Origin: Candidatus Woesebacteria bacterium
GTDB taxonomy: Bacteria > Patescibacteriota > Microgenomatia > UBA1400 > UBA1396
Length of the DNA: 64,000 nt
Assembly (NCBI GenBank): GCA_021208605.1
Contig: JAJOJK010000018.1
Location: 4,780 to 68,779 of the forward strand
Reading direction: 5' to 3'
The notes under the pieces were generated by a model, which had not been told where the DNA came from, ran no database searches, and saw nothing but the letters and a program-made list of their open reading frames with translations. How positions within the stretch are numbered: the stretch's first letter is position 1; the number at the start of each line of letters is the position of its first letter. The position numbers were made by a program, and so were the translations under genes. This document shows, piece after piece, positions 1-64,000 of the stretch.

Positions 1-600
1 ATTACGACGGCCTTCAAGCGCGCGGGACAGCGTCACGCCGTCAGCGTACTCGATATCAGCGCCGACAGGAAGTCCGTGACCAATACGAGAAATGGCAATT
101 TCTTCTGGACCATAGCCAGCCTCACGAATCATCTTCTCAATATAGAGCGCGGTAGCTTCGCCCTCCATGGTAGGATTGGTGGCCAAAATAACTTCGGTAA
201 CGCCATCTAAACGGTCTAAAATGTCGCGCAGGTAAAGCTGTTCCGGACCGATATTATCCAATGGAGCAATGACTCCGTGGAGGACATGATAAAGGCCTTT
301 GAAGGTGTTAGTACGCTCGAGGGCAATCACGTCCAAAGGGTTTTCCACCACACACAAGACCGACTGCTCCCGAGTAGCGTCACTACACACGAGACACAGC
401 TCGGCTTCATCAATGTTATGACACTGTGTACACAGGCGCGTATTGCGCTTGAGGTTGAGCAAGGCCTGCGAGAAATCCTCCACCACATAGTCAGGTACAT
501 GAATGAGATAAAACGCTAGTCGTTGCGCCGATTTCGGACCAATGCCAGGCAGTTTTTCAAACTGCTCCACCAGCCCCTGCACCGAACGGGGAAGTTTCAT
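1..600 (-). CDS. recR: recombination protein RecR (N-terminal part; C-terminus lies beyond window start)
   Basis: Not in ORF track (no stop inside window). Minus-strand ATG at 598-600 translates MKLPRSVQGLVEQFEKLPGIGPKSAQRLAFYLIH..., the RecR helix-hairpin-helix N-terminus. Completes the classic dnaX-ybaB-recR order. Confidence 0.8.
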   Translation of the reverse strand, partial: MKLPRSVQGLVEQFEKLPGIGPKSAQRLAFYLIHVPDYVVEDFSQALLNLKRNTRLCTQCHNIDEAELCLVCSDATREQSVLCVVENPLDVIALERTNTFKGLYHVLHGVIAPLDNIGPEQLYLRDILDRLDGVTEVILATNPTMEGEATALYIEKMIREAGYGPEEIAISRIGHGLPVGADIEYADGVTLSRALEGRRN

Positions 601-637
601 GAAAAAGGGTCTCCTTTATGGATGTAATTCCAGAGTC

Positions 638-928
638 TTAACGACCCTGGTCGCCACCAAACATGCCGCCGAGTCCACCGGTCATCTCTTGCAGTTTACC
701 AGCGGCTAACTCTTGGGATTTCTTGATGGCTTTGTTCAAAGCGGTTACAGCGACGTCAGAAGAAACACCCTGAACGCTGAACTCGAGAATACGTTGGTCA
801 CCAGAAATGACAACACGTACATCACCTTCTTCGATCACAATCTCTTCTTGCGCTAACGCCTGCTGCATCTGCATAGCTTGCTTGCGCAATTGATTGATGT
901 CTCCGAGGGCCTTGAGGGGATTCTGCAT
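638..928 (-). CDS. ybaB: nucleoid-associated protein YbaB/EbfC
   Basis: 96-aa ORF from track; YbaB-like sequence and position between dnaX and recR. Confidence 0.85.
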   Translation of the reverse strand: MQNPLKALGDINQLRKQAMQMQQALAQEEIVIEEGDVRVVISGDQRILEFSVQGVSSDVAVTALNKAIKKSQELAAGKLQEMTGGLGGMFGGDQGR

Positions 929-1012
929 GGGTTCCTTTTCTTTTTTCTCTTGTTTGGGATTCAGTATACCATCGAGCTACTTGATTGTCAGAAAGATGTT
1001 TGTGTCGTGGAC

Positions 1013-2635
1013 TTATGTTTCGACCGAAAGCAGCGCTTCTTCAACGGCTGCCACTAGAAGATCGTCGTGGGCTTGTGCGGAGACATCTACCACCGCCTCA
1101 TCTGGCCGTTGAAGGAGATCATACACAATTTCAATATCCGTTATTCCGAGACGCTGCTCGAACACTTCTTTGACGGCTCGGGCGTACTTGGTCGTTTCGA
1201 GGCGTTCCTTATGAAACGGTAAACTCAAGGCAATATGTACGGCAGAACCTTCCAGACGGCCAGGTTCGGCGTTGCGCAACAACGACTCTACCGCGGTACT
1301 CTTTTCGCGCATAGCCAACAAAATGCCGGGCCATTCTTTATGCAGCGGACCTTCTTTTGCTGGTTTGCTCACTGGTTTGCGGAGTGGCTGAGTTGCCGAG
1401 GCTTCCACGGCAGAACTCGACGCAGTTTTCGGAGTGTTTTGGGTTGGAGACACTTCTTGTTCGGTCATAATGCGCTCCGCTACAGGCACTGCTTGCTCAC
1501 GGCTAATATCTTCTTTTTCGCAAGCCATCGTGGTGGTTTTACTCTTGGGAGTGGATTTTGCTTCGTTGGGATCAGGATCCGTGTTGCTCGATTTTTCGCC
1601 CACACACCACCGGTAACAGGCCACTTCTAGAGCAATACCCTCCACCGGTTCCGAACCGCCCAGTCGCTGCGAAAAGTGCTCCAACAGATCTACAATGTTG
1701 ACGAGGGTCTTTTTCGCTTCCTGACGCTGAATTGCCCGCGATAAACGCTCCTGCAAAGCAGCGAGCAATGCTTGTTCTAAGGCGCGAAACGAAACTCCCT
1801 TTTGCCGCGCATTCGTAAAGTACTCCGATACCGCAGCGACATCTTTGGTGGCCAATGCCCGCAAAAGGTCAGTGACTTCTTCGTCGGAACCCAGCACGGC
1901 CGCCGCAAGTTCGGGACTTACTGCGCCATCGCGAATGATTTGCTCGAAGTACTTCACCGCATCACGGAAGCTCCCGTTGGCAACTTTGGCCAAGCGAGCA
2001 GCGATGTCATCATCCAGAGTGATCTCTTCGGCTTCTGCAATGGTGTGCAGTACACCGGCAATTTCATCGGTCGTGGCTTGACGGAAGCGAATCAGTTGGC
2101 AGCGCGATTGCACGGTAGCTGGCACTTTATGGAGTTCGGTCGTTGCCAGGACAAATACCACATTTTTCGGTGGTTCTTCCAGCATTTTGAGCAACGCGTT
2201 GAAGGCTTCATTGGTAAGCATGTGTACTTCGTCGAGAATAACGACTCGCACAAAACCTTCTGTTGGCACGACTGAAATATGCTCTTGAAGTTGGCGCACG
2301 TCATCGATTCCGCGGTGGCTGGCGGCATCTTGCTCGATAACCACTTGCGAACGCCCCTCGGCAATTTTGGCCAAAACAGGATCTTTGCCATCTGGCTCAA
2401 CAAACTTGCCTTTGCCCTCCTGGATAACAGATTGATTGCGAGGATCATTTAACACTCGGGCTAAAATGCGCGCCGAAGAGGTCTTCCCGGTGCCTTTGGG
2501 GCCAGCAAATAAATACGCGTGCGCAAACTGCCCGGCATCGAGCACATTCTGCAACTGTTCGCGAACAGGAGCAATGTGTAAATCAGAAACATTTTGGGGT
2601 CTATACTGTCGATACCATGCCATGTGAGATACCAT
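1013..2635 (-). CDS. dnaX: DNA polymerase III subunit gamma/tau
   Basis: 540-aa ORF; Walker A FAGPKGTGKTS and clamp-loader AAA+ motifs; operon context. Confidence 0.9.
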   Translation of the reverse strand: MVSHMAWYRQYRPQNVSDLHIAPVREQLQNVLDAGQFAHAYLFAGPKGTGKTSSARILARVLNDPRNQSVIQEGKGKFVEPDGKDPVLAKIAEGRSQVVIEQDAASHRGIDDVRQLQEHISVVPTEGFVRVVILDEVHMLTNEAFNALLKMLEEPPKNVVFVLATTELHKVPATVQSRCQLIRFRQATTDEIAGVLHTIAEAEEITLDDDIAARLAKVANGSFRDAVKYFEQIIRDGAVSPELAAAVLGSDEEVTDLLRALATKDVAAVSEYFTNARQKGVSFRALEQALLAALQERLSRAIQRQEAKKTLVNIVDLLEHFSQRLGGSEPVEGIALEVACYRWCVGEKSSNTDPDPNEAKSTPKSKTTTMACEKEDISREQAVPVAERIMTEQEVSPTQNTPKTASSSAVEASATQPLRKPVSKPAKEGPLHKEWPGILLAMREKSTAVESLLRNAEPGRLEGSAVHIALSLPFHKERLETTKYARAVKEVFEQRLGITDIEIVYDLLQRPDEAVVDVSAQAHDDLLVAAVEEALLSVET

Positions 2636-2715
2636 CGTAACACATGCTGAGAAATTACAAGTCTCTAGCGCAATCCAACATTCTCTTCGAGAGTATCAGA
2701 TACTGTAACACCACG

Positions 2716-2742
2716 AAAAAGGAGCCTTGCGGCTCCTTCTTC
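2716..2742 (-). terminator. rho-independent terminator downstream of rpsI (bidirectional-looking hairpin)
   Basis: Plus strand AAAAAGGAGCC-TTGC-GGCTCCTTCTT: 6-bp GC stem flanked by an A-run and a T-run; lies directly 3' of the rpsI stop (2764-2766). Confidence 0.6.
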
Positions 2743-2763
2743 CATATTTACAAATAGATGTAT

Positions 2764-3261
2764 TTAACGCTTTGGACTTTGGCGTTTGGTACGGGCGCTT
2801 CCACCACGACCTGGTTTGCGAGACTCTTTCATACGAGCGTCGCGGGTCAGGAGGCCAGCGTCCTTGAGGGCTTTTTTGTAACCTGAATCAATTTCTACCA
2901 AAGCACGCGCAATACCGTGAACGGCAGCATCGAGCTGAGCAGAAGCACCAGAACCGAGCACCTTCACACTGACGGCAAACTTGCCGAGGGTGTCGGTAAC
3001 ACGGAAAGGTTCCAAGAAGCGAGCTTCAGGGGAGACAACAGCGTCGAAGTACTCAACCATAGGTTGGTCGTTAACGACGTAGTCACCAGGCTTGGTGTAC
3101 AAACGAACACGAGCATTAGCAGTCTTGCGACGACCAACGGTGGCAATGTACTCACCCTTTGGAAGAGAAACGACCTGTCCAGATTTTTTGGCTGGAACAG
3201 CTTGCTGCTTCTTCTTTACCTTTTGAACTTTGTTGTGACTCTTTTTAAATTGTTTCGCCAT
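2764..3261 (-). CDS. rpsI: 30S ribosomal protein S9 (with short N-terminal Lys-rich extension)
   Basis: 165 aa with the S9 core motif GGGxSGQAxAxxHGIARAL and a C-terminal Arg/Lys tail. Confidence 0.93.
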   Translation of the reverse strand: MAKQFKKSHNKVQKVKKKQQAVPAKKSGQVVSLPKGEYIATVGRRKTANARVRLYTKPGDYVVNDQPMVEYFDAVVSPEARFLEPFRVTDTLGKFAVSVKVLGSGASAQLDAAVHGIARALVEIDSGYKKALKDAGLLTRDARMKESRKPGRGGSARTKRQSPKR

Positions 3262-3270
3262 ACTGTCCTC

Positions 3271-3696
3271 TTATTTCGCTTGCTTCAGTTTGTCTTCGTA
3301 GGCGTGTTCGGCACCAGCGAACACTTTCAAGCGACGCAAACGAGGGGTTTGCTGCTTGTTCTTCGGGAGCATGCCCTTCACAGCGCGTTCGATCACCTGT
3401 TGTGGATCACGGTCCAAAAGCGTAGCAAAGTTTTCTTGCTTCAGTCCACCTGGACGACCACTGTGACGGTAGTACATCTTGTCTTGCTCTTTGTTACCGG
3501 TAACGGCCACTTCACTGGCATTGATCACGATGACGTAATCACCACCATCCACATGCGGCGTGAAGGTTGGTTTGTTCTTTCCAATTAAGAGCGTGGCTGC
3601 TTCCGCAGCGACTTCACCGAGGACGCGTCCTTTGGCATCAACGAGATGCCATTCACGCTGTACATCCTGCGGTCGTTGCATAAATGTTTTTTGCAT
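3271..3696 (-). CDS. rplM: 50S ribosomal protein L13
   Basis: 141 aa, L13 family sequence; rplM-rpsI pair. Confidence 0.93.
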   Translation of the reverse strand: MQKTFMQRPQDVQREWHLVDAKGRVLGEVAAEAATLLIGKNKPTFTPHVDGGDYVIVINASEVAVTGNKEQDKMYYRHSGRPGGLKQENFATLLDRDPQQVIERAVKGMLPKNKQQTPRLRRLKVFAGAEHAYEDKLKQAK

Positions 3697-3708
3697 GACT
3701 ACCCAATC

Positions 3709-4218
3709 TTACTTTTCTTCTGCCGCTTTTTTCTCGGTCTTGGTAGACGAAGCGGACTTTTTGGTTGTTTTCTTTTCAGCCTTTTCGGTCTTTTCGGCCT
3801 TCTCAGCTTTTTTGGCTGGCTTGGCTTCTTCATTCGCTTCAGCTTTTTCAGCTTTGGCTGCAGGTTGGTTTACCAACTCGATGAGAACCATGTCAGCGTC
3901 ATCACCACGGCGACGACCAATGCGAGTCATGGTGGTAAAACCAGATTCGCGATCTTGCATAGCGGGAGCTACGCTGTCGACCAAGTGATTCACAACTTGC
4001 TTAGAACCAAAGAAGCGTTCCAGCAAACGACGAGCCTGGACAGTGCCTGGCTTGGCGCGGCTGATTAGCTTATCAGCCAGACGCTTCACTTGCTTAGCCT
4101 TCTGAGAGGTGGTTTCGATGGCACCGTGCTCAAACAAGTTGACTAACAAGTTTTTGAACATCGCCTTGCGGGCTTTGGTATCACGGTTAAATGACTTACT
4201 TTTTACTCGATGTCGCAT
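3709..4218 (-). CDS. rplQ: 50S ribosomal protein L17 with ~50-aa Lys/Ala/Glu-rich C-terminal tail
   Basis: 169 aa; L17 core (MRHRVKSKSFNRDTKARKAMFKNL...) followed by AKAEKAEANEEAKPAKKAEKAEK... low-complexity tail. Confidence 0.92.
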   Translation of the reverse strand: MRHRVKSKSFNRDTKARKAMFKNLLVNLFEHGAIETTSQKAKQVKRLADKLISRAKPGTVQARRLLERFFGSKQVVNHLVDSVAPAMQDRESGFTTMTRIGRRRGDDADMVLIELVNQPAAKAEKAEANEEAKPAKKAEKAEKTEKAEKKTTKKSASSTKTEKKAAEEK

Positions 4219-4226
4219 AGCTATCC

Positions 4227-5171
4227 TTATTCTTCCTGAGCGGCCTCACTGGCACTGCCTTCTTTGAAGGTGGCGCCGACTTTTTCCAAGGCTTCAGCAA
4301 CGATGTCGACTGACTTAGCACCGAGATTCTTCACGACAGAAACTTGGGCTTCGGTTGCTTGAGAAAGATCACCCACGGTGCTGTAGCCACCTTTACGGAG
4401 GGCATTCGCAATACGGGTTGGGAGATCCAACTCTTCAATGGTTAAACGAGAGACTTCGTCAGTTTTCTTGGCAACTGGTTCGCTGCTGCGTTCCAGAACG
4501 TCGGTTGGATTGATCACTTGTTGGAAGTGAGCAATCAAGATCTCAGCTGAGTGGTCGAGAGCTTCTTTGACGTCAACGGTACCGTCGGTCCAGACTTGCA
4601 TGATCAAACGATCAAAGTCGGTGCGGCGACCAACACGGGTCTCTTCAACGGAGTACGCAACTTTCACGATTGGTGAGAAGACAGCGTCAACGAGTAAGGT
4701 ACCAGTGATGTCGTCGGTTTGGCGAGATTCAGCAGTGCTGTAACCAGTGCCTTGTTCGACAGTGAACGTGATCTCCAACTTGGCGCTGGCATCTAAAGAA
4801 GCCAGGTAGTGGTCAGGGTTCACAATTTCGACACCAGCTGGACAAGAAATGTCACCAGCAGTCACTTCGCCGCCTTTAGCAGACAAAGTTAAGGTGGAGG
4901 CATCACTCAAATCAGACTGAATGCGAATACCTTTGATGTTCAAGAGTAAGTCAACAATATCTTCCTTCAAACCTGGCAAGGTAGAAAATTGGTGTTCAAC
5001 ACCAGAGATCTTCACTGCCGTGATCGCATGACCAGGGATAGAAGATAAAAGAACACGACGTAAAGCATTTCCAACAGTGTGGCCGTAACCACCTTCTAGA
5101 GGTTCACAGACGAGCTCTGTGTAGTTGCCTTCCTGTTTCGCAAGTGTGACGTTAAATCGGGGGGTAATCAT
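4227..5171 (-). CDS. rpoA: DNA-directed RNA polymerase subunit alpha
   Basis: Track ORF 4227..5291 is over-extended into rpsD. True start is most likely the internal ATG (MITPRFNVTLAKQEG...) at ~5169-5171, preceded by an AGGAG Shine-Dalgarno. Product is 315 aa with alpha NTD/CTD. Confidence 0.9.
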   Translation of the reverse strand: MITPRFNVTLAKQEGNYTELVCEPLEGGYGHTVGNALRRVLLSSIPGHAITAVKISGVEHQFSTLPGLKEDIVDLLLNIKGIRIQSDLSDASTLTLSAKGGEVTAGDISCPAGVEIVNPDHYLASLDASAKLEITFTVEQGTGYSTAESRQTDDITGTLLVDAVFSPIVKVAYSVEETRVGRRTDFDRLIMQVWTDGTVDVKEALDHSAEILIAHFQQVINPTDVLERSSEPVAKKTDEVSRLTIEELDLPTRIANALRKGGYSTVGDLSQATEAQVSVVKNLGAKSVDIVAEALEKVGATFKEGSASEAAQEE

Positions 5172-5193
5172 ATGCTTTTCGCTCCTTACTTTC

Positions 5194-5802
5194 TTATCGT
5201 GAGTAAAATTCAACCACGAGCTGTTCTTCAATTCCTTCAGTAATGTCTTCACGCTCTGGCAAAGCACTGACTTTACCCGCAGTTGCTTCACGCTCTAACC
5301 ATTTTGGCACATTTGTGTTCTTGTTGGCTAGTTGTTCTGCAATGTAAGGGATTTTGGCGGCTTTATCACCGAGCTGCACCACATCACCCACGCTGACGCG
5401 GAAGGATGGGATGTTCACCTTGCGACCATTCACACTAATGTGACCATGGTTCACAATTTGGCGAGCGGCGGCCCGAGTGGGAGCAAAGCCCAAGCGGAAA
5501 ACCACGTTATCCAAACGACGCTCTAACAACTTCAGCAGCTGCTGACCGGTAGCCAGAGGTGTCTTCATAGCGGTGGCGTACACCTTGCGCAGGTATTTCT
5601 CCTGCACGCCGTAGACGTAACGCACTTTTTGCTTTTCCTGCAATTGACGACCGTAGTCAGATACTTTGCGACGCATTTTACGACCGTGTTGACCAGGTCG
5701 TACATTCAAGCGACGCGCTACTTTCAGGGGGTTCGACTTCAAGTTCAAGTCTTGACCGACTTGACGAGCGAGTTTGTTCTTAGGTCCGGTATATCTAGCC
5801 AT
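5194..5802 (-). CDS. rpsD: 30S ribosomal protein S4
   Basis: 202 aa, S4 family (MARYTGPKNKLARQ...). Confidence 0.93.
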   Translation of the reverse strand: MARYTGPKNKLARQVGQDLNLKSNPLKVARRLNVRPGQHGRKMRRKVSDYGRQLQEKQKVRYVYGVQEKYLRKVYATAMKTPLATGQQLLKLLERRLDNVVFRLGFAPTRAAARQIVNHGHISVNGRKVNIPSFRVSVGDVVQLGDKAAKIPYIAEQLANKNTNVPKWLEREATAGKVSALPEREDITEGIEEQLVVEFYSR

Positions 5803-6184
5803 GTTTCATCTTCCGTGCTTTTGTACCATTGTGTGGGAGTGGGGTCACGTCTGCAATGACAGAGAGAGACACTCCCGAGTTTTTAATTACGCGCAATGCG
5901 GCATCACGACCAGGACCTGGTCCTTTGATGTAGAGTTCAGCATTACGCAGTCCGAGGGCGCGTGCTTTGTCCATCGCTTCTTCGACCGTAACGGTAGCAG
6001 CGTATGGAGTAGATTTACGAGAACCTTTGAAACCGGCTCCGCCAGTAGAACTCCAGGCAATAACATTGCCCTTTTCGTCAGTGACGGTGACAATCGTGTT
6101 ATTAAAGGTAGCCTGAACGTAGATACGACCAGCCTGCACGACACGTGCCGCTTTTTTAGGAGATGATTTTGATGCTTTTGCCAT
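5795..6184 (-). CDS. rpsK: 30S ribosomal protein S11 (atypical C-terminus ...PHNGTKARKMKHG)
   Basis: 129 aa S11 family; overlaps the rpsD start by 8 nt; C-terminal 10 aa differ from the usual GCRPPKRRRV. Confidence 0.9.
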   Translation of the reverse strand: MAKASKSSPKKAARVVQAGRIYVQATFNNTIVTVTDEKGNVIAWSSTGGAGFKGSRKSTPYAATVTVEEAMDKARALGLRNAELYIKGPGPGRDAALRVIKNSGVSLSVIADVTPLPHNGTKARKMKHG

Positions 6185-6218
6185 AAACTCTGTATTCTTC
6201 GTTTCTTAGTATTCGCGC

Positions 6219-6626
6219 TTAGGCGGATTTCTTCTTTGCTTCTTCCATCTTTTGCGCCATTTCCTTCGTCATAGCACCAACGGTCTTACGACGACCACGT
6301 CCGGTACGAGCGTTTGTTTTGGTGCGTTGGCCACGAGCAGGTAAACCTGCACTGTGACGAGAACCGCGGTAGGAACCAATACGCTTGAGACGTTCGATAT
6401 TATCACGGACATCTTTGCGGAGGGTACCTTCCACGTCCAAACCATCAAGAACTTTCTGCAGACGACTGACTTCTTCTGGATTTAAGTCGTCAACGCGTTT
6501 GTCGCCATCGACATTCGCATTCTTTAAAATCTGGCTGGCTGTGGTTTGACCGACACCATAAATATAGGTGAGGGCAACCCACACTTTTTTCTTCAAAGGT
6601 AAATCAACACCGGCAATACGTGGCAT
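6219..6626 (-). CDS. rpsM: 30S ribosomal protein S13
   Basis: 135 aa S13 family (MPRIAGVDLP...). Confidence 0.93.
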   Translation of the reverse strand: MPRIAGVDLPLKKKVWVALTYIYGVGQTTASQILKNANVDGDKRVDDLNPEEVSRLQKVLDGLDVEGTLRKDVRDNIERLKRIGSYRGSRHSAGLPARGQRTKTNARTGRGRRKTVGAMTKEMAQKMEEAKKKSA

Positions 6627-6635
6627 ACTCTATCC

Positions 6636-6749
6636 TTATCCTTGCGTCTGGTTATGACGTCGGTTTTTGCAACGGATCATTTTTTTCCCATGACGGGTAA
6701 TCTGCTTACAATCCTTGCATCGTGGTTTAATACTAGTTTTATATTTCAT
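6636..6749 (-). CDS. rpmJ: 50S ribosomal protein L36
   Basis: Not in track (<60 aa). Minus-strand ORF reads MKYKTSIKPRCKDCKQITRHGKKMIRCKNRRHNQTQG (37 aa), the C-x2-C...C-x4-H zinc-ribbon L36 pattern, in the expected slot between infA and rpsM. Confidence 0.8.
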   Translation of the reverse strand: MKYKTSIKPRCKDCKQITRHGKKMIRCKNRRHNQTQG

Positions 6750-6751
6750 AG

Positions 6752-7051
6752 TTACTCTTCACTGTTTTCGTTATCGTCAGCGGTAATCGCTGCTTCGTTA
6801 TCGGACTCGCGCAAACGGCGTGTGATACGCGCTCGGTTTAAGTCATAGACAGTCATTTCTGCCAAGACCATGTCTCCCGGAAGGACGCGGATATGGAATC
6901 GGCGCATATTTCCGTTGAGCGTACACAGCACACTGTTGCCAATGATTTGTTCTGGACCTTCCTGTACCTCTACGCGAAACATGCGATTCGGTAAAGATTC
7001 AGTGACTACTCCTTTGATCTCAAATGTATCTTGTCGTGTATTTCCAGCCAT
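6752..7051 (-). CDS. infA: translation initiation factor IF-1 with acidic C-terminal extension
   Basis: Track ORF 6752..7090; likely start at the internal MAGNTRQDTFEIKGVVTESLPNRMFRVEV... (S1-like OB fold), followed by an extra DNEAAITADDNENSEE tail. Confidence 0.88.
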   Translation of the reverse strand: MAGNTRQDTFEIKGVVTESLPNRMFRVEVQEGPEQIIGNSVLCTLNGNMRRFHIRVLPGDMVLAEMTVYDLNRARITRRLRESDNEAAITADDNENSEE

Positions 7052-7152
7052 GTACGTAGTGTCTTTCTGACAGAACCCGGATTGTATCAAAATACGCCCA
7101 CTTTCTCAAGAGTGAGATCGTATTTCCCTACGCACGGGTATGTCCTTCCTTT

Positions 7153-7719
7153 TTACTGTTTTTCAGCCAATCTGGCCTCAATGCGTTTGCAGATATCGTT
7201 AAAGATCTCTTGCACGTCGCGTTCACCGTCAATATGCTCGAGTAAACCTTTTTGACGATAGTACTCAATCACTGGTTCAGTGTACTCGTGGAACAAGTCG
7301 ATACGCTTACGGATAGCCGGCAGAGTTTCATCGTCACGGATTTCCGTGCCTTGCATGATACGACCAGCAATACGCCAGAGAGCTTCTTTGTCGGAAATGT
7401 CTAAGAAAAGGACTGCATCTAAGCCATTTTTGAAAGCTTCGGCTTGAGCAGGAGTGCGTGGGAAACCATCCAAAATATAGCCTGCTTCGTACTCAGGACG
7501 ATCAAGGTAGCCTTCCACGATTTCGAGGGTGCGTTCATCAGGAATCAGAGCACCAGAACTCATGGTCTCTTTGATATAACGACCCATAGGAGTCTTCTCT
7601 TGAGCCATGGTACGGAAAATGTGTCCAGAAGACAGGTACGAAATGCCGTACTTTTCAGCGAGTAGGTTCCCTTGCGTTGATTTTCCAGCGCCTTGGATAC
7701 CCATTAAAACAACTTTCAT
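7153..7719 (-). CDS. adk: adenylate kinase (short form, no long LID insertion)
   Basis: 188 aa; P-loop GIQGAGKSTQ and the adk family sequence. Confidence 0.9.
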   Translation of the reverse strand: MKVVLMGIQGAGKSTQGNLLAEKYGISYLSSGHIFRTMAQEKTPMGRYIKETMSSGALIPDERTLEIVEGYLDRPEYEAGYILDGFPRTPAQAEAFKNGLDAVLFLDISDKEALWRIAGRIMQGTEIRDDETLPAIRKRIDLFHEYTEPVIEYYRQKGLLEHIDGERDVQEIFNDICKRIEARLAEKQ

Positions 7720-7743
7720 GTGTTCCTCTCTTTTCTTCTCTGC

Positions 7744-9033
7744 TTATAGATATTGATCGTATTGGTCATGCACCAGCTGAGCTTGCACTTGGCGCATAGT
7801 CTCAAGCACAACGGAAACGACAATCAACAGACCCGTTCCACCAATGCTCAAAGTGTTTATTCCGGTAGCGTTCTGAGCTACCAACGGTAAGACGGCCACC
7901 ACACCCAAATACAATCCACCAATGAAAGAGACGCGTAAGAGCACGTTCATTAACAGTTGGGCGGTTGGTTTACCGGGACGAACGCCAGGCACAAAAGTAC
8001 CTGATTTCTTTAAGTCCTCAGCAAAGTCTTTGGGTTGGAAGTAGACAAAAATAGAGAAAAAGGTAAAGGCAAACACCAAGATAAAGTACAACGTGTTGTA
8101 CACCGGTGATGCTGGATTAAACCACACCTGCCAGTTACGTGCCATCGCGACTAACCAGCCAGGAGTCTGCGGAACATTCAGTAATAATGTACCGAGAGTG
8201 CTGGGCAGAGTCAGAACTGGCAAAGCAAAAATGATCGGCATTACACCAAACTGCGTCACTTTAATCGGAATGTGAGACATAGAACTGCCATACGAACTCG
8301 TGCCACGTTGGCGGCGAGCTTGCTGGATTGGAATCCGGCGCACAGCTTCTTGCATAAAGACCACCGAAACAACGAGGGCCGCTAACCCCAAAGCCATACC
8401 GAGCAAGGCAGCCGAGCCAACAGCGCTGCGTAATGACCAGGTCTGACTAAAGGAAACTGGAATTTGACTAATAATACCGACAAAGATAATCCATGAAATA
8501 CCGTTCCCCACACCATGCTTGGTGATAAGTTCACCAATCCACATAACTACCATTGCTCCAGCTACCAGAGAAAGAATCATTACCATAAACTCAACTGGTG
8601 CCGTAGCAGTGAGTAAATTCTGAGAGCGCAGCAAGAACAGCAATGATAAAGACTGCAGCACAGCAATTGGCACTGTCAGGTAACGAGTAATCATACTGAG
8701 CTGCGCTCGGGTGGCGTCGCTTTCGCGCTGCATCTCTTTTATCTTGGGGAAAAACAAGCCCGATACCTGCACCAAAATGGAGGCAGTAATGTATGGACTA
8801 ATACCGACAGCCATCAACGAGAAGTTCGCTAAAGTGCCACCGGAAAATATATTCAAAACACCAAGAAATTGGTTGGAAGCAAACAGTTGACGCAGTTGCG
8901 CCACGTCGACACCAAATAAAGGAATATGGGCTAAGAAACGGAAGAGTACGGTTAGAGCGATGGTTGCAAGAAGTTGGTCGCGCACTTGACGCGAATTCCA
9001 AATGGAACGGAGTGTCTCAATAACGTGTTTCAC
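7744..9033 (-). CDS. secY: preprotein translocase subunit SecY
   Basis: 429 aa polytopic membrane protein with SecY motifs, in the spc-operon position. Confidence 0.92.
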   Translation of the reverse strand: MKHVIETLRSIWNSRQVRDQLLATIALTVLFRFLAHIPLFGVDVAQLRQLFASNQFLGVLNIFSGGTLANFSLMAVGISPYITASILVQVSGLFFPKIKEMQRESDATRAQLSMITRYLTVPIAVLQSLSLLFLLRSQNLLTATAPVEFMVMILSLVAGAMVVMWIGELITKHGVGNGISWIIFVGIISQIPVSFSQTWSLRSAVGSAALLGMALGLAALVVSVVFMQEAVRRIPIQQARRQRGTSSYGSSMSHIPIKVTQFGVMPIIFALPVLTLPSTLGTLLLNVPQTPGWLVAMARNWQVWFNPASPVYNTLYFILVFAFTFFSIFVYFQPKDFAEDLKKSGTFVPGVRPGKPTAQLLMNVLLRVSFIGGLYLGVVAVLPLVAQNATGINTLSIGGTGLLIVVSVVLETMRQVQAQLVHDQYDQYL

Positions 9034-9039
9034 TGTCTC

Positions 9040-9483
9040 TTATTGCGTTACTTTCCCACCAGCTTTTTCGATTGCTTTTCGTACGGGATTGGAAGTTTCG
9101 ATACCAGTAACAGTGACCGGAGTCTCTAACTTCACGGCGCCAATAAGGCGAGGGGTTCCGTTGCTCAAACGAATCAGGTTGGCTTCAGCAAGGCTTTCGA
9201 CGGTAATTTCAGTCAGTCCTTTAGCAACAACGTCACGCAGTTGAACTTCTTGTTTGGTCTTCAAAGAACCAAAGCGAGCTTTACCACGCAACATAGGCAA
9301 ACGCTTGATGAGCGGAAGTTGTCCACCTTCAAACCAGAGCGCTACTTTGGAAGCACCAGTACGGCTCAACTGACCTTTTTGACCACGACCAGCGGTGTGA
9401 CCACCGCGTTGTGAACCGTATCCACGGCCCACGCGCTTGGCGGAGGAAGACACAATGGATGGTAATTCTTGTAATAAACTCAT
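9040..9483 (-). CDS. rplO: 50S ribosomal protein L15
   Basis: 147 aa L15 family (GRGYGSQRGGHTAGRGQKGQ...). Confidence 0.93.
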   Translation of the reverse strand: MSLLQELPSIVSSSAKRVGRGYGSQRGGHTAGRGQKGQLSRTGASKVALWFEGGQLPLIKRLPMLRGKARFGSLKTKQEVQLRDVVAKGLTEITVESLAEANLIRLSNGTPRLIGAVKLETPVTVTGIETSNPVRKAIEKAGGKVTQ

Positions 9484-9494
9484 GTGTATCCTTG

Positions 9495-10268
9495 TTATTC
9501 AGATTTCTCGTCAGCAGCTTTTTCTTCTTTTTTAGTAGACTTTTTAGCAGCTGGCTTCTTTTCAGTTTTCTCTTCAGCGGGAGCAGCTTTTTCTTCTGCT
9601 TTGGCAGCTTTTTTCGCCTTTGGAGCTTCAGCTTTGGCAGACTCAGCTTTTTGAGCGGTCTTCTTGGCTGGTTTCTTCTCGGCTTTTTCAGCTTTCTTCG
9701 ATTTCTCGTCGGCGTCGGCCTTAGCCTTCGCTTCACGTTGCATCTCTTTTTCTTTTTCTTTGAGTTCGCGCTCTTCTTCGGCGACAGACTTCAAAGTCAT
9801 TCCGCGGAGCTCTACTATATCACGAATTTGACGTAATGCCTCAAACGTAGCGTAGACGTTGGAAGCTTTGTTGTTGGTTCCGAGAATCTTCGCTGAAATA
9901 TCACGAATACCAGCAGCTTCCACAACAGCACGCACTGGACCACCGGCGATAACACCAGATCCACGTGGGGCTGGGTTCAAGATGATACGAGCAGCACCGT
10001 GCTTTACCTCAATAGGGAAAGGAATAGTGGTTCCATCCATAGGAACGGTAAACATCTTTTTGCGAGCGCGACGAACACCTTTTTTGATAGAAGCCAGAAC
10101 ATCTGGAGCTTTACCGAGGGCAACACCAACTTGGCCTTTACGGTCACCAACCACCATTAAAACGGAGAAACCAATTTTGTTTCCACCTTTGGTCTTCTTG
10201 GAGACACGGCTTACTTGCACGACCTTCTCGTCGAATTCCCGCTGATTGCGTTGATCATTATCTCTCAT
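9495..10268 (-). CDS. rpsE: 30S ribosomal protein S5 with ~100-aa Lys/Ala/Glu-rich C-terminal tail
   Basis: 257 aa; the S5 dsRBD plus C-terminal domain runs to ~residue 155, then EEERELKEKEKEMQREAKAKADADEKSKKAEKAEKKPAKK... No rpmD (L30) gene lies between rpsE and rplO. Confidence 0.92.
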   Translation of the reverse strand: MRDNDQRNQREFDEKVVQVSRVSKKTKGGNKIGFSVLMVVGDRKGQVGVALGKAPDVLASIKKGVRRARKKMFTVPMDGTTIPFPIEVKHGAARIILNPAPRGSGVIAGGPVRAVVEAAGIRDISAKILGTNNKASNVYATFEALRQIRDIVELRGMTLKSVAEEERELKEKEKEMQREAKAKADADEKSKKAEKAEKKPAKKTAQKAESAKAEAPKAKKAAKAEEKAAPAEEKTEKKPAAKKSTKKEEKAADEKSE

Positions 10269-10342
10269 ATGTTTATCTAAAAGGATTTTCCTTCAAAGTG
10301 AAACCCGTAGGGAAGGTGAATCCTTTTTCCTTATAGTTCTTT
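10269..10342 (-). promoter_or_regulatory. conserved structured 5'-leader RNA element, copy A (upstream of rpsE)
   Basis: Fills the whole rplR-rpsE intergenic space. Plus strand ATCTAAAAGGATT...GTGAAACCCGTAGGGAAGG...AATCCTTTTTCCTTA gives a 9-bp outer helix, an inner CCTTC/GAAGG helix and a CCC-UAC-GGG mini-hairpin. Same architecture as copies B, C and D. Confidence 0.6.
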
Positions 10343-10696
10343 CTACAGTTCAATTCCTTGTTCACGGATGGTGTCAGCGACAGCTTTAACGCGGCCGTGG
10401 TAACGGTAGTATCCGCGGTCGAAAGTGACTTGCTTAACACCAGCTTGTTTGAGTTGCTCAGCAACTTGCTCAGCGGCAGCTTGAGCGCGTTCCGTCTTCG
10501 TGCCTTTGGCACCTTTGTCATAGGCGGAAGCAACGGTCAGGCTCTTGTCATCATCAATAGCTTGGATGAAGACGTGTTGATTAGAACGATAAATGGACAA
10601 ACGTGGTCGTTCGGCCGTTCCATGCAGTTTGCTGCGCACGCGGCGAGCGCGGCGAAGGCGTTGCTTTTGCAGTGCTTTTTGTTGATTACGTGTCAT
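10343..10696 (-). CDS. rplR: 50S ribosomal protein L18
   Basis: 117 aa L18 family. Confidence 0.92.
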   Translation of the reverse strand: MTRNQQKALQKQRLRRARRVRSKLHGTAERPRLSIYRSNQHVFIQAIDDDKSLTVASAYDKGAKGTKTERAQAAAEQVAEQLKQAGVKQVTFDRGYYRYHGRVKAVADTIREQGIEL

Positions 10697-10718
10697 AGTT
10701 TCCTTTTCGTCTCACTGA

Positions 10719-11270
10719 TTAGGCAGCTTTAGCGAGTGTCTTTCCTTGCTTACGACGAACTTCTTCATCTTCGTAACGAATGCCTTTACCCTTGTAAGGC
10801 TCTGGCGGACGGACTTTGCGAATGTTAGCCGCAACTTGACCAACCATGTGCTTGTCAATACCAGAGACAATAATGGTGTCGTTGCCTTCCACTCCAAAAG
10901 TAATACCTTCAACAGCATCAACTTCCACTGGGTGGGAGAATCCAACGGTCAAAGTCAGACCTTGTCCACGTTGGGCCACACGATAACCGGTACCCACGAG
11001 TTTCAAACGCTTGGTAAATCCATTGGTAACGCCTTCGACCATGTTGTTCAGCAAGCTGCGGATCAAACCGAGGTTCATGCGAGTTTGCTTAGCGTTTGGT
11101 TGTTTGGTAGCGACAACAACAGCTTCAGATTCGTTCACCTCAATAGAGATGTTGTGCACGAAGTCTTGGTGCAGTTCACCTTTGGGTCCTGTAACGGTGA
11201 AACCGGAATCAGTGACGGTTACGGTGACACCACTTGGGATGCTAACTGGTTTCTTTCCAATTTTCGACAT
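10719..11270 (-). CDS. rplF: 50S ribosomal protein L6
   Basis: Track ORF 10719..11309 overlaps rpsH; likely start is the internal MSKIGKKPVSIPSGVTV...; two L6 alpha/beta repeats. Confidence 0.9.
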   Translation of the reverse strand: MSKIGKKPVSIPSGVTVTVTDSGFTVTGPKGELHQDFVHNISIEVNESEAVVVATKQPNAKQTRMNLGLIRSLLNNMVEGVTNGFTKRLKLVGTGYRVAQRGQGLTLTVGFSHPVEVDAVEGITFGVEGNDTIIVSGIDKHMVGQVAANIRKVRPPEPYKGKGIRYEDEEVRRKQGKTLAKAA

Positions 11271-11277
11271 AGTTTCC

Positions 11278-11667
11278 TTACCAAACCTGGAAGAGTATCT
11301 CGCCACCAATTTTCTTTTGGCGAGCTTCTTTATCGGACATTACACCTTGTGAAGTAGACACCACGGCAGTACCGTATCCACCCAAAACCTGGGGGAGTTG
11401 GTCAGCAGAGCGGTAGATGCGGCGTCCAGGTTTAGACACCCGCTTTACGTCTACGACAGCTGGCTTTCCATTGATGTATCGCAAGTCAATGTTCAAGACA
11501 TCTTGTGGTTGTTGGGCTTCACGAGCGTAGCTGCTCACGTAACCACCTTCAACGAGAATTTTTACAATGTTCTCGCGAAGTTTGGACGCGGGCATAACCA
11601 CGGTCTTGTGTTTTGCCATGTACGCATTTTTAATGCGAATAATCAGATCTGCTACAGTATCAGTCAT
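11278..11667 (-). CDS. rpsH: 30S ribosomal protein S8
   Basis: 129 aa S8 family. Confidence 0.93.
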   Translation of the reverse strand: MTDTVADLIIRIKNAYMAKHKTVVMPASKLRENIVKILVEGGYVSSYAREAQQPQDVLNIDLRYINGKPAVVDVKRVSKPGRRIYRSADQLPQVLGGYGTAVVSTSQGVMSDKEARQKKIGGEILFQVW

Positions 11668-11674
11668 ATTTTCC

Positions 11675-11860
11675 TCAGAAGCTCGATTTTACCACACCGG
11701 GTAATTCACCTTTATGGGCCAACTCGCGGAAACACAAACGACACAGACCGAACTGACGCATGTATGCGTGCGGACGGCCACAAAGTGAACAACGGTTCAC
11801 ACCACGCGTCGAGTGGTCGGCGAGTCTTTTAGATTTAGCGATTTTCGATTTTTTAGCCAT
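11675..11860 (-). CDS. rpsZ: 30S ribosomal protein S14 type Z (zinc-binding short form)
   Basis: 61 aa with [23 protein letters not shown] (C4 zinc ribbon). Confidence 0.9.
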
Positions 11861-11888
11861 ATACTCTGTATGTACCTTATTGCGTTAT

Positions 11889-12437
11889 TTATTCTTCTTT
11901 TGCGAACGGCATGCCGAGGGCTTCCAAGAGAGCGAAAGATTCTTCTTGTCCAGAAGAGTTTTCCACCGTCATGGTGATTTGCAGACCACGGACACGATCA
12001 ATTTTATCGTAATCGATTTCCGGGAACACAATCTGTTCACGGAGACCAAGGCTGTAGTTACCAACTTGGTCGAAAGCAGTGCGAGACACACCACTAAAGT
12101 CTTTCAGCTGTGGCAGGACCACAGTGACCAACTTGTCGAAGAAGGCCCACATGCGCTCACCACGTAAAGTGACGGCGACACCCACTGGGTCTCCAGCACG
12201 GATTTTGAATCCCGCAATAGAAACACGAACTTGGGTAGGTTGGGGCTTCTGACCAGTAATAGCAGCAATCTGCTCCACAACTGGCTCGACTGCCTTTTCA
12301 CCTTGGGGTTCAGTACCAATACCAACGTTCACCACAATTTTGGTGAGTTTGGCGACAGCCAAGGCGTTCTCTTTGCCGAATTTCTCCTGCAAGAGAGCCA
12401 CGACTTTGTCTTGGTAGAGTTGTTTCTTACGGTTCAT
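11889..12437 (-). CDS. rplE: 50S ribosomal protein L5
   Basis: 182 aa L5 family. Confidence 0.93.
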   Translation of the reverse strand: MNRKKQLYQDKVVALLQEKFGKENALAVAKLTKIVVNVGIGTEPQGEKAVEPVVEQIAAITGQKPQPTQVRVSIAGFKIRAGDPVGVAVTLRGERMWAFFDKLVTVVLPQLKDFSGVSRTAFDQVGNYSLGLREQIVFPEIDYDKIDRVRGLQITMTVENSSGQEESFALLEALGMPFAKEE

Positions 12438-12439
12438 GT

Positions 12440-12748
12440 TTACTCAATCTTTTTGCCTGTTTTCTTAAAGACGCGAACTTTGGTGCCATCTTTTTCGATT
12501 TGGTACCCAATACGGTCCGCTTGTTTGGTCGCTTCGTTCCAGATCGCCACTTTGGCGGTTGGAAGAGCGCGTTCTTTGCGTTCACGACGACCAGCTTGAC
12601 CCATCATCGGCTTGAAGTTGCGAGTGTACATATTAGCACCCTGCACAACCACAGTCTCTGCCTCTGGATTCACCTTCAGGATTTGACCCTGGTGTCCTTT
12701 GTCTTTACCGCTGGTTACAATGACTTTGTCACCGACTTTGAACTTCAT
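12440..12748 (-). CDS. rplX: 50S ribosomal protein L24
   Basis: 102 aa, KOW motif (MKFKVGDKVIVTSGKDKGHQGQI...). Confidence 0.93.
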   Translation of the reverse strand: MKFKVGDKVIVTSGKDKGHQGQILKVNPEAETVVVQGANMYTRNFKPMMGQAGRRERKERALPTAKVAIWNEATKQADRIGYQIEKDGTKVRVFKKTGKKIE

Positions 12749-12756
12749 AGTTGTCC

Positions 12757-13131
12757 TTATAATACCTCTGGCGCGAGAGACGCTATTTTAGCATATCCGG
12801 CGTCTTTTACCTCACGGGCAATTGGTCCGAAGACACGCGTGCCCTTTGGCTTTTTGTTTTCCATATCTTCAAGCACTACAGCAGCGTTATCGTCAAAGCG
12901 AACGTAGCTCCCATCAGCACGGCGAACTTCTTTTTTAACGCGGACAATAACGGCTTTCACCATTGTGCCCTTTTTCAGTTCGGCGTTTGGTTGAGCTGAG
13001 ATGACTGAAGCGGTAACTACATCTCCGAGTGATCCAGTCGGACGACGGGAACCGCCGTGCACGTTGATCAAGCGGAGTCTGCGTGCTCCAGAGTTATCAG
13101 CGACTTGTAAAACTGTTCTCAGCTGTACCAT
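12757..13131 (-). CDS. rplN: 50S ribosomal protein L14
   Basis: 124 aa L14 family. Confidence 0.93.
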
Positions 13132-13149
13132 GTTGACTCTCTTATTCTA

Positions 13150-13389
13150 TTATTCCATCTTTTCAGTAACGACAAAGCGTTTGGTTTTGCTGATTGGTTG
13201 GCTCTCAGTCATGACAACTACGTTGCCGGCTTCAAGTTCCATACCGTCAGCGACATGTGCCAAGTAGTTCTTGGTGCGCTTCACGTATTTTTTGTAAATT
13301 GGGTGCTGCCAGTTGCGCTCGACGACGACTTTCACAGTCTTGTTGTCGATGACGTTGACTACAGTTCCCTGGATTGTTTTCTTTGCCAT
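13150..13389 (-). CDS. rpsQ: 30S ribosomal protein S17
   Basis: 79 aa S17 family. Confidence 0.92.
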   Translation of the reverse strand: MAKKTIQGTVVNVIDNKTVKVVVERNWQHPIYKKYVKRTKNYLAHVADGMELEAGNVVVMTESQPISKTKRFVVTEKME

Positions 13390-13398
13390 GTTGTCCTC

Positions 13399-13632
13399 TT
13401 ATACCTGTTCTTCAGTAGCTTGAGCAGCTTCTTTTTCACGACTGCTCATTTCAGCTTTGATCATTTTGATTGTTTGCTGAGTTTTGTAGGCCGCTCTGAC
13501 ATCAACTTCAGTACGATCCTGAAGACGTCGTTCTTGACGAGCACGAATGAGCGTTCCTTGTAGTTCACGGAGACGTTTCTGCAGCTCTTCAGTTGAAAGG
13601 GCTAACAGTTCCTGTTTCTGATCGCGCTTCAT
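13399..13632 (-). CDS. rpmC: 50S ribosomal protein L29
   Basis: 77 aa coiled-coil L29; 4-nt overlap with rplP. Confidence 0.9.
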   Translation of the reverse strand: MKRDQKQELLALSTEELQKRLRELQGTLIRARQERRLQDRTEVDVRAAYKTQQTIKMIKAEMSSREKEAAQATEEQV

Positions 13633-14045
13633 GCTTCCTCACCTTTTTTCACAAACTTTGTTTTCATTGGGATCTTATGACCAGCTTTGCGGAAGGCTTC
13701 ACGTGCCACCGTTTCTGGGACCCCAGCCAGCTCGAAAAGCACATGACCTGGCTTAATTTTGACGACGTATTCCTTAATATCACCTTTACCAGAACCCATT
13801 TTCACACCTTGTGCTTTTTGAGTCACAGGATGATCTGGGAACACACGAATCCAGAGTTTACCCATACGCTTGGTCGAACGAGCGAGCACTTTACGGGTAG
13901 CTTCAATCTGACGAGCAGAGAATTCACCGCGGTCAGTGGCTTGCAAACCAAACTCACCGAAATCAACGGAGTTACCACGTTGGGCTGTACCACGGTTCTT
14001 GCCGCGGAACATCTTTCGATATTTGGTTTTCTTTGGTTGTAACAT
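13629..14045 (-). CDS. rplP: 50S ribosomal protein L16
   Basis: 138 aa L16 family. Confidence 0.93.
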   Translation of the reverse strand: MLQPKKTKYRKMFRGKNRGTAQRGNSVDFGEFGLQATDRGEFSARQIEATRKVLARSTKRMGKLWIRVFPDHPVTQKAQGVKMGSGKGDIKEYVVKIKPGHVLFELAGVPETVAREAFRKAGHKIPMKTKFVKKGEEA

Positions 14046-14068
14046 AGCTTCCTTTGTCGTTCCGTAAC

Positions 14069-14734
14069 TTACTTGGTTTCAGCCTCGACTTCACCCTTGT
14101 TGACCCAAACCTTAATACCAACGGTACCAGATTTGGTGTGAGCCGGAGATTCGTAGTAATCAATGTTGGCGCGAATGGTTTGGGTTGGGATCGTACCTTC
14201 GTGGTATTTCTCACGACGACCAATTTCCGCACCACCGATACGACCTGAGAGCTGGATTTTGATACCCTTCGCACCAGCGTTCATAGCGCGCTCAATTGCT
14301 TGAGACACAGCACGGCGGTGTGGGTAACGCTTCGAAAGTTGGTCAGCAATACGCTCCACCACAAACTTGGCAGAAGTATCTGGGTTTTTGACCTCGACGA
14401 TTTCGTCGATGGAAACTTTCATTCCCTTTGGATCGTTTGGATTTATTTTCAAGAGCTTAGCAAGATTTTTCTTCAGGAGTTCAAGATTAGAACCACCACG
14501 ACCAATCACCACACCCGGACGAGTCACGTGCAGACGAATCTTAATCACGTTGATCGAACGCTCAATCTCAATGGTATCGAGACCCGCGTTAGACAAGTTC
14601 GCGCGGAAAAAATCGCGAATCTTCTTGTCTTCGAGCACACGTTTGGCGTAGTCGCTCGAGTTAGCGTACCAGGTAGACTTCCAAGAGAAAGTGTTGCCAA
14701 TACGGAAACCGGTTGGATTAATCTTCTGTCCCAT
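14069..14734 (-). CDS. rpsC: 30S ribosomal protein S3
   Basis: 221 aa, KH domain plus S3 C-terminal domain. Confidence 0.93.
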   Translation of the reverse strand: MGQKINPTGFRIGNTFSWKSTWYANSSDYAKRVLEDKKIRDFFRANLSNAGLDTIEIERSINVIKIRLHVTRPGVVIGRGGSNLELLKKNLAKLLKINPNDPKGMKVSIDEIVEVKNPDTSAKFVVERIADQLSKRYPHRRAVSQAIERAMNAGAKGIKIQLSGRIGGAEIGRREKYHEGTIPTQTIRANIDYYESPAHTKSGTVGIKVWVNKGEVEAETK

Positions 14735-14827
14735 ATATATCTAAAAGGTCTGTTCTTCAGCGCGGAGTCCAGGGGGGAGGGTGATACCTTTCCCGGTATT
14801 GGACCTCGTGCGAGGGTGTCCTTTTCC
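14735..14827 (-). promoter_or_regulatory. conserved structured 5'-leader RNA element, copy B (upstream of rpsC; diverged and longer)
   Basis: ATATATCTAAAAGGTCTG-TTCTTCAGCGCGGAGTCCAGGGGGGAGGGTGATACCTTTCC...CCTTTTCCTTA. Shares the flanks and the CTTCAGCG...GGG core with copy C. Confidence 0.5.
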
Positions 14828-15448
14828 TTATTCTGTTTTCTTTGTGTCTTTCTTGCTTGACTTTTTAGCAGTGGTCTTCTTTTTGGCAGGAGACTTTGTT
14901 TCAGCTTTTTTGGCTGCTGTCTTCTTGGTGGTAGACTTTTTCGTTGTTTCTTTTTTAGCGGCTGCTTTCTCAGAAGACTTGGAAGACTTCTTTACCGCTT
15001 TCTTTTCAGCAGTTTTGGTTTCTGCTTTTTCTGCTGCTGGAGCATCAGAGGCACTGGCCTCAGCGGCTTTTTCGGCCTTAGCTGGCTTTGCAGCAGCTTT
15101 TGGAGCGGCAGCTTCTTCAACGTGGAGCTCAACCAAAACGTGAGAGGTTTTCTTCTCATACGGTTTGGCGCGACCACGGGAGCCAGCGCGGAAACGCTTG
15201 TACGTTGGACCCTCATTGATCATAAGAGATTTGAGAGACAACTGTGTTTCGTTGTAGCCCATGTTGTTCACGGCGTTGGCGACGGCTTGACGAATCGTTT
15301 CATTAATGACGCGTGCACCACGTTTGTTGAGGTTCGTCAAAATTTCGTTGATCTCTGGCAGTTCACGACCGCGAACGAGATCAGCCACCGCACGCAGTTT
15401 GCGTGGAGTTTGTCGAACGTATTTCTGTATTGCTCGTACTGTTGCCAT
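14828..15448 (-). CDS. rplV: 50S ribosomal protein L22 with ~95-aa Lys/Ala/Thr/Ser-rich C-terminal tail
   Basis: 206 aa; L22 core ~110 aa followed by AAAPKAAAKPAKAEKAAEASAS...KKTTAKKSSKKDTKKTE. Confidence 0.92.
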   Translation of the reverse strand: MATVRAIQKYVRQTPRKLRAVADLVRGRELPEINEILTNLNKRGARVINETIRQAVANAVNNMGYNETQLSLKSLMINEGPTYKRFRAGSRGRAKPYEKKTSHVLVELHVEEAAAPKAAAKPAKAEKAAEASASDAPAAEKAETKTAEKKAVKKSSKSSEKAAAKKETTKKSTTKKTAAKKAETKSPAKKKTTAKKSSKKDTKKTE

Positions 15449-15458
15449 AGATTCCTTA

Positions 15459-15743
15459 TTATGTCTTCGTCAGGAGACGTTTCACAACCTTACCGTGACC
15501 GTGGAAGGTACGAGAAGGAGCGAACTCACCAAGACGGTGTCCTACCATTTCTTCACCAACATAGACTTCAATAAACTTACGACCGTTGTGCACCAAGAAC
15601 GTGTGTCCCACGAATTCTGGAGCAATCTGTGATTGACGGGCCCAAGTCTTGATTGGTTGCTTGCTGTCGCTGGCTTTTTGTGCCATGACTTTTTGCAGCA
15701 ACTTCTCGTCTACGTATGGTCCTTTTTTTGCACTTCGTGACAT
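15459..15743 (-). CDS. rpsS: 30S ribosomal protein S19
   Basis: 94 aa S19 family. Confidence 0.93.
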
Positions 15744-15771
15744 ATGTCTGTTTCCTTACTTCTCTTCGACG

Positions 15772-16605
15772 TTAGATCTTCTTGCGACGGTCTTTTACGA
15801 TGTACTTGTCAGAGTACTTCTTCTGCTTACGGGTCTTCTTACCCAAAGCTGGTTTACCCCAAGGAGTCTTCGGATGCTTCATACCAACACCGCTGCGGCC
15901 TTCACCACCACCATGTGGGTGAGCACCTGGGTGCATAGCTGTACCGCGCACACTTGGGCGAATACCAAGATGACGCTTGCGACCAGCTTTTCCGAGTTTC
16001 TGGTTTTTGTGGTCAGCGTTTCCGACTTCACCAATAGTAGCCATACCGTCTACAGGAACCATGCGGATCTCTTTAGACGGAAGCTGAATTGTAGCATATT
16101 TTTCGTCTTTTGCCTGGATCAAAGCGGCTGTGCCAGCTCCACGAACCATCTGAGCACCCTTACCAGGACGCAGTTCAATGTTGTGAATAGGCATACCAAC
16201 TGGAATATTACGCAGTGGCAAAGCATTTCCCATGGCCAGCTCAGCTTCAGGACCAGATTGGATCATTTGACCCACTTCTAAACCCTTCGGAGCCAAAATG
16301 TAGCGCTTTTCACCATCAACATAGTTGATTAAAGCAATGTTAGCGTTACGGTTTGGATCGTACTCGATTTGAGCCACTTTACCGGAAATGCCGAATTTCT
16401 CGCGCTTCCAGTCAATCATGCGGTATTTGCGCTTGGCACCACCACCACGATGACGGACAGTAATTTTACCCTGGTTATTGCGACCATTGCGACGACGAGT
16501 TCCTTTGGTAGTCAAACCCTTGACTGGGTTGTTTTCCGCCAAATTCTGCTTGTTGTCAACTCGGTTACGAGTTCCTGGTGAGGTTGGTTTCGTCTTTTTC
16601 AACAT
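15772..16605 (-). CDS. rplB: 50S ribosomal protein L2
   Basis: 277 aa L2 family. Confidence 0.93.
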
Positions 16606-16613
16606 ATGAGTCC

Positions 16614-16904
16614 TTAGAGATCAAATAATTCAATCTTTTCACCTTCTGGCAGTACGATAATAGCCTTTTTACGATCAGCTTGCTTGGCTGGACGACGCTT
16701 CGAACCGGTGCGACGCACTTTACCAGGCACAGTAATAGTCTTGATGTCTTGAACATTCACACCAAAACCAGCTTCAATAGCTTTTTTGATTTCCAGCTTG
16801 TCAGCAGAGGGAGCCACGTAGAAGGTAAAAGAATTTTCTTCTTTCGCCATGCGCAGAGACTTTTCTGTGATAACCGGAGCAATAATGACGTATGGATTTA
16901 TCAT
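16614..16904 (-). CDS. rplW: 50S ribosomal protein L23
   Basis: 96 aa L23 family. Confidence 0.92.
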
Positions 16905-17548
16905 GCTGAGGCCTTGTCTTTGTTATTGAGTAAGCGAGCTTCCAAACGATCCAAAGCTGGTTGCATAACCACGATGGTGTCAGCTTGTGCTACTTCGAGA
17001 GCATTCAAACGATCAGCGCGAGTGATAGAAACATTCGCCACGTTGGAGAAAGCATTCACCACATTTTCACGAGACTCATCGATGACGAGTAACACTTTTT
17101 GGTTGGCTTCTGCAACCTGAGCGATAAATGCCGCTGCATCTTTTGTTTTTGCGGTAATGGTATCGAGATCAGTGACCACACTGACAGCATCACGTACTGC
17201 TTGCATTGTTAAAGCATAGACAGTCGCTTTGCGAGCCATTTTGGTGGGGAGAGATTTCTTCCAGTTTTCAAAACCAGTCGGACCATGAGCAATACCACCA
17301 CCAACAAAGATCGGAGCGGTCTTCGCACCGTGACGGGCATTACCGGTACCTTTTTGGCGATAGATTTTTGCACCTGTGTGACGAACTTCACCACGACGGA
17401 GCGTGCTCGCGCCACCTTGGCGTTGGTTGGAACGGTACACATGGACTGCTTGAGTGACCAATTCTGGTTTTACGTCAGCATTGAACAGCTCATCAGAGAC
17501 AGTGATAGTGGTTGACTTCCCATCGAGGGAATATTTCTTCAGTTTCAT
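16901..17548 (-). CDS. rplD: 50S ribosomal protein L4
   Basis: 215 aa L4 family. Confidence 0.92.
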   Translation of the reverse strand: MKLKKYSLDGKSTTITVSDELFNADVKPELVTQAVHVYRSNQRQGGASTLRRGEVRHTGAKIYRQKGTGNARHGAKTAPIFVGGGIAHGPTGFENWKKSLPTKMARKATVYALTMQAVRDAVSVVTDLDTITAKTKDAAAFIAQVAEANQKVLLVIDESRENVVNAFSNVANVSITRADRLNALEVAQADTIVVMQPALDRLEARLLNNKDKASA

Positions 17549-18270
17549 GCTTGGGTCTCCTCAGTCGAGTCTTCGGTGGCAGCAACTTCGGCAGCGTTTA
17601 CGCCTAGTTCAGCCTTACTGAAATCATTCAAAGCAATGTCTTTGCCAGCGCCTTGCTTACGCAGCGTGACGATGGTGTTGTAAGCTCCAGGGATAGTACC
17701 CTTCACCCAGATGACTTGTTCGCTTGGATTGACCGCAACTACACTCACATTTTCGAGTGTAACGGTGTCGCCACCGGAACGACCAGCCATCTTTTTACCA
17801 GGCCAGACACGACCTGGAGTGGTACCGGCACCAATGGAACCAGGGGCACGTTGACGATCAGATTGACCATGGGTCTTCGGACCACCGGCAAACCCCCAAC
17901 GTTTGACCACACCAGTAAAGCCTTTGCCTTTGCTCGTAGCGGTCACCTTGACGGTATCACCAGCTTGTACCACTTCTTCTGCTAACAAAATGCGACCGGG
18001 ATTCAGTTCTTCGGTCGCGGTGGTTTCCAAAAAGACACGTTTGCCGGCTTCAATCTTCGCAGCAGCGAGCTGAGCTTGTTGAGCCTTAGCCATGTTGTGC
18101 ATCTTCTTGTCACCAAAAGCGATCTGCACTTGTGTGCTATCATCTTCTTGCGACACAGTGCGCACTACTACGTTACCGCCAATATACAACTTGGTTACGA
18201 CCAAGCGGGTACCGTTTTCGGTCCAAACTTGACGCATATCTTTCTTCTGAGCCAATACTGTGTCTACCAT
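17545..18270 (-). CDS. rplC: 50S ribosomal protein L3 (with C-terminal extension)
   Basis: 241 aa L3 family. Confidence 0.92.
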   Translation of the reverse strand: MVDTVLAQKKDMRQVWTENGTRLVVTKLYIGGNVVVRTVSQEDDSTQVQIAFGDKKMHNMAKAQQAQLAAAKIEAGKRVFLETTATEELNPGRILLAEEVVQAGDTVKVTATSKGKGFTGVVKRWGFAGGPKTHGQSDRQRAPGSIGAGTTPGRVWPGKKMAGRSGGDTVTLENVSVVAVNPSEQVIWVKGTIPGAYNTIVTLRKQGAGKDIALNDFSKAELGVNAAEVAATEDSTEETQA

Positions 18271-18293
18271 GTTTTCCTTAGTGTCGAAGTTAC

Positions 18294-18623
18294 TTAGTTC
18301 TTGATCTGAATTCCCACACCAGCGGGAAGCTCCAGATGCATTAAAGAATCAATTGTTTTGTTGGTTGGGTTAACGATGTCTAAAACACGAATGTGTGTAC
18401 GCATCTCAAAGTGCTCACGAGAGTCTTTGTCAGTGTGAGGAGATCGCAACACAGTGAAACGTTTTTTCTGTGTCGGCATTGGAATCGGACCGATTAAATC
18501 AGCGCCGCTCGCCAATACGCTCTGCATGATCTTACGTACGGCTTCATCGAGAATACGATGATCGAACGCTTTCAAACGAACGCGAATTTTATTTGCTGAG
18601 TCTTGTTTCGTGTTTTTAGCCAT
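18294..18623 (-). CDS. rpsJ: 30S ribosomal protein S10
   Basis: 109 aa S10 family. Confidence 0.93.
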
Positions 18624-18720
18624 ATATACCTAAAAGGTCTGATCTTCAGCGTGAAACCCACAGGGAAGGTCAGACCTTTTTCCTTACAGGGCCTCAAGAG
18701 AGGATGTTCCTTTTCCTTTG
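18624..18720 (-). promoter_or_regulatory. conserved structured 5'-leader RNA element, copy C (upstream of rpsJ)
   Basis: Plus strand ATATACCTAAAAGGTCTGA-TCTTCAGCGTGAAACCCACAGGGAAGG-TCAGACCTTTTTCCTTA gives a perfect 10-bp outer helix (AAAGGTCTGA/TCAGACCTTT); a second CCTTTTCCTTT tract follows at ~18708-18720. Confidence 0.6.
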
Positions 18721-18787
18721 TCATTTTGACAGACTGTGATTATAACGCATACCTGGCTTTCTGCCAAGGGGAAATGGGAGGAGATTG

Positions 18788-18864
18788 GGAAGGTTACCTT
18801 CCTTTTCAGTTTTCTCTGGAAAGGTTACCTTAAGGGAACCTTTCCAGATGTAGTTAAAGAGTAA
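18788..18864. repeat. IS200-like element left-end repeat with palindrome (hairpin ~18816-18847)
   Basis: GAAGGTTACCTTCC...TTCTCTGGAAAGGTTACCTTAAGGGAACCTTTCCAGATGTAGTTAAAGAG; a direct-repeat copy of 19367-19452. Confidence 0.65.
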
Positions 18865-18956
18865 GGCTCCCCTTCCCTATTTCAACTAAATTTTATACCC
18901 AAAGTGTTTCCAATTAAGTAAGCCCATTTCAATGTGGTTTCTCAAAATATACTTGT

Positions 18957-19322
18957 CTAATCGCATTTCCTCTTCTTTTTTTTCGATATTAGCGTAGCTT
19001 TATATGGTGTTTCAAAAACGCGACCTGAGCCACCATGTCGCCCTCGATAATACTTCCCAAAAGCTGTCATTACACTTCTCATAAGATGTTCCATGTCTCT
19101 CGAGTTTTCTTGCCATACTTTTAAGTGAAAATGATTTGGAAGAATATTAAAGGGTGATATCATAATTACCCCAGACATTTTTTTCATTTTCAGTCTTGCA
19201 ATTCTTCGAAAAACCCAAAAATCAGTGTCATCTTGAAATACGATAGATCCTGCGGCACCTCTGTTATACACGTGATAGACAGCGTTTTCATAGTATTCCT
19301 TATCAACATTTTTTTGCGGCAT
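18957..19322 (-). CDS. tnpA: IS200/IS605-family HUH tyrosine (Y1) transposase TnpA / RAYT-like
   Basis: 121 aa with YHVYNRG, the HuH motif ILPNHFHLKV and a C-terminal FGKYYRGRHGGSGRVFETPYKATLI (catalytic Tyr region). COG1943/PF01797-type signature. Confidence 0.75.
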   Translation of the reverse strand: MPQKNVDKEYYENAVYHVYNRGAAGSIVFQDDTDFWVFRRIARLKMKKMSGVIMISPFNILPNHFHLKVWQENSRDMEHLMRSVMTAFGKYYRGRHGGSGRVFETPYKATLISKKKKRKCD

Positions 19323-19366
19323 ACAGGAAATATCTCAAATAAATTGAACAGAAAAAGAACAATTTT

Positions 19367-19452
19367 AAAGGTTACCTTCTTCTTTATTTTTCTCTGGAAA
19401 GGTTACCTTAAGGTAACCCTTCCAGAGGTAGTTAAAAAGGAAGGTAACCCTA
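19367..19452. repeat. IS200-like element right-end repeat with palindrome (hairpin ~19394-19425)
   Basis: AAAGGTTACCTTCT...TTCTCTGGAAAGGTTACCTTAAGGTAACCCTTCCAGAGGTAGTTAAAAAGGAAGGTAACCC. Confidence 0.65.
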
Positions 19453-19460
19453 CAACCAAC

Positions 19461-19484
19461 AAAAAAGCCCCTCCCGGGGCTTTC
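19461..19484 (-). terminator. rho-independent terminator of tuf
   Basis: Minus strand reads AAAGCCCCGGGAGGGGCTTTTTTGTTGG: an 8-bp GC stem plus a U-tract, 35 nt downstream of the tuf stop. Confidence 0.7.
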
Positions 19485-19517
19485 TTGCTCTAAACAGATC
19501 TTTTCTGCTTAAAAATC

Positions 19518-20696
19518 TTACTCGACGATTTCGGTAATAGCACCGGCACCGACAGTCAGACCACCTTCGCGAATAGCGAAGCGGAGACCTTGCTCAAGAG
19601 CAACATTGCTGATGAGTTCGACAGTCATGTTAGCGTTGTCGCCAGGCATAACCATTTCGGTTCCTTCGGCCAACTTGATTTCACCGGTAACGTCAGTTGT
19701 ACGGATGTAGAACTGAGGACGGTATCCAGAGAAGAATGGCTTGTGACGTCCACCTTCTTCTTTGGTCAAGATAAGCACTTCAGCTTTGAACTTGTTGTGG
19801 GTCTTGAGAGAGCCAGCCTTACAGAGGACTTGACCACGTTGGACGTCGTCTTTTTCGACACCACGCAGCAAGATACCGACGTTGTCACCAGCTTCACCTT
19901 GGGTAAGTTCTTTACGGAACATTTCCACACCAGTGACGGTAGACTTCATTGGGTTATCAAAACCGAGGATTTCGATTTCGTCACCAACTTTGACCACACC
20001 GCGTTCGATACGACCGGTTACAACCGTACCACGACCCTTGATGGAGAAGACGTCTTCTACAGCCATCAAGAAAGGCTTGTCGGTTTCACGGACAGGATCT
20101 TCGATGTAGGTGTCGACAGCATCCATGAGTTCCATGACCTTGGCTTGAGCGTCGGCGTCACCTTCAAGAGCCTTGAGGGCAGACACACGAACAACTGGAG
20201 CGTTGTCACCGTCAAAACCGTATTTGGTCAAGAGTTCACGAACTTCCATTTCGACCAAGTCGAGGAGTTCTTCGTCATCAACCATGTCACACTTGTTCAG
20301 AGCGACGACCAAACGTGGAACGTTCACTTGCTTAGCCAGCAAGATGTGCTCACGTGTTTGAGGCATAGGACCATCGGTAGCAGCCACAACCAAGATAGCA
20401 CCGTCCATTTGAGCGGCACCGGTAATCATGTTCTTGATGTAGTCAGCGTGACCTGGAGCATCAATGTGAGCATAGTGACGTTTTTCAGTCTCGTACTCGA
20501 TGTGAGAAATGTTAATAGTAACACCGCGAGCCGCTTCTTCTGGAGCGTTGTCAATGTCGGTGTAACCCATCGCTTGGGCAAAACCCTTTTGAGCGAGAGT
20601 TGTAGTAATAGCCGCAGTTAACGTGGTCTTACCGTGGTCAACGTGACCAATCGTACCAATGTTAACGTGTGGCTTGGTGCGTTGGAACTGAGCCAT
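19518..20696 (-). CDS. tuf: elongation factor Tu
   Basis: 392 aa; [21 protein letters not shown] motifs. Confidence 0.95.
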
Positions 20697-20774
20697 ACTT
20701 TTTCTCCTTTATTTTTCTTTCTTTATTTCTCTGGTGAAGACCAACCGAAACGGCAGTCTCCCCTCTAGATTCTT

Positions 20775-22910
20775 TTAGGACTGCTGCTCCACAATTTGTT
20801 GAGCAATGTTGTCAGGAACGACCTCATAGTGGCTCGGCTCCATGTAGTAGGAAGCACGACCCTGAGTCATACTACGAAGAATTGTAGCATAGCTCGGCAA
20901 TTCAGCCAGCGGGACTTGACCCTTAATGACAACAGCGGTGCCTTGTTCGGTGGAACCCTGCACGAGACCGCGACGAGAAGACAAGTCGCCAATCACGTCA
21001 CCCATAAACTCTTTTGGAGTGGTGACTTCGACGCGCATAATTGGTTCGAGCAGTTGCAAACCAGCTTTACGTGCACCAGACTGAAGACCCATAGAAGCGG
21101 CCAATTTAAAGGCAATTTCTGAAGAGTCAACATCGTGGTAACTTCCATCGTAGAGGGTAACCTTCATGTCGACCATTGGGTAGCCAGCCATAACACCGTT
21201 CGCCATAGCTTCTTCAACACCTTTTTGCACTGGAGTAATAAATTCCTTTGGAATCGCACCACCAGTGATAGCGTTGACGAACTCGAAACCAGTACCGCGG
21301 TCCATTGGTTCCAAACGAAGGTACACGTGACCGTATTGACCACGACCACCGGACTGCTTGATGTATTTGGATTCTTGCTCGGTAGGAGCTTTAATGGTTT
21401 CGCGGTAGGCAACTTGTGGAGCACCGACGTTGGCGTCCACTTTGAATTCACGCTTCATACGATCAACGATGATTTCCAAATGGAGTTCACCCATACCAGC
21501 AATAATGGTTTGGTTGGTGTCGTGGTTGACCTTAACCTGGAAGGTTGGATCTTCTTCAGACAACTTCGCCAAAGCCATACCCATTTTTTCTTGGTCAGAC
21601 TTGGTAGCTGGTTCGATAGCCAAAGAGATAACTGGTTCAGCAAAGGTAATACCTTCCAAAACAATTGGAGCGCTTTCTTCACAGAGGGAGTCACCAGTTC
21701 GGGTAGCTTTCAAACCGACCAAAGCAACGATTTCACCAGCATAGGCTGCTTGGATTTCTTCACGTTGGTTCGCGTGCATTAAGAGCACACGACCGACACG
21801 TTCCTTCTCTTTTTGGGTTGCGTTGTAGATGTATGAACCAGCTTCGAGCTTACCAGAGTAAATACGAGCATAGGTGATACGACCCACGTGTGGATCGGTC
21901 TGCACCTTGAAAGCCAACATAGCCAGAGGTTCGGTTGGAACCAATTGACGAGTGACTTCTTCACCCGTGTCTGGGTTGGTACCGGTAATGTGGTCCACAT
22001 CTTGTGGAGATGGCAGGTAGTCAACAATTGCGTCGAGCAATGGTTGGATACCCATGTTCTTCAAGGCAGAACCACAGAACATTGGCACGAGTTCATAGTT
22101 AATGACCGCTTTGCGGAGAGCTTTCTTAAGTTCAGCCACGCTGATTTCTTCACCCTCGAGGTATTTATTCATGAGTTCTTCGTCGGTTTCGACAATCATT
22201 TCCACGAGCTCGGCGCGTTTTTCTTCGGCCTTAGCTCGGAACTCTTCTGGAACGTCAATCACTTCATATGGAGTAGAAGCTTCTTGGTCAGCCCAGTGAA
22301 GCGCTCTCATTTCGAGCAACTGCACTAAACCGCGGAACTCGTTCTCGGCACCCATTGGCATAACCATAGGAGCTGGCGTAACACCAAATTTCTCTTTGAC
22401 GTCACCAACCACGAAATCAAAGTTGGCACCAACTTTGTCCATCTTGTTGACAAAACAGAGACGAGGCACGTGGTACTTGTCAGCTTGACGCCAAACGGTT
22501 TCAGATTGAGACTGCACACCTTTGTCGGCGTCGAGCACTGTCACACCACCATCGAGCACACGCAGAGAACGCTCCACCTCAGCGGTGAAGTCGACGTGAC
22601 CTGGTGTGTCAATAATGTTAATGCGATGATCCGTTTGCGGCATCAAAGTTTGTTCGAGAACTGGAGTCCAGAAAGTTGTGGTGGCCGCGGAAACAATGGT
22701 AATACCACGTTCACGCTCTTGCTCCATCCAGTCCATGGTGGCTTCACCTTCGTGAACCTCACCAATTTTGTAGGATTTACCGGTGAAGTATAAAATACGT
22801 TCGGTCGTGGTGGTTTTACCGGCATCAATGTGCGCGATAATACCAATGTTACGAATCCGGTCGAGCGGAAGGTTGCGGTCGTCAGTCTTGACTGTTTGTT
22901 GCGTGGCCAT
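20775..22910 (-). CDS. fusA: elongation factor G
   Basis: 711 aa; [13 protein letters not shown]-loop and EF-G domains II-V. Confidence 0.95.
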
Positions 22911-23039
22911 AAATATCTAAAAGGATTTTCCTGCAGATGTGTAACCCGAAGGGCAGGTGAATCCTTTTCCCTTATAGATTACTTCTTGTGTATTTCCTTT
23001 TCCTCTATATTTTCTTTTTTCTCTATTTCTATTTCTAGC
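22911..23039 (-). promoter_or_regulatory. conserved structured 5'-leader RNA element, copy D (upstream of fusA; core ~22911-22975)
   Basis: ATAAATATCTAAAAGGATT-TTCCTGCAGATGTGTAACCCGAAGGGCAGG-TGAATCCTTTTCCCTTA. The outer helix is identical to copy A; the inner helix has the compensatory pair CCTGC/GCAGG; the mini-hairpin is CCC-UUC(G)-GGG. Confidence 0.6.
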
Positions 23040-23516
23040 TTACCATCGGAAGTGAGCAAATGCTTTGTTAGCATCGGCCATCTTGTGCGTGGTGATTTTC
23101 TTCTGGAAGGCTCCGCCTTCTTCTTTGAGGGCGTCCATCATTTCAGCAGCCAGCTTCTCAGCGAAGGTGTGGTAGGAACGATTAGAACGCTTGTTGGCTT
23201 CGTTAATCAGCCAGCGAATAGCCAAAGAAGAACCACGGCGGTCAGAGACCGGCATAGGCACTTGGTAAGAAGCACCACCGACACGACGGGAGCGAACTTC
23301 CATCTGTGGGGTAATTTGTTGGAGCACCTCTTCCAGAACGTCGAGGGCTTTTCGGTTTAAGGTTTGGGCGACGAGATCTAAAGCACCATACACTTGCTTT
23401 TGAGCAGCAGTCTTTTTACCGTCTCGCATGGCTCGGTTAATGAGGCGAGCGACGACGACCGAGTTAAACTTCGGATCAGCTTTGACATCACGTCTGGGGA
23501 ATCTTTTTGCGCGCAT
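23040..23516 (-). CDS. rpsG: 30S ribosomal protein S7
   Basis: 158 aa S7 family. Confidence 0.93.
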   Translation of the reverse strand: MRAKRFPRRDVKADPKFNSVVVARLINRAMRDGKKTAAQKQVYGALDLVAQTLNRKALDVLEEVLQQITPQMEVRSRRVGGASYQVPMPVSDRRGSSLAIRWLINEANKRSNRSYHTFAEKLAAEMMDALKEEGGAFQKKITTHKMADANKAFAHFRW

Positions 23517-23557
23517 TGTTTGTCTTTCTTATTTCTCTTCAAAAATTACTAACTTGA

Positions 23558-23971
23558 TTAAGCCTTTGGTTTCTTAGTACCGTACTTCGAACGAGAAGTG
23601 CGACGTTTTTCGACACCAGCGGTATCGTACTTACCACGCACAATGTGATACTTCACACCAGGTAAGTCTTTTACACGACCACCACGCACCAACACAATGC
23701 TGTGTTCAGCGAGGTTGTGACCTTCACCTTGAATGTAAGCAGTGACTTCCATACGGTTCGACAAACGAACACGAGCCACTTTACGCAAAGCGGAGTTAGG
23801 TTTCTTTGGAGTCATGGTTTTTACCAATGTACACACACCACGCTTTTGTGGGTTAGCGGTTTTTACCACTTGGTTTTTCACCGCGTTAAAAGAACGGCGT
23901 AAAGCCTGGGCTTTCACCTTAGTTGGTTTCGACTTGCGACCTTTACGGATCAGTTGATTGATCGTTGGCAT
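23558..23971 (-). CDS. rpsL: 30S ribosomal protein S12
   Basis: 137 aa S12 family ([11 protein letters not shown]...). Confidence 0.93.
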
Positions 23972-24443
23972 GGATCTTTCCTTTTTTTCTTTGAAAAGAA
24001 GTTCTTTTCAGTTTATTCGTTCAGGTGGAGAAGTGACAAAACAAAAAAAATGTTCCGGTATTACTCAAGAATTTCGCTTGGGAAATTCCTGTCAACTTCA
24101 CACCTTGAGACATGTATTGTATCAGAAAAAACAACTTACACAAGACTACCCATCCATTGTCCTGTAAAAAAAAGATACGTATACTGCTCTTACCATGCCA
24201 CACACAGAAAACCCTGGCCAACAGAGCGCCGAAATGAGAAATTTTACTGAGGTGCTTCATGAAACCAAAAATATACTCTTACAACTTGCTCAACATCATC
24301 CTCATGAATCTCAGCTTGATCTCAAAACAATTGAATAGGCGGCAGAATTTTTAGAAAAATACGTACACAGACTCACCGACCGAGAAAGACTGCAATCATT
24401 CTCCAGAGATCCCGAACGCTGGTACCTCGCTTTTTTTGCCGTT

Positions 24444-25243
24444 ATGCGCTTTCAGGAGGATCCTAGACGACTTTTGCGTGGTCTTGAGGCAACTCTGAAC
24501 AAAAAAGATACTATCGTGCACGCAGAATACGCCATGCGAGAAAAAGTAGTCCGTAGAATGATTCATATTGCTTTCGGAGATCCAGATAGGAAAAAAGATT
24601 TCTCTACATTAGTACAAGAAAATGCTGAGATGTATCTGGGTGTTCCAGTCTGTTTTCTGGCTGAGTCAATGAATGATTACTTCCATGTAATCAGAACAGC
24701 CTGTGCTGTCGAAGAAACGGAAGCGGAGACACTCTATTACAATCATGGGTTCGTTATCCCGAGGGAAAAAGCTTTCTTCACCTACCGTAATGCCTCGCAA
24801 AACATATGTACCACGAGATCATGCATATCAAGAACCGTGGATTACGGCACTACATCTATGGAGAAGCGCTGGATGAAGGCATGACAGAATTCATGGCTTT
24901 GCAATACACAAACAATCAAGTCGAAAAAACTACCGCAAGAAAACTCCTGGCAAAAATAGCCAATTTTATTCCTGCCTTCAGGAGTCATTACTCCACAGAA
25001 ATATCGATCATACAAAAGCTGCAAAGTAATCCGCGTATTGCACCACTTCTCCAGGAACGATACGCAGGCAATACCCCCGACAATACAGAATTTATGCAAG
25101 CACTAATCCTCGAGTACGGCTGGGAAGTATGTTTTGATCTCTGGAGGGCAGTGAGTAATACAGCACACTCAGATGGCGTAAACACGCCACTGCTGCCAAC
25201 AGAAACCGTACTGCAAAAACTCAATAGCTTAAGTCGTTCGTAG
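24444..25243 (+). pseudogene. putative HExxH zinc metallopeptidase, disrupted by a frame change (two overlapping ORFs 24444..24884 and 24806..25243)
   Basis: The second frame carries YHEIMHIKNRG...GEALDEGMTEF (HExxH plus a downstream Glu). The two reading frames overlap 24791-24884 with an offset of -1. An in-frame upstream extension (ATG ~24234, interrupted by a TAG at ~24336) is also possible. Confidence 0.45.
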
Positions 25244-25259
25244 TCTTGTTTGTAAGTAT

Positions 25260-26027
25260 CTACTCCGCCACCAACTTCGTCTCGACATCATTGGAAACAT
25301 ACGTGCCGACGCGCTCACCTTTGACCGCTTTGATCAAGTTATCGCCTTCGAAGAGCTCAAAGACCATCACCGGCATATTGTTTTCCATACACATGGAAAG
25401 CGCGCCGGTGTCCATTACTTGGATGTTTTCGTCGACGATGGCGTCGGCAAAGCGCATGGTTTCGTAGCGCTTGGCATCGGGGAATTTTTCTGGATCTTTG
25501 TCGTAAATGCCGTTGACTTTGGTGGCTTTCATCACCACATCGCAGTGTAGCTCGAGAGCATGGAGTGAGGCGCCGGTGTCGGTGGTCACATACGGAGCGC
25601 CAATTCCGGCAGTCAAGATCACTAAACGGCCCTTCTCCATCTGGCTAATAGCGCGGTGACGGATAAAGAGTTCGGCTACAGCAGGCATGTCGAGCGCTGA
25701 CATGACGCGATTATCGACGTCGAGCTGGTCAAGAGCACCTTGCAACGCTAAACCATTCATCACCGTGGCCAGCATACCCATGTAATCAGCAGTGGCGCGA
25801 TCAAAACCCTGCTGTGAAGCGGAAAGACCGCGGAAAATGTTTCCACCACCAACAACAACCGCTACTTGCACACCCATATCAGTCACCTGTTTCAATTTGC
25901 GCGCCACTTCTTCGGCCGCGTGACTATCAATTCCATACTCTCGATCACCTAAGAGTGATTCTCCACTCACTTTGATGAGTACTCGCTGAAAAGCTGGTTG
26001 TGCAGACATGGGCCCCTTTCTAGGCAA
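25260..26027 (-). CDS. pyrH: UMP kinase
   Basis: 255 aa amino-acid-kinase fold with UMPK motifs (KVSGESL, VVVGGGNIFRG). The track start is a TTG; the more likely start is the ATG at ~26007-26009 (MSAQPAF...), which has a GGGG Shine-Dalgarno. Confidence 0.9.
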   Translation of the reverse strand: MPRKGPMSAQPAFQRVLIKVSGESLLGDREYGIDSHAAEEVARKLKQVTDMGVQVAVVVGGGNIFRGLSASQQGFDRATADYMGMLATVMNGLALQGALDQLDVDNRVMSALDMPAVAELFIRHRAISQMEKGRLVILTAGIGAPYVTTDTGASLHALELHCDVVMKATKVNGIYDKDPEKFPDAKRYETMRFADAIVDENIQVMDTGALSMCMENNMPVMVFELFEGDNLIKAVKGERVGTYVSNDVETKLVAE

Positions 26028-26050
26028 AAAAAACCACCAAACCTTGGTGG
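26026..26050 (-). terminator. terminator-like hairpin plus U8 tract immediately 5' of the pyrH RBS (possible attenuator)
   Basis: Minus strand CCACCAAGGTTTGGTGG followed by TTTTTTTT, ending ~6 nt before the pyrH Shine-Dalgarno. Confidence 0.4.
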
Positions 26051-26170
26051 CTGCATTTCTTTATCTGGTTGTTTCCTTCCAACACTGCATGTGTCGAACC
26101 ATTATAGCGCACTTTCTCATTTCGTGAGGGGGATTCTGAAAAAAATGCATTTCATCGCCACGAGACAAAA

Positions 26171-26227
26171 AAGAGCAGGAGGCTGTTGAGGCATTCGCGC
26201 CTCACCCAGTCTCCTGCTTCTTTTTTC
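26171..26227 (-). terminator. large bidirectional hairpin terminator downstream of rpoC
   Basis: AAAAAAGAGCAGGAGGCTG...CAGTCTCCTGCTTCTTTTTT, 10 nt after the rpoC stop. Confidence 0.6.
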
Positions 26228-26237
26228 GTCGAACTAT

Positions 26238-29200
26238 TTAGACTTCTATCTCAGCCCGTTCCTCACTAGTCGGGATTAAGCGACCAATGATGACGTTTTC
26301 CTTCAGTCCGAGGAGGCGATCTTCTTTGCCTTCCACGGAAGCTTGGGTCAGAACAGAGGTGGTGTTCTGGAAGGAAGCGGCAGAGAGCCAGCTTTCGGTG
26401 TAGAGAGATGCTCGAGTAATACCGAGGATCAGCACCTGACCAGTGGCAGGTTCACCACCTTCGGCCAAGACCGTTTCGTTCTCTTCACGGAAGCGCATGC
26501 GGTCAACGATTTCACCTGGCAACAGGGATGTGTCGCCGGCGGTTTCGATCGAGACCTTGTCGCTCATCTTACCGATGATGACTTCAAAGTGCTTGTCGTT
26601 AATCGAGATACCCTGAGACTCGTACACCGCTTGGATGGCTTCGAGCAAGTACATCTGAGCTGCACGCATACCGCGGAGCTTCAAGACGTCACGTACATCG
26701 AGTGAACCAGCCGAGAGCTGTTGGCCAGCGGCGACTAAGTCACCGTCTTCCACCATTGGCTTGCTGGTACGAGGCAGATCGTAGGAACGCTCTTCTTGCG
26801 GCTTGCCTTGGGAAATGATCGTAATCTTGTAACCCATGTCAGTTTCCATGACCGTCACCTTACCGGCGATTTCGGCTAATGGAGCTTGCGCTTTGGGATT
26901 GCGGATTTCGAACAGTTCTTCCACACGTGGCAAACCTTGGGTCACGTCGAGACCGACGATACCACCAGAGTGTTTCACACGCATAGTCAGCTGAGTACCT
27001 GGCTCACCAATGGATTGGGCAGCCACAATACCGGCCGGAGTACCAATCTTGACGAGTTTCTTGTCGGACAAGTCCCAACCGTAACAGTGTTGACAGAGAC
27101 CAGTTGGCATCTGACAGCTCAGTGCGGAACGAACCCAGACACTCTCGACACCGGCGTTCACGATCGCTTCGACCTTGGCGTCATCGAGCAAAGTGTTGGC
27201 CTCAGCCAGCACGGTGCCGTTGGCATCCACTACTTCGCGAGCAGTGAAACGACCCAGCATACGCTTCGGGAAGACTTCATCGCGGCCAGCAGCTGACTTA
27301 ACAATCTCGAGACCTTCTTCAGTGCCACAGTCTTCGGCACGGATGATGGAATCGTGCGCCACGTCAGTCAAACGACGGGTCAGGTAACCAGCATCAGCAG
27401 TCTTCAGAGCCGAGTCAGTCAAACCTTTACGAGAACCACGGGAGGAGGTCACGTACTCGAAGATCGAAAGACCTTCACGGAAGTTTGACTTGGTAGGCAT
27501 TTCCACGATACGGCCCATTGGGTCGACCACGAGACCACGCATAGCGGCGAGCTGTTTCACCTGGTCTTTGGAAGCACGAGTACCTCCAGAGTTAATGATG
27601 ACTTTGATAGCGTTGGCTTCGTCAAAGTTATCCCAGGTCTTGTCGGCGACATCGTCGGTGGTTTCCATCCAGACGTCGAAGGTCAGACGACGCTTCTCTT
27701 CTTCGGTAATTAAACCTTGGAGGTAGTTGTCTTGGATTTCTTCGGCACGCTTGTTGGCTTTTTCGATAATCGCATCTTTTCGTCCAACATGACACAGTCG
27801 GTCACAGCTACGGACAAACCAGACTTAGTAGTCGTTTGGAAACCGAGTTCTTTGATGTTATCAATCAGAGCAGCAATGACTTCTGGGTCATCGTTGTGGT
27901 TGATAGCTTCAGTGACGATTTCCTTGATACGTCCAGCGGTAACCGCTTCGTTCACGTAGCCCATAGTAGCAGGCAGTACAGCGTTGAAGCGAATACGACC
28001 AACCGTGGTTTCACGACGCTCATAGGTACCATCTTCGTTACGGAAACGAACCGTAATGAGTTGACGCTCAGTGATCACCCCCATCTGTTGCGCCGTTTCG
28101 GCGTCCGCAGGAGAGGCAAACACGGTCTCGTGAGCAGCACGAGTCGCATCGACTGCAGTCAGGTAGTACACACCCATGGCCATGTCTTTGTTTGGCACAG
28201 TAATTGGGCTGGCGTCAGCTGGCTTGAGTAAGTTGTGCATTGGCAACATCTTCTCTTTCGCTTCGCGGATCGCTTGTTGGGTCAGCGGAACGTGGACAGC
28301 CATCTGGTCACCGTCGAAGTCAGCGTTATATCCAGAACAGACACAAGGGTGCAGACGGATAGCGTTACCTTCAATCAAGACTGGGTAGAAAGCCTGGATA
28401 CCGAGTTTGTGCAGAGTTGGAGCACGGTTCAGCATCACTGGGTGTTCGCGAGTGATCGATTCGAGAATGTCGAACACGATTTCGTTGCGACGCTCAAGCA
28501 TGTACTTAGCGCTACGAATGTTTGGCGCATAGCCCAAACGGATCAGTTCACGCAGTACGTGCGGCTTGAACATTTCCAGAGCCATTTCTTTTGGCAAACC
28601 ACATTGGTTCAAGTTGAGTTCTGGACCAACCACGATGACCGAACGACCGGAGTAGTCAACACGTTTACCGAGCAAGTTTTGACGGAAACGACCCTGCTTA
28701 CCGCGGAGCATTTCAGCCAAAGACTTCAGCGGACGGCGACGGACGCGACGACGGTTGCGTGAAGATGAGCTATCGATCAAAGCATCAACCGACTCTTGCA
28801 ACATACGTTTTTCGTTGCGCAAGATAATGTCTGGAGCACCCAATTTAATGAGGTGTTTCAAACGGTTGTTACGGTTGATAACGCGACGATACAAGTCGTT
28901 CAAGTCAGAAGCAGCAAAGCGACCACCAGAGAGTTGCACCATAGGACGCAGGTCCGGAGGCAGCACTGGCAACACCTTCATGAAGAGCCACTCTGGGTTT
29001 TGGCCAGAAGAGCGGAACCCTTCAATAATGCGCAGACGCTTGGTAGCTTTGACTTTGCGTTGACCCTTTAAGGTGTCGACTTCCTCTTGCAGCTGTTCAG
29101 CCAAGGCGTCGAGATCCAAAGTGCGGACAATTTCAAGCAAAGCTTCAGCACCCATGCCAATACGCAAGTGGTCAGCGGCATCGTACTCAATCAACTTGAT

Positions 29201-29992
29201 GTACTCGTCCTCAAAGAGGATGGAGTGCAACTCAACTTTTTTGACTAAGTCACGAACCGTGTTGTAGATTTCGTCAGCATTGTCGAGGTCGCTAGAAAGT
29301 TGATCTTTGATAGTAGCTACTTTTTGCTTAGCTTTGAGCTCAGTTGCTTGCAACTTGAGGGAGCGAGTCTCTTCGTTGGTGACTTGATCCTTGATGGACT
29401 TCAGATCACCGGCGAGCTGGTCGCGCAGATCGTCGATCTCATTTTGAGCATCATCTTTCAACACTTGCTTAGCGTTTTCGCGATCCTCTTCGAGACGGGC
29501 CAAAACAGCTTCTTTCTCTTCCACATCCACTTCGAGCACGATGTACTTGCTGAAGTAAATCAGAGAAGCTAAGTTACGTGGACTAATGTCGAGCAACAAA
29601 GACAGTGGTGAAGGAGCACCCTTAAAGAACCAGATGTGAGACACCGGCACGGCCAAGCTAATATGACCAAGACGCTCGCGACGCACGCGGCTCTGAGTGA
29701 TTTCCACACCACACTTGTCACAAACAATACCCTTGTAGCGGTAGCCTTTGTACTTACCACAGTGACACTGCCAATCTTTCATTGGACCGAAAATTTCTTC
29801 GGCAAACAAACCAGACTTTTCAGCGCGCTGGGTACGGTAGTTAATGGTTTCGGCTTTTTGCACCTCACCATGGGACCACTCTTTGATTTGTTCTGGCGGG
29901 GCCAAGGAAATGCGGAGTGACTCGAAGTCAACCACTTGTCCTTGTTTCGCTAAAGAACCAGCAAGTTTATTTTGATCTCCAAACTGTGCCAT
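26238..29992 (-). CDS. rpoC: DNA-directed RNA polymerase subunit beta', interrupted by an apparent -1 frameshift near 27776-27780
   Basis: Track gives two ORFs, 27710..29992 (N-terminal 760 aa) and 26238..27668 (C-terminal 476 aa). Re-translation shows the protein continues seamlessly if reading shifts -1 after ...VMLDEK into DAIIEKANKRAEEIQDNYLQGLITEEEKRRLTFDVWMETTDDV..., which aligns to E. coli beta' ([27 protein letters not shown]...). The shift site is a GAAAAG run on the coding strand. Confidence 0.85.
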
Positions 29993-29994
29993 GA

Positions 29995-32900
29995 TTACTC
30001 CTTATCCTCAGCTTCTTCATCTTCGTCGAACGCTTCCGGTTCCTCATCCTCCTCGTAGGAGTCGTCATCAGTGTCGGGAGCGTCTTCTCCAGTCTCTTCG
30101 TCATCCAAAATGATGGTTTCGTCGTCGACAGCTGGAGCCGCTTCTTCTTCCTCTTCGGTGACTTGGGCTTCACGCATCTCGACCTGGAGACCGAGAGAGT
30201 TCAACTCACGCACCAACACGCGGAAGGATTCTGGAACGGCTGGTTCCGGAATCGGCTTGCCAGACACGATGGCTTCGAAGGCCTTCGAGCGACCAACCAC
30301 GTCGTCAGACTTGATCGTCAACATTTCTTGGAGCGTATGTGCTGCCTGGTGTGCTTCAAGAGCCCAGACTTCCATTTCTCCGAGACGCTGTCCACCCATC
30401 TGGGCTTTACCACCGAGCGGCTGCTGGGTGACCAGAGAGTACGGACCAGTAGAACGAGCGTGCGTCTTGTCCTCGACCATGTGGACGAGTTTCAAGATGT
30501 AGCCGATACCAACCACAGTCTCTTCACCACAAGCTTCACCAGTACGACCATCGTACAACTGGGCTTTACCAGATTTTGGCAAACCAGCACGATCAAGTTC
30601 GTTCCAGATCTTGTCTTCTTCGAACTCTTCAAAGACTGGGACGGCGACCTTGTACCCAAGTTCGCGAGCGGCCCAACCCAAGTGAGCTTCGAGCAGCTGA
30701 CCCATGTTCATACGAGCCAAGACGGACAGTGGAGAAATAATAATATCCACTGGAGTACCATCAGCCATGTGAGGCATGTCTTCAACTGGAACAATCTTGG
30801 AAATAACACCCTTGTTACCGTGACGACCAGCCACCTTGTCACCAATCATGATCTTACGCAGCTGAGCTACGTGCACAATCACCTTCATGTTGACACCGGT
30901 TTCGAGTTCATCACCCTTTGCGCGATCCAAAATGTTCACACCGATAACAGTTCCGGCTTCACCATTTGGCATACGCAGGGAAGTGTCACGCACTTCACGA
31001 GCCTTTTCACCAAAGATGGCGCGGAGGAGGCGTTCTTCTGCAGTCAGTTCGGTTTCGCCCTTAGGAGCGATCTTACCGACCAAGATGTCACCAGCCTGAA
31101 CTTGTGAACCAACGGCCACGATACCAGCTTCGTCGAGGTGACGAAGCTCAGCTTCGGAAACGTTTGGAATATCACGAGTGAGTTCTTCCGGTCCGAGTTT
31201 GGTATCCATGACTTGGGCTTCGTACTCACTGATGTGAACAGAGCTGAGCAAGTCATCCTTCACCAAACGGTTAGAGATAATAATGGCGTCTTCGTATCCG
31301 AGTCCATCGAAGGAAGTGTAGGCAATAACCAAGTTTTGACCGAGAGCCAACTCACCGTTTTCGGCAGCCGGACCGTCAATCAGAAGGTCACCCTTGGCGA
31401 TCTTTTGACCAACCTTCACCACCGCACGCTGACTGTAACAGGTGCTTTGTGAAGTGCGCACAAACGTACGCAAGCTGTAGGTCAAATCCTGGCCCATAAT
31501 GGATACATTCTGGGAGTGACGCTCTTCAATGTGCTTGTCAGCTAACTCGGCATCCTTCTTGCTCAAACGCAACACAATCTTCTGGGCATCAACATAGGTG
31601 ACTTCACCTGGATACTCAGCGTAAATCGTGTGGCCCATAGCCTTGGCGATATCTCGCTCCATACCGGTACCGACAACTGGAGCTTGGGCGCCAATCAGCG
31701 GAACAGCCTGACATTGCATGTGAGATCCCATGAGAGCACGGTTGGCTTCGTCATGAGAAATGAACGGAATCAAAGAAGCGGAAGTACCCACCACCTGGCG
31801 TGGCACAACGTCAATGTACTGCACTTGCTCCGCTGGACCTTCGATAAATTCGTTGGCGTGGCGCATTGGAATCCATTCCTCAGCGATGTAGCCTTTTTCA
31901 TCGATCTCGATGCTGGAGTGAGTAATGTACAAATCTTCTTCGTCATCAGCCTGGAGGTAGACGACTTCGTCAGTCACCTTCATCTTGCCGTTGTCCTCGA
32001 CGACTTTTCGATACGGAGCTTCCAAGAAACCGTACTCATTGACGCGAGCATAGAGGGAAGATAGGTCACCAAACCAATATTTGGACCTTCTGGAGAGCGG
32101 ACCGGGTCAATACGAGAGTATTGAGAGGCATTAATGTCACGCATGGAGAAAGAGGCGCGCTCACGAGTCACACCACCGGTACCCATCACAGAAAGACGAC
32201 GTAAGTTGTCGACTTCAGACAGCGGGTTGGTCTGGTCCAAAATAGCGGACAGACGGTTACGGCGGAAGAACTCGGACACAGTCGCAATCAGCGGACGAGC
32301 GTTGATCAAAGAAGCTGGAGAGAGTTCTTCAGTGGTCTTAGCGAGAGACATCTTTTCACGAATGGAACGCTCTAAACGGAGCAAACCAACGCGGAAAGCC
32401 ACAGTCTGGACGAGTTCACCAACACGGCGAACACGACGGTTAGACAAGTGGTCAATGTCATCAACTTTACCAACACCGTTTTGCAACTTAATCAAGTACT
32501 TGAAAGCGGCCACGATGTCTTCTTTGGTTAAGACAGAGTTTTCTTTGGTATTGGGAACATTCAGATCTAAGCGACGGTTCACTTTGTAGCGACCGACTTT
32601 GCTCAAGTCGTAGCGACGAGGGTTGAAGAACAAGTCCTTCAAGAGTTCTTCGGCGCTTTCCAAAACAGCTGGCTCACCTGGGCGAATCTTTTCGTAGAGC
32701 TCGATGAGGGCTTCATTTTGTGATTTAGTAGGATCTTTTTCGATCGTGTTTGCAATGTAGTGCACGTCTTCGTTGATATCGACGTCCTTGAACATTTCCA
32801 GCAGTTCTTCGTCAGAAGCGTAACCAAGGGCACGCAGCAAGACGGTAGCTGGCACTTTGCGATGACGGTCAATCTTGACAGTCAAGATGTCGCGACGACT

Positions 32901-33413
32901 GGTAGCGACTTCAAGCCAAGAACCACGCATTGGACGAAGTTCGGCTCGGTACAACATACGACCCGTACGTGGATCGCTTTCACCAGAGAAGAAGATACCA
33001 GGGGAACGAACCAACTGGTTCACCACACAACGATCGACACCGTTGATCACGAAGGTACCGGTTTCAGTCATCAAAGGCAAGTCAGCCATGAAAACTTCTT
33101 GGACGTTGGTTTCTTCGGTGCGGAGGTTAGTGAGTTTTACTTCTGTGCGTAAAGGAGCATCGTAGGTCAAACCTTTTCGACGAGCTTCTTCTGGAGTCAG
33201 TTTGGGAGTTCCCAAAAAGTGGTTTCCGAACTCGAGTTTCCAGTTTTTCCCGGTAAAGTCGAGGATACCGCCGTTTTCGTTAATTTCGGCAAAAGCTTCT
33301 TGGACACCGTTGTCCAAGAAATCTTGGTAGGATTCCGTTTGTACTTGAATAAGGTCAACTTCAGGAAGAACGTTCTCAACGCTTCCCCAGTTCTGACGTG
33401 CTGGCTTGCTCAT
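29995..33413 (-). CDS. rpoB: DNA-directed RNA polymerase subunit beta, interrupted by an apparent -1 frameshift near 32064-32066
   Basis: Track ORFs 31980..33413 and 29995..32025. With a -1 shift after GPNIGLV(T) the sequence reads ...LSSLYARVNEYGFLEAPYRKVVEDNGKM..., matching E. coli [29 protein letters not shown]. Restoring one A (gtgAacc) would give the conserved Asn. Confidence 0.85.
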
Positions 33414-34014
33414 AACCCATTGTCCTTTACTGTTTTCGGTTTTTTTCGTTTATTTCTGAGGCTCTCACCTCAGGGATGACGCTTGCTGTCACCAAGAGCG
33501 TTTCCTCCGTGGCATGTGTATATAAAGAAAGACGCAAAAATTCACCTGCTCCTCAACAGAGAGGTGAAAATGTATTCATTTTTTAGCGACTTTGGTTATA
33601 TACGGACAATGTTTCTCCAGAAACGTGGCTTGCGTTACGAACGTGCATTGTATCGCACAATAGGCATAATCTCAACATACAGTTTTAGCGGTTTCAAAAG
33701 AAGCATTTTTCTTCACCAGTGCAGATATTCTTTCTCATAAAAAAGTCCTCGTTTACAGTTTGGGCTTATGGATCGGAAAAATACAATGGAAGTATTATCG
33801 AATCATTTTCTTCGGTCATTAGGTGGTCCTATCGCGACGAGAGAAAAATGAAAATTATCAAACAAGGAGTCATCTTTCGCATGTTGGGCTTATGGATCCG
33901 AGAGATAAATGTGGAAATGGATTGACGAGGATCCATACGAGTCCCGCCCGGGGAAGCTTCTCTTGTGAAGCAACCAAGAGGCGGGACGTCCAACTTGCGA
34001 AGGATGACTCCGAC
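33414..34014. other. ~600-bp non-coding gap between groEL and rpoB with internal direct repeats and hairpins
   Basis: No credible ORF. A ~30-nt motif GGGCTTATGGATC(G/C)GA(A/G)A(A/G)ATA(C)AATG(G)GAA occurs twice (~33757 and ~33881). There is an ATGGATCCGAG...CGAGGATCCAT hairpin and a GTCCCGCC...GGCGGGAC hairpin after the groEL stop. rplK/A/J/L, nusG and secE are not present upstream of rpoB. Confidence 0.4.
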
Positions 34015-35986
<1,972 letters not shown>

Positions 35987-36011
35987 GCGACCTCCTTGTT
36001 TTTGTACTGTT

Positions 36012-36066
36012 TTATCAGTGATGTGTGATAAGCGCTAATATAAAAAGACTGCTAAGGTTTCGTCAA
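36012..36066 (-). promoter_or_regulatory. groESL promoter (-35 TTGACG / -10 TATATT) with overlapping inverted repeats (degenerate CIRCE-like half-sites and a TTATCA-N8-TGATAA palindrome)
   Basis: Minus strand TTGACGaaaccTTAGCAGTCtttttaTATATTAGCGCTTATCACACATCACTGATAAaacagtacaaaaacAAGGAGGtcgcATG. The TTAGCAGTC...TAGCGCTTA pair is 1 and 3 mismatches from the CIRCE halves TTAGCACTC-N9-GAGTGCTAA. Confidence 0.45.
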
Positions 36067-36157
36067 GGGGGAGTTGCGTCCTATAAAGCTCGACAGAGAT
36101 CTTCTCTGGGAATACAATATCAGAAAATATCAAATGTTACCAATTTGAGAAACATAC

Positions 36158-36640
36158 ATGAAAAAAAACAAACATCACGATGCTGAAGTTCGCGCCGCAG
36201 TGAGGAGAGTTGCTCAGGAAACAAAAAAAATTCACCTTACCGGCGATAATAACCTCTCGACAGACGCATATATTGAAGGAAGCAAATGGGCGCTGTCTCC
36301 AGAAGTGCAAGCACACTTTGAAGCCATGAACTCAAATAATTTTCTCACGGTTATCACCACTGTCACGCTGTATGACAAAACTGGAAAATCAGGCCATCTG
36401 GACTACCTCACACCAACTGGATTTCAAGGTGTATTTCGGTTTGAGCTCGATATGTATCCAGAAGTTTATCCAGGGATAGAACACTTTCAGGTCGGGGAAG
36501 TTATTCGACTGACGCTCCGCTCTTCAAAAATTCGTCGTGTCGAAAAGGTAGCAATGACAGCAGAGGAAACGGAAGCTCTGATGGCATTTCTGGAAATAAA
36601 GTTTCGCGCTCGTCGCGAAAAACAAAAGCGGAATAGGTAA
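36158..36640 (+). CDS. hypothetical protein (160 aa)
   Basis: ORF with no recognisable motif; Lys/Arg-rich ends; sits in a small non-conserved islet next to tRNA-Cys. Confidence 0.5.
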   Translation: MKKNKHHDAEVRAAVRRVAQETKKIHLTGDNNLSTDAYIEGSKWALSPEVQAHFEAMNSNNFLTVITTVTLYDKTGKSGHLDYLTPTGFQGVFRFELDMYPEVYPGIEHFQVGEVIRLTLRSSKIRRVEKVAMTAEETEALMAFLEIKFRARREKQKRNR

Positions 36641-36652
36641 GACAGGTTATGG

Positions 36653-36877
36653 CTATCGAATAACTCGATACTCAACCGGACACCCAGACCAAACAGTCGG
36701 TAAACCATGCATTTCAGTCAGATGATGAGATAGGTAGATATATACAGTGCGCGATTCACTGGCGGCAGGCCATTCACTCACAGCATACTTAAAAACATCT
36801 TTTGTCCGTTGATTAGCTCGCAAGTTTTTTTCCAAAGTAACTAAGTTTACTGGGCGTTCTGACATTTTTCTTTCCAA
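36653..36877 (-). CDS. hypothetical protein (74 aa)
   Basis: Short ORF convergent with the previous one; no recognisable motif. Confidence 0.35.
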   Translation of the reverse strand: MERKMSERPVNLVTLEKNLRANQRTKDVFKYAVSEWPAASESRTVYIYLSHHLTEMHGLPTVWSGCPVEYRVIR

Positions 36878-36944
36878 TATTATTATTGAGCGATTGTATC
36901 AGTAAAAACAATGAATACAAGACTATAAAGAAAAATACTGCATC

Positions 36945-37045
36945 GATTCGGTGGGGCGGGATTTCCCCGCTTCGGCTACGGCTCCGAAAATCACACCGTG
37001 GTGCCAATACGTATCGGTGGGCGGGATTCACGACTCGCTCCTTCG
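36945..37045. repeat. two degenerate copies of the tRNA-Cys 3' end (T-arm/acceptor) region
   Basis: Plus strand GGTGGGGCGGGATTTCCCCGC (~36950) and GGTGGGCGGGATTCACGACTCGC (~37017) resemble the tRNA gene's CCACGGGCGGGATTCGAACCCGC (37166-37188). Confidence 0.4.
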
Positions 37046-37122
37046 TCGCTCCCTGCACTAGGGTTGTTCGCTACGCTCACCCCGTCGCGAACCCGGCGAC
37101 TCCTCAACTCCACCCATGCATA

Positions 37123-37160
37123 TAAAAAAGGCGAGCACATACTGTGCTCGCCTTTTTTAT
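37123..37160. terminator. bidirectional rho-independent terminator (AAAAAAGGCGAGCACA-TACT-GTGCTCGCCTTTTTT)
   Basis: Perfect 11-bp stem flanked by A6 and T6 runs, directly 3' of tRNA-Cys on the minus strand. Confidence 0.7.
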
Positions 37161-37162
37161 TG

Positions 37163-37237
37163 AGCCACGGGCGGGATTCGAACCCGCGAATCGAAGGTTT
37201 TGCAGACCTCGCCATTAGACCTCTCTGGTACCGTGGC
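37163..37237 (-). tRNA. tRNA-Cys (anticodon GCA)
   Basis: Minus strand GCCACGG-TA-CCA-GAGAGGTCTAA-TGG-C-GAGGT-CTGCAAA-ACCTT-CGATTC-GCGGG-TTCGAAT-CCCGC-CCGTGGC-T. Seven-bp acceptor stem, T-arm with TTCGAAT loop, anticodon loop CU-GCA-AA; CCA is not encoded. Confidence 0.8.
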
Positions 37238-37289
37238 ATACTCCTTGGCAGAGTGGGCATCATTATACCCTAGAGGAGAATGCGCGTAA

Positions 37290-38093
37290 TCAGGTATTTT
37301 GGGCGAGAAGGTGGTCGACAAACTGGGCGATGCCGTCGTCGTCGGTGTCTTCGATCGTGAAATCGGCGATCGCTTTGAGTTCAGGAATGGCATTGCCCAT
37401 GGCGACTCCGGTGCCCACATACTCCAAGACTTCGAGATCGTTTTCACTGTCGCCAAAAGCTGCGGTTTCCGCCAGATCCACACCGACTGCTTTCGCCCAG
37501 GCTTGAGCCCCTTCACGCTTGGTAATGCCAATTGGCGTCACATCGTAGTACGGCATGCCGAGAGAGTTGGTCATCGACTTAACCTCTACATCCTCGAGCG
37601 ATTCCATGTAGGCATGGACTGACTCGTTGAGTGAACCGATGGTCAACAACGGAGTAGTCCAGTCTTCGAGCTCATAGACATCAATCGTCTCGACTGGCCA
37701 GCGCTGTGTTCGCTTGTACTCCAAGACATTGGGTGTTCCGGCATACAGCGTGCGCTGGCTAAAACCAAAGTCCGCGCCAAGAGCATGCACTTTTTCGGCG
37801 ATTGTGTGCACGAGTTCACTTGGCAAAACTTTTTCCCACACCACTTCACCGGACATACGGACTACCTGCGCACCACCCGAGGTAATATGGATACTGTCAT
37901 CAGGAAAGAGCGGTAAAATCGCTTGCTTCAGCTCAGCGTAACTCCGGCCGGTGCAGACCGCTATTTCGTAGCCAGCAGCGGCGAGTTTTTTCAGCGCTGC
38001 TCGGGTGACCGGGCGAATTTCCCCTTTGCTATCGGACAGTGTCCGATCCACATCAAACAAACACGCTTTCGGAAAGTGTGACAAATCTTGCAA
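37290..38093 (-). CDS. HAD-superfamily (Cof-type, IIB) hydrolase
   Basis: 267 aa; N-terminal FDVDRTL (DxDxT), an internal cap, and C-terminal GDSENDLEVL motif. Confidence 0.8.
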   Translation of the reverse strand: MQDLSHFPKACLFDVDRTLSDSKGEIRPVTRAALKKLAAAGYEIAVCTGRSYAELKQAILPLFPDDSIHITSGGAQVVRMSGEVVWEKVLPSELVHTIAEKVHALGADFGFSQRTLYAGTPNVLEYKRTQRWPVETIDVYELEDWTTPLLTIGSLNESVHAYMESLEDVEVKSMTNSLGMPYYDVTPIGITKREGAQAWAKAVGVDLAETAAFGDSENDLEVLEYVGTGVAMGNAIPELKAIADFTIEDTDDDGIAQFVDHLLAQNT

Positions 38094-38101
38094 AATACTC
38101 C

Positions 38102-39253
38102 TTACTGATCTTTTTGGAGAATGTTCGACTGAATCGAGTGCATCAACTGATGCTTCTCGGCATGCGCGGCTTCGGCGTGGTTCACTAAGTGCTGCACCAA
38201 TTCGCTGTAGGATTTCCCGGTAGCTTCCCAGAGGTAATAGGCCATGGAACCTGGCGGGGCATTTACTTCTCCTACCCAGATTTCTTCGCTGGAGGGATTG
38301 GCAAAGAAGTCAATTCTTGCTACGCCCTTGCCGTTGAGCAGTTTCCAAATTTGGCGAGTAGTGTCATGTAATTTTTCTTCCAAATCTGGCGAAATTGGGG
38401 CCGGAATTCGGCGCGACAAACTGGCCATACCTTTAGTGCCACCTTTTTTCCCGCCGCCTCGCTCATATTTATCGGCGTAGCTCAGGAACTCATCAGTTTG
38501 AATTGGTTGCTCAGTGGTAGAAACTTCGGTAGAGTCACCGGTGCCAATCACGGACACGTTGACTTCAATACAGTCACGGGCCGCTTCTTCCACAATAAGA
38601 CGGGTATCAAACTCAGCTGCCAGATCAATAGCGTTGCGGAGTTCTTGTTCGTTAGCCGCGCGCGTCACGCCAACGCTTGAACCGAGCGTAGCTGGCTTTA
38701 CAAACAACGGGTACTCCAGGCTAGTTTCCACTCGCTCGAGCATCTCTTTGCGCGTTTCCAGCCATTCCTGGCGGGTAAACCAGACATATTTGGTGACCGG
38801 CACTCCGGCCGCTTCCATCACGTGCTTGAACACCAGCTTGTCGATCGACACCGCCGCCGCCACTACTCCTGGTGCGGCAAAAGGAATATCGGCCAACTCA
38901 AACAAACCAGCCAGCGTGCCATCCTCGCCATGACCACCGTGCGTACAAAAGATCGCTACGTCGATGCCGTGCTCTTCTGTAGGATCCGGCGAAAACTGAA
39001 TGCGGTGCAAGGCATCCGTTGTTTCGGCGGGATTCATGAGGTCGAGGGTTTTGTAAAAATTGATGTCGAGTAACTCTGAACCCGTCCACCATCGACCCTG
39101 TTTGTCGATATAGAGTGGTACGACTTCAAATTCATCGGTCGGCACATGCTGCATCATCTGGACAGCCGTAATAATGGACACTTCGTGTTCCACCGAGCGG
39201 GAGCCAAAAACGACTCCGAGGCGTTTTTTGTGAGCAGGTGTCTTGCTAGTCAT
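38102..39253 (-). CDS. ddl: D-alanine--D-alanine ligase
   Basis: 383 aa ATP-grasp; N-terminal GVVFGSRSVEHEVS and Ddl C-terminal motifs. Confidence 0.88.
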   Translation of the reverse strand: MTSKTPAHKKRLGVVFGSRSVEHEVSIITAVQMMQHVPTDEFEVVPLYIDKQGRWWTGSELLDINFYKTLDLMNPAETTDALHRIQFSPDPTEEHGIDVAIFCTHGGHGEDGTLAGLFELADIPFAAPGVVAAAVSIDKLVFKHVMEAAGVPVTKYVWFTRQEWLETRKEMLERVETSLEYPLFVKPATLGSSVGVTRAANEQELRNAIDLAAEFDTRLIVEEAARDCIEVNVSVIGTGDSTEVSTTEQPIQTDEFLSYADKYERGGGKKGGTKGMASLSRRIPAPISPDLEEKLHDTTRQIWKLLNGKGVARIDFFANPSSEEIWVGEVNAPPGSMAYYLWEATGKSYSELVQHLVNHAEAAHAEKHQLMHSIQSNILQKDQ

Positions 39254-39353
39254 GTCGGTCTCACTTTCTGTATCTCGTTGAGTCAGTATAGCACTGTGTG
39301 ATACGCTGAGATCTCAGGGACCGTCCCTTAGGCCTATAACCAGGAAGGATCGC

Positions 39354-40279
39354 ATGTCACATCGCAGCATTTTCAAAGTCGCCATCGTCGGCTGTGGTCG
39401 TGTTGGAATGACGGCCGCCTACTCCATCATCACGAGTGGCTTGGCTACTGACTTGGTTTTAGTAGGCCGCGACAAAGCCAAACTCGAAGGCGAAAAACTC
39501 GACCTCGAACACGCTCTCCCCTTTTACCAGACGTCAATATTGTCGCGACCGATGACTACGCCGACCTCCAAGGCACCGATGTCGTCATCTTTGCCGCCGG
39601 CGCCGCCCAAGAACCAGGCGAAACACGCCTCGATCTGGCCAAAAAGAACCTTGCGCTCGTGGATGCTCTCGTCCCCAAAATCCTCGAACACGCTCCGCAC
39701 ACCGTCCTCTTGATGGTCACCAACCCGGTCGATGTGCTCACGAATCGCGCCAACGAAATTTCTGGCAAATATAATGGCAGAGTTTTTGGATCGGGCACGC
39801 TCCTCGACACCGCTCGCTTCCGCTTCTACCTTTCCGAATTTTTAGACGTCAACCCAAGGAGTATCCACACCTACATTTTGGGTGAACATGGCGACTCTTC
39901 TTTTCCTGCTCTGTCTGGAGCCACTCTCGGCGGTGCAAAACTAACGGAGCTCCCAGCTTTCTCGCACGAAAAAGCCATGCAGTCATTTGAACAGGCTCGG
40001 AGTGCCGCCTATCGCATCATTGAAGGCAAAGGCGCCACGTACTACGCCATAGGGACCGTCCTTACGCAGATAGTGAAATCCATTCAGCGCGACGCCCGTA
40101 CCGTTATGCCGGTTTCACACCCCCTAAAAGATTTTTATGGCGTCAGCGACGTCTCTTTGAGCGTGCCCTGTATTATTGGTCGACGGGGTATCGAGAAAGT
40201 CATGCCTGTTCAACTGGATGAAGCCGAAATCGAACAGCTCCATGCCTCAGCTGAGGCCGTGCGTGCCTATCAACAATAA
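39354..40279 (+). CDS. ldh: L-lactate dehydrogenase, interrupted by an apparent -1 frameshift near 39528-39531
   Basis: Track ORFs 39354..39713 (KVAIVGCGRVGMTAAY... Rossmann) and 39659..40279 (...MVTNPVDVLT...GSGTLLDTARFRFYL...). The third frame in between reads DVNIVATDDYADLQGTDVVIFAAGAAQEPGETRLDLAKKNL (Gln before the EPG, which is LDH-type rather than MDH-type). Continuity needs one extra base after ...ALPFYQ. Confidence 0.8.
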
Positions 40280-40333
40280 CTGCACAATATGTGTATACTA
40301 TAAAGAACGAAAAAGAAATTACTTGGAGGAAAT

Positions 40334-40657
40334 ATGTTTCGCTCACCGTTAGTTCTGCCCCTAACGCTCATCTTTGCCGGCGTGTTGGCTTTTATGGCCA
40401 CCACAGGTGTTTTGCCACCCACCGTGCTGCGCTTTTGGCCGATTGTCTTTGTTATTCTCGGTTTAGTCGGTTTGGTCTCACTCAGTTCTGAGGAGTTAAC
40501 TGGCCAAACAACCACGACCAGCAAGAAAACTTCCAGCTCCAGCAGCGCTTCCAAATCTGCTCCAGCCAAGAAATCTGCTGCAAAGACAGCTTCTAAGAGC
40601 ACCTCGAGCAAGAGCAAATCTTCCAGCAAGAAGAAAACCACTTCTAAGAAGAAATAA
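40334..40657 (+). CDS. small membrane protein with Ser/Lys/Thr-rich C-terminal tail (107 aa)
   Basis: Two hydrophobic segments, then TTTTSKKTSSSSSASKSAPAKKSAAKTASKSTSSKSKSSSKKKTTSKKK. Confidence 0.5.
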   Translation: MFRSPLVLPLTLIFAGVLAFMATTGVLPPTVLRFWPIVFVILGLVGLVSLSSEELTGQTTTTSKKTSSSSSASKSAPAKKSAAKTASKSTSSKSKSSSKKKTTSKKK

Positions 40658-40663
40658 ACTCTC

Positions 40664-41368
40664 ATGCCAGAATCTTTTCAAATTGCAATTGATGGCCCAG
40701 TGGCGGTCGGGAAAAGCACTATCGCGCGAATTCTGGCGCAGCGATTAGGATTCCTCTACGTCGATACCGGTGCAATGTATCGCGCCACTGGCCTCTTAGC
40801 TTTACGCGAAGGGGTAGATGTTGAAGACGGTGAAGCCGTCGCCACACTCCTTCGTACACACAACATTACACTCGCCACTCCGCAAGGCCAGCAAAATGAT
40901 GGTCGAAAAATCACAGTGTATCTCGATGACGAAGACGTTTCCTGGGAAATCCGCACTGAAAAAGTCAGCACGGCTTCTTCGAAAGTTTCCCAACATGCCG
41001 TGGTTCGCCAGCAACTGGTCCCCCTTCAACAGGAAATTGCCAGCAAACAAAACGTCGTCATGGAAGGTCGCGACATTACCTTTCGTGTTCTGCCAGATGC
41101 CCAGCTCAAGATCTTCTTAACCGCCAGCGAAGAGAAACGCGCGGGTTGGCGTCACCAAGAAGTGATGGCGCGTGGTGAAGATATTTCCCTGGAGCAGATC
41201 AAGAAAGATCTGAAAGAGCGCGATGACCGCGACATGAATCGCGATGTTGATCCACTCCATGTTACTGACGACGCCTGGATGTTTGATCGTTCCGACTTCA
41301 CACTCGACGAAGCGATTGACGAGATCGAAACACGCGCGAGGAAACTATGGCACAAAAACGAAACGTAA
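40664..41368 (+). CDS. cmk: cytidylate kinase
   Basis: 234 aa; IAIDGPVAVGKSTIAR P-loop and CMP-kinase family sequence. Confidence 0.9.
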   Translation: MPESFQIAIDGPVAVGKSTIARILAQRLGFLYVDTGAMYRATGLLALREGVDVEDGEAVATLLRTHNITLATPQGQQNDGRKITVYLDDEDVSWEIRTEKVSTASSKVSQHAVVRQQLVPLQQEIASKQNVVMEGRDITFRVLPDAQLKIFLTASEEKRAGWRHQEVMARGEDISLEQIKKDLKERDDRDMNRDVDPLHVTDDAWMFDRSDFTLDEAIDEIETRARKLWHKNET

Positions 41369-41507
41369 AGCCCAAAGAAGAACGTCGCAAACGTGGACGT
41401 TGGGTACTGCCTGTTCTGTTAGCCGTGAGCGTTTTGGCTTCACTCTATTTCTGGTTTTTAGGCTAATTTTTTAATTCACTTCACGAAAAATGCAGAATCG
41501 CGCCTCA

Positions 41508-44027
41508 TCATAAGCGCGCGGTGCGAGCTTGGTCGATTACTTTGCCCTCGCGGAACCAATTGGGATCACAGGCCGACTTGGGAACCTGGGAAAGTGGCAT
41601 CACTGTTTTCACAATATCTGGACAGCCTGTACAGGGCAGAGTTCCGGTACTGGCACAAATCTCGACCTCTTGGAGTCCAACTGGCAAAGCAAAGTGGTGA
41701 GAACTGCCTTCGATAGCCAGAGTCATTATTTCATTCCAAATGGGCGACGCTCCCGTCACACCCGAAGCCACGGCACTCATCGGTGTGTTGTCATTGTTAC
41801 CGACCCAGGTGACCACAACTCGGTCATTGGTGTACCCGATCGTCCAGTTGTCGCGCAAACTATTGGTTGTTCCAGTTTTTACGGCGACTTCTTGACCAGG
41901 GATATGCAATACAGAGTTCAAGCCAAAGGCTCGCGAGCGAGCCTGATTGTCGCTCAGCACGGAAGTCAACTGATATGCCGCAATTGGCGACAACACTCGC
42001 TCGCCATTACACGGCTGCACCGCACCAACGCATGGATTACGGTACATTTGTTTGCCGGTATAGTCATACACAGTGGTAATTGGATTCAAGGCAACTTTCT
42101 CGCCACCGGTCGCAAACGAGCCATATACACTGGCCATGTCATACATGGTGACCTCATTACTGCCAAGCGTCATGGCTAAGCCGTGTCGACTCGGATCATT
42201 CCAGGTGGTAATACCCAGTTTTTCTCCTAAGTTCACGAAATCATTGATTCCCAGTTCTGCTAATAAACGAACCGCGGGGATGTTGCGCGAGTTTGCCAGT
42301 GCTTCCCGTAACGTGATACGACCGTAGAACTGGCCATCATAGTTTTTGGGCTGATACGGCGGCGCGCCTTGGGTAGTGTATACCACGGGCACATCGTCAA
42401 CAGTGCTCTGCGGAGTCTTCCCTTTCTCGAAGGCGAGAGCGTAGGTGAGCGGTTTGATCGAACTTCCTGGTTGACGAGGTCGAAACACCACATTCACTTG
42501 CCCGTCATTTGCCGAGTCAAAATAGTCGCGGCTTCCGACCATGGCGAGCACTTCACCGGAATTCGGATCGGTCACGAGTGCCGCGCCGTTACTGACCCGT
42601 AGTCGAGCCAACTCGGAGAGTTCCTGAACCACCGCCGCCTCGGCGCTCGCCTGCAAACTGGGATCAAGCGTGGTATGAACCTCCAGGCCTCCTTGACTGA
42701 CCATCTCCTCACCATAGGCAGCCACTAACAGCTCACGCACATACATCACAAAATGAGGCGACTGAATATCGTACTGTCCGGTGCGGAATGCTAATTTTTC
42801 TTGTCTCGCTTTTTCGTATTGCTCCGGGGTAATAACTCCCAAATCTGCCATTTTCTGCAACACCTCTTGCTGTCGATTGGCGGCGCGCTCCGGTTCCGAG
42901 CCAAACGGACTGTAGGCAGTTGGCGCAACAGGCAACCCTGCCAACAAAGCACTCTCTGCAATACTCAAGTCGCGGGCGGATTTGCCAAAGAACCACTGAC
43001 TGGCCTCTTCTACCCCATAAATAGAGCCACCATAGTTCACTTCATTGAGATACATTTCCAAAATCTCTTCTTTGGAGTAGCGTGCATCCACCGCTAACGC
43101 TAGAACAAGTTCTTTTATTTTGCGCTCCCAGGTTCTTTCAGGAGTAAGTAGCGTATTTTTTACCAGTTGTTGCGTAATTGTTGAGCCACCCTGTACCGTG
43201 TCGTTCTGCAAATTGTGCCAAAATGCGCGCCCAATCCCCCGGAACGAAATTCCGACATGTTCGTAAAACTGAGCATCCTCAATAGCAAGCGTGGCGTGCA
43301 CTACATATGGTGAAATTTCATCTAGCGGAACATACGTACGGTTTTCGTCCTTAAAAAATTTATACAGCAAATTGCCGTCACGATCGTAAATGCGTGTCGA
43401 TAATTTGGGAGTATGACTGTCGATCGCTGTCGGTGAAGGCAGATCAATAAAGATCGTTTGGTAGCTCCAATAGGCTCCGCCGACACCCATTCCCACCACT
43501 AATACAAGTCCTACACTCCACAATGGCATACGTAAGGGCGCGGCCAAAGCCATGTGCTCGGTAATTTGCCGCCGACGGAAAACCGCGGAGCGCCACGCAC
43601 CATGCTTCCACCACCAATTTAGTTCAAACCGGAAATGCGCGAAGCGCGAACTTGAGGTCGTGGAAGTGGCCGAGAATTCATACGAAAACAAATCGCTTTC
43701 TGATTTTTGTTCTTCCGATGGTTTCGCTACTCTCTCTGATTGAACGGCGTCTTGTAAATCAGGGTTTTGGGCTGTGAAAAGGTGCGGCCAGGACCACCGT
43801 ACAGTCGGAAGTTGCACGCGCAGGCGTGGAAGAGAGATCTTGGGCAGTACTTTTGTATGCAAAAGTGGCCGGAGTTGTTTGCGCAAGCCAAAAAAAAGAC
43901 GCCTCACGCCGAACTGCACCGCTTCCCATACCGCACCAATGAGTCGTAGACTCACTTTACAGAAAAAGAGAAACGGATATCCTAACCAAAAAAGGCCTGT
44001 GCTTACAAACTGTATAATTTGCATCAC
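41508..44027 (-). CDS. class A penicillin-binding protein (transglycosylase GT51 + transpeptidase)
   Basis: 839-aa track ORF (GTG start, probably over-extended; likely start near MALAAPLRMPLWSVGLVLVVG at ~43554). GT51 motifs (EDAQFYEHVGIS, GGSTITQQLVKN) and transpeptidase SxxK. Confidence 0.88.
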   Translation of the reverse strand: MMQIIQFVSTGLFWLGYPFLFFCKVSLRLIGAVWEAVQFGVRRLFFGLRKQLRPLLHTKVLPKISLPRLRVQLPTVRWSWPHLFTAQNPDLQDAVQSERVAKPSEEQKSESDLFSYEFSATSTTSSSRFAHFRFELNWWWKHGAWRSAVFRRRQITEHMALAAPLRMPLWSVGLVLVVGMGVGGAYWSYQTIFIDLPSPTAIDSHTPKLSTRIYDRDGNLLYKFFKDENRTYVPLDEISPYVVHATLAIEDAQFYEHVGISFRGIGRAFWHNLQNDTVQGGSTITQQLVKNTLLTPERTWERKIKELVLALAVDARYSKEEILEMYLNEVNYGGSIYGVEEASQWFFGKSARDLSIAESALLAGLPVAPTAYSPFGSEPERAANRQQEVLQKMADLGVITPEQYEKARQEKLAFRTGQYDIQSPHFVMYVRELLVAAYGEEMVSQGGLEVHTTLDPSLQASAEAAVVQELSELARLRVSNGAALVTDPNSGEVLAMVGSRDYFDSANDGQVNVVFRPRQPGSSIKPLTYALAFEKGKTPQSTVDDVPVVYTTQGAPPYQPKNYDGQFYGRITLREALANSRNIPAVRLLAELGINDFVNLGEKLGITTWNDPSRHGLAMTLGSNEVTMYDMASVYGSFATGGEKVALNPITTVYDYTGKQMYRNPCVGAVQPCNGERVLSPIAAYQLTSVLSDNQARSRAFGLNSVLHIPGQEVAVKTGTTNSLRDNWTIGYTNDRVVVTWVGNNDNTPMSAVASGVTGASPIWNEIMTLAIEGSSHHFALPVGLQEVEICASTGTLPCTGCPDIVKTVMPLSQVPKSACDPNWFREGKVIDQARTARL

Positions 44028-44146
44028 TGCTGTTGATCTCCTGCCATAGGCTCATCTAAACACACATGTCATACATTCCTCAACTGGAATTTTCTCGATC
44101 AAACAGACTTCCACTTTTGTCTATGAAAGTACAAAATATACTCGAA

Positions 44147-45349
44147 CTAAAATTTTTGCTCGACCACATCCCACAATTCGCGATGAGGCCCTTCGTATCC
44201 AAGCGCCCACACCGCAATTCCACCCAAACCAATTTGGTTCACAAAGTCTAACTTGTAGGAAAACGAACGCGTGTTCTCATAGTAAATGAACTGCGTTTGG
44301 CCATCTTCCTCATACACAATGTATGGCGACAAGGCATCTTCGTCCCACTTCTCTTCAGCGAGTAATTCCGGATCACCGAGCACTTCAAGCACCCGTTTAT
44401 ATGTGGCGGTAGCACCGGTCTGTGGAAACGTGGTCGCTCCAGGTTGATCGGAGGTTGCGGTCCATTCGTAGCCATAAAAAGGAATACCAAGCAGTATTTT
44501 GTGCGCTGGGACTTCCAGTAAAATATCGCGCATATTGCTCACGACGTCGTCTTGCCAGCGTCCGTTTCCTTTGCCAAAAATTGGGGCCACTGGTCCAACG
44601 GTCGAAGATGATCGCACGTGGTAGTCGTAGGACATCACCACTAAATAGTCAGACTGCTCGGCAATACGGCCAACATCCCAGATTTGATACCGCGTCGCCG
44701 CCGAACCGTAGACAGCGACACTAAGTTCAATGTTTTCGTCGACCTCGGCTAAAGCGGTATTCAGATCAGTAATGAACTCAACATACTGCTCCCGCATCTG
44801 GTCCGTTACCGGCCCGGAATACTCCAGGTCCATGACAACTCCTTCAAAGGGGTAACTCGCTAATAATTGTGTAATGGTAAAAATAGCCTTCTCTTGTGCA
44901 GCATCACTGCGCAAAAATGCGGTAATGTCGTCATTATTCAACAAGGTGACTGTAATCTGCATGTGTTGATCGTAGGCATTCGCCCGCTCTACCCATGTCT
45001 CGAAAGACTCACTTTGCAAACGATGGTAGCCCATATCAATTTCCCCACCAGACCGCTCCACAAGAGATCCGGTTCCATCAAACGTCACTGAAAAATAGGC
45101 AATATCGGTGAGAACAGCAGAGTGCGAAGCATCTGTCATTGTCCAGTACGGCAAGAATCCCAGCACTCGTGGCTCAACTTCCGAAGACACTTGACTCTCA
45201 CGCAACTGAATATACCCCAAACGAGAAAGTGGGGTAGCCAGTTTGCGACGCCACTGTCCAGAAAGCACTACCGCGCTTCCACCTAACACTAAGGCGAGTA
45301 ATACAACAGAAAAACTTATATACCAGAGCCAACGCCGCTTACGGAGCAT
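44147..45349 (-). CDS. glycoside hydrolase family 18-like protein (membrane-anchored; chitinase/YdhD-type peptidoglycan hydrolase fold)
   Basis: 400 aa; N-terminal TM; GH18 hallmarks LGFLPYW, GVVMDLEY (DxE catalytic), MSYDYH, GIPFYGYEW, GGIAVWALGYE. Confidence 0.75.
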   Translation of the reverse strand: MLRKRRWLWYISFSVVLLALVLGGSAVVLSGQWRRKLATPLSRLGYIQLRESQVSSEVEPRVLGFLPYWTMTDASHSAVLTDIAYFSVTFDGTGSLVERSGGEIDMGYHRLQSESFETWVERANAYDQHMQITVTLLNNDDITAFLRSDAAQEKAIFTITQLLASYPFEGVVMDLEYSGPVTDQMREQYVEFITDLNTALAEVDENIELSVAVYGSAATRYQIWDVGRIAEQSDYLVVMSYDYHVRSSSTVGPVAPIFGKGNGRWQDDVVSNMRDILLEVPAHKILLGIPFYGYEWTATSDQPGATTFPQTGATATYKRVLEVLGDPELLAEEKWDEDALSPYIVYEEDGQTQFIYYENTRSFSYKLDFVNQIGLGGIAVWALGYEGPHRELWDVVEQKF

Positions 45350-45378
45350 AGTTAGGCTCTATTGTATCAGGGGAAAAA

Positions 45379-45627
45379 TTATTTGCTCTGTGATTGCTTC
45401 AGAGTACGAGACATACGCGCTTTACGACGAGCAGCAGTATTCTTGTGCATCAAGTTACGCTTCACGGCTTTGTCTAAGCGGCTGTAGGCCTCTTGTAAAG
45501 CTTCAGCAGAAGGGTTGCTCATGAATTTCTTGACCGCAGTCTTCATCTGAGAACGAACCTGGTTGTTGATAGCTTGCTTGCGCAGAGAAACGCGCAAAGC
45601 TTTTTTGGCGGATGATAGTATTGGCAT
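45379..45627 (-). CDS. rpsT: 30S ribosomal protein S20
   Basis: 82 aa helical S20 family. Confidence 0.9.
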   Translation of the reverse strand: MPILSSAKKALRVSLRKQAINNQVRSQMKTAVKKFMSNPSAEALQEAYSRLDKAVKRNLMHKNTAARRKARMSRTLKQSQSK

Positions 45628-45673
45628 AGAGGAGAGATTATATCATATATTTTGAGAAGTCCGAAGCAATTTC

Positions 45674-47437
45674 TTGAGGGACAACCAAAATCTGACCCAC
45701 TGCCCACTCTCCTATTATGCTCTGGACCAAATCGGCGTCTTTCGTCATACTACCCACATGCAAGCATTCACCCGGTGGCTGCGTCGCCAGAGTTCCTGGA
45801 TTGAGTCGCAACAGGCCTCAATTCTCTCTGCCGCGACGATAATTTTTGTGGCTAACATGGCCTCGACTCTTGCCGGATTAGTGAAGAATCGTGTCCTCTC
45901 CTCGGTCTATTTCACTCCAGAATTCCAAGGTGGAAATCTCCTGGACGCATATTTTGTAGCCTTCCGGGCCCCTGATTTCGCCTTTAACTTGATTATTCTT
46001 GGTTCGCTCTCGGCTGCTTTTGTACCATTGTTTTCTGCCCGTTACGCCAAAAGTGAAAAAGATGCCTTCCGCTTTGCTAACCAAACGATGTACCTCTTAA
46101 TGAGCGTATTTGTACTCGCCAGCATCGCCATCCTGCTTTTCACTGAACCCTTCGTGCATTTCCTCACCGGTGATGGCTTAACGGACCTGCAAGTCACCGA
46201 AGCCATCTCAATGACACGCATTATGGTTCTGGCGCAGCTTTTCTTTGGATTTTCTGGCTTTATCTCCGCCATGCTACAGAGTGTCAAACGCTTTATTATT
46301 CCGGCATTTAGCCCGCTGTTTTACAACTTTGGCATAATCTTTATGACCGTTTTTGCCCATGACTGGCTCGGAATTCAGGCGGCTGCATGGGGAACAGTGC
46401 TCGGCGCCGGCCTGCACATGGCAGTACAAATCCCACTCTTGCTGAAAATCGGCTACCGACCGTTCATCTGGCCAGAATGGAACTGGGCCGATATGCGAGA
46501 GTTCTTTTCGTTGACAGCACCACGCACTCTGGCTCTCGGCGTTTCTCAGCTGAATCTCTGGGTCATTACCTTCTTTGCCACCGCCATTGGTGGCAATGCG
46601 CTGACCATGATTACGTTCGGTCAGATGCTGATGAACATTCCCATTCGCTTTTTTGGCGTCTCCATTGGCCAGGCTGCGCTTCCGTTTCTGTCCGCCGAAC
46701 AACATGACATTGTTGGCTTCCGACGCACGGTGTATCGATCGTTGCGCCAGATATTCTTCTTTGCTGCTCCGGCCTCGGTACTCTTGCTGATTTTGCGTGT
46801 CCCAGCGGTACGTTTAGCCTACGGAACCCAAGAATTCCCCTGGAGAAATACGCTCATCACGGCGCAAGCGGTGGGAATTCTCGCCGTTTCGATTGCCCCA
46901 CAAGCAGCCACACACCTCTTGATGCGGGCTTTTTATGCCTTAAACAACACCGTTACACCGCTCATCGCGGCCGTTCTGTATCTGGTGGGAACGGCGGCCT
47001 TTGGCTGGTACTTTTCCCTCCAAATGGGGATGGGGCTCAATGGCATAGCCTGGGCACTAACACTCGCCGCCACTCTGGAGACATTCTTTTTACTCTTTGC
47101 TCTCATCTGGAGAATCGGCTTAGGCGATGTGCAAAAACTGTTTTGGTCATTACTTCGTATTACGAGCGCCGCCTTTTTGATGGCTGTCACACTCTTTGTT
47201 TTCCAGCGCTTACTCGATCTGTATGTCTTTGAAACTTCACGTACATTGCAATTGCTCCAACTCACCATGAGCGTAGCCTTGATGGGTGGCGCGGTGTACT
47301 TGATACTCTGTTGGCTTTTCCGTATCGAAGAGCTCACCATTTTGGGCACTATTACGCGTAAGATTCGCCAGAGTTGGAAGAAAGTCAGCAAATCGACACC
47401 GGCATTTTTGGAAACTATTTCTGGATCTGAGTCGTAG
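45674..47437 (+). CDS. murJ: lipid II flippase MurJ (MviN family)
   Basis: 587 aa with ~14 TM segments, MOP/MurJ family; the start may be an internal Met. Confidence 0.85.
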   Translation: MRDNQNLTHCPLSYYALDQIGVFRHTTHMQAFTRWLRRQSSWIESQQASILSAATIIFVANMASTLAGLVKNRVLSSVYFTPEFQGGNLLDAYFVAFRAPDFAFNLIILGSLSAAFVPLFSARYAKSEKDAFRFANQTMYLLMSVFVLASIAILLFTEPFVHFLTGDGLTDLQVTEAISMTRIMVLAQLFFGFSGFISAMLQSVKRFIIPAFSPLFYNFGIIFMTVFAHDWLGIQAAAWGTVLGAGLHMAVQIPLLLKIGYRPFIWPEWNWADMREFFSLTAPRTLALGVSQLNLWVITFFATAIGGNALTMITFGQMLMNIPIRFFGVSIGQAALPFLSAEQHDIVGFRRTVYRSLRQIFFFAAPASVLLLILRVPAVRLAYGTQEFPWRNTLITAQAVGILAVSIAPQAATHLLMRAFYALNNTVTPLIAAVLYLVGTAAFGWYFSLQMGMGLNGIAWALTLAATLETFFLLFALIWRIGLGDVQKLFWSLLRITSAAFLMAVTLFVFQRLLDLYVFETSRTLQLLQLTMSVALMGGAVYLILCWLFRIEELTILGTITRKIRQSWKKVSKSTPAFLETISGSES

Positions 47438-47504
47438 ACTTGAAACGCGTGACCGGCGGGTCCAACCTCTTCACTGTTCTCCATAAAACTTGTTCCCCAA
47501 TCTA

Positions 47505-47537
47505 AAAACGGCCCCGTTTCCGAGGCCGTTTCGTTTT
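47505..47537. terminator. bidirectional terminator between convergent murJ and the pilin P6 gene
   Basis: AAAAACGGCC-CCGTTTCCGA-GGCCGTTTCGTTTTCG hairpin. Confidence 0.55.
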
Positions 47538-47554
47538 CGATTTTCAGCTTACAA

Positions 47555-48010
47555 TTAGTAAGGCTTAATCTGTTGGAGGGTATCACTGATACCAGAGCCA
47601 AAGATGTTAATACCGAAGAAGTAAGCGATAATTTGCATGATCGCGTAGCTGGAAGCAACGATTGCCAAACCGACTAAAGCGGCCGTAATCTTGTTGCGAG
47701 CAGATTCGGTTTTACCCTTGTCACCACCAGAGGTGATCCATTGGATACCACCAAGAATGAGGTAACCAAACACCAAGATAGCAGAGATCAAAAGAGCGGC
47801 ACCAATCGCGCTAGAAAGCAGACGACCAACGTCGGTAATTTTGATATTAGCTTGATCTTGATCCACCGTAACTTGTGGAACACTTTGTGCGAGGGCGGCA
47901 CCAGCAGCGGTTAAGAAACCAACTACGGAACTCCCTGCGGCGACAAGTTTCTTTTTAGTCATACGACTCCTTGTACTGTTTTCTTTTTTCATTATACCAG
48001 TTTTTCTCAA
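47555..48010 (-). CDS. T4SS pilin-like protein P6 (VirB2/TrbC-like, two-helix)
   Basis: 151 aa; a signal-peptide-like N-terminus, then TM-(GGIQWITSGGDKGKTESARNKITAALVGL)-TM. Closest paralog is P5. An extended -10 TGGTATAAT promoter lies upstream. Confidence 0.55.
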   Translation of the reverse strand: MRKTGIMKKENSTRSRMTKKKLVAAGSSVVGFLTAAGAALAQSVPQVTVDQDQANIKITDVGRLLSSAIGAALLISAILVFGYLILGGIQWITSGGDKGKTESARNKITAALVGLAIVASSYAIMQIIAYFFGINIFGSGISDTLQQIKPY

Positions 48011-48074
48011 GTTCTATGGTAGCACAGTCTTTTTTTCTTCGTAAAGACTGAATACCATCTGTGTTCTTCTTTCG

Positions 48075-48653
48075 CTAGCAAGAACTAAAGTCATAGCCAG
48101 GCTTTTCTGCACCCGCTGTTTCGCAGCTACAGGGCTCGTAGTGCGTATAAGGCAACTGAGAAACACCTTGGCCAGGACCAAAGCACTGCACCGTGGCAGC
48201 ACCGGTAGTACAGTATCCGCCGGCTCCGCCGTCGCTGTAAGTGCGACCAATTTCACAACGCACGCCACCGCCGCCTTGAGAGGCTGCGCCAGCTGCTCCT
48301 GCGGCACCACTGCCGCCACCCAACGTGTTTCCACCGCTGTTATCCCCAAGAACATTGATGCCAAAGAAATACTGCACGATAGAAAAGATAGCAAAGACTG
48401 ATACCAAAACTCCTAAGCCAACAATAGATTGAATAATTTTTTCGCGGGCCTTTTCGATCTTGCCTTTATCGCCACCGGAAGTAATCCATTGGACACCTCC
48501 GAGAACCATATAGCCAAAAGCAGCAAGTGCACCCACTAAAATGGCCACTCCAACAAAACTTCCAACAAGGACACCCAGATCCGTCTGAATTGGTGCACCA
48601 CCAATTTGTTGTAAATTCTGAGCGATGTTGACTTCGGCTGTACCTGCAAACAT
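48075..48653 (-). CDS. T4SS pilin-like protein P5 with Gly-rich / six-Cys C-terminal extension
   Basis: 192 aa; core LGGVQWITSGGDKGKIEKAREKIIQSIVGL, plus a C-terminal ...GGGVRCEIGRTYSDGGAGGYCTTGAATVQCFGPGQGVSQLPYTHYEPCSCETAGAEKPGYDFSSC. Confidence 0.55.
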   Translation of the reverse strand: MFAGTAEVNIAQNLQQIGGAPIQTDLGVLVGSFVGVAILVGALAAFGYMVLGGVQWITSGGDKGKIEKAREKIIQSIVGLGVLVSVFAIFSIVQYFFGINVLGDNSGGNTLGGGSGAAGAAGAASQGGGGVRCEIGRTYSDGGAGGYCTTGAATVQCFGPGQGVSQLPYTHYEPCSCETAGAEKPGYDFSSC

Positions 48654-48661
48654 GATTTCTC

Positions 48662-49111
48662 CTACTGTGTTCTTCCTGGTACTGCCCCACTCATTCCTCC
48701 ACTGCCTGGAGCTGACGGTTGACGCAAAGAACCGGCGCCGGATGAGTTCAGCTGATTAATAAACGTTGGATTCAACAGATCGAGTCCAAAAACAGGACCA
48801 ATAAAGGCCGCCACAGCAACCACAGAGGCTAAAACGGCTAAACCAACAATAGATTGAATAATTCGATCGCGTGCTTTTTCTATCTTGCCACTATCTCCAC
48901 CCGCTGTAATCCAGCCAATGGCTCCTAAAAACATGTAGAGCAAAACAGCCAGTCCACCAAGAATTAAAGCGGTTTGAATCAACAAAGCAATGTATAAGCC
49001 AAGAACAGAGGCTCCACCGGAAGCCGTATCTGGCGCGCTAGAGATTACTTGTTCCACCGCTGGAACAGCTGGATTTGTAATACGCTGGGCGAGTAAAGTC
49101 GATAAAATCAT
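48662..49111 (-). CDS. T4SS pilin-like protein P4
   Basis: 149 aa; core LGAIGWITAGGDSGKIEKARDRIIQSIVGL. Confidence 0.55.
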   Translation of the reverse strand: MILSTLLAQRITNPAVPAVEQVISSAPDTASGGASVLGLYIALLIQTALILGGLAVLLYMFLGAIGWITAGGDSGKIEKARDRIIQSIVGLAVLASVVAVAAFIGPVFGLDLLNPTFINQLNSSGAGSLRQPSAPGSGGMSGAVPGRTQ

Positions 49112-49528
49112 TTAGGGTCCTCCTGGGTAGCTAGACGAGCTGGGAATAATTTGTAAGAAGGTTTCGCCAGGGTCCAAAATATTGAGACCGAAGACACCGC
49201 CAACAATGCCAATAATCGCCACCGCCAAAATCATGACGAGCAAACCAATGGCTGCGTTGATCATTTTCTGTTGGGCTTTTTCAACAGCACCCTTGTCGCC
49301 ACCAGCACGGAGCCAGTCGAATCCGGCAATCAATAAGTAGACCACAAAGAAAATGCCGCCGAGAACGGTGATAAAGGCAATAATGTTGGATAGTTGCTCG
49401 GAAAAAAGAGTCACTAATCCTTCACGATCACCGAGGTTGCCAGCTACTTGGTCACCGATGAAGCCAGCGCCGGTAATTGGCTCGTCACCGAGTTGAAGTT
49501 GTTGTCCTTGGGCGAGTAAATTGCTCAT
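49112..49528 (-). CDS. T4SS pilin-like protein P3
   Basis: 138 aa; core IAGFDWLRAGGDKGAVEKAQQKMINAAIGL. Confidence 0.5.
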   Translation of the reverse strand: MSNLLAQGQQLQLGDEPITGAGFIGDQVAGNLGDREGLVTLFSEQLSNIIAFITVLGGIFFVVYLLIAGFDWLRAGGDKGAVEKAQQKMINAAIGLLVMILAVAIIGIVGGVFGLNILDPGETFLQIIPSSSSYPGGP

Positions 49529-49535
49529 ATCTATC

Positions 49536-49901
49536 CTAGTTTCCTACACCTTCGATCACTGGTTGCAAGAGGAAGCGGGCGTCACCAAAGAAGAAGAGTC
49601 CAATGAGCGCGGCCAAAAGTGGCGCGGCGACCATGACTAATAATCCAATAAAGGTATTCGTAATTTTCTGACTCATCTCACCGATCTGCTTGGAGTCTCC
49701 AGGAGAAACGATCACCATGAAGCCAGCAGTCAGAATATTAAACAAAGCCCAAATGCCACCGACGATAGTGACCAAAATAATCAAACGGGAAATAAAACCG
49801 GTAATTCCGGCGCCAGCGCCCAAAACACCGTAGCTATTTTCCACCACGGCTGGCGGGGTAATGGTTCCGAATGGATTGTTTTGTGCTAATAGTTTTCCCA
49901 T
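49536..49901 (-). CDS. T4SS pilin-like protein P2 (divergent)
   Basis: 121 aa; two TM helices flanking SPGDSKQIGEMSQKITNTFIGL. Confidence 0.45.
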   Translation of the reverse strand: MGKLLAQNNPFGTITPPAVVENSYGVLGAGAGITGFISRLIILVTIVGGIWALFNILTAGFMVIVSPGDSKQIGEMSQKITNTFIGLLVMVAAPLLAALIGLFFFGDARFLLQPVIEGVGN

Positions 49902-49908
49902 GATCCTC

Positions 49909-50250
49909 CTAGAATATCTTCACTCCGGTGAGCGCGGCAATAATCTGCATTATCCAGAATGAAGCCAACAATAGTATAAACCCGCCAATGGCGTAGAAAA
50001 AGGCTTTCTTGCCTTCTTCGGCTGCTTTTTTGTTATCGGGATTCATAACCATACGAAAACCGGCGGCAAAAATGAAAATGAAAAGCAAAACACCGGCCAA
50101 CACATAGACGTTGGGCAAAAGAATGTTAATTAACGTAGCAGGAGAGTCATAGACCGAAGCAACCGATGGTCCATCTGGACGGAGAAGATACGATTCACCC
50201 AGGTTTACCTGGGCGACTAAAGTTCGGGTGACGGACGTGATTTCGGCCAT
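49909..50250 (-). CDS. T4SS pilin-like protein P1 (most divergent)
   Basis: 113 aa; two TM helices flanking NPDNKKAAEEGKKAFFYAIGG. Confidence 0.4.
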   Translation of the reverse strand: MAEITSVTRTLVAQVNLGESYLLRPDGPSVASVYDSPATLINILLPNVYVLAGVLLFIFIFAAGFRMVMNPDNKKAAEEGKKAFFYAIGGFILLLASFWIMQIIAALTGVKIF

Positions 50251-50390
50251 TTCCGCTATTGTAGCACGGCCCTTGAGGAAAAGGGGGAATGTTTTTTCAC
50301 AGTTCGTTTCACAGGGGCTTAGTTTCTGACCAGCAAGCCTGTTGATTTACGAACCTGGTTTTCTGTCTTGAAGGCGATATAATTTGGAGG

Positions 50391-53300
50391 ATGGCCATTG
50401 ACTCAACTATACGTATTGAAAGCGTCCAGGAACTCAAGGATCGCTTACGCAGTGCTGGCGTACTTACCAACTGGAAACGCTTTAGCGATTTCTTGGAAGA
50501 ATTTGTTGGCGAAATTGAGAAGGCCGGAGAAAATCCTGAATTCGTCGCCACGATAAGCAGTGAAAAATTCCCCATTGACCTCGCAACACTGAAGTTTCTC
50601 TACGCGTACTTAGGTTCTGGGGACCACTTCGTCCGCGACTTTGCTGAAGAATCCGCTCTCGCCAAAATTCTGGAAATCATCACTGACACCAAACAAAAAT
50701 ATGGCAGTGCACTTGAAGGACTTAGCTCTAACGATACAGTGTCCCGACAGCGCCAAACAGCACTTACCTTCTTCCAACAACTTACCTACGATCTCGAACC
50801 AAGTAATCTCCAAGGAGAGACTGAATCCGAAGGCACTTTTCTTGCCGAAGCGCTACCGGCGGTTTTTGCAGACGATCAAATTCTTCTCAAGGCTGATAAT
50901 CCCAGCCAGGTCAACGCGCTCAAACAGCAAATTGAAGAACAATTCAACGAACTCCGTCAGCTTATCAAGAAGTATGACAGACCAGAAACAATCGAGCTTG
51001 AAACACAAGTAACAACGGCTCTCTCTGCGGCAAGGGCGCAAGCGCAGGCGAATGATGACGAAACGGCTCAACGCCAACTTACTCAAGCCAGTGAAATCCA
51101 GGAAACAGCGCAAAGCCAGCTCCGTGAATCACTCGAGGAGCGCCGAAAAGAACAACTCGACAAGATACGAAATTCGCAAGCTCTCCTTTTCTCTTTGGTT
51201 GAGAAATACTCAGAAGACACTTCATTTGATGAACTGTTCCTTTCTACACTTATTCAATATATTCGGGTCGATCGAATCGATTTTCAAGTCGTGCTCAGCT
51301 TTACCGCTTTCCTTGGATACTTGCGCGACCTCTTCGAGACACTTTTAGCCAACACCCGCGATTTTGTCGAGAAAAAAACGGAAGCATACAAAAAAGAACA
51401 AGCTTCCGCCAAAAAAACTCTTAATCGAGAACTAGCGGCGCTCTTCGACGTTGAACTTCCGCGAGAAGACGATGCCGGCGGTGGCGCGGATGAGGAGCAA
51501 GAAGAGGACGAGTCCACCCTCCTGACAGTCGAAGAATTCCGCACGCGACTCACCGAAGCAGAAGCTTCACTCAACTCGCTGCCGTTAGCAAACGTTGACG
51601 ATCTCAAAGCGGCCCTAGAACTCGAGAGCATTCAGACTGATAAACAAATACACGTTGTCATCGATTCTCTCTTCCAACAAGCCGACACGTTCTCCGACGC
51701 ACAAAGAGCAGCCATCTTACAAAAGCTCACCGCGTATATTGCACGGCTAAAAGCTGATCAAGAAGTTGATGAAGATAAACCAACGGACCGTCCCGAGGCT
51801 CAACCAGACTCCGTTCCCACTGTCACACCAGCTGCAGCCGAAACTGGCACCCAAGAAGAGCAAATCTCCAAACTGCGCCAAGGATCAGAACTCGCCCGCT
51901 TAAATGCATTGTTAGTTGCGCAAGCTGAGGGACAACTGTTTGTTCGCCTCAAGGAACTCGGCTATTCAGAAGAAAAAGCCGAAGAACTTATCGCCGCGTA
52001 TCATGGCGACCTCACTAACCTGATTTGGGCTGAACTCTTAGGCGCCGGCGGATACGCCATGCTCAAGGGTCAACAGACACAGTCACTTGGCGCGGTGGAA
52101 CTGACCCAGATCTGGCCAACGCCACCCAAATTGTTGGTAATGAAATTTTGGTTGCCAATGGCGGAACGTTACCCACCAATTATGGTGGCAATTATGCCTC
52201 GCCAGAACAAATAGCATCGCTCACCGAGAAGACACAATTGGCTGTCGCGCAGGCTGGTTTTGTTGATCCTGACGGGTCCTTGACTTCCCTCACTTCGGCA
52301 CTGGCATTTTTCCAGTCACCAGAGGGATTGCAGCAAATTTTGCAGCTTTCACAAAATGCTGATGTCTTGAATGCTATTCAAAGACAAAGCGGTATTTCCA
52401 GCGATCTTCTCGAGTTGCTGGGTTCGCTTGAGTCCCCAGAAGACATTGATCGGCTGCTACGCTTTGATCCGGAGGCACTGAAAAGCTTATCTCGTGCGGA
52501 GCGCAATGGCGTCAACCAAAAACTGCACCGCTTCATGGATTTGCATACACAAATTCAACAAGTGGGCTTTCTCCCACCTGCTGAACTTGAAGAATACAAT
52601 GCACTCGCCCGCGAAATCGAACCCATTTTCAATATTCTCAATGAGTATGGTGATGATCTGTATCTCTTACTGTACGCGCAACAAGACTTGGCTGACTTAA
52701 GCCAATTCATTCAGCGCGCCGCTCAAACGGAGGCCGCCGTTCAACAACGACTTCCTCAATTTGTGCAACGCGATGTGCAGTACACATCTCGTTTTGCCCA
52801 ATACGCCGTGGTGACAACGACGGTTACTACAACCGTTACCACGACCACCACGGAAATAAGCGAACAAGATCCTTCCTACCTACTCGGCGAAGCCAAAAAT
52901 GATCTGGCGCTCAAGCGCATGATCGCTCTCAGCATGGCCGCGACTCCAGAAGAACAAATGGAGCTGGAACTCCTGCTGCGCCATCCCGAAATGGCTGGTA
53001 TCCAACAAGCGACAGCAGCCGAAGGTGTACCGGCGCTCAATGCGCAAAACCTCTCTCAACAACTCGCTGCCCTGCAACAGAAAAACAGCGGCCTCAACCA
53101 AAAAATCGAAAAGGCCAAAGCCCTGCAAGCGGGCATGAAGGCCCTTATTGCCTCCAAAGGAAATCCTTACTTACTCGCTGCCAACCTGCTTAAAAGCAAA
53201 GAAGGCCGCAAACTCATCATGAAGGCACTTGGGGGCGCTGCCGCTGGCGCTACGGCCACGGTAGCAATTATTTTGGCGCCTCTGATTCAGTTCTATAACG

Positions 53301-54271
53301 CAGTTATTGTGCCAGTCATGAACTTTGTGTCTGGTGTGGTGAGTGGTATTACGGGATTCTTTGGCGGGTTGTTTGGAGGCGGCGGCGCAGCCGCCGCGGG
53401 CAGCGGTATTTCTGGTTCTCTGGGAGCCGGAACGGCGCAAGCCATGACTAACGCGGCCTCAACCGCCAAACTCGCCTCCACGCAAGCAACGGCTCTGGCT
53501 CGGGGAGAAGCGGTAAAGGCCATGACGACCCTGGAAGCACAGGCTAATGCCATTATGTCTGGCACGGTAGTTGCCGAGACAGCAACTGCGGTCATTGCCG
53601 TTGGAGTCATCGGGCCGTTTCTGCTAATCGGAGTTTTGACCTTGATCGTGATCACGGTTATCGGCGCGTCGGTAAACGATATTCCCATGTCTGGTGTGCA
53701 ACGGAGTATTAGTAGCGGTGGACTGGGCGTGGCGGGATGTTGGCCAACGAACGGAAGTATTACTGCTCTTGAAACATACCCAGACGGGCGTCCACACGTA
53801 CGAAGAGATAGTCCAGGAGCTTCTGCCATAGATATAGGTGGAACAACTGGGAATCCTATCTACACCCCGTTTTCTGGTGTAGCTCTCTCTAAATGGGATG
53901 ACGAATACGGAAACATGGTAAGAATCGAAACTGACTATGGATTCACCGTGATTCTTGCTCACATGCTCGAAGCCTGTATTCCATCACAAACAGGTGGTTG
54001 TTTAGCCCCTGATCAGAGTGGACCAGTTACTGCAGGACAACAAGTTGGTTTGCTCGGAAGTACCGGAAATTCGTCAGGACCGCACTTACACTATGAAGTG
54101 TTTAATGTTCCCAGCTCACTCACTACCCGTGATTATGCTATCGCTGATTTAGTGCCGCCAGTTCCTCCTCTTGCAGTCAACGCCGTTGTCTCCACCAGTC
54201 AATGTTCAGTAGGTGGTAACCCGTACAACCCCTCTGCTACTGAGTCTGGTCGAACCAATGATGCACTGTAA
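50391..54271 (+). CDS. giant T4SS-associated protein with an N-terminal coiled-coil region, central TM/Gly-rich segment and C-terminal M23 (LytM) peptidoglycan endopeptidase domain; interrupted by an apparent -1 frameshift near 52095-52100
   Basis: Track ORFs 50391..52214 and 52148..54271 (TTG start). Plausible protein text switches frame between ...QQTQSLGAV and GTDPDLANATQIVGNEILVANGGTL... The M23 motifs are HVRRD (HxxxD) and GSTGNSSGPHLHYEV (HxH). There is a (TTTVTT)n repeat. The architecture is analogous to PrgK/CwlT-type conjugation hydrolases. Confidence 0.7.
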
Positions 54272-54327
54272 AAAAAACATGCAGTACTGCTGACTATGGC
54301 TTACAATGAAACAGGAAGAATAAAAAA

Positions 54328-55371
54328 ATGCCATCGCGAACCAATCAAAAAACACCATCTAGTGCTCTAGGAAATCTCCAAGAAATCTTAGGCATTGGTC
54401 GCCGAGAACAAATTGTTCTTCTTGGCGTTTTAGCGCTCATTATAACCACTGGTATACTCATCTTTTTCCGTCCACGGACTGCATCACAGCCATCTGGAGT
54501 TACTTTCTCAACCTATGAACAGCATGAAGGTAGCATATCTGTTACTTTTACTGGCTCAACCGACGTAACAAAAAATCGATTAGCACTGCAATATATCACC
54601 GACGCCATCGATCAAGAAACACTCCTGCGTACTTTTGCCGGACGACTTGATATGCAAGCACTTCCCAGTTCTCTCACTGGCAACACCTATATCTCTGCCG
54701 ACGGTGTCACGACACTCACCATGGCAAACGGTGATCAAGGCATTATCTATATTAAAAACGGGGCTCTTTCAGAACCACTTACTCCGGTCTCTCTTGAGTT
54801 TGCACAAGAAAGTGCAGAAGAATTTTTAAGCTCTCTAGGATACACGGTAGAAGAACTCAATCTTATCGAAAATGAAACCCAATTCCTTGGCACACAAGTA
54901 GAAGGAAGTGAAGGGTTTCCGCAAGTTCCTGCAGCAGAAGCCAGAATCATCCAACTCTTTTACGAAAAACAACTCAATACTGTTCCAATTGCCTACTCTG
55001 CCAGTGCAGTAGAGAAAATCGCGATCGAAATAACTGCTGATGGTGTCTTCCGCGCAAATCTCCCTAACGTCTTCATCTCCACCGAACCAGGCCGTGAATA
55101 TACCGTCATCTCGGTAGAAAAAGCGCTGGAAAATATAGAAAGTGGTCAATTCTCTATCATTGGTACACCTGGCCGTGTGGAGAAAAGTGATCGCTTTGTC
55201 CGCCTCGATTTAGTGGAACAATCTCTCCAGTATCGCTACGATACTTCTCAAGGGATTCTTTTCCCCATGTTCCGATTCGAAGGAACCGCCATGACAGAAA
55301 GTGGTGAACTCTTTGAGATGGTGGTCGTCACCGAGGCCATAGAAGTGCGCAGTGAAGACATCGAGCAATAA
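54328..55371 (+). CDS. membrane-anchored hypothetical protein of the T4SS locus (347 aa, single N-terminal TM)
   Basis: N-terminal TM (IVLLGVLALIITTGILIFF), then a soluble alpha/beta region; position is analogous to the VirB8/ConB-like bitopic proteins. Confidence 0.4.
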   Translation: MPSRTNQKTPSSALGNLQEILGIGRREQIVLLGVLALIITTGILIFFRPRTASQPSGVTFSTYEQHEGSISVTFTGSTDVTKNRLALQYITDAIDQETLLRTFAGRLDMQALPSSLTGNTYISADGVTTLTMANGDQGIIYIKNGALSEPLTPVSLEFAQESAEEFLSSLGYTVEELNLIENETQFLGTQVEGSEGFPQVPAAEARIIQLFYEKQLNTVPIAYSASAVEKIAIEITADGVFRANLPNVFISTEPGREYTVISVEKALENIESGQFSIIGTPGRVEKSDRFVRLDLVEQSLQYRYDTSQGILFPMFRFEGTAMTESGELFEMVVVTEAIEVRSEDIEQ

Positions 55372-55421
55372 TGATAGAGTAGATATACGCTACAAAACAC
55401 GGCGCCACCGCACCTATCAAC

Positions 55422-56696
55422 ATGATCGAACACCCAGTTCCACAGAACATCACTGAGTATCAGTTCCATCTGATCGGCAACATGACGATCAAGCAGTTTA
55501 TTATTCTGCTGGTTGGTGTGGTGTTGGCGTTCATGTTTTACAGCACCAACTTACCCGGAATTATTAAGTGGCCGTTTATGCTGGTTATCGTGGGAGGCTC
55601 TGGTGCACTGGCTTTTGTACCGTATGAAGAGCGCACACTCGATCAGTGGCTGGTGAATTTTATTCGCGCTATCTACCGTCCCACCAAATACTACTGGCAA
55701 CGCACAGCGCCAACTCCTGGGTACTTCACGCATGAAGTCACCCAAAGCCAAGCGCTGAGCACTGGCCAAGAACGCTCGACGCTCCCACAGCGCCAGAAAC
55801 AATTCTCGGCGTATATGTCCTCATTGCAAACCCAGTCTCAAGGCCCGGTATCGCAGGATCCTTTGGATCTTTTTCAAGGAGCTACTGGCGATCTCAGCTC
55901 ACTGTTTGACTCGGTAGAAGCGGCCGAAAACGTTGTCCCTGGAGAAACCATGGCCATGGAAAAACCGAACTTGCAGGTTCGTGCCCGCCCACTAGGCAGC
56001 GGACAGAACATGGTCTTTGATACCAAAATTGACACTACTCCCGGAGACGACCTTGCGACTCCAACATCCACTCCGGCCGCCGCCACCGCCCAATGGGGGA
56101 ACTCGTATGGCGGAAACGACACTTATAGCACCTTCACCATAGACTCCGTACAAGAATCAAAACACTCTCAACAGGAAGATGCCACGCCATCAGCACCTCG
56201 CGGGCAAGCCGCCACAACAGATGTCCAGACTATCTCGGTGCCCAGATCGGCACCCACCAAGACAGAAGTCACCCAGCCTGAAACGAGCGCTGCGCAGTCT
56301 GCAACCAAGACCGACAACGAACCCACTGGAAACGCCTACGTAACCGAGAGCTCTGTGCAGCGCGCGCCGCAGCACGCTGCGGCGCCCATCCCCGTCCCCT
56401 TCAACAAAGATCTGCCGTTCCCGTCTTTGCCGGATAAGCCGAACTTGCTTTTGGGAATGGTCCACGATCAGCAGAAAAATATTATTCCGGGCGCTATCGT
56501 CGAGATTTTGGATGAAAATGGCAACACGGTCCGCGCCATGAAAACCAACAATCTTGGTCAATTCTATATTTCTACTCCCCTGCAAACAGGAAAATACACG
56601 ATCGAAACCGAAGCCAATGGGCATGAATTTCCGGTCTTTGCTCTCGAAGTAGACGGTTCCGTGCTCGATCCGGTGGACATTCTTGCTCAAACCTAA
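55422..56696 (+). CDS. PrgI/VirB3-like two-TM protein fused to a C-terminal beta-sandwich (carboxypeptidase-regulatory-like) domain
   Basis: N-terminus TIKQFIILLVGVVLAFMFY...IKWPFMLVIVGGSGALAFVPYEERTLDQWL, a long disordered middle, and C-terminal IIPGAIVEILDENGNTVRAMKTNNLGQFYISTPLQTGKYTIE. Confidence 0.4.
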   Translation: MIEHPVPQNITEYQFHLIGNMTIKQFIILLVGVVLAFMFYSTNLPGIIKWPFMLVIVGGSGALAFVPYEERTLDQWLVNFIRAIYRPTKYYWQRTAPTPGYFTHEVTQSQALSTGQERSTLPQRQKQFSAYMSSLQTQSQGPVSQDPLDLFQGATGDLSSLFDSVEAAENVVPGETMAMEKPNLQVRARPLGSGQNMVFDTKIDTTPGDDLATPTSTPAAATAQWGNSYGGNDTYSTFTIDSVQESKHSQQEDATPSAPRGQAATTDVQTISVPRSAPTKTEVTQPETSAAQSATKTDNEPTGNAYVTESSVQRAPQHAAAPIPVPFNKDLPFPSLPDKPNLLLGMVHDQQKNIIPGAIVEILDENGNTVRAMKTNNLGQFYISTPLQTGKYTIETEANGHEFPVFALEVDGSVLDPVDILAQT

Positions 56697-56748
56697 AAAA
56701 GTGTTCAACTCGTGACGAATCCCGACAAAACTCGTATACTGGAAACGC

Positions 56749-57681
56749 ATGCCTAACTCCCAAGGACAGCTCTCATCAACTTCTCAAAAATATCTTGAGA
56801 TTCTGGATATCACCAACGACCTACTGGTCATGAAAGATGGCTCGACGGCTGTCGTCCTTGAAGTTAGCGCCATCAACTTCGGCCTTTTGTCCGAGCCAGA
56901 ACAAGACGCCATTATTTATGCGTATGCGGCTCTCATAAACTCGCTCTCGTTCCCAATTCAGATTGCCATTATTTCTCGTCCCAAAGATGTCAGTAACTAC
57001 TTGGAATATGTTGACGAACAATTCCAAACTGCCACGTCGGACCTTCGTCGTCAACAAATCGCCAGCTACCGCCAGTTTGTTTCCAATTTAATTACAGAGC
57101 AAAACGTCTTGGATAAAAACTTTTATGTCATTTTGCCACTTTCGGCTATTGAACTTGGTATTGCTGACTCAGTGAATCCCATGAAACAAGTCATGCCGAG
57201 CGATAAACCAGCTGAGTTTGACAAAAATTCGGTCATCCAACGCTCGGTCAACACACTGGGCCCGCGTCGTGATCATATGATTAGTCAGTTCAGCCGCTTT
57301 GGACTTCGCGCCGAGCAACTCCGCACCAAAGATCTGATCCAACTGTTTTACATTATGTACAACTCGCAATCAGCCGAAGGTATCAAAGTGGTGGACACCA
57401 AAGAATACACCAGCGCCGTCATTCAGCCGCGCGGAAATTTCCAGGTTCCTACCGCAGCACCAGAGGTCGCAACCGCACCACCAACGCAGACCACCCCGGC
57501 AGCCCCAGAGCCAACACCTCCTGCGGCAAGTGCTCCACAAGCTGTCCCCGTAGAAATTCCTTCTGAAGACACCACATCAGAAGTGTCTTCCCTCGAAAAC
57601 GCCATGTCCTCCATTCCCCGCGAAGGTGTCGGCCTGAACGTGGACGCTACCAACACCGACGACAACCAACCACCACGATAA
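56749..57681 (+). CDS. T4SS-associated protein resembling the VirB4/TrbE N-terminal (CagE_TrbE_VirB-like) domain, with Pro/Thr-rich tail
   Basis: LEILDITNDLLVMKDGSTAVVLEVSAINFGLLSEPEQDAIIYAYAALINSLSFPIQIAIISRP pattern; C-terminal PTAAPEVATAPPTQTTPAAPEPTPPAASAP. Confidence 0.35.
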   Translation: MPNSQGQLSSTSQKYLEILDITNDLLVMKDGSTAVVLEVSAINFGLLSEPEQDAIIYAYAALINSLSFPIQIAIISRPKDVSNYLEYVDEQFQTATSDLRRQQIASYRQFVSNLITEQNVLDKNFYVILPLSAIELGIADSVNPMKQVMPSDKPAEFDKNSVIQRSVNTLGPRRDHMISQFSRFGLRAEQLRTKDLIQLFYIMYNSQSAEGIKVVDTKEYTSAVIQPRGNFQVPTAAPEVATAPPTQTTPAAPEPTPPAASAPQAVPVEIPSEDTTSEVSSLENAMSSIPREGVGLNVDATNTDDNQPPR

Positions 57682-57687
57682 GGAACT

Positions 57688-60162
57688 ATGGCGAGCTTTT
57701 TAGAACGCATCGGACTGAAAAAACCATCTTCCACTCAGGGAGACGACGCGCAGACGCAAAAAAAGCAGCAACTCAATGCGCAAATGCAGCAATTTTCGCA
57801 AGGTCTGGTGAGCATTCAAGATATTATTGCTCCAGAGGCGATTGAGGTCGACTTCACCTACCAAAAAATCAATGACACGTTCACTCGCACCCTGTTTATC
57901 GCTGGTTATCCTCGCATGGTGCCAGCCAACTGGCTCTCACCATTAATTAACTTCCCGTACTCTCTGGACGTCTCGATGCACATCACCCCAGTCGACGTCA
58001 AAGAGATTCTGCACGACTTGCGTCGAAAAATTACTGAAATGGAAGCGGAAATTTCTTCTGATATCCGTTCCGGGAAAATCAGTAATATCGACACCGAGAT
58101 CAAACTCGAAGACGCCAAAGCCATTCAGGAACAACTCGCCAAGGGCGCCGAGAGGTTTTATCAGTTTGGTTTGTACGTCACGATTAACTCGCCGAATGTA
58201 GAAGAACTGGATAACGTCACGAAACAGTTACAGTCACTGCTTGGCTCGATGCTGTTAATCTCCAAAAAATCTTCGCTGCAAATGGACGAGGGTTATAAAA
58301 CTACATTGCCGATGGGTCAGGATAAACTCAAGATTCTGCGCAATATGGACACCACTTCTCTGGCCACTACTTTTCCGTTCACTTCGTCTGAGCTCACCAT
58401 GGACAAAGGTATCGTCTACGGCCTGAACGAGCACAACGGCTCGCTGATTATTTTCGACCGCTTCCAGATGGAAAACGCCAACATGGTGGTGTTCGCGAAA
58501 TCCGGTGCTGGTAAATCCTACGCCGTGAAACTCGAAGCCCTGCGCCACATGATGTTCGGCGCCGAAGTCTTGATTCTTGACCCGGAAAAAGAGTATGAGG
58601 ACATGGCGGCATCTGTTGGTGGCGAGTACATTAACTTTGCCTTTGGCTCCAACACCAAAATCAATCCGTTTGATTTGTCCCAAGTCTACGAAGAAGGTGA
58701 AAACGAACTCGGCCAAAAAATTATTTCGCTCCACGCGCTTCTCAAAGTGATGCTCGGAGAAATGAACGCTTCTCAAGAAGCCATGCTCGACCGCGCGCTC
58801 GTGGCTACTTACAAAGCCAAGGGCATTACGCCTGATCCGTCCACGCAAAACAAAGAACCGCCGCTCATGGAAGACCTCTACAAAGCCCTGATCGGTATGG
58901 AAAACGACGACGCCTACGACATTGCCATGCGTCTGGAAAAATACATTAAGGGTTCTTTCCGCGGCATTTTCGACCAACACACCAACATCGACATCCGCAA
59001 CCAGATGACGGTCTTCTCAGTTCGCGACATCGAAGACGAACTCCGTCCGGTAGCCATGTTCATGATTCTCGACTTTATCTGGACGCGTATCCGCAAAGAG
59101 CGCAAAAAGCGCGTTTTGGTTGTTGATGAGGCCTGGTACTTCATGAAGCACCAAGACACTGCTTCCTTCATGCACTCGATCGCCAAACGTGCCCGGAAAT
59201 ACTACCTCGGCGTCACCACCATCACGCAGGACGTGGAAGACTTCATGCACAGCGACTACGGCAAAGCGATTGTGACTAACGCCTCCATGCAGCTATTGCT
59301 GAAACAATCTTCGGCCGCTATTCCCGTGTTGGCCGACACCTTCTATTTGTCGGAAGGTGAGCAGCGTCTACTCATGGCCGCCGACGTCGGTGAGGGTCTC
59401 TTCTTTGCTGGTCAAAATCATGTGGCCATGCGTATTATGGCCTCTCCAGAGGAGCACGTGGTGATCACCACCAACCCACAAGAGTTAGAACAAATTAACA
59501 AAGCCAAACAGCAGCAGCAACAGCAAATTCAACAAACCACGCAGGCTTTGAAGCAGCAGAATCTGCCGCAAGATAATTACCAGGAAGAAATTCCCGACCA
59601 AACGCAAACCGCCTTTGCCGGCCAACCAGGCCAATACGCCGACCCGAACCAGGGCATGCCGCAAAACCAAGGACAAGCGCAGATGAATCCCCAGATGAAC
59701 CCGCAAATGGGGCAACCGATGAATCAGATGGGGCAAATGCAGCCTGGTCAGATGCAGCCTGGTCAGATGGACCAAATGGGACAACCAATGGCGCAACAAA
59801 TCGGTCAACAGCAATACATGGCAAACGGACAAATGATGCCGGGACAGATGCCGCAGCAGCCCCTGCCAGGTCAATATGGTGATCCGAATCAGATGGCTCA
59901 GGGGCAAGCGCCGCAAATGGCACAAATGCCAGCAAATCAGCCAGCACCGGGTCAGTATCCGCAACAACAGCAGCCGATGATGCAGCCAGGAATGGCGCCA
60001 AATGGCAGTTATCAGCAACAATATGCCGCCCCGCCACAAGAGCAACAAGCGTATCCGTCCCAAATGCCGCCAGCAATGAACGGGCAAATGCCGCAATCCG
60101 GAATGCCAAATCAAGGGGCGCAACTTACACCAACACCGGTACCGCAGGATCAGGGACGATAA
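57688..60162 (+). CDS. virB4: VirB4/ConE/TraE-family conjugative T4SS ATPase with ~220-aa Gln/Met/Pro-rich C-terminal tail
   Basis: 824 aa; N-terminal IAPEAIEVDFTYQKINDTFTRTLFIAGYPR (Gram-positive VirB4 signature), Walker A VVFAKSGAGKSY, ILDPEKEY, Walker B VLVVDEAWYF...TTITQ. The tail reads QQQQQIQQTTQALKQQN...MNPQMNPQMGQPMNQMGQMQPGQMQPGQM... Confidence 0.85.
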   Translation: MASFLERIGLKKPSSTQGDDAQTQKKQQLNAQMQQFSQGLVSIQDIIAPEAIEVDFTYQKINDTFTRTLFIAGYPRMVPANWLSPLINFPYSLDVSMHITPVDVKEILHDLRRKITEMEAEISSDIRSGKISNIDTEIKLEDAKAIQEQLAKGAERFYQFGLYVTINSPNVEELDNVTKQLQSLLGSMLLISKKSSLQMDEGYKTTLPMGQDKLKILRNMDTTSLATTFPFTSSELTMDKGIVYGLNEHNGSLIIFDRFQMENANMVVFAKSGAGKSYAVKLEALRHMMFGAEVLILDPEKEYEDMAASVGGEYINFAFGSNTKINPFDLSQVYEEGENELGQKIISLHALLKVMLGEMNASQEAMLDRALVATYKAKGITPDPSTQNKEPPLMEDLYKALIGMENDDAYDIAMRLEKYIKGSFRGIFDQHTNIDIRNQMTVFSVRDIEDELRPVAMFMILDFIWTRIRKERKKRVLVVDEAWYFMKHQDTASFMHSIAKRARKYYLGVTTITQDVEDFMHSDYGKAIVTNASMQLLLKQSSAAIPVLADTFYLSEGEQRLLMAADVGEGLFFAGQNHVAMRIMASPEEHVVITTNPQELEQINKAKQQQQQQIQQTTQALKQQNLPQDNYQEEIPDQTQTAFAGQPGQYADPNQGMPQNQGQAQMNPQMNPQMGQPMNQMGQMQPGQMQPGQMDQMGQPMAQQIGQQQYMANGQMMPGQMPQQPLPGQYGDPNQMAQGQAPQMAQMPANQPAPGQYPQQQQPMMQPGMAPNGSYQQQYAAPPQEQQAYPSQMPPAMNGQMPQSGMPNQGAQLTPTPVPQDQGR

Positions 60163-60170
60163 ATCTTTTT

Positions 60171-60776
60171 GTGGAAAAAATGAGTATGGATACCGACTCG
60201 CTCTCCCGCATGCAGCAAGAAAACGAGCTGCTTATTGCCGTCAACTCGGACAATGAACCGCTCTTTCCAGTAGAGAAAATTGCCGCTCACCAAAAACCTG
60301 GTCAGTTGCATCGTGCTATCACTCTGTTTCTCTTTTCTCCGACCGGAAAAATATTAGTCACGCAACGCAGTGCCCAAAAACCGCTCTGGCCAAAGTGGTG
60401 GGACGCCGCAGCCTCTACCCACCAGTGGTGGCCGGATGAGGATGCCGTGGCATGTGCCCAGCGTCGTCTCCCTTTCGAACTCGGAATCGACGTAAGCCTG
60501 GTTGCGAATTGGCAAGAACGCTTCCACTACGAATACCACGTCACGTACGACGAAACCTGGTCAGAAAATGAAATTAATTTTATTGTTACGGCACAAATTC
60601 CAAATGAAGAGGCTTTAGAGAGCGTGGAAGCACAACTCAAGAATCGCAATACTGATGAAGTCGCCGCCTATGAATGGCTTGCTGCTGAAGACATTGCGAG
60701 AGAACTCAAATATGATCAACATCGATTTGCGCCTTGGTTTCCGTTGGCTTTTGAAAAAATTCCACTGAGGGTCTAA
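60171..60776 (+). CDS. idi: NUDIX hydrolase, isopentenyl-diphosphate delta-isomerase type 1-like
   Basis: 201 aa; HRAITLFLFSPTGKILVTQRSAQKPLWPKWWD... aligns to IDI-1 (HRAFSVFLFN...RSDTKLTFPGVW). The position of the catalytic Cys is AASTHQ rather than NSVCGHP, so activity is uncertain. Confidence 0.6.
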   Translation: MEKMSMDTDSLSRMQQENELLIAVNSDNEPLFPVEKIAAHQKPGQLHRAITLFLFSPTGKILVTQRSAQKPLWPKWWDAAASTHQWWPDEDAVACAQRRLPFELGIDVSLVANWQERFHYEYHVTYDETWSENEINFIVTAQIPNEEALESVEAQLKNRNTDEVAAYEWLAAEDIARELKYDQHRFAPWFPLAFEKIPLRV

Positions 60777-60791
60777 CCCTCCGGTTTTTTT
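60767..60791 (+). terminator. terminator-like hairpin GAGGGTCTAACCCTCCGG plus T7 after the idi-like gene
   Basis: Stem GAGGG/CCCTC followed by TTTTTTT. A near-identical copy GAGGGTCCGACCCTCCGA lies at ~60836-60853, just upstream of the -10 TATACT of the next gene. Confidence 0.5.
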
Positions 60792-60873
60792 CTCCTACTT
60801 TTGTACTTGGTCCAGACAACAACGTCCCTATAAGAGAGGGTCCGACCCTCCGAAACAGTGCTATACTCACCCT

Positions 60874-61683
60874 ATGCCAAAATCCGTCACGCTCATAAAA
60901 CTCGGTGGCTCCACCATTACGGATAAATCAATTCCGAACGCTGTTCGCCACGAAACGCTCAGAAGGCTGCTCTCCGAAATCCAAAGAGCCTACCAGGAAA
61001 ATCCTGGCTATTTGGTCATTGGCCATGGTTCAGGCAGCTTCGCGCATGTTCCTGCCACACGCTACCGCACAGCGGAAGGCTTTGTTGGTCCGCAGTCGCG
61101 CCTGGGTATGGCGATCACGCAAGACTCGGCGGCGCAGCTCAACCGTATCGTCGTAAAAGAAATGCTCAAACTGGATCTTCCAGCGGTCTCGTTGTATGCC
61201 TCAAACTCACTGGTAACAAAGAAAGGTCAGGCCGAAAGTTACTTTGTTGATGTCTTCAAAGAGTACTTGCGAAACGACCTTATCCCGGTTATCTCTGGTG
61301 ATGTCATCGTGGACTCGGAACAAGGCTGTTGTATCTGGTCAGCTGACACGATTTTGCCATTTTTTGCGCTCGAGTTTAAAAAGCACAACTGGCACGTCAA
61401 TAAACTCATTCACGTCACCCGTACTCCTGGTGTGTATCGCGACATTAACAACCCTGATGCCGGTATTTTTGAGCATATTACTCCTGATAACGCCACCGAA
61501 GTCCAAGCAGCTATGGGCGAAGTAAAAGGGTTCGACGTTACCGGCGGCATGTGGACGAAAATTTCCGAAAGCCTCGAATTGGCAAAAGCTGGCGTAGACT
61601 CGGTTATTTTGTCAGGCGAAAAACCTGGTGCCCTCTATGACGCGCTCACTGGAAAAGCGGAAGGCACCACGATTTCCGCCTAG
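60874..61683 (+). CDS. isopentenyl phosphate kinase (amino-acid-kinase family)
   Basis: 269 aa; LIKLGGSTITDK, VIGHGSGSFAH, VISGDVIVD motifs typical of IPK from alternative/archaeal-type mevalonate pathways. Confidence 0.75.
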   Translation: MPKSVTLIKLGGSTITDKSIPNAVRHETLRRLLSEIQRAYQENPGYLVIGHGSGSFAHVPATRYRTAEGFVGPQSRLGMAITQDSAAQLNRIVVKEMLKLDLPAVSLYASNSLVTKKGQAESYFVDVFKEYLRNDLIPVISGDVIVDSEQGCCIWSADTILPFFALEFKKHNWHVNKLIHVTRTPGVYRDINNPDAGIFEHITPDNATEVQAAMGEVKGFDVTGGMWTKISESLELAKAGVDSVILSGEKPGALYDALTGKAEGTTISA

Positions 61684-61702
61684 GATCTGGTATTCTTAAA
61701 TC

Positions 61703-62308
61703 ATGAGCCGCCGGCAACAAGAAAAACAAGCAATAAGTCTTGACGAGATCTTAGACATATCAACTCAAGCAGAACAGGATTCTTCACTTGTCACAGCCGA
61801 AGGTGAACTAACGCTCGACACACTCACACAAGACACAGAAATTATTCTGGATGATCTCTCCGATCCAAAAGTTGTGCAGCAGCTCCTACGAGACAATCGC
61901 CTGCTCTCCATTTTGCAAATGGTCGTTGGCACTGGAAAAGAAAGAGAAATTCTCGACCAAGTAATAGTGGCTCCTACTTCCCTCCAGGCGTTTGATCAGA
62001 TTCAAAGACCAGTACGTGATATTGACCCCACAGTAGTAACCTTATCTGATGGAGATTGGGACATCAAACCGCAAGAGTTTTTTGTAGAGGAAAGTATCGG
62101 CAAAAAATTACTCAGACTCAGAAAAAGGCACACATTTTTTCAACGTGTAAAAACACTCATTACTCCCCAAAACTGGCTAAAAATAAAAAACGGTAACGTT
62201 ACTTCACCAAGTGCGCGCCAGCAGCTGGCTTGCCCAAGATTGTCTTTTCTACTCCTTTTAGGGCCTGTAAACGTTGGGTTACGGCAGTTTCATCCTCACC
62301 ACGCGTGA
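61703..62308 (+). CDS. hypothetical acidic protein (201 aa; 3' end overlaps the convergent MVD gene)
   Basis: ORF only; no motif recognised. The last ~35 codons overlap 62199..63173 on the opposite strand, so the true end is doubtful. Confidence 0.35.
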   Translation: MSRRQQEKQAISLDEILDISTQAEQDSSLVTAEGELTLDTLTQDTEIILDDLSDPKVVQQLLRDNRLLSILQMVVGTGKEREILDQVIVAPTSLQAFDQIQRPVRDIDPTVVTLSDGDWDIKPQEFFVEESIGKKLLRLRKRHTFFQRVKTLITPQNWLKIKNGNVTSPSARQQLACPRLSFLLLLGPVNVGLRQFHPHHA

Positions 62309-63173
62309 TCACATGCACATTTGCCCCAGCATCCATGGTCGAGTAAGCTAGTAGGCCTTCCTGGCGCCACTCCCGCAACGCCTGCAAAACACGCACCGTA
62401 GCTGGCGACCAATACAGTACCGACGGTCGAGACGTCATCATAATGGCATGCAAGTTGAGTGACTCTTCCTCAATAAGTTCGCCAAAACGTGGGAAATCTT
62501 TCTCGGCAAGCGCTCGTTTAACACTTTCCACTTTCTCTTTCATGCTGGCCAATCGAGCTGGATACAACAGGCTCGTATCAGCCAAAGAATGACCCAAAGT
62601 AGAACTCACTTTCTTCTGATCGGCGTCGACAACCGTAATGATATCAACTATGTCCCAATACTCTGGAGCATACAAACTCTCGGCAAATGACGTCTCGTGA
62701 CTGCTGCCGGCATGCCACTCGACAAATCCATCTGGAATTGAGCGAGTCGCCGAGCCAGAACCCAAACGGGCCACTGTGGACAACTCCTGTTCCGTCAGAC
62801 TCAGACCAGCAGCTGAGGCAGCGGCTACGGCCAAAGCCGCAAATCCGGAGGCCGAAGAAGCAATTCCTGCCGCAGTGGGAAACGAGTTGTGTGTTGTGAC
62901 GCGCGCACGCTGTTTGTTGCCAGAGATCTTGCGAATATGGTCCAAAACTTTGGAGACACGCTCCGCTCCTGTACCGTCAACTTTGCTCCCGCCTAAAAAC
63001 ACTTCATCGGCATCGAGCGATGACACAAACTCCACCGTTGTAGTGGTCTTAGCACCAGAGAGATTCATCGAAATCGTGTTGTGATGCGGCAAACGCAAAT
63101 TGGCATCGGCGTTTCCCCAATACTTAATAAAGGCAATATTAGCGGGTGCTTCGGCGGTGGCTTTCATCTTCAC
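62199..63173 (-). CDS. mvaD: GHMP-kinase-family mevalonate (di)phosphate decarboxylase
   Basis: 324 aa; NIAFIKYWGNAD signature and GHMP ATP-binding loop PTAAGIASSASGFAALAVA. Confidence 0.8.
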   Translation of the reverse strand: MKMKATAEAPANIAFIKYWGNADANLRLPHHNTISMNLSGAKTTTTVEFVSSLDADEVFLGGSKVDGTGAERVSKVLDHIRKISGNKQRARVTTHNSFPTAAGIASSASGFAALAVAAASAAGLSLTEQELSTVARLGSGSATRSIPDGFVEWHAGSSHETSFAESLYAPEYWDIVDIITVVDADQKKVSSTLGHSLADTSLLYPARLASMKEKVESVKRALAEKDFPRFGELIEEESLNLHAIMMTSRPSVLYWSPATVRVLQALREWRQEGLLAYSTMDAGANVHVITRGEDETAVTQRLQALKGVEKTILGKPAAGAHLVK

Positions 63174-63519
63174 TTTCTAGTGTGTCTACAGACTCTACTG
63201 GCGCTACAGGTTCTTCTGGAGAAAGGCGCTGTACCTTAATACCGTAGGGAATAATGCCGGTGGCATCTGGCGTTCCCATGCGGCGCCACACACATTCTAC
63301 AATTTCTCCGACCAAGAATGAAGTATGACCCGTGCCCAAAAAAGAACGTTTTTCGGAACCAAAATCGACCAGCACATATGGATACGGCGCTCCATATGCC
63401 AATTCAGGCGGAGCCACGTGAATGAGCGTGCTGGCCACAACGGTCCCTTTTCGACCCAGCCACCGCGACCACTCTCGACGATCACGCCAGTATCGTGGGG
63501 CAGAAAGTGCGTGATTCAT
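63139..63519 (-). CDS. DUF35 OB-fold/zinc-ribbon protein (thiolase/HMG-CoA synthase partner, archaeal type)
   Basis: 126 aa; SAPRYWRDRREWSRWLGRKGTVVASTLIHV...YPYVLVDFGSEKRSFLGTG... OB-fold pattern; 4-nt overlap with the thiolase gene. Confidence 0.6.
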   Translation of the reverse strand: MNHALSAPRYWRDRREWSRWLGRKGTVVASTLIHVAPPELAYGAPYPYVLVDFGSEKRSFLGTGHTSFLVGEIVECVWRRMGTPDATGIIPYGIKVQRLSPEEPVAPVESVDTLESEDESHRRSTR

Positions 63520-64000
63520 GATTCCTCTCCCGCTTCTAGAATGTGCACCACAGCCGTTGCTCCACTGCCACCCACATTGTGCGCCAGCGCTCGTTCGTAC
63601 TGACCTTCGCGCAACAGTTGAGCCAAGTATGCCACTTGTTTCACACCAGTGGCACCTACCGGATGGCCACAGGCTTTGAGCCCACCTGACGGGTTGACCA
63701 CTACTTTTCCGCCATACGTTGTTTCCCTAGCGAGTGTTGCTGATCCGGCTTCGCCGGGAGCAAAAACGCCCAAATCTTCTAGAGCAAGCAACTCGGCAAT
63801 GGTAAAACAGTCGTGCACTTCCATAACGGGAAAATCTTGTACTTGTTTTCCAGACAGAGAATAGGCTTGCTGGGCGGCACGCTGTGTAGCGACAAAACTG
63901 GTCAAACTCGATCGTTTGGCCAGTGACAGTGAGTCATTCCCCTGGCCAAAACCGGTAATTCTCGGATTGTCATTAGCAACACGCTCCGAACTCAAAACTA
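63516..64000 (-). CDS. thiolase (acetyl-CoA acetyltransferase-like), C-terminal part; N-terminus lies beyond window end
   Basis: NPSGGLKACGHPVGATGVKQ thiolase C-terminal signature. The track's Met at 63995 is an artefact of the window edge. Confidence 0.7.
   Translation of the reverse strand, partial: VLSSERVANDNPRITGFGQGNDSLSLAKRSSLTSFVATQRAAQQAYSLSGKQVQDFPVMEVHDCFTIAELLALEDLGVFAPGEAGSATLARETTYGGKVVVNPSGGLKACGHPVGATGVKQVAYLAQLLREGQYERALAHNVGGSGATAVVHILEAGEES

Follow-up and report, generated by a model that had tools for sequence, protein, structure and literature searches.

A young palindromic repeat before four translation genes of a Candidatus Woesebacteria genome and its possible role as a split ribosome-binding site

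Why should one hairpin-forming module stand directly before the start codons of four different translation genes? The question is raised by a 64,000-nucleotide stretch of an uncultured Candidatus Woesebacteria genome (here called the window), in which a first-pass annotation had described four minus-strand leaders that share one architecture. Here, we ask what this element is, how it is distributed and whether it could help the genes behind it to be translated.

Results

A repeat family with four copies in the window

Repeat searching and a covariance model agree that the 64-kb window holds exactly four copies, all on the minus strand, and the genes downstream encode S5, S3, S10 and EF-G (Pfam). 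The repeat search alone clusters all four sites (families D2/D3). The covariance model, whose seed excluded copy B, gives copy A 90.4 bits, copy D 85.8 bits and copy C 80.7 bits, and it recovers copy B despite its absence from the seed (30.7 bits, E 9e-6); besides these four and their antisense images, nothing in the 64 kb matches better than E 0.1. Other assemblies for this species, namely the NCBI MAG GCA_021208155.1 and those made by Logan from three SRA runs, contain identical copies; because these assemblies are independent, an artefact of assembly is ruled out. Rfam gave no match to the element at the gathering score and none at E<=1.

The repeat has a core of ~62 nt and reaches up to ~100 nt with an upstream module made of a purine tract and a mini-hairpin. 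Its 5' part reads 5'-YUAUAAGG(N)AAAAGG and leads into a variable stem; the conserved apex CC(UNCG)GG plus GGGUUUCAC follows, then the returning stem and CCUUUU(A/G)G(A/G)UAU. There are two subtypes, with A and D of type I, C of type II and B degenerate but closest to type II. Between subtypes the apical 20 nt are almost unchanged (18/20, A versus C), and the outer stem is altered on both strands.

Copy A, defined by sequence, fold and covariance model, occupies the whole rplR-rpsE intercistronic leader (10269..10342, minus strand, as are all features below; covariance-model core 10275-10336). Its UAAGGA tract (10333-10328) is followed by an outer helix of AAAAGGAUU (10327-10319) with AAUCCUUUU (10287-10279), an inner helix of CCUUC (10316-10312) with GAAGG (10294-10290) and the mini-hairpin CC(UACG)GG (10311-10304); the spacer AGAUAAACAU (10278-10269) leads to the rpsE AUG (10268-10266). 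Copy D, supported by the same three criteria, fills the rpsG-fusA leader (22911..23006) and combines a degenerate upstream module AGAGGAAAAGGAAAUACAC (23006-22988), a UAAGGG tract (22974-22969), the outer helix of AAAAGGAUU (22968-22960) with AAUCCUUUU (22927-22919), an inner helix CCUGC/GCAGG, the mini-hairpin CC(UUCG)GG and the spacer AGAUAUUU (22918-22911) before the fusA AUG (22910-22908). Compared with its ortholog in L085, a species at 85% DNA identity, copy A shows one difference, which turns A-U into G-U, and copy D a single additional A.

Copy C, likewise recognized by sequence, fold and covariance model, lies in the rpsJ 5' UTR (18624..18719). Its upstream module, AAAGGAAAAGGA plus the hairpin CCUC(UCUU)GAGG (18719-18689), precedes a UAAGGA tract (18686-18681), an 11-bp outer helix of AAAAGGUCUGA (18680-18670) with UCAGACCUUUU (18642-18632) and the spacer AGGUAUAU (18631-18624) that ends at the rpsJ AUG (18623-18621). 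Copy B, recognized by sequence and covariance model in the rplV-rpsC leader (14735..14830), keeps an upstream module of UAAGGAAAAGGA plus the hairpin CCUC(GCAC)GAGG (14830-14801), in which the UAA is the rplV stop codon, followed by a decayed element (14801-14739, with CCUUUU at 14748-14743) and the spacer AGAUAUAU (14742-14735) before the rpsC AUG (14734-14732).

Some details of the original description need revision. The full architecture is shared by the clean copies A, C and D; of copy B, which has lost the apical motif, only the 3' half fits, together with a base of 6 bp (AAAGGU/ACCUUU). The 5-bp CCUUC/GAAGG inner helix ascribed to both A and C is present in A, but copy C has 4 bp (CUUC/GAAG). 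The core is CC(UNCG)GG rather than a CCC-N3/4-GGG mini-hairpin, and the stretch before the AUG, given as 5-7 nt, is 4-6 nt counted from AGAU/AGGU.

Helices and folding

Pairing holds in 85% of the cells of the named helices, a figure that falls to 34-61% if the 3' partner is slid. Of the 18 helix pairs, 7 differ on both sides, bearing out a hairpin with compensatory changes in two helices. Folding is modestly better than in shuffled controls for copies A (z -1.6), C (z -3.76; predicted fold -23.1 kcal/mol) and D (z -2.0), but not for copy B, whose shuffles do equally well (z -0.86). Of the seven copies folded, five give an antisense fold that equals or betters the sense fold; covariation therefore cannot decide between a structured RNA and a palindrome at the DNA level. 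Thus, the compensatory changes stand, but they do not by themselves argue for a selected RNA rather than a relic repeat, as a palindromic DNA repeat explains them equally. The cUNCGg-type loops (UACG, UUCG, UGCG, UUCG) are confined to the mRNA-sense strand. For A, B and C, structure prediction leaves UAAGG single-stranded and the surroundings of the AUG open.

Transcriptional context

The interval between tuf and rpsJ holds a hairpin that resembles a terminator, a transposase-like gene and a strong sigma-70-type promoter for the S10 operon (TTGGCA, 17 nt, TATAAT; 18739..18767, minus strand), so the locus is not the single ~21-kb polycistron that had been supposed. This promoter is the best match within 6000-25000 (11/12), and its sequence is conserved in L001, L002, L085, L086, L090, L091, L092, L093 and L103. 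It places copy C within a 5' UTR of ~110 nt and leaves A, B and D intercistronic.

Such positions would suit an RNA processing, stability or attenuation signal, in which the ~16-18-bp interrupted helix serves as an RNase III-type cleavage site, an exonuclease barrier or a weak, terminator-like attenuator tuning stoichiometry between operon segments. Phage T7 offers a parallel in the RNase III hairpins repeated between its early genes, as do transcribed ERIC or Correia repeats. The A-tract and U4 tract frame the helix much as in the outer frame of the genome's own terminators, the apex is more conserved between A and C than the covarying outer stem, and in a related genome, L094, a reverse-oriented copy lies exactly between the tRNA-Val 3' end and a promoter-like TTGAGG, 16 nt, TATAAT that precedes tRNA-Phe, a place at which one would expect a terminator or a processing hairpin. 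However, none of the four elements passes a terminator scan. Clear terminators of this genome join a G+C-rich stem to a short loop and show five or six U (up to seven in L094); the element has just four U, all pairable with the A-tract. No promoter-like site lies within the elements or after A, B or D, so real termination there would starve essential downstream genes. RNase III cleavage is not predictable from sequence, and a processing signal leaves both the constant distance to the AUG and the missing local Shine-Dalgarno (SD) sequence unexplained. We consider a role of this kind decidedly unlikely, and the attenuator proposed at first pass is a weak reading.

A patchy, genus-restricted distribution

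None of the nearest GTDB species representatives has the element, and relatives at ~70% DNA identity have short SD-ATG junctions in its place. Among species at 73-85% identity, presence varies site by site: L085 has the A and D sites only, L097 carries the element at rpsE and an unrelated hairpin leader before rplO, L099 has a short variant at rpsE, and L091 (80%) has none at the three sites covered by its contig. L085, L091 and L093 lack copy B, and in them the stop codon of rplV and the start of rpsC overlap. The rpsJ leader is replaced, not merely interrupted, with relatives showing a conserved UTR start and then unrelated or short leaders, and the rpsE site of one other species carries a different subtype. 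Two species share copies A and D at 97-98% identity, with flanking coding DNA conserved about equally. Neither a target-site duplication nor a clean empty-site boundary was found. The L094 copy sits in a tRNA-Val/tRNA-Phe spacer; it runs antisense to the tRNAs, and no start of a gene follows it.

The element is thus a young, genus-restricted, duplicative family of palindromic hairpin repeats with a UAAGG tract built in; it has been copied into transcribed spacers of this genome by transposition or ectopic recombination between leaders. Its absence in relatives, patchy sites, subtype swap at rpsE and tRNA-spacer copy argue that, judged by sequence distribution, it is not a conserved riboregulator. 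The same observations tell against the idea of a shared operator tuning four gene blocks, by which a protein acting in trans (a ribosomal protein, say, or a different RNA-binding regulator) would recognize the apical CC(UNCG)GG and GGGUUUCAC and co-regulate S5, S3, S10 and EF-G. Such an operator would have to be new, as no known leader family matches; it could account for the near-invariant apex beside an outer stem changed on both strands, and for the restriction of the element to translation genes within the window. Nonetheless, the gene set differs between close species (only A and D in L085, rpsE in L097, none at three sites in L091), one copy lies in a tRNA spacer, copy B lacks the apical motif, and conservation may merely reflect the young age of the copies. 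We therefore regard co-regulation through this element as highly improbable.

Position relative to start codons

All four window copies lie in mRNA sense and end 8-10 nt 5' of the rpsE, rpsC, rpsJ and fusA ATG, an outcome with a chance of ~1e-7 under random intergenic placement, and this helix-to-AUG spacer stays at 8-10 nt across copies and species. An AAGGA-type SD lies 3-9 nt from the ATG (mode 4-5) at 29 of 52 gene starts, including most ribosomal-cluster genes; rpsE, rpsC, rpsJ and fusA have no SD at that distance. About 44% of window genes are without an SD-like motif at 3-14 nt, so SD-less initiation is common here. In the element, a UAAGG(A/G) tract adjoins the 5' base of the helix; copy C also has an AGG 4 nt 5' of its AUG, possibly a weak local SD.

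Orthologous sites free of the element (L091, L100, L001, L002) run from stop codon to AAGGA, 4-6 nt and ATG, and these ordinary junctions indicate that the insert sits between the SD-type tract and the ATG. At rpsE, the short variant of L099 combines a weak upstream tract, UAAGAA, with a canonical GGAG placed 5 nt from the ATG, L097 shows UAAGGA and a partial GGAU, and the window has UAAGGA with the downstream SD absent, a series suggesting that upstream tract and downstream SD may complement each other. Unrelated leaders (rpsJ in L103 and L092, rpsE in L099) show the same frame, a purine tract that pairs with a U-tract just 5' of the AUG.

Discussion

Although the repeat nature of the element is clear, its positions raise the question of what keeps it there. 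Tentatively, and with a little less than even confidence, we favour a joint account in which a young palindromic repeat functions as a ribosome-binding site split in two and bridged by its hairpin. The discontinuous site suggested at the outset is, on the anatomy of the copies, most likely the best mechanistic fit. The sole SD-like sequence for the four genes would be the unpaired UAAGG(A/G) next to the 5' base of the helix; folding would loop out ~50 nt and bring this tract to an effective 8-11 nt from an AUG that itself lies in an unstructured A/U-rich stretch. The precedent is provided by T4 genes 38 and 25, in which a hairpin shortens the distance between SD and AUG, 22 nt becoming 5 nt in gene 38 and 27 nt becoming 11 nt in gene 25 (PMC3014915). 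In both cases an SD-type tract is linearly too distant (here ~58-62 nt, brought to ~8-11 nt) with a hairpin between, and the normal position has no usable SD; as for gene 25, the arrangement is limited to a shallow clade of close relatives. The T4 cases, however, are single-gene, non-repeated and experimentally proven, and their hairpin spans an SD and an AUG just 22-27 nt apart. The hairpin of the present element is a multi-copy repeat of ~50 nt; the element brings its own SD-like tract, and it is also seen away from any start codon (L094).

Several observations count against a split site. The effective spacing lies at the long end of the genome's range, the same genes manage without the element in close relatives, and the UAAGG tract is retained in the gene-less L094 copy, so that it belongs to the repeat and was not selected leader by leader. 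The modest folding scores, the fold of copy B at the level of its shuffles, the antisense folding and the AGG of copy C weigh in the same direction.

One alternative is a selfish or neutral MITE- or REP-like palindromic repeat that has no positive role, survives where its harm is small and is possibly mobilized by a Y1/HUH transposase acting on DNA hairpins; the four genes would then start SD-less, as is common here, from an open A/U-rich AGAUAUAU-AUG region or weak local signals. Site-by-site presence, two subtypes that differ at one rpsE site, the antisense tRNA-spacer copy, the decay of copy B and the similar folding of both strands would all follow. As with REP/REPIN elements and their REP-associated tyrosine transposase (RAYT), a palindrome-flanked RAYT/IS200-like Y1 gene (84-nt flanking palindromes) adjoins copy C at 270 nt, L091 has neither this gene nor the element at three covered sites, and hairpins with covarying stems are typical of REPs. 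But the palindromes flanking the gene (GGTAACCTTAAGGTAACC core) differ from the leader element and match the covariance model merely at E 0.1-1.4, and the element is longer than typical REPs, with no conserved GTAG-type 5' tetranucleotide. Like MITEs, Correia/NEMIS, ERIC, RUP and MIRU (reviewed in PMC3184786), it is small, intergenic and co-transcribed, with near-palindromic arms, sequence subfamilies and filled and empty sites between close relatives. Unlike MITEs, it shows no target-site duplication and no defined terminal inverted repeat with a matching transposase, its copy number is low as far as sampled, and in the window its orientation is always sense and its distance to the AUG fixed. 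The exchange of subtypes at one site points to recombination between leaders no less than to transposition. Four of four copies in sense with an 8-10 nt spacer are hardly expected without selection or targeting, the UNCG-type loops are specific to the mRNA strand, and A and D are strongly conserved between two species, if about as much as their flanking coding DNA. On balance, a repeat with no role seems rather unlikely, though worth serious consideration.

Two further comparisons place the element among known leaders. Neisseria REP2 and the Borrelia IR are dispersed repeats directly 5' of several genes that include the ribosome-binding site, reach the ATG and contain inverted repeats predicted to form stem-loops (PMC3184786). 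The likeness is by description only, between unrelated phyla for which kinship at the sequence level would not be expected; those repeats also carry a promoter, of which the element has no likeness, their ribosome-binding sites are not split by the stem-loops, and REP2 marks co-regulated virulence genes whereas the element sits at core translation genes. The E. coli S10/L4 leader, the S7, S8 and S4 operators and the Rfam r-leaders are likewise structured RNAs in ribosomal-protein leaders or intercistronic space, including the 5' UTR of the S10 operon. They differ in being gene-specific; the element has no Rfam match, places one module at four genes and is conserved no further than a few species.

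Returning to the split ribosome-binding site, the element probably persists because the looped-out hairpin keeps an SD-like tract near the start codon. An insert before essential, highly expressed genes would be tolerated, with initiation not abolished, because it carries its own SD-like tract and its hairpin closes on itself. At copies A, B and D, tight translational coupling would thereby have been exchanged for an independent initiation site.

A hairpin repeat before four translation genes

The S10 protein of the window is identical to one that NCBI names Candidatus Woesebacteria (Patescibacteria/CPR), and this DNA is also found in MAG GCA_021208155.1 and the Logan assemblies of three SRA runs. 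The SRA runs SRR12390694, SRR12390697 and SRR12390700 belong to the source community. The minus strand carries a gene cluster of rpsL, rpsG, fusA and tuf, then rpsJ through rplQ; the identities of S5, S3, S10, EF-G, L22, L18, S7 and IF-1 are backed by Pfam. A hairpin repeat of ~65 nt lies in the leaders of rpsE (copy A, 10269-10342), rpsC (B, 14735-14830), rpsJ (C, 18624-18719) and fusA (D, 22911-23006). When re-read in the window, these segments match their sequence description in the first-pass annotation, and a repeat finder grouped them independently (families D2/D3). A covariance model seeded with A, C, D, two sister-species orthologs and one metagenomic copy, B being excluded, was scanned over the 64 kb with filters off. 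It returned exactly four copies (A, 90.4 bits; D, 85.8; C, 80.7; B, 30.7, E 9e-6) and no further match better than E 0.1, antisense images of the same sites aside. All four are sense-oriented with an ATG 8-10 nt past their end, an arrangement that four randomly placed intergenic elements would show with a probability of ~1e-7 by a rough estimate. Copy B is degenerate, its fit being limited to the 3' half and a 6-bp base.

Because the copies are identical across independent assemblies, assembly error is not an issue for them. Indels are present elsewhere in the window. Both rpoC and rpoB read as two ORFs in different frames (26238-29992 and 29995-33413, minus strand). As the protein reading continues over the ORF junctions in another frame, rpoC is one ORF of ~1250 amino acids in relatives and a transposase-like gene of the window also contains indels, the data suggest assembly indel errors rather than truly split genes. 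S5 (257 amino acids, 9495-10268) and L22 (206 amino acids, 14828-15448) have long lysine/alanine-rich C-terminal tails whose lengths vary among close relatives and assemblies (S5, 208-265; L22, 183-230 amino acids). Homopolymer differences shift the frame in some assemblies; as a result, the L22 ORF in one of the compared contigs (L081) runs on into copy B.

B, C, D and the rpsE copy of a relative (L097) have in common an upstream module made of AAGGAAAAGGA and a CCUC-N4-GAGG mini-hairpin, in degenerate form in D and L097. Given the likeness of this module to the element's 5' half, the full unit is ~100 nt. A lone upstream module, AAAAAGGAAGGACAUACCC(GUGCGUA)GGG, stands past the adk stop codon (7128-7160, minus strand), followed by a promoter-like site at 7109-7081 (TTGAGA, 17 nt, TACAAT, extended TG) and an infA 5' UTR that has no Shine-Dalgarno (SD) sequence.

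Structure of the element

In the predicted helix, an internal loop of 2 nt separates the outer stem (9-11 bp) from the inner stem (4-5 bp), and a CC(UNCG)GG mini-hairpin forms the apex, with ~10 unpaired nucleotides (GGGUUUCAC) 3' of it. Copies A and D form subtype I and copy C subtype II. Across eight sequences, 85% of helix cells are paired, compared with 34-61% for a 3' partner shifted by 1-3 columns, and 7 of the 18 pairs change on both sides; examples are outer-stem AU/UA/UA in type I versus UA/CG/UA in type II, and inner-stem UA versus GC. The paired helix with compensatory changes that had been proposed from the sequence is thus borne out.

Folding energies give a more qualified picture. 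Minimum-free-energy folds place the helix directly 3' of UAAGGA at -15.7 (A), -23.1 (C) and -17.7 (D) kcal/mol. The expectation that the copies fold better than shuffled controls holds for these three, with a modest gain only (z = -1.6, -3.8 and -2.0), and fails for B, which folds no better than shuffles (z = -0.86). Of the seven copies folded, five have a reverse complement that folds at least as well. There is no thermodynamic preference for the mRNA strand, and because both strands fold comparably, energy does not identify the functional one. A C-A mismatch in A and D would be G-U on the other strand; a U-G change in a sister species (L085) favours the mRNA strand. The sole strand-specific sign is the cUNCGg loops (UACG, UUCG, UGCG, UUCG), found in mRNA sense only. 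Inverted repeats are present in the form of the arms AAAAGGAUU/AAUCCUUUU, which have UAU...AUA on their flanks; the same arms make up the RNA helix and differ between subtypes.

Searches for known families were negative. At gathering score, tRNA was the only Rfam match in the window, and at E<=1 over 10100-23200 no match overlapped any element; as the first-pass annotation anticipated, the element belongs, on these searches, to no Rfam leader family. The boxA (Nus-factor) consensus is GCUCUUUAACAA; with this consensus, no match within two mismatches was found at any element, and the count in the window equals chance. An integron attC site (no R'/R'' boxes) and a CRISPR repeat (no array) were dismissed on anatomy.

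Could the hairpin serve in processing, stability or attenuation? Its intercistronic position fits such a role, as does the context of a copy in a tRNA spacer (contig L094). An intrinsic terminator would have a G+C-rich stem and a short loop, with at least 5 U behind them. The four sites are, however, absent from 40 terminator-like calls, having only U4 as against five or six U in the genome's clear terminators, and the genes downstream of the elements are essential and without promoters of their own. We consider this role quite unlikely.

Distribution among relatives

Whether related genomes carry the element has a divided answer. It is absent from the nearest GTDB species representatives (rplB 63-77% identical; ~70% DNA identity to the window in the two measured), whose junctions are short, such as TAAAAGGAAAAATAACAACATG before rpsE and GCATAAGGTATG before rpsC. 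Among closer relatives, fetched via S10 and S5 homologs, and in metagenomes, copies occur in L085, L097, L099 and L094. L085 (85% DNA identity) has near-identical A and D, no B (the rplV stop overlaps the rpsC start instead) and another hairpin leader at rpsJ. L091 (80%) has no element at rpsJ, rpsC or rpsE. L097/L098 (77%) has an rpsE copy (63.7 bits) with the upstream module. L092 and L100, from one MAG (73-76%), are empty at rpsE and have another long rpsJ leader, and the rpsE site of L099 (74%) holds a short variant of 43 nt with a canonical GGAG after it.

A metagenome scan with a pattern fitting all four copies gave one true homolog (L094) and one A/T-rich chance match (L095); viral contigs scanned for the element gave no match. 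The L094 copy, from the same source metagenome as L097, is type I. On the strand opposite to the tRNAs, it lies 6 nt past tRNA-Val and ahead of a promoter-like site that would serve tRNA-Phe, and no gene start follows it. The same tRNA cluster has two tRNA-Leu genes, each followed by a homologous ~130-150-nt spacer (1295-1447 and 1533-1665), a local duplication unrelated to the element.

In an identity matrix, type I (A, D and L094) is 82-90% identical and type II (C and L097) 77%, with B an outlier. The L097 rpsE copy resembles C (77%) more than A (74%), and its outer stem has the type II sequence of C. The differences between A and D are the same in the window and in L085, so the A/D duplication is older than that species split. 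Excess conservation of A over its flanks was not seen when the alignment of the window and L085 was judged by eye, the flanking coding DNA being about as conserved.

These comparisons do not support the idea of a conserved regulator of several operons: the set of carrier genes changes between close species, and the nearest representatives lack the element. On these grounds, it is a young, genus-restricted, duplicative palindromic repeat and not an ancient riboregulator. A shared protein operator, which the near-invariant apical region on a covarying stem might suggest, is hard to reconcile with the changing gene set and with the tRNA-spacer copy, and we regard it as improbable.

Leaders vary elsewhere in the cluster as well. 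All across the group, the S10-operon promoter is conserved together with the first ~15 nt of its transcript. The remainder of the rpsJ 5' UTR (window, 18624-18735; L085, ~9960-10057; L092, ~740-842; L103, ~510-614; L086, ~9920-10000) is hypervariable, from 14-25 nt in some species to ~70-110 nt, made up of unrelated hairpins, in others, despite 95-98% identity of the S10 proteins among the closest species. As a consequence of this variability, S10 has been given N-terminal extensions or missed by gene callers in several assemblies. The S5-rplO spacer of L097 (4107-4190; also in L098) holds a separate 85-nt leader before rplO that starts UAAGGAAAAG and has several small hairpins, where the window has a plain junction, TAACAAGGATACACATG; this adds another leader expansion within the genus. 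A small hairpin upstream of tuf (GAGACUGCCGUUUCGGUUGGUCUU, fusA-tuf spacer, 20697-20774, minus strand) is kept in L085 with its loop changed from UUUCG to UUGUG, and a strong AAAGGAG SD follows.

Origin of the repeat

Comparison of filled and empty sites at rpsE, rpsC, rpsJ and fusA revealed no target-site duplication or clean insertion boundary. The rpsJ leader is not interrupted but replaced in its entirety beyond the conserved start of the 5' UTR, and at rpsE different subtypes occupy one site in different species, so that transposition and ectopic recombination between leaders are equally plausible. The element resembles transcribed MITE-like palindromes but lacks the target-site duplication of a MITE, and its copies number four in 64 kb, all sense and all before an ATG, plus one in a tRNA spacer of a relative.

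Between tuf and rpsJ, the window has a gene for a RAYT/IS200-like Y1 transposase (18957-19322, minus strand; NCBIfam REP_Tyr_transpos E 8e-9, below cut-off; Pfam Y1_Tnp 28.7 bits in the L085 ortholog, cut-off 23). It encodes 144 amino acids in L081/L082, and the window copy, with two extra A's, reads as 121. Two 84-nt palindromic repeats with a GGTAACCTTAAGGTAACC core flank it (18790-18873 and 19368-19451); gene and flanks hold their position in L085, L092 and L101-L103, and the stems covary. L091 has neither the Y1 gene nor the leader elements at the three sites on its contig. In REP/REPIN systems, the same palindrome flanks the RAYT gene, whereas here the 84-nt flanks match the element model only at E 0.1-1.4. 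A loose AAAGG...CCTTT flavour is all that flanks and element have in common (E 0.1 or worse), too little to establish a link to this gene.

The repeat might simply be selfish and tolerated. Its patchy distribution, the tRNA-spacer copy, the decay of B and a RAYT/IS200-like neighbour with its own flanking palindromes all point that way, but those palindromes differ in sequence from the element, and strict placement before start codons is left unexplained. On balance, we think this somewhat unlikely. Comparable as genomic objects are the Neisseria REP2 and Borrelia IR repeats, which supply a ribosome-binding site and ATG context upstream of several genes (PMC3184786). The element is likewise immediately upstream of ORFs with an RBS-like tract up to the ATG. 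Those repeats have a promoter, whereas a promoter scan found no promoter-like site inside any of the four elements; the sole strong promoter is upstream of C, outside the repeat.

A candidate split ribosome-binding site

In this genome, an AAGGA-type SD lies 3-9 nt from the ATG at 29 of 52 gene starts, and most genes of the ribosomal cluster are among these; for the element-bearing rpsE, rpsC, rpsJ and fusA, the count is zero of four. AAGG, AGGA, GGAG and GAGG are all absent 3-14 nt from the ATG of these genes (C has AGG 4 nt before the AUG). Instead, A, C and D have UAAGG(A/G) 58-62 nt upstream of the AUG. In the predicted folds of A, B and C the AUG is unpaired, with the helix end 8-10 nt away. 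The unpaired UAAGG(A/G) immediately 5' of the helix may thus be an SD supplied by the element, which the closed hairpin would bring to an effective ~8-11 nt from the AUG. Such a hairpin-bridged arrangement is proven for T4 genes 38 and 25 (PMC3014915), and the T4 split initiation regions are the known system nearest to the proposed working of the element.

The rpsE leaders are in keeping with this reading: L099, which has a normal SD after the hairpin, shows a weak upstream tract, and the window, which has none there, an intact one. The frame also recurs in unrelated long leaders of relatives, where a purine tract pairs with a U-tract directly ahead of the AUG, as expected if an insert between SD and AUG is tolerated only when it closes on itself. 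Against it, the effective spacing would be among the longest in the genome (range 3-9 nt, one at 11, mode 4-5), C has the AGG close to its AUG, and sister species lack the element at the same genes. The UAAGG tract of the L094 copy, moreover, precedes no gene, which indicates that the tract is part of the repeat and not selected leader by leader. A split ribosome-binding site strikes us as plausible, if a little short of probable.

A bolder version, which we think unlikely, is a portable cassette that duplicates, brings its own SD tract and replaces the tight stop-SD-start junctions of essential translation genes, and that would be retained thanks to the looping out of its hairpin, the nearly invariant apical CC(UNCG)GG and GGGUUUCAC perhaps serving as a handle for a trans-factor.

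Discussion

The repeat observation is sound, and the split-site reading is attractive. To our knowledge, there is no earlier example of a multi-copy split-site ribosome-binding site in a cellular genome; the mechanism, so far established for single T4 genes, would have its first such case here. If the element is only a tolerated selfish repeat, the lesson is that covariation among paralogous palindromic repeats is by itself no proof of a regulatory RNA.

The split-site reading, if true, would have several implications. First, essential and highly expressed genes would be able to take up a small repeat between their SD and start codon. Second, if the cassette and its trans-factor handle were also real, genes gaining a copy would join a common translational control circuit that is rewired between sister species. 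Third, with its four paralogs in two subtypes, its short variant and its empty sites, the family forms a compact natural test set for the distances and structures over which a 30S subunit can bridge SD and start codon. Finally, translational coupling would have been remodelled inside the most conserved operons of bacteria, within a single genus of the little-studied Patescibacteria (CPR).

Follow-up and report, generated by a model that had tools for sequence, protein, structure and literature searches.

A compact gene of the Y1 HUH superfamily, accompanied by two large flanking hairpins, separates the tuf terminator from the S10 promoter in a Woesebacteria genome, within the 64-kb stretch of DNA analyzed here (the window). 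The locus is probably REPtron-like, a compact RAYT/TnpA-REP-like gene with its two cognate hairpins that has long been resident in the clade, rather than a fresh insertion sequence. As a REPtron the locus is atypical, with AACTAC instead of GT[AG]G at the hairpin foot and no dispersal seen in 72 kb. An earlier note on this DNA had read the locus as an IS200/IS605-type mini-insertion sequence. The repeats, the open reading frame, and the position that it described were confirmed, but a fresh IS200-type insertion with an intact reading frame was not supported. The fallback offered in that note, REP-like sequences mobilized by a RAYT, is close to the reading preferred here.

Hairpins flanking the gene in the tuf-rpsJ junction

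The junction between tuf and rpsJ is among the most conserved intergenic junctions of bacteria and is a very highly transcribed and replicated spot. The cassette in this junction is about 670 bp long and combines a single small Y1 gene with same-strand hairpins. Its placement there by the earlier note was correct, with the tuf terminator on one side and the rpsJ promoter on the other. The features, all on the minus strand, are as follows.

19460..19487, minus strand: intrinsic terminator of tuf, AAAGCCCC-GGGA-GGGGCTTTTTTG, an inverted repeat that forms the upstream boundary of the cassette
19364..19453, minus strand: upstream (gene-proximal) two-tier palindrome; covariance model score of 96.1 bits (E = 1.3e-19), with covariation
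19428..19433, minus strand: upstream copy of AACTAC, at the 5' foot of the inner stem
18886..19322, minus strand: Y1 HUH (RAYT-like) gene, 144 amino acids when intact; the open reading frame called in the window is 18957-19322, 121 amino acids
18989..18995, minus strand: frameshift site with two extra A's, from the alignment of the window with other assemblies
18786..18875, minus strand: downstream two-tier palindrome, oriented like the upstream copy; covariance model score of 78.5 bits (E = 1.4e-15)
18855-18850, minus strand: downstream copy of AACTAC, beside the inner stem-loop at 18851-18812
18739..18767, minus strand: S10-operon promoter (rpsJ), TTGGCA-17-TATAAT, sigma-70 type with 11 of 12 matches, the downstream boundary of the cassette

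Relatives have conserved the tuf terminator whether or not they carry the cassette, and the S10 promoter was kept in all relatives examined.

The flanking repeats of about 80 bp with palindromes that had been noticed earlier are real. Direct repeats of 84 nt at 18790-18873 and 19368-19451 are 86% identical, and each is itself a palindrome of about 80 to 90 nt. Their 32-nt core, CTGGAAAGGTTACCTTAAGGTAACCCTTCCAG, has two sites in the 64 kb, both within the flanking repeats, with none expected by chance. The upstream palindrome comprises an outer stem (19452-19440 paired with 19379-19367), an internal loop of 10+10 nt, and an inner stem-loop (19429-19390). As single-stranded DNA the upstream hairpin folds with -23.2 kcal/mol (z = -5.2) and the downstream hairpin with -21.8 kcal/mol (z = -4.6); none of 200 shuffled sequences folded as well in either case. 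The covariance model scored the minus strand above the other strand for both copies (96.1 versus 82.2 bits upstream and 78.5 versus 52.5 bits downstream), and AACTAC lies 5' of the inner stem on the minus strand in both. These two observations place the hairpins in direct orientation and thus uphold the same-strand arrangement proposed in the earlier note. Because the hairpins are full 90-nt palindromes, the two ends are inverted repeats of each other as well.

The two-tier fold is shared by all six hairpins of the window and of two other species with the cassette (L001, GCA_964447905.1, and L002, GCA_964385325.1). The hairpins are under structural selection, and pairing is kept by compensatory changes across the three species. 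Compensatory changes were found in 15 of the 31 pairs, with 89% of cells paired, a result that none of 500 shuffles reached and that collapsed in slid controls. The exact AACTAC motif is at the foot of the inner stem in four of the six hairpins. Both exceptions are from L002, in which the upstream hairpin has the motif on the opposite arm and the downstream hairpin reads AACTTC. The motif occupies the position of the guide sequence of IS200/IS605 elements and of the GTAG of REPs. With AACTAC at the 5' foot on the coding strand, GTAG is found 3' of the hairpin on the opposite strand.

The two copies within a genome are 83% identical in the window and 69% identical in L001, and identities between genomes range from 50 to 72%. 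For two of the three genomes, each copy is more similar to its partner in the genome than to its positional counterpart elsewhere. Each half of a palindrome could be read by eye as its own REP-like hairpin, making a REPIN of two REPs, in copies of the GGTTACC type. However, this reading fails for the GGAAACC-type copies of L001 and is therefore not the conserved fold.

The Y1 HUH protein and its interrupted reading frame

The open reading frame at 18957-19322 on the minus strand is present, with the motifs quoted in the earlier note. PNHFHL is the HUH motif in this frame, and its H64 and H66 are invariant in alignments of 8 and 46 sequences. The tyrosine of (K/R)YI(L/H)xN is at least 90% conserved in the alignment and is on helix 114-130 in the model of orthologue P0002. 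The corresponding motif, DKYILRNH with Tyr124, is in frame in the intact 144-amino-acid allele but out of frame, downstream of the 121-amino-acid frame, in the window. What had been taken for a C-terminal hallmark of the transposase is thus not the catalytic tyrosine motif. The 121-amino-acid frame, which had been taken for an intact gene, is a truncated product of the gene at 18886-19322.

The truncation is due to two extra A's, at about 18995 and 18990, that shift the frame in the window and leave a product without Tyr124. In four other assemblies from this population the gene is intact and encodes the 144-amino-acid protein with its catalytic tyrosine. At the frameshift site the window reads AAAGCTaCGCTaATATCG, and three of these assemblies (L113, L114, and L115) read AAAGCTCGCTATATCG; the fourth (L116) begins inside the site. 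Over 13.6 kb the window and L114 have no mismatches, and the two extra A's are the sole gaps. Differences between the assemblies of this series of metagenome-assembled genomes (MAGs) are almost all 1-nt insertions or deletions. The extra A's are most probably long-read consensus errors, the alternative being that they represent a minor inactivated allele. The alleles to tell apart at this site are AAAGCTCGCTATATCG and AAAGCTACGCTAATATCG.

A programmed -1 frameshift was also considered, as an A AAA AAG heptamer in phase (in the A8 run at 18976-18983) lies just downstream of the frame change in the window. This possibility was rejected because the intact allele in the four assemblies passes the same A8 run in a single frame and because the shift is due to two A's located 5' of the run. 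Orthologues have no A-run at this position.

A search with the Pfam model PF01797, a check suggested in the earlier note, found nothing at E <= 1 for any form of the window protein (truncated, reconstructed, or intact allele). The orthologues scored 18.8 bits (P0002), 28.7 bits (P0003), and 41.3 bits (P0004), with P0003 and P0004 above the gathering cut-off of 23. Therefore, the membership of the window protein in the superfamily rests on transitive homology. The best NCBIfam model was REP_Tyr_transpos (NF047646), with 15.9-19.8 bits for the window protein, 35.6 bits for P0003, and 36.7 bits for P0004, all far under the equivalog cut-off of 80 bits. The IS200 TnpA model (NF033573; cut-off of 55 bits) matched P0004 alone, with 13.9 bits; at E <= 1 the window protein, P0002, and P0003 were not matched. 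Thus, the affinity to IS200 claimed earlier did not hold up: the IS200 model is silent for the window protein and elsewhere scores far below the REP-transposase model.

A search of the PDB with the family profile matched both ISDra2 TnpA and TnpA-REP. The AlphaFold model of P0002 (pLDDT 90.2; pTM 0.84) had its best match in E. coli TnpA-REP (4er8_A; TM score of 0.68, rmsd of 2.8 A), and fitted ISDra2 and IS608 with TM scores of 0.56-0.62 and rmsd values of 5.6-12.9 A. The top 19 PDB matches of the model were all TnpA-REP, ISDra2, or IS608 transposases. The HUH motif, the near-invariant tyrosine, the Pfam match of P0003, and the modeled fold of P0002 support placing the gene in the Y1 HUH superfamily, as the earlier note had proposed, with a predicted fold nearest to E. 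coli TnpA-REP. The protein resembles RAYTs more than it does IS200 TnpA.

The wider family is large, with more than 7,298 homologues. Those with an organism name are from CPR phyla, and some are named RayT by JGI. The short subfamily of the window (143-146 amino acids) is represented by the handful found here (P0001 to P0004, L033, and L034), and a scan of metagenome contigs with protein alignment yielded only distant relatives (at most 38% identity) and no new orthologue. In most of the metagenome loci surveyed for this family, one strong hairpin precedes the start by about 40-80 nt and a second one lies at the stop. Hairpins of their own also bracket homologous genes at unrelated loci.

Age and distribution of the cassette

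Two other species (L001 and L002) have the same cassette on the same strand in the same tuf-rpsJ spacer. The Y1 gene is under purifying selection, with dN/dS of 0.09-0.17. Its dS between the window and L001 is 1.48, compared with 1.18 for rplC and 1.35 for rplD, and among species its dS of 1.5-2.0 is on par with these adjacent genes. Judged by this divergence, the cassette is an old resident that has diverged along with the host genes and not a recent insertion. The shared site and strand and a dS at the level of the neighbors argue against the rare, recently inserted mobile element that the earlier note had envisioned.

The cassette is absent from a nested sister species (L117) and from two outgroups. 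L117, which is the sister of the cassette-bearing L002, and L118 have kept the terminator and promoter and lack the whole cassette. These hairpins were found only where the Y1 gene is present, L117 and L118 having neither. The earlier note had named an empty site of about 200 bp in relatives as what would confirm insertion, but between terminator and promoter the cassette-free spacers of L117 and L118 instead hold 140-150 nt of unrelated filler. Homology between L117 and the window in this spacer is confined to the terminator and the S10 promoter, and searches of the unoccupied spacers with blastn-short and tblastn found no relic of the cassette. Because the filler is unrelated, the insertion junction and any target tetranucleotide cannot be mapped.

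The groupings of the cassette and its hosts conflict. The Y1 protein and the hairpins join the window with L002, whereas the host ribosomal proteins join the window with L001. This conflict and the absence of the cassette from L117 leave room for loss or for exchange between lineages. Other cargo is found in the same spacer in L055, L118, and L119; in L118 a different long hairpin is at the same place, with no Y1 gene.

There was no sign of current spread of the gene or hairpins within about 72 kb of the genome. The covariance model had two matches in the 64-kb window, the flanking pair itself, and none in the 8 kb beyond; no second Y1 gene was present in the 72 kb. Thus, the further copies that the earlier note had suggested looking for were not found in this stretch. 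The 16-mers flanking the gene reached a maximum count of two in the window, and the short-read contigs L114 and L115 run unbroken through the cassette. In a collection of genomes other than the home MAG, the core AAGGTTNNCTTAAGNNAACCNTT had 29 scattered matches, which is about the level of chance, and none was in Woesebacteria.

Comparison with known systems and alternative explanations

The closest parallel is the REPtron of E. coli. Like E. coli TnpA-REP (4er8; PMC3333891, PMC3479197, PMC8266576), the protein described here is a single small Y1 HUH protein with its tyrosine on a C-terminal helix, and the gene is bracketed by palindromic hairpins with a conserved short motif at the 5' foot. 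The gene also behaves as a resident, as the E. coli RAYT does, being at the same locus in related species and under purifying selection, although it is absent from L117. There are also clear differences. A REP is defined by GT[AG]G at the 5' foot of the hairpin (PMC6006769, PMC8266576), unlike the AACTAC found here. E. coli has short, bulged REPs in inverted pairs, whereas the palindromes here are direct, two-tiered, and 90 nt long. The protein has 144 rather than 165 amino acids, and the family scores 20-37 bits with the NCBIfam equivalog model (cut-off of 80). The cognate REPs or REPINs of a classical RAYT are dispersed in many copies, and its flanking 16-mers are over-represented (PMC5581495); no dispersed REP population was found here in 72 kb.

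Atypical flanks have been described for other RAYT-like genes, namely TnpA-Y1 subclass 2.6 and class 3 (Quentin et al. 2018, PMC6006769) and the Marinomonas REPtrons Ma and Mb (Corneloup et al. 2021, PMC8266576), in which the GT[AG]G consensus is missing or the REPs are gathered beside the gene rather than genome-wide. Compared by their descriptions, not their sequences, these loci resemble the one in the window in having atypical flanking structures. However, the hairpins in the window are very strong, not the 'weaker secondary structures' of those reports, neither of which mentions CPR or Patescibacteria. Direct homologues (27-39% identity) are found among RayT-like (COG1943) proteins of CPR bacteria, and the surveyed genes of this group are also framed by hairpins, one before the start and one at the stop. 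Those proteins have 205-235 amino acids, and the subfamily in the window lacks their C-terminal extension. Their hairpins are simple and 23-60 nt long, in contrast to the two-tier palindromes of 84-90 nt in the window.

By analogy with IS608, ISDra2, and TnpA-REP, the protein would bind the inner stem-loop when the spacer becomes single-stranded during replication or heavy transcription. The foot motif would then guide the choice of a nearby cleavage site, and the single-stranded DNA would be cut and rejoined via a 5'-phosphotyrosine intermediate.

A less likely explanation, which still deserves some weight, is that the cassette is an autonomous IS200-type mini-element, with the Y1 protein as its transposase and the hairpins as its ends, that arrived by transposition and is perhaps still mobile or moving between related genomes. 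Elements of the IS200/IS605 group (IS608 and ISDra2 TnpA; PDB 2a6o and 2xm3) have the same catalytic superfamily and fold, which the profile and structure matches reflect, and the same plan, namely about 0.7 kb in length, a single small gene, same-strand hairpins near the ends, and a guide-like motif 5' of the hairpin. The polymorphic presence of the cassette in close relatives, including the sisters L002 and L117, and the conflict between element and host phylogenies are also in keeping with mobility. However, the site and orientation are identical in three species with a dS like that of the flanking ribosomal protein genes, no second copy is present in 72 kb, and the short-read assemblies are unbroken at the cassette. 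The IS200 sequence model is barely if at all matched, and the fold is nearer to TnpA-REP, with a worse structural fit to IS200/IS605 transposases. Furthermore, IS200/IS605 ends are short, imperfect hairpins, whereas the cassette in the window ends in far larger hairpins, full palindromes that are nearly identical to each other. The unoccupied spacers also lack a clean empty site.

It is also conceivable, though unlikely, that the protein is a RAYT-like nuclease without any dispersed REP population, its solitary gene and two co-evolving 90-nt hairpins being kept in the junction for a role in the host, such as processing of single-stranded DNA or insulation, or through recombination between lineages in the ultra-conserved tuf and rpsJ flanks. 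If so, it would represent a persistence strategy for Y1 genes that needs neither transposition nor REPIN proliferation.

It seems slightly more doubtful still that the cassette is non-replicative and owes its persistence to homologous recombination in the ultra-conserved tuf and rpsJ flanks, which would carry it between related lineages, and not to transposition or purely vertical inheritance. The flanks would be suitable, as tuf is 99% and rpsJ 96-98% identical between hosts at the protein level, with the Y1 protein only 66-75% identical. The incongruent trees, the sister species without the cassette, and the different cargo in the same spacer of other genomes point in the same direction. However, the incongruence is weakly supported because there are only three occupied taxa and one distant outgroup, the saturated dS of all element pairs (1.5-2.0) argues against recent transfer, and rate variation plus a single loss fits the data equally well. 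Least probable of all is that the palindromes primarily serve the host in regulating or structuring the str/S10 junction (as transcription insulators, protein-binding sites, or hairpins that stabilize RNA), with the Y1 gene an incidental or decaying passenger: their location exactly between a terminator and a strong promoter, their strongly conserved structure, and the other long hairpin in L118 would fit, but no such hairpin was found without the Y1 gene even though L117 and L118 retain terminator and promoter, the gene is under purifying selection and shows no decay, homologues at unrelated loci carry their own bracketing hairpins, neither hairpin is followed by the T-run typical of a terminator, and Rfam searches gave only sub-threshold generic hairpin matches, with no family at threshold.

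Two practical lessons emerge. Before an apparent insertion in a conserved operon is called recent, the locus should be compared with that of relatives. In addition, the seemingly truncated transposase of this instance most likely reflects an indel error of the long-read MAG.

RAYT/REPtron systems have been characterized mainly in Proteobacteria. The locus described here, read as REPtron-like, would be a compact RAYT-like version in a small-genome CPR bacterium, one whose covarying hairpins are unusually large and whose foot motif differs. A protein of 144 amino acids and an inner hairpin of about 40 nt with AACTAC provide a small, defined pair for tests of substrate choice by Y1 nucleases. The locus also offers a case for asking how a Y1 gene that does not replicate persists.

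Reading frame and protein family of the nuclease

The earlier note treated the 121-aa open reading frame (ORF) between tuf and rpsJ as an intact transposase.

Features at the tuf-rpsJ junction (window coordinates, strand, feature)
20775-22910, -, fusA (gene call)
19518-20696, -, tuf (gene call)
19460-19487, -, tuf intrinsic terminator, the upstream cassette boundary
18957-19322, -, candidate ORF (gene call)
18767-18739, -, sigma-70 promoter of rpsJ (11/12 match), the downstream cassette boundary
18294-18623, -, rpsJ (gene call), then rplC, rplD, rplW, and rplB, all -

The ORF, whose identical sequence on record is a hypothetical protein from a Candidatus Woesebacteria MAG, is not intact. Its closest homologues are 143 to 144 aa long and run on through (K/R)YILRNH, which it lacks, and the 28 absent codons (EEMRLDKYILRNHIEMGLLNWKHFGYKI*) lie whole in the -1 frame directly downstream. 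Four further assemblies from this population (GCA_021208155.1 and Logan contigs from SRR12390700, SRR12390694, and SRR12390697) encode the 144-aa protein intact. Over 13.6 kb, the window aligns with a short-read contig of this population (L114) with 0 mismatches; the only differences are 2 gaps, both of them extra A's in the window, at ~18995 and ~18990. When window positions 7547-28266 and 51701-64000 were compared with independent NCBI MAGs of the population (L113 and L120 to L122), there were 3 to 22 gaps and 0 to 4 mismatches per 12 to 21 kb, nearly all 1-nt indels. Such indel-dominated differences are the signature of long-read consensus error. The truncation is probably an artifact, judging from these alignments; because one Logan contig (L116) starts exactly at the extra-A site, a real variant stays a minority possibility. 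A programmed -1 frameshift was also considered, at the in-phase A AAA AAG next to that site, and rejected because the intact allele keeps a single frame across the same A8 run. Assemblies of the population break up several genes in different ways. For any gene in the window that carries a frameshift, an assembly error should be considered as a possible cause.

The window protein did not match PF01797 in any form and scored only 16 to 20 bits against the NCBIfam REP_Tyr_transpos model (cut-off, 80). Against PF01797 (threshold, 23), the 66% identical orthologue of another species (P0003, from locus L001) scored 28.7 bits and a 35% identical orthologue (P0004) 41.3 bits. Throughout, the REP-associated tyrosine transposase model was top-scoring in NCBIfam, and the IS200 model was absent or reached 13.9 bits. 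Among 46 aligned homologues, the HUH histidines never vary and the tyrosine almost never does. A profile search recovered more than 7,298 homologues, mostly of 205 to 235 aa; those bearing an organism name belong to CPR phyla (Saccharibacteria, Gottesmanbacteria, Microgenomates), and some are named RayT by JGI. The 143- to 146-aa form found in the window is a small subfamily. Matches of the family profile to solved structures include ISDra2 TnpA and TnpA-REP. The AlphaFold model of the orthologue from a third species (P0002, from L002; pLDDT, 90.2) best matched 4er8_A (TM, 0.68; rmsd, 2.8 A; 130 columns), a complex of E. coli TnpA-REP with a REP hairpin, followed by the ISDra2 and IS608 transposases (TM, 0.56 to 0.62; rmsd, 5.6 to 12.9 A). 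That the cassette is an old IS200-like element is unlikely.

Age of the cassette and contents of the spacer

The insertion is not recent: the genes for P0003 and P0002 likewise occupy the tuf-rpsJ interval, in the orientation of the operon, with two 90-nt hairpins each. A host tree built from rpsJ, rplC, rplD, and rplW has the form ((window, L001), (L117, L002)), L118, L119, with bootstraps of 297 to 300 out of 300; the cassette is absent from L117, the sister of L002, and from L118. The Y1 gene has a dN/dS of 0.09 to 0.17, and its window-to-L001 dS is 1.48, versus 1.18 for rplC and 1.35 for rplD; these values indicate that its divergence is about as old as that of its neighbors and took place under purifying selection. 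Spacers with and without the cassette have only the terminator and the promoter/leader in common. Because the intervening 140 to 150 nt are unrelated, there is no mappable target motif, nor the empty site of ~200 bp in relatives that, by the earlier note, would have confirmed insertion. No gene or hairpin relic was found in the unoccupied spacers.

Against the host tree, the window protein is closer to that of L002 (75.5% identity) than to that of L001 (66.7%), and the hairpin core likewise pairs the window with L002 (GGTTACC-type versus GGAAACC-type in L001). Drawn from three taxa and a distant outgroup, this incongruence is a weak signal; rate variation together with a single loss could account for it, as could exchange via the near-identical tuf/rpsJ flanks. 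That recombinational exchange is what has kept the cassette seems improbable.

Other spacers have other contents. In L119, a more distant relative, positions 479-1231 hold an unrelated 250-aa ORF without a significant Pfam match. The cassette-less spacer of L118 has a different long hairpin at 926-1054, with a 25-bp perfect stem around ~75 nt (z = -7.7); various palindromic insertions seem to be tolerated between tuf and rpsJ. In a distant organism (L055, 1360-3990; tuf 65% identical), the spacer contains an ldh/mdh-like gene, an unknown ORF, and, on the opposite strand, a RayT-like gene (196 to 209 aa) with inverted, 97% complementary 37-nt hairpins on either side.

A separate hairpin element of ~60 nt occurs directly upstream of the rpsJ, fusA, and rpsE start codons (18620-18700, 22905-22985, and 10265-10345, all -), with the consensus TAAGGAAAAAGG..CCTTCCCT..GGGTTTCAC..TGAAGG..CCTTTTAGRTAT..ATG, a mean column identity of 81% among the three copies, and compensatory changes in the stem. 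It could serve as a common leader, translational or autoregulatory; an Rfam scan of 18400-19700, a region that takes in the rpsJ copy alone, returned no family at threshold. Elsewhere, gene calls from L120 place a type-IV-secretion-like cluster (PrgI, TraC-like, VirB4/TraG-like AAA_10) at ~54300-60200, and a T4SS-pilin gene and mevalonate-pathway genes lie just past the window end.

Flanking hairpins and the nature of the locus

The direct repeats described in the earlier note were confirmed: 84 nt each (18790-18873 and 19368-19451), 86% identical, and each itself a palindrome of 80 to 90 nt. Their 32-nt palindrome core occurs in the 64-kb window at these two sites only (chance expectation, zero). 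As single-stranded DNA, both repeats form a common two-tier hairpin (z-scores, -5.2 and -4.6) with an outer stem of 10 to 13 bp, an internal loop of 10+10 nt, an inner stem of 16 to 18 bp, and a 4-nt loop. The six hairpins of the window, L001, and L002 align free of internal gaps, with 89% of cells paired and compensatory changes in 15 of 31 pairs, values reached by none of 500 shuffles; sliding the partners by one column gave ~56% pairing. Identity is 83% within the window and 69% within L001, versus 50 to 72% between genomes. The hairpin structure is under selection, and the hairpins are linked to the Y1 gene; that they are host regulatory hairpins is very improbable.

On the coding strand, the inner stem has the motif AACTAC next to its 5' foot in four of the six hairpins; in L002 the motif is on the opposite arm of the upstream hairpin and reads AACTTC in the downstream one. 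The foot is also the position of the IS608/ISDra2 guide tetranucleotide and of the canonical REP GT[AG]G (PMC8266576, PMC6006769). AACTAC is placed alike but differs in sequence, and GTAG falls 3' of the hairpin on the opposite strand.

Further copies, which the earlier note suggested seeking, were not found in ~72 kb of this genome. A covariance model of the six hairpins, run with filters off, detected no copies in the window beyond the two flanking ones (next match, E > 1), nothing in ~8 kb past it, and only flanking copies in L001, L002, and L113. A tblastn search gave a single copy of the gene in the window. Because short-read contigs run through the cassette unbroken, we infer that the genome has no long identical copies elsewhere.

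Most surveyed loci of the wider family have one strong hairpin 40 to 80 nt before the start codon and a second at the stop, with extra copies rare in 4-kb flanks. At four loci (L059, L074, L076, and L100; Y1 genes at ~3600-4700), copies of the flanking hairpin also lie inside the Y1 ORF, ~220 to 300 nt apart, recalling the in-frame REP insertions reported in TnpA-Y1 subclass 2.4 (PMC6006769).

Like TnpA-REP and the IS200/IS605 enzymes, the nuclease would recognize the hairpin in single-stranded DNA, with the foot motif guiding cleavage and a phosphotyrosine intermediate being formed. Of two features that define canonical RAYT systems, the cassette hairpins lack the GT[AG]G foot, and as to dispersal, the ~72 kb searched contain just the two flanking copies. 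The cassette also differs from an insertion sequence in failing tests of mobility; therefore, it is filed as a variant rather than a member. With moderate confidence, we interpret it as a persistent REPtron-like locus, made up of a gene for a RAYT-like Y1 nuclease and its two cognate hairpins, that has long resided at tuf-rpsJ in one Woesebacteria clade.

Follow-up and report, generated by a model that had tools for sequence, protein, structure and literature searches.

Single-base breaks in rpoC, rpoB and other genes of an uncultured Patescibacteria bacterium are probably assembly consensus errors, with a likely exception in a peptidase gene

Of five genes that are split by -1 breaks in a stretch of 64,000 nucleotides (the window) from a Patescibacteria (Microgenomates-like) genome, four very probably owe their interruption to errors in the assembly consensus, while the break in the fifth, a gene for a putative HExxH zinc peptidase, is most likely a real pseudogenising frameshift. 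Error is assigned to the breaks in rpoC, rpoB and ldh, and with less certainty to that in the gene for a giant M23/T4SS protein, since other, nearly identical assemblies of this bacterium show no interruption there. The uncultured organism would accordingly encode an intact RpoC of 1251 aa, RpoB of 1139 aa, Ldh of 308 aa and giant protein of 1293 aa, with neither recoding nor gene decay in these four genes, and its assembly consensus would retain 1-nt indel errors at a rate of about one in 5–10 kb. An earlier note on this DNA had described five gene pairs broken in the -1 direction and had preferred error to pseudogenisation or recoding. All five pairs are present, each with a downstream open reading frame (ORF) that is in frame -1 relative to the upstream ORF (Table 1), and the reading through of the rpoB, rpoC, ldh and giant-gene sites in the other assemblies bears out the preference.

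Table 1. Interrupted genes and other variable sites in the window (coordinates are window positions)
Feature	Position	Strand	Description
Hypothetical 144-aa protein	18886..19322	-	Two inserted bases (18990, 18995) change the C-terminus
HExxH (HEIMH...DEG) putative zinc-peptidase gene	24444..25243	+	ORFs 24444..24884 and 24806..25243
rpoC (RNA polymerase beta')	26238..29992	-	ORFs 27710..29992 and 26238..27668; split 760 + 476 aa
rpoB (RNA polymerase beta)	29995..33413	-	ORFs 31980..33413 and 29995..32025; split 477 + 676 aa
Window-private 1-nt deletion (AA to A)	33939..33940	.	Non-coding, just after hairpin downstream of groEL; extra base in 5/5 siblings
ldh (L-lactate/malate dehydrogenase family)	39354..40279	+	ORFs 39354..39713 and 39659..40279; split 119 + 206 aa
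Giant 1293-aa protein, T4SS-like cluster	50391..54271	+	ORFs 50391..52214 and 52148..54271; split 607 + 707 aa
Two A-runs (A8, A7)	54270..54322	.	Spacer after giant gene; each 1 base longer in window than in most siblings

The nearest relatives of the window are metagenome-assembled genomes (MAGs) of the Microgenomates group, for which reason an origin in Saccharibacteria, at first suggested by GC content and the T4SS cluster, was rejected. As siblings we used three NCBI MAG assemblies, GCA_021208925.1 (G925), GCA_021208155.1 (G155) and GCA_021209405.1, together with Logan contigs from the runs SRR12390694 (S694), SRR12390696 (S696), SRR12390697 (S697) and SRR12390700 (S700). Identity between the window and the three MAGs and the Logan contigs of the four SRA runs was 99.86–100%, and the MAGs and Logan contigs possibly come from overlapping read sets, so that their independence is not full. 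Among the eight assemblies compared we found 58 one-base indel sites versus only 7 mismatch columns, most of which adjoin indels. The proportion of runs that vary depended on homopolymer length, being 0.03% for single bases, 0.12% for runs of 2, 0.4% for runs of 3–4 and 1.4% for runs of 5, and reaching 20, 33 and 62% for runs of 6, 7 and 8, respectively. The positions of the breaks were specific to each assembly, with different essential genes hit in different assemblies. In G925, for instance, gene calling yields neither rpoA nor dnaX, and extra bases are found at 5158 and 2344. Insertion of the sibling bases into the window reopened all frames. The frame-breaking indel is absent from the other assemblies for rpoB and ldh, partly absent for rpoC and the giant gene, and present for the HExxH gene. 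The verdict of error, where it is given, is drawn from this disagreement between assemblies, not from read pile-ups.

The earlier note had seen a systematic bias towards deletions. This does not hold, since the events private to the window comprise 3 insertions and 3 deletions, and two of the insertions break a sixth gene, which that note did not list. Insertions were also recorded in the siblings (16 insertions and 9 deletions in G155; 7 and 3 in G925). A deletion-only pattern had been perceived because only broken ORFs were viewed. The sixth gene encodes a hypothetical protein for which no Pfam match was found. None of the four siblings with coverage here carries either inserted base, gene calls in G155 and S700 give a product of 144 aa, and removal of the two bases from the window gave a 148-codon open frame. 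The same consensus-error process would have acted here through two insertions. Other private or minority non-coding indels in the window lie at 24126, 37130 and 37160. Rfam searches under relaxed settings, over the long non-coding stretches 33400–34030 and 23960–24450, returned nothing credible.

The genes rpoB and rpoC are single-copy and essential, and serve as standard phylogenetic and completeness markers. In rpoC, the A-run at 27777–27780 is A4 in the window and A5 in four of the five siblings, and a CG/GC swap at 27771–27772 adjoins the missing A. The sequence here is AATGCCATCTTTTTCG in G925, G155, S700 and S697, as against AATCGCATCTTTTCG in the window and AATGCATCTTTTCG in S696. The peptide deduced from the siblings is DEKDGIIEK, and relatives carry an uninterrupted DCxMxxEKDGIIE; the A-run is the site that had been proposed earlier, but the peptide proposed with it, DEKDAIIEK, was incorrect. 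RpoC is intact at 1251 aa in both G925 and S697, and is fragmented in G155 (861 + 203 aa), S696 (787 + 476 aa) and S694 (a fragment of 253 aa and others) as well as in the window. The corrected gene is an open frame of 1254 codons.

In rpoB, a G of the minus strand (C on the plus strand) is missing between 32058 and 32057 (CTT-G-CCC). All five siblings covering the site read CATAGAGGGCAAGATAGGT, and the C is absent from the window, to which the deletion is private. Restoration of the base yields the peptide GLVTYLALYARVNEYGF; both this peptide and GPNIGLVTYLALYARVNEYGF of rpoB are conserved among the Microgenomates, in more than 30 relatives. The restored Asn of the earlier note was wrong, the missing G lying 7–9 nt from the site proposed for it; nor do all the breaks fall in homopolymers of 2–5 nt as had been stated, since the rpoB site is not a homopolymer. 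A deletion outside a homopolymer is less typical of homopolymer miscalling. The rpoB product is 1139 aa in G925, S700, S696 and S694, its C-terminal part in the window matches RpoB in the PDB from query residue 13 on, and the corrected gene has 1151 open codons. Exact DNA patterns across the rpoB site, allowing for one extra base or none, had no matches in GTDB species representatives. Both restored peptides, of RpoB and of RpoC, are conserved in other Microgenomates genomes, more than 25 in number. In the comparison with orthologues that had been suggested earlier, siblings and relatives have a single frame across the rpoB and rpoC sites.

The break in ldh is a contraction of T5 to T4 at 39522–39525, within the NAD-binding domain. 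T5 is found in all four covering siblings, T4 being private to the window. The restored peptide is ALPFLPDVNIV, which replaces the ALPFYQ reading given previously. In G925 and S700 the gene encodes 308 aa, the Ldh_1_N and Ldh_1_C domains both being complete, and in G155 it is broken elsewhere (at 39506, as against 39521 in the window, into 67 + 246 aa). After correction it has 332 open codons. The break in the giant gene is a change of GGG to GG at 52114–52115, about 15 nt beyond the earlier estimate and just outside the end of the region to which the finding had been assigned. Here the evidence is divided: GGG is found in G925, where the product has 1293 aa, and in S697, where it runs unbroken for at least 949 aa, and GG in the window and S700 (607 + 677 aa), a vote of 2 versus 2, with the base present in two of three siblings. 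The protein has a C-terminal Peptidase_M23 domain at residues 1145–1238 (Pfam), and the corrected gene has 1308 open codons. The gene is non-essential and GG is possibly a real variant in some samples. Taken over the five genes, the breaks themselves are all present in the window, but three had been mislocated by 3–20 nt and two rebuilt with the wrong residues.

Could the cell itself restore these reading frames? Ribosomes might shift by -1 in a programmed manner, or transcription might slip; either would yield complete RpoC, RpoB, Ldh and remaining products from the window as it stands, and would fit the common -1 direction of the five breaks and the A-AAG of the rpoC site, on which tRNA-Lys can slip. 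However, in the siblings, as in more than 25 related genomes, a single frame encodes these proteins across the very sites in question, and the positions of the rpoC and ldh breaks vary between assemblies. A slippery heptamer of the form X-XXY-YYZ was found at none of the five sites (C-GAA-AAG, CTT-CCC, CCC-TTT-TAC, TCT-GGC-CAA and TCG-CAA-AAC), and the A and T runs, at 4 nt, are too short for transcriptional slippage. The window resembles dnaX-type -1 and prfB-type +1 frameshifting in having two overlapping ORFs that jointly match one protein; it differs from them in the lack of a heptamer, in a shift that is kept in neither orthologues nor siblings, and in sites that change with the assembly. 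With a heptamer lacking and no conservation of the shift in orthologues, programmed frameshifting was rejected, and for four of the genes it is already contradicted. The earlier note had considered it unlikely, and we give it, together with transcriptional slippage, virtually no chance.

We also consider it very unlikely that the frameshifts as a whole are real mutations, arising either from pseudogenisation or as variation within the population, for example by homopolymer phase variation. The HExxH break is indeed reproducible in all assemblies, the GG allele of the giant gene recurs in the window and S700, and long intergenic A/T tracts can truly vary. Yet frameshifted alleles of the single-copy, essential rpoB and rpoC cannot be the functional majority in a reduced genome, each assembly breaks different essential genes, and real divergence would be expected to be rich in substitutions, whereas substitutions are nearly absent and indels abundant. 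A phase-variable (contingency) locus would have a tract of at least 7 nt, with in-frame and out-of-frame alleles, within a surface or restriction-modification gene or upstream of one. At the five sites the tracts measure 1–4 nt, and two of the five genes are essential core genes. Consensus error stays our reading of the rpoC, rpoB and ldh breaks and, with the reserve noted above, of that in the giant gene.

The HExxH gene differs from the others in that its break is common to all seven assemblies that cover it. The interval is identical in the window, G925, G155, S696, S697, S700 and one more Logan contig. By homology the -1 break is placed at ~24795–24803 (CAAAAC), inside the interval that had been given for it. 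Four remote homologues (P0003–P0006) of 348–402 aa are single ORFs that align across the junction, with modest support upstream of it. A profile of these homologues matches the frame-2 ORF of the window from its fourth residue, at model position 243 of 389, with 88.6 bits. When the frame-0 stretch EKAFFTYRNASQ was joined to it, the score rose to 95.8 bits, a gain of about 7.5 that was reached by 2 of 200 shuffles (~1%). The frame-0 N-terminal part alone had no significant match to the profile. No Pfam family was found for the HExxH protein or for homologue P0004, and a word-indexed protein search with the HExxH protein returned its own fragment only. Exact DNA patterns across the site (0 or 1 extra base) had no matches in JGI metagenomes, and no independent short-read copy was found there.

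Because the frameshift is identical in all covering assemblies and the remote homologues are single ORFs, the HExxH gene is most likely a real pseudogene, a dispensable and poorly conserved accessory gene that would have suffered a true frameshift. The earlier note had singled out this gene as the one possible true pseudogene. It shares with frameshift pseudogenes of accessory genes a reproducible break, uninterrupted homologues and poor conservation, and its joined product (266 aa) is, as in such a pseudogene, N-terminally shorter than the homologues. It differs in that its break is reproduced at the level of assemblies and that no close orthologue was found by which to date the mutation. We infer that the break is real, although a deterministic, context-specific miscall common to all assemblies is possible. 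The locus might also be read as two separate small genes that overlap by ATGA at 24879–24884. The Logan gene calls, of 146 and 120 aa with a 4-nt overlap, agree with this, as does the failure of the frame-0 part to match the profile by itself. But HEIMH...DEG lies in neither product, being encoded in frame 2 at 24812–24880, upstream of the 120-aa start, and the profile of single-ORF homologues aligns from the fourth frame-2 residue and scores higher with the frame-0 stretch joined. Two separate genes thus seem unlikely. It is extremely unlikely that the HExxH site undergoes genuine recoding, by -1 slippage on CAA-AAC, or belongs to a deliberately split, regulated CPR gene, or that the GG of the giant gene is a real on/off population variant.

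Indels in homopolymers of long-read consensus sequences, with frameshifted gene calls as a result, are a documented artefact (PMC9262707). The window resembles such consensus errors, for example those of Oxford Nanopore R9, in its 1-nt indels that rise steeply with homopolymer length, in the differences between assemblies and in the splitting of conserved genes (PMC9262707). In contrast, rpoB and several other sites lie outside homopolymers, and insertions are as common as deletions. A literature search on the SRR, GCA and WGS accessions turned up nothing relevant. The errors would presumably stem from an indel-prone read technology and/or low coverage.

The finding is an ordinary one and serves mainly as a warning on quality control and data hygiene. 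About 6 of the ~75 genes of the window are mis-split, including the rpoB and rpoC markers. Gene calling applied naively to this assembly and to the siblings leads to truncated markers, lower estimates of completeness and spurious short 'new' protein families. Before pseudogenisation, recoding or gene loss is claimed for this genome, the case needs a check against siblings or accurate reads. In an exact look-up, the 760-aa rpoC and 477-aa rpoB products of the window and a 431-aa SecY reading (7747–9039) had no record. The out-of-frame HExxH fragments of 146 and 120 aa and the 476-aa RpoC fragment are already contained in a public protein collection.

The earlier note held that five genes are each interrupted by a -1 frame break, and the ORF listings of the window show all five pairs, the second ORF lying in the -1 frame relative to the first on the same strand (table). 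Solved structures of RpoB match the C-terminal rpoB ORF from residue 13 on. The listed pairs and this structural match establish that the observed frame breaks are present in the window. Near-identical assemblies of the same bacterium (siblings) were located by exact-protein look-up of intact neighbours, namely EF-Tu, GroEL, the 347-aa T4SS-cluster protein, S4 and the 146-aa HExxH fragment. The same locus was found in three NCBI MAG assemblies, GCA_021208925.1 (G925), GCA_021208155.1 (G155) and GCA_021209405.1 (G405), and in Logan contigs of SRR12390694, SRR12390696, SRR12390697 and SRR12390700 (S694 to S700). These loci were 99.86-100% identical to the window by BLASTN and together cover it entirely.

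Split genes and other features of the window
Feature	Coordinates	Strand	Content
rpoC	27710..29992; 26238..27668	-	upstream; downstream ORF
rpoB	31980..33413; 29995..32025	-	upstream; downstream ORF
ldh	39354..39713; 39659..40279	+	upstream; downstream ORF
Giant protein	50391..52214; 52148..54271	+	upstream; downstream ORF
HExxH gene	24444..24884; 24806..25243	+	upstream; downstream ORF
Sixth broken gene	18886..19322	-	hypothetical, 144 aa in siblings
T4SS_pilin (PF18895)	48075-50250	-	four or five small genes
T4SS-like or conjugative-pilus-like cluster, plus-strand part	within 47555-60160	+	1293-aa M23-peptidase giant protein; unannotated 347-aa protein; PrgI-like, 424 aa; TraC-like, 310 aa; VirB4-like AAA_10/DUF87 ATPase, 824 aa
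Mevalonate-pathway genes	62200-64000	-	mevalonate-diphosphate decarboxylase-like, 322 aa; DUF35/OB-fold, 126 aa; thiolase, 298 aa; ACP_syn_III_C/HMG-CoA-synthase-like gene
groEL/rpoB spacer	33414-34014		non-coding, ~600 nt
rpsL/HExxH spacer	23972-24443		non-coding, ~470 nt
tRNA-Cys	37162-37237	-	only tRNA gene of the window

At the rpoC site, four siblings read AATGCCATCTTTTTCG on the plus strand versus AATCGCATCTTTTCG in the window, where the coding-strand run at 27777-27780 is A4 rather than A5 and a CG/GC swap is also present; S696 differs again, with two bases missing. The peptide actually encoded is ...DCVMLDEKDGIIEKANKRAEE..., and this site is uninterrupted in other Microgenomates. In rpoB, all five siblings compared carry an extra plus-strand C (CATAGAGGG-C-AAGATAGGT). 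On the coding strand the window lacks the G that separates CTT from CCC at 32058/32057, and the restored peptide GPNIGLVTYLALYARVNEYGF is kept in more than 30 relatives. The earlier note had put this base in a homopolymer at 32064-32066 and had restored an Asn; the sibling comparison corrects both position and peptide and places the base outside any homopolymer. The ldh run at 39522-39525 is T5 in all four siblings and T4 in the window. With T5, this L-lactate/malate dehydrogenase family gene reads ALPFLPDVNIV and encodes a 308-aa protein with Ldh_1_N and Ldh_1_C both complete. A sixth broken gene, missed by the earlier note, contains two inserted bases private to the window, at 18990 and 18995. 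When sibling bases were inserted at the rpoC, rpoB, ldh and giant-protein sites and these two extra bases removed, all frames were uninterrupted (rpoC 1254, rpoB 1151, ldh 332, giant protein 1308 and sixth gene 148 codons). The sequence of the sixth gene product (MPQKNVDKEYYENAVYHVYNRG...NHFHLKVW...) had no match in Pfam; its YHVYNRG and HFH motifs presumably recall HUH/Y1 (IS200/RAYT-like) transposases.

Comparison of eight assemblies gave 58 variable 1-nt indel sites versus 7 mismatch columns, mostly adjacent swaps beside indels. The share of homopolymer runs that vary was 0.03% at length 1, 1.4% at length 5, and 20%, 33% and 62% at lengths 6, 7 and 8. The set of broken genes differs from assembly to assembly. 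RpoC is intact at 1251 aa in G925 and S697 and split into 861+203 in G155, 787+476 in S696, 253+... in S694 and 760+476 in the window; ldh breaks at 39506 in G155 versus 39521 in the window. A PBP gene is split in G155 only, a pilin gene in G925 only and the mevalonate-diphosphate decarboxylase gene in S700 only, while rpoA and dnaX lack a gene call in G925, which has extra bases at 5158 and 2344. Substitutions are almost absent, the indels become commoner with homopolymer length, and the breaks in essential genes are not reproduced between assemblies. From these three features together we infer that the differences are consensus errors of an indel-prone data type, a well-documented artefact (PMC9262707). 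The sequencing or assembly error preferred in the earlier note is supported, the sibling bases reopening four frames, but its rule that all changes are deletions is not. The window has 3 private insertions and 3 private deletions; G155 has 16 insertions, 9 deletions and 4 substitutions of its own, and G925 has 7 insertions, 3 deletions and 1 substitution. There is no directional bias, and deletions seemed universal because only ORF-breaking changes are visible. Further private or minority indels of the window, all non-coding, lie at 33939, 24126, 37130, 37160, 54270 and 54322. Disagreement is densest at 37118-37160, an A/T-tract region adjoining the tRNA-Cys gene, with five variable sites in 45 nt and votes split 3:3, 2:3 and so on.

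Programmed frameshifting, already considered unlikely in the earlier note, was rejected for rpoC, rpoB, ldh and the giant protein: an X-XXY-YYZ slippery heptamer is absent at all five break sites, transcriptional slippage would need longer runs, and siblings and orthologues use one frame. In the HExxH gene it is very unlikely. For the giant protein, which carries a C-terminal Peptidase_M23 domain, site 52114-52116 is GGG in G925 (1293 aa, one ORF) and S697, and GG in the window and S700, which share an identical 607-aa N-terminal fragment. Given this 2-to-2 vote in a non-essential gene, the break is likely an error, but the GG allele may be a real variant.

The HExxH gene behaves differently, with no sequence differences from the window within 24444-25243 in G925, G155, S696, S697, S700 and one further Logan contig. 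An exhaustive HMMER search recovered four remote homologues (348-402 aa, roughly 30-37% identity over matched stretches), each a single ORF in which HExxHI..PGLR...G..(L)DEG(M)T occurs. The profile made from these four aligns with the frame-2 ORF starting at residue 4, which falls on model position 243 of 389 (88.6 bits, E = 6e-28); the frame-0 ORF alone gave no match to the profile. Joining the two frames at CAAAAC (24798-24803) extended the alignment through YNHGF...EKAFFTYRNASQ and raised the score to 95.8 bits, a value attained by only 2 of 200 sequences with a shuffled N-terminal part; relative to the homologues, the joined product lacks ~100 aa at its N-terminus. The Logan gene caller reads the locus as two products of 146 and 120 aa with an ATGA overlap, but this leaves the HEIMH...DEG motif in neither protein. 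A deterministic miscall is possible; however, it requires one error common to seven assemblies, which is unlikely since errors at other 4-5-nt runs are confined to one or two. The break most probably reflects a genuine frameshift in an accessory gene undergoing decay, and the suggestion that this gene alone might be a true pseudogene has become the probable reading. The broken genes, accurately observed in the earlier note, represent an ordinary artefact and, in one case, a pseudogene that is probably genuine; the base-level reconstructions of the note required correction. The finding has no biological novelty and serves to warn that frameshift-aware annotation or polishing is needed for this assembly and its siblings.

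The organism belongs to the Microgenomates group of the Patescibacteria. Its RpoB shares only 81-82% amino-acid identity with the best GTDB species representatives, and the exact sequence of the rpoB site is absent from all representatives searched. The MAGs with the closest RpoB are labelled Woesebacteria or 'uncultured Pseudomonadales'; the second of these names is apparently a submitter mislabel on Patescibacteria-like contigs. Two non-coding gaps are unusually long for a compact genome; the groEL/rpoB spacer has a GTCCCGCC/GGCGGGAC hairpin right after groEL, the rpsL/HExxH spacer has many A8-A9 tracts, and no credible Rfam match was obtained for either spacer, relaxed thresholds included. 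The mevalonate-pathway genes of this CPR bacterium, annotated from precomputed Pfam hits, have a layout that we take to resemble the archaeal thiolase/HMGCS/DUF35 arrangement.

A large public protein set already lists products of the frameshifted genes as separate entries (proteins P0001 and P0002; Logan gene-call sets L010 and L014), including the 146-aa and 120-aa HExxH, C-terminal 476-aa RpoC and 607-aa giant-protein fragments.

Follow-up and report, generated by a model that had tools for sequence, protein, structure and literature searches.

A chromosomal type IV secretion locus encoding tandem VirB2-like pilins in a Woesebacteria-type Patescibacterium

The presence of six tandem genes for small membrane proteins, divergent from an operon of conjugation-type components, in an ultra-small Patescibacterium raises the question of which machine they encode and whether it would serve plasmid transfer or interaction with a host. 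The stretch of DNA analysed (64 kb, hereafter the window) was examined for gene content, family memberships, synteny, orthology and predicted topology. Judged from the sequence, the machine is a Gram-positive-type (MPF-FATA-like) type IV secretion system (T4SS) with tandem VirB2-like pilins, encoded in the chromosome. Such systems have been published for Patescibacteria, with an MPF-FATA-derived VirB4, TrsD, PrgI and arrays of 2–11 divergent pilins (Wang 2023 Cell, PMC10633639; Quiñonero-Coronel 2025, PMC12102498; 2025 FEMS review, PMC12857230). The locus belongs to this known Patescibacteria (CPR) T4SS, which is chromosomal, lacks a relaxase and carries a tandem VirB2-like pilin array; it is a fine example and nothing new as a system. 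The whole is likely a chromosomal, vertically inherited T4SS typical of the group, here in a Microgenomatia/Woesebacteria-type genome. An earlier note on this DNA had proposed a Gram-positive-type T4SS with a pilin array that was probably not for plasmid transfer, and both the family searches and the three reports back this view.

The six pilin genes lie on the minus strand with gaps of 0–64 nt between their ORFs. The first and most divergent, P1 (49,909–50,250; 113 aa), carries the loop PDNKKAAEEGKK and TM helices at 43–61 and 92–110 in a TM scan. It is followed by P2 (49,536–49,901; 121 aa; N-terminus MGKLLAQ), P3 (49,112–49,528; 138 aa; loop WLRAGGDKGAVEKA), P4 (48,662–49,111; 149 aa; loop WITAGGDSGKIEKA) with a Ser/Gly-rich C-terminal tail of variable length, P5 (48,075–48,653; 192 aa), in which a Gly-rich linker joins the pilin hairpin to a six-cysteine C-terminal domain, and P6 (47,555–48,010). 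The P6 ORF has 151 aa, and its start is most likely Met17 at 47,962, giving 135 aa as in the NCBI annotation; the precomputed annotation places PF26067 on its orthologs. Each of the six proteins has two hydrophobic helices flanking a K/R-rich loop. The sequence/topology scan found no leader peptide in P1–P5, and P6 is the sole copy with a Sec-type signal peptide (…AAGAALA/QSVPQ) and has three hydrophobic segments, one of them N-terminal, in the TM scan. The loop motif W-[IL]-[TR]-[SA]-G-G-D-[KS]-G-[KA]-x-E-K-A, which had been ascribed to four copies, is exact in P3, P4 and P5, but P6 deviates once (TESA).

In the Pfam search, PF18895 (T4SS_pilin) was the top match for all six proteins (E 2e-4 to 6e-8), and the six consecutive two-helix genes described before are real. 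Three passed the gathering cut-off (26.6 bits), namely P1 (E 1.9e-7, 31.5 bits), P3 (E 5.8e-8, 33.1 bits) and P5 (E 2.3e-6, 28 bits). The other three were slightly below it at 22–25 bits: P2, which only just missed it (E 1.8e-5, 25.2 bits), P4 (E 2.7e-5, 24.6 bits) and P6 (E 1.6e-4, 22.1 bits). Chance was dismissed for these matches because six adjacent genes match one small family. The other family that the earlier note had suggested, PF04956 (TrbC/VirB2), gave no significant match in any of the six. For P1, P3, P5 and P6, the pilins scanned against NCBIfam, the sole match was the Mbov_0395 family (NF045849; E 1e-6 to 4.5e-5), with scores of 23–28 bits that are below its 40-bit cut-off. Mbov_0395-family proteins of Mycoplasma ICEs are likewise small, two-helix and encoded beside an MPF-FATA VirB4, but those elements are mobile, unlike the locus here, and they carry one copy and are not known to have an array. 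The count of six holds for the adjacent genes in the window but is incomplete, as a seventh pilin was located ~3.7 kb beyond the window end and ~7.5 kb downstream of virB4.

The intergenic region between the pilin and machinery operons (50,251–50,390; 140 nt) contains a TATAAT at 50,378–50,383, 8 nt upstream of the ATG, and no sigma-70 consensus pair was called in it. The machinery operon on the plus strand starts with a giant envelope protein (50,391–54,271; 1293 aa with the frame restored). Its N-terminal ~945 aa are acidic/helical without a signal peptide, and the TM scan showed hydrophobic segments at ~950–990 and 1055–1091, followed by a predicted extracytoplasmic M23 domain (E 3.8e-15, 56 bits) that agrees with the M23 endopeptidase end recognised earlier. 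The M23 matches in the PDB were TagE and ShyA, and 8 of 10 homologs have the domain. The activity of this domain is uncertain because the first zinc-ligand His is off the canonical HxxxD spacing throughout the subfamily. The next gene encodes a bitopic membrane protein (54,328–55,371; 347 aa) with a TM helix at 29–47 and then three extramembrane alpha/beta units, for which the structural model is of low confidence. The PrgI/VirB3-like protein (55,422–56,696; 424 aa) has TM helices at 21–39 and 47–65 in the TM scan, followed by a long linker rich in S, T, Q and P, and ends in a transthyretin-like beta-sandwich. The fusion noticed before was borne out by PF12666 PrgI (E 2.6e-11, 44.3 bits, cut-off 27) and PF13620 CarboxypepD_reg (E 3.8e-8, 34 bits, cut-off 32.3). 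The TrsD/TraC-like protein (56,749–57,681; 310 aa), a VirB4 N-terminal-domain homolog without the ATPase domain as the earlier note had read it, matched NCBIfam TrsD/TraD (E 8.5e-10) and positions 112–233 of the Mycoplasma ICE VirB4 model, both below cut-off, and carries PF26593 TraC-like in the precomputed annotation. The VirB4-type ATPase (57,688–60,162; 824 aa), also recognised before, falls in the conju_CD1110 family of NCBIfam (393.7 bits, cut-off 325) and matches Pfam P-loop_TraG and AAA_10. Its translation shows the motifs Walker A (KSGAGKS) and Walker B (VLVVDEAW), and the last ~200 aa form a low-complexity tail enriched in Q, P, M and G. Neither a VirB6-like channel protein nor a clear VirB8 was found in the 64-kb window.

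From these components, the following working of the machine is proposed. The VirB4 ATPase (MPF-FATA-type), with its TrsD/TraC-like partner and the PrgI/VirB3-like membrane anchor, would power assembly at the cytoplasmic membrane. The giant protein would hold its M23 peptidoglycan endopeptidase outside the membrane, where it may open the cell's own wall or that of the host, and the bitopic protein with its PepSY/YycI-like units may be a component of an extracytoplasmic scaffold. The six adjacent pilins and the seventh would insert into the membrane with both termini outside and the basic loop inside, and then be extracted to form a pilus or an envelope-spanning conduit. Because relaxase, coupling protein and integrase are not nearby, the machine's most likely task is not conjugation but an episymbiotic interaction with a host cell, through contact or through export or import of macromolecules.

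Among the closest known systems is the T4SS of Southlakia epibionticum ML1 (SEML1_0006-0019), which is essential and has a pilin series without relaxase or coupling protein (PMC10633639). A phylum survey counted 441 arrays of 2–11 pilins in 383 assemblies, with a mean identity of 25% and a maximum of 54%, and found that arrays are abundant in Microgenomatia, where VirB6 is scarce, and that TrsD and PrgI are linked to VirB4 (PMC12102498). The present locus resembles these systems (PMC10633639, PMC12102498) in its chromosomal location, its MPF-FATA-like VirB4 with adjoining TrsD and PrgI/VirB3 homologs, the peptidoglycan hydrolase in the cluster, the lack of an adjacent relaxase or coupling protein and a VirB6 that is elusive in Microgenomatia. 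Its array has six pilins as in Southlakia, and the paralogs average about 24–27% identity with a maximum of 48%, near the values of the survey. Unlike the Saccharimonadia member Southlakia, which has separate peptidase and lysozyme genes downstream of virB4, this Microgenomatia/Woesebacteria locus carries its hydrolase as the C-terminal M23 of the 1293-aa protein with a ~945-aa cytoplasmic part, divergent from the pilins. Furthermore, one pilin class here bears a conserved six-cysteine domain, and the seventh pilin is set apart from the array by the mevalonate operon.

The MPF-FATA systems compared were pCF10 Prg, pIP501 Tra, pGO1 Trs, CTn2/CD1110 and ICEBs1 Con. They share with the locus a CD1110-family VirB4, a VirB3 of PrgI type, a TrsD-type protein similar to the N-terminal part of VirB4, a cell-wall hydrolase anchored in the membrane (PrgK, TraG, CwlT) and the lack of an outer-membrane core. 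A LytM/M23-type domain is also present in PrgK. These systems reside on plasmids or ICEs with relaxase, T4CP and oriT, unlike the locus here, which has seven pilins, lacks SLT and CHAP domains and a PrgB-type adhesin, and in the window shows no recognisable VirB6 (PrgH/ConG) or VirB8 (PrgL/TraM). Gram-positive MPF-FATA systems are without VirB2 pilins and use adhesins instead (PMC12102498, PMC12857230).

The function of CPR T4SS has been termed 'completely unknown' (PMC11665869), and in the Patescibacteria T4SS literature we found neither an imaged pilus of this type nor any experiment for a Woesebacteria-type lineage. An inward-working machine, which would take up DNA, nucleotides or other host material in the manner of ComB with the pilus as conduit, was weighed and is considered unlikely. 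Genomes of this type miss many biosynthetic routes, and the T4SS has been named a candidate for nucleotide acquisition because comEC is dispensable and the T4SS essential in Southlakia (PMC11665869). The missing relaxase and coupling protein would suit a non-export role, and VirB4 shows weak NCBIfam similarity to the archaeal DNA importer CedB (E 9e-11). However, the CedB match is far under its cut-off and much weaker than those to conjugative VirB4 families, ComB-specific or Ced-specific partners were not found in the searches, and the direction of transport is not readable from sequence.

The pilin array could also be a variation device, in which recent duplicates diversify under host-driven selection for antigenic or host-range variation, as the earlier note had suggested; this is quite unlikely. 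The copies are indeed highly divergent (14–48% identity), nearest neighbours are the most similar, and the tails of P4 (in length) and P5 (in presence) differ between genomes. Divergent VirB2 copies, tandem or scattered, are also known on the non-conjugative host-interaction T4SS of Bartonella, Anaplasma and Rickettsia, which are diderm MPF-T systems in which the paralogs are believed to provide antigenic variation, and variation by analogy with Bartonella and Anaplasma has also been proposed for Patescibacteria (PMC12102498). Yet each of the six array positions has a 1:1 ortholog in unchanged order in four other MAG lineages (L001, L002, L025, L053; VirB4 83–86% identical to that of the window), including the divergent P1. 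These orthologs are 51–68% identical, with positional averages of 61% for P2, 58% for P3, 60% for P4 and 68% for P6, the most conserved class, and a neighbour-joining tree clusters the pilins by position and not by genome. Against L001, the pilins are 71–77% identical and the housekeeping neighbour Idi 75%, so the pilins diverge no faster than Idi. Within the locus, it is the giant protein (34–37% against L001) and the bitopic protein that evolve fast, and not the pilins. Neither long DNA repeats nor conversion tracts were found among the pilin copies, whose DNA similarity is 72–76% for the cores alone. Recent duplication and antigenic variation are thus disfavoured, as the position-specific classes are conserved in four lineages (orthologs 51–68%, paralogs 24%).

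The earlier description of P6 and P5 as near-identical did not hold, since they share 48% identity. The identity gradient persists as a neighbour effect, with 48, 36, 32, 32.5 and 19% for adjacent pairs and 14–30% for non-adjacent pairs, and the greater likeness of neighbouring copies indicates tandem duplication at the origin of the array. By their orthology, the pilins appear as old, position-specific classes, from which we infer that they differ in structural role (major or minor subunit, base, tip) and are not interchangeable variants. Such fixed classes in a monoderm-type system are unlike the arrangement in Bartonella, Anaplasma and Rickettsia, and apparently they have not been reported across related MAG lineages in the Patescibacteria T4SS literature.

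A further feature that is apparently unreported there is the C-terminal domain of P5 (48,078–48,281; ~65 aa), whose Gly-rich tail with six cysteines had been seen in the sequence before. In an alignment of 36 sequences, C147, C156 and C176 are invariant, C174 and C191 are conserved in at least 90%, and the first cysteine (~C133) occurs in most sequences though not in every one; the consensus is NDGGAGGYC..C..YxH[WYF]EPCxC..FSSC. The AlphaFold2 model gave pLDDT of ~89 for the hairpin, <50 for the linker and 89–95 for the C-domain. The domain occurs almost exclusively at the C-terminus of pilin-sized proteins (17 cluster representatives). Of the four related lineages, L001 and L053 have the tail, and L002 and L025 lack it. 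The alignment and the predicted model thus indicate a conserved, confidently folded, pilin-specific domain, which supports that part of the suggestion of a disulfide-stabilised extracellular tail; with disulfide bonds, it would be exposed on the outside, where it may act as the tip or adhesin that the earlier note had considered.

An ordinary conjugative element (ICE) with its relaxase, coupling protein and integrase outside the window is very unlikely. The CD1110 family, in which VirB4 falls, takes its name from conjugative transfer, Gram-positive plasmids have TrsD and PrgI among their components, and a minority of Patescibacteria have relaxases (109 homologs in 103 genomes), but a relaxase was near virB4 in just 15 surveyed cases (PMC12102498). 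The 64-kb window and ~4.5 kb beyond its end showed neither a relaxase, VirD4 or integrase nor a boundary flanked by tRNA genes, and the absence of relaxase, VirD4 and VirB6 noted before holds for the window. All scanned ORFs of at least 300 aa outside the locus are core genes. The locus is flanked by PBP1a, GH18, S20 and MurJ upstream and the mevalonate operon downstream, and its GC is like the rest of the window (uniform, 0.47–0.52). All 53 loci related via VirB4 appear to be from Patescibacteria MAGs, with many labels that look mistaken and informative names of Woesebacteria, Pacebacteria, Microgenomates, Paceibacterota and Moraniibacteria. The proteins of the window themselves carry the annotation 'Candidatus Woesebacteria bacterium'. 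The order of pilin array, divergent giant gene, bitopic, PrgI, TrsD, VirB4 and Idi is conserved in L002, L025 and L053, and in L001 it is kept, but no bitopic homolog was detected. Vertical inheritance is indicated because Idi directly follows virB4 across genomes in which Idi is just 37–75% identical. A plasmid-transfer machine is thus improbable, as the locus is chromosomal with no relaxase or coupling protein nearby.

The protein of ~1290 aa described earlier is split in the window into two ORFs in different frames (50,391–52,214, 607 aa; 52,148–54,271, 707 aa). The break is a one-base deletion (GGG to GG) at 52,113–52,115, where the window reads CTGGCC and a sister assembly CTGGGCC, and insertion of one G recovers the 1293-aa ORF that is intact in GCA_021208925.1, a same-strain sister assembly; in related loci, the gene is a single ORF of 949–1419 aa. 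The frameshift is probably an assembly error because this same-strain assembly carries the intact gene. That the locus is a pseudogenised remnant is most improbable. Of the four assemblies, three (the window and two of three sisters) have a frameshift in the giant gene, but the four sequences differ over 13.1 kb by only 3–5 single-base gaps and 0 mismatches, the other broken genes vary by assembly (MVD in L055; the SpoIID protein in both L054 and L056; VirB4, in its length, in L056), and the remaining genes of the locus are intact and conserved. Single-base gaps with different broken genes are typical of homopolymer indel errors. The rpoB gene is likewise split in the window.

Six consecutive ORFs on the minus strand of the window code for small proteins, which are numbered by their array position with P1 nearest to the machinery operon: P6 at 47555–48010 (151 aa), P5 at 48075–48653 (192 aa), P4 at 48662–49111 (149 aa), P3 at 49112–49528 (138 aa), P2 at 49536–49901 (121 aa) and P1 at 49909–50250 (113 aa). 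The intergenic gaps from P6 to P1 are 64, 8, 0, 7 and 7 nt. The hydrophobicity scan of each product showed a short basic loop between two strongly hydrophobic helices, and together with the ORFs it confirmed the row of six two-helix genes described in the earlier note. The loop motif ascribed there to four pilins was found exact in P3, P4 and P5 and with one deviation in P6. The two pilin profiles proposed there as checks gave different outcomes. PF18895 (T4SS_pilin, gathering cut-off 26.6 bits) was the best Pfam match for all six proteins (E 2e-4 to 6e-8), with P1 (31.5 bits), P3 (33.1) and P5 (28.0) above the cut-off and P2 (25.2), P4 (24.6) and P6 (22.1) just under it, while the PF04956 TrbC/VirB2 profile (cut-off 27.9 bits) had no significant match among the six, the best being P6 with E 0.22 and 12 bits. 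Scores above or just under the cut-off go with the two-helix hairpin and its short basic loop, and the pilins are members of PF18895, a sister family to PF04956; the precomputed annotation also places PF18895 on many pilin homologs. The array of six adjacent PF18895 matches lies 7.4–10 kb upstream of virB4. When P1, P3, P5 and P6 were scanned against NCBIfam, the sole match for each was Mbov_0395, the family of pilin-like conjugal transfer proteins from Mycoplasma ICEs, with E values of 1e-6 to 4.5e-5 and scores below its cut-off. Some MPF-FATA systems may therefore already have VirB2-like small proteins, which touches the published idea that the pilins of CPR were co-opted from diderm T4SSs. 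PHROGs returned zero matches for the pilins and for the bitopic protein encoded at 54328–55371. The region 47300–50700 contains nine terminator-like hairpins, against 3.6 ± 1.9 in shuffled sequences, most of them within the minus-strand pilin coding sequences.

The related loci were recovered through VirB4. A scan with one genome per species gave 53 loci. To judge by those record titles that are informative, they all appear to come from Patescibacteria MAGs; closest to the window are loci of Woesebacteria, Pacebacteria and Microgenomates types (65–97% identity in the best segment), and the Moraniibacteria and Parcubacteria-type loci are at ~45%. Four of them, L001, L002, L025 and L053 (VirB4 83–86% identical in full-length alignment), keep essentially the same gene order, with the pilin array divergent from the giant protein, bitopic protein, PrgI-like, TrsD-like, VirB4 and Idi genes. 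The best match of each window pilin in these four loci was at the same array position (51–77% identity), and a neighbour-joining tree of 31 pilins grouped them strictly by position. Orthologous pilins average 51–68% identity, against a mean of 24% and a maximum of 48% for paralogs within a genome. When compared with L001, the pilins were 71–77% identical, on a par with the housekeeping gene Idi (75%). The DNA of the pilin copies was similar only at 72–76%, over 85–144 nt of their cores. The position-wise orthology, the Idi-like conservation and the low similarity between copies together indicate that the array is old and fixed, with anciently separated, position-specific classes.

The earlier note had read the array as a product of serial duplication serving antigenic or host-range variation. 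The identity gradient on which this was built does exist as a gradient between neighbours, adjacent pairs being 48, 36, 32, 32.5 and 19% identical and non-adjacent pairs 14–30%, but P6 and P5 are not near-identical as had been stated, with 48% over 115 aligned columns. A variation cassette does not fit the orthology and conservation data, which favour old fixed classes, and recent duplication or gene conversion was rejected because the copies share only the short stretches of DNA similarity in their cores. In the more distantly related loci L003–L028 (VirB4 ~65–76% identical), the machinery genes are syntenic with the window and the pilin HMM found no array in the available sequence upstream of virB4 (≤10 kb); the divergent array arrangement therefore seems to be specific to this subclade, or the pilins of L003–L028 are too divergent for the profile.

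A seventh PF18895 pilin of 135 aa was found beyond the window end, at ~67685–68092 in window coordinates, which corresponds to 16812–17219 of L055, a sister assembly of the same strain. It is divergent from a SpoIID-domain gene, its nearest class is P1, and its orthologs in L025 and L053 are the pilins at position 7 (43–48% identity). This pilin, P1–P4 and many P5-type homologs start with M-x(1-13)-[LIV]-[LVI]-A-Q (49880–49901, 49507–49528, 49085–49111 and 50209–50250, and in L055 16812–17219), examples being MGKLLAQ, MSNLLAQ, MILSTLLAQ and …SRLLAQ. With gaps of only 0–8 nt between the genes, a longer leader would not fit. P6 alone has a true signal peptide, an extra N-terminal hydrophobic segment of apparent Sec type that ends in ALA|Q, like the AQ motif of the other pilins. 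The A-Q motif is reminiscent of the site at which the VirB2 T-pilin is processed (A|Q). Because P1–P5 have no leader, few positive charges in their N-terminal tails and a basic loop, an N-out, C-out, loop-in topology is predicted for them. This is the topology of VirB2 and TraA.

The C-terminal tail of P5 is a domain with six cysteines, which was shared by 36 full-length homologs; five of the cysteines are invariant or at least 90% conserved and the first is present in most sequences. Its consensus NDGGAGGYC…C…YxH[WYF]EPCxC…FSSC is preceded by a Gly-rich linker. The AlphaFold2 model of P5, made with the 36-homolog alignment, contains a helical hairpin (residues 25–57 and 62–96, pLDDT ~89), a disordered linker (105–129) and a small beta-containing domain (130–191, pLDDT 89–95). 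Foldseek of this model against PDB gave zero matches with E below 1, and the only relevant weak match was the conjugative pilus of Aeropyrum pernix (8dfu, TM 0.62 on target). When the 68-aa domain was used for an exhaustive HMMER search, 17 cluster representatives were returned, nearly all of them proteins of 170–240 aa with the domain at the C-terminus, and on this basis the domain is pilin-specific. Of the four syntenic loci, L001 and L053 have the tail, and L002 and L025 lack it. From the N-out/C-out topology the cysteine domain is predicted to be outside the cell, and it is an obvious candidate for host contact.

A 140-nt intergenic region, in which the sigma-70 scan found no promoter pair, separates the array from the divergent machinery genes. 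The first of these on the plus strand codes for the giant protein, which occurs in the window as two ORFs in different frames, 50391–52214 and 52148–54271, with an M23 domain at the C-terminus (E 3.8e-15). The protein of ~1290 aa with M23 anticipated earlier was recovered at 1293 aa once one G was inserted, though not as the single ORF implied. The frame change was placed at ~52115, where the local sequence is CTGGCC, by tblastn with the intact L001 homolog as query. Furthermore, three sister assemblies of the same organism, found by exact protein look-up, differed from the window over 13.1 kb by 3–5 single-base gaps and 0 mismatches; in one of the three, GCA_021208925.1, the site is CTGGGCC and the 1293-aa protein is intact, and the inserted G restores a stop-free ORF of this length. 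The genes that are broken differ from assembly to assembly, and in the window the break in the giant gene is accompanied by one in rpoB, so the frameshift is most likely a homopolymer indel error. Pseudogenisation of the locus was rejected, as the sister assemblies differ by single-base gaps only. Similar defects were noticed elsewhere in the window: rpoB is in two overlapping ORFs of different frames (31980–32025), rpoC in two ORFs 41 nt apart (27668–27710), and the LDH ORF (39659–40279) is without most of its N-terminal domain. Together with the single-base gaps between sister assemblies, these suggest homopolymer indel errors across the assembly, and split genes in it should not be taken as biology before a read check.

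The reconstructed giant protein has no signal peptide. Its N-terminal ~945 aa are acidic and helical and gave no PDB sequence match and no credible Pfam match; hydrophobic segments follow at ~950–990 and 1055–1091, and the M23 domain (56 bits) comes after the last TM segment. The giant protein thus has a membrane-anchored extracytoplasmic hydrolase domain within a T4SS cluster, as VirB1/PrgK/TraG/CwlT-type hydrolases do; no SLT, CHAP or NlpC/P60 domain was found in the protein. This M23 subfamily conserves HxH, Asp and an internal His, and a conserved GCWP…C cysteine pair flanks the domain, but the first His is off the canonical HxxxD spacing, so its catalytic competence is uncertain. M23 was present in 8/10 homologs of the giant protein, and those of L004 and L008 additionally carry a NAGPA glycosidase domain. 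The proteins of L001 and L002 have a different C-terminus without family match, in L001 with a HETSH motif domain. The enzyme module at the C-terminus is thus swapped between lineages (L001 2896–6981; L004 1768–6006). The giant protein also includes a VVTTTVTTTVTTTTTE stretch, and in its layout, with TM segments between a long helical region and M23, it is reminiscent of the M23-carrying tape-measure proteins of phages; the PHROGs match covers the M23 part only. It is the fastest-evolving gene of the locus, being 34–37% identical to that of L001, in which VirB4 is 86% identical.

The bitopic protein of 347 aa was considered as a candidate VirB8-like scaffold (PrgL, TraM, TraH; NTF2-like fold). 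It had no family match and only seven close relatives in a word-indexed homolog search; the structure model made from seven sequences was weak (pLDDT 64), and no homolog was detected in L001. Judged by these comparisons, it is the giant protein and the bitopic protein that are the fast-evolving components, not the pilins. The next protein, of 424 aa, was found to be a fusion of an N-terminal PrgI domain (44.3 bits, cut-off 27) with a C-terminal CarboxypepD_reg beta-sandwich (34 bits, cut-off 32.3), as the earlier note had proposed for a PrgI/VirB3-like protein. The 310-aa protein read there as VirB4-NTD-like matched TrsD/TraD (E 8.5e-10) and, in the VirB4 model of Mycoplasma ICEs, the N-terminal region (E ~1e-9). 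Both matches are below cut-off and agree with that reading, and the precomputed annotation gives the protein the label PF26593 TraC-like. The VirB4 ATPase (824 aa) passed the cut-off of the NCBIfam conju_CD1110 family (393.7 against 325 bits) with Walker A and B intact. Its C-terminal tail of ~200 aa (about 59560–60159) is of low complexity and rich in Q/P/M/G; it is present in L001 (801 aa) and not in L002 and L025 (648–650 aa). In the sister assembly L056 (VirB4 855 aa) the length of the tail is different, probably through an indel. Among the proteins in 47555–60162, which have at most 3–4 hydrophobic segments, there was no VirB6-type channel of at least five TM helices, and Pfam and NCBIfam gave no VirB6 or PrgH profile matches in the locus.

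These findings agree with the T4SS described for this phylum. The survey of Quiñonero-Coronel et al (2025; PMC12102498) placed VirB4 in a clade of Patescibacteria with a relationship to MPF-FATA. It linked homologs of TrsD and PrgI/VirB3 to virB4 across the phylum and also found M23-containing VirB1 candidates. The profile score and Walker motifs of VirB4 show the same MPF-FATA affinity here, the TrsD and PrgI/VirB3 homologs lie directly upstream of virB4, and the missing VirB6 agrees with its scarcity in Microgenomatia (PMC12102498). The survey reported 441 VirB2 arrays of 2–11 genes in 383 assemblies, especially of Microgenomatia and Saccharimonadia, with a mean identity of 25% and a maximum of 54%, and its authors propose possible host-range versatility (PMC12102498). 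An array of this kind near virB4 is found here with six pilins and a seventh downstream, and its identities (mean 24–27%, maximum 48%) fall inside the published range (PMC12102498).

The other candidate, a conjugative element (ICE or plasmid) with an MPF-FATA T4SS, would share the affinity of VirB4. The absence of relaxase, VirD4 and VirB6 from the window that the earlier note had reported was confirmed in the large ORFs, and its suggestion to look downstream of 64000 gave none of them to ~4.5 kb; the seventh pilin was found instead. Over the same extent there was no integrase, and no MOB relaxase, coupling protein or integrase/replication module was found in the large ORFs of the window or in the called downstream genes, so this candidate is very unlikely. 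Within the 64-kb window and ~4.5 kb beyond, virB4 is chromosomal, without relaxase or T4CP and flanked by core genes, as in the survey's criterion (PMC12102498). PBP1a, a GH18 protein, S20 and MurJ lie directly upstream of the array, and the remaining window consists of core chromosomal sequence with dnaX, rpoA, secY, EF-Tu, EF-G, rpoB, rpoC, groEL, ddl, LDH and cytidylate kinase, its proteins being annotated as Candidatus Woesebacteria bacterium (LRY65 locus tags). The GC content of the locus (0.47–0.52) is like the window elsewhere, and the single tRNA (Cys, 37162–37237) is 10 kb from the locus and not at a boundary.

The feature is real and had been recognised correctly in outline, and in view of this literature it is a re-discovery of a published system with nothing categorically new. 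Southlakia epibionticum has an essential T4SS that resembles Gram-positive conjugative systems, with a series of predicted pilins and without coupling protein or relaxase (Wang et al, 2023; PMC10633639); the need for the T4SS in epibiotic growth was shown only in strain ML1 of this species, by Tn-seq (PMC10633639). Few essential machines are known for the epibiotic life style of the very large and mostly uncultured Patescibacteria, and the T4SS is among them. A 2025 FEMS review regards these systems as an exception among monoderm T4SSs in having VirB2-like pilins (PMC12857230), and the function of the Patescibacteria T4SS has been called completely unknown (PMC11665869). In the cited papers we found neither the position-specific orthology of the pilins nor the conserved cysteine-rich domain of P5, nor the architecture of the giant M23 protein and its rapid evolution. 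As an example from Microgenomatia the locus is clean, and it brings two testable points into focus, the fixed pilin classes and the extracellular cysteine-rich domain; host specificity should be looked for in the two fastest-evolving parts, the giant hydrolase and the bitopic protein.

We consider the identification as a Patescibacteria T4SS, with the following general model, to be quite probable. The genes present, their families, synteny and orthology and the predicted topology are shown by the analysis, and the steps that follow are proposed. VirB4 with its TrsD-like and PrgI-like partners would extract the membrane-inserted pilins and polymerise them into a pilus or conduit, the M23 domain of the giant protein would open the peptidoglycan, and the bitopic protein may be a scaffold of the extracytoplasmic part. 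The seven pilin classes would take distinct structural roles with the P5 domain exposed, and the machine may serve host interaction, by export or import, and not conjugation. What the machine transports, and in which direction, can be proposed with far less confidence than the identification. A more far-reaching joint reading is speculative and rather unlikely as a whole: the seven non-redundant classes could co-assemble in fixed roles into a heteromeric filament or conduit like the major and minor type IV pilins, with the best-conserved, signal-peptide-bearing P6 as bulk subunit, the disulfide-bonded P5 domain at the surface or tip as host-recognition module, the N-terminal [LIV][LV]AQ as a processing site like the T-pilin A|Q, and the ~945-aa cytoplasmic part of the giant protein replacing the missing coupling protein in substrate docking. 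To our knowledge, no T4SS has been described in which several pilins form a VirB2-type pilus that has its own adhesin domain.

A mevalonate-pathway operon lies immediately after virB4 and before the seventh pilin (window 60171–64000; L055 9313–16760). It codes for NUDIX/Idi-like, isopentenyl phosphate kinase, mevalonate diphosphate decarboxylase, thiolase, HMG-CoA synthase-like, HMG-CoA reductase and prenyltransferase proteins, and the position of Idi directly after virB4 is kept in L001, L002, L025 and L053.
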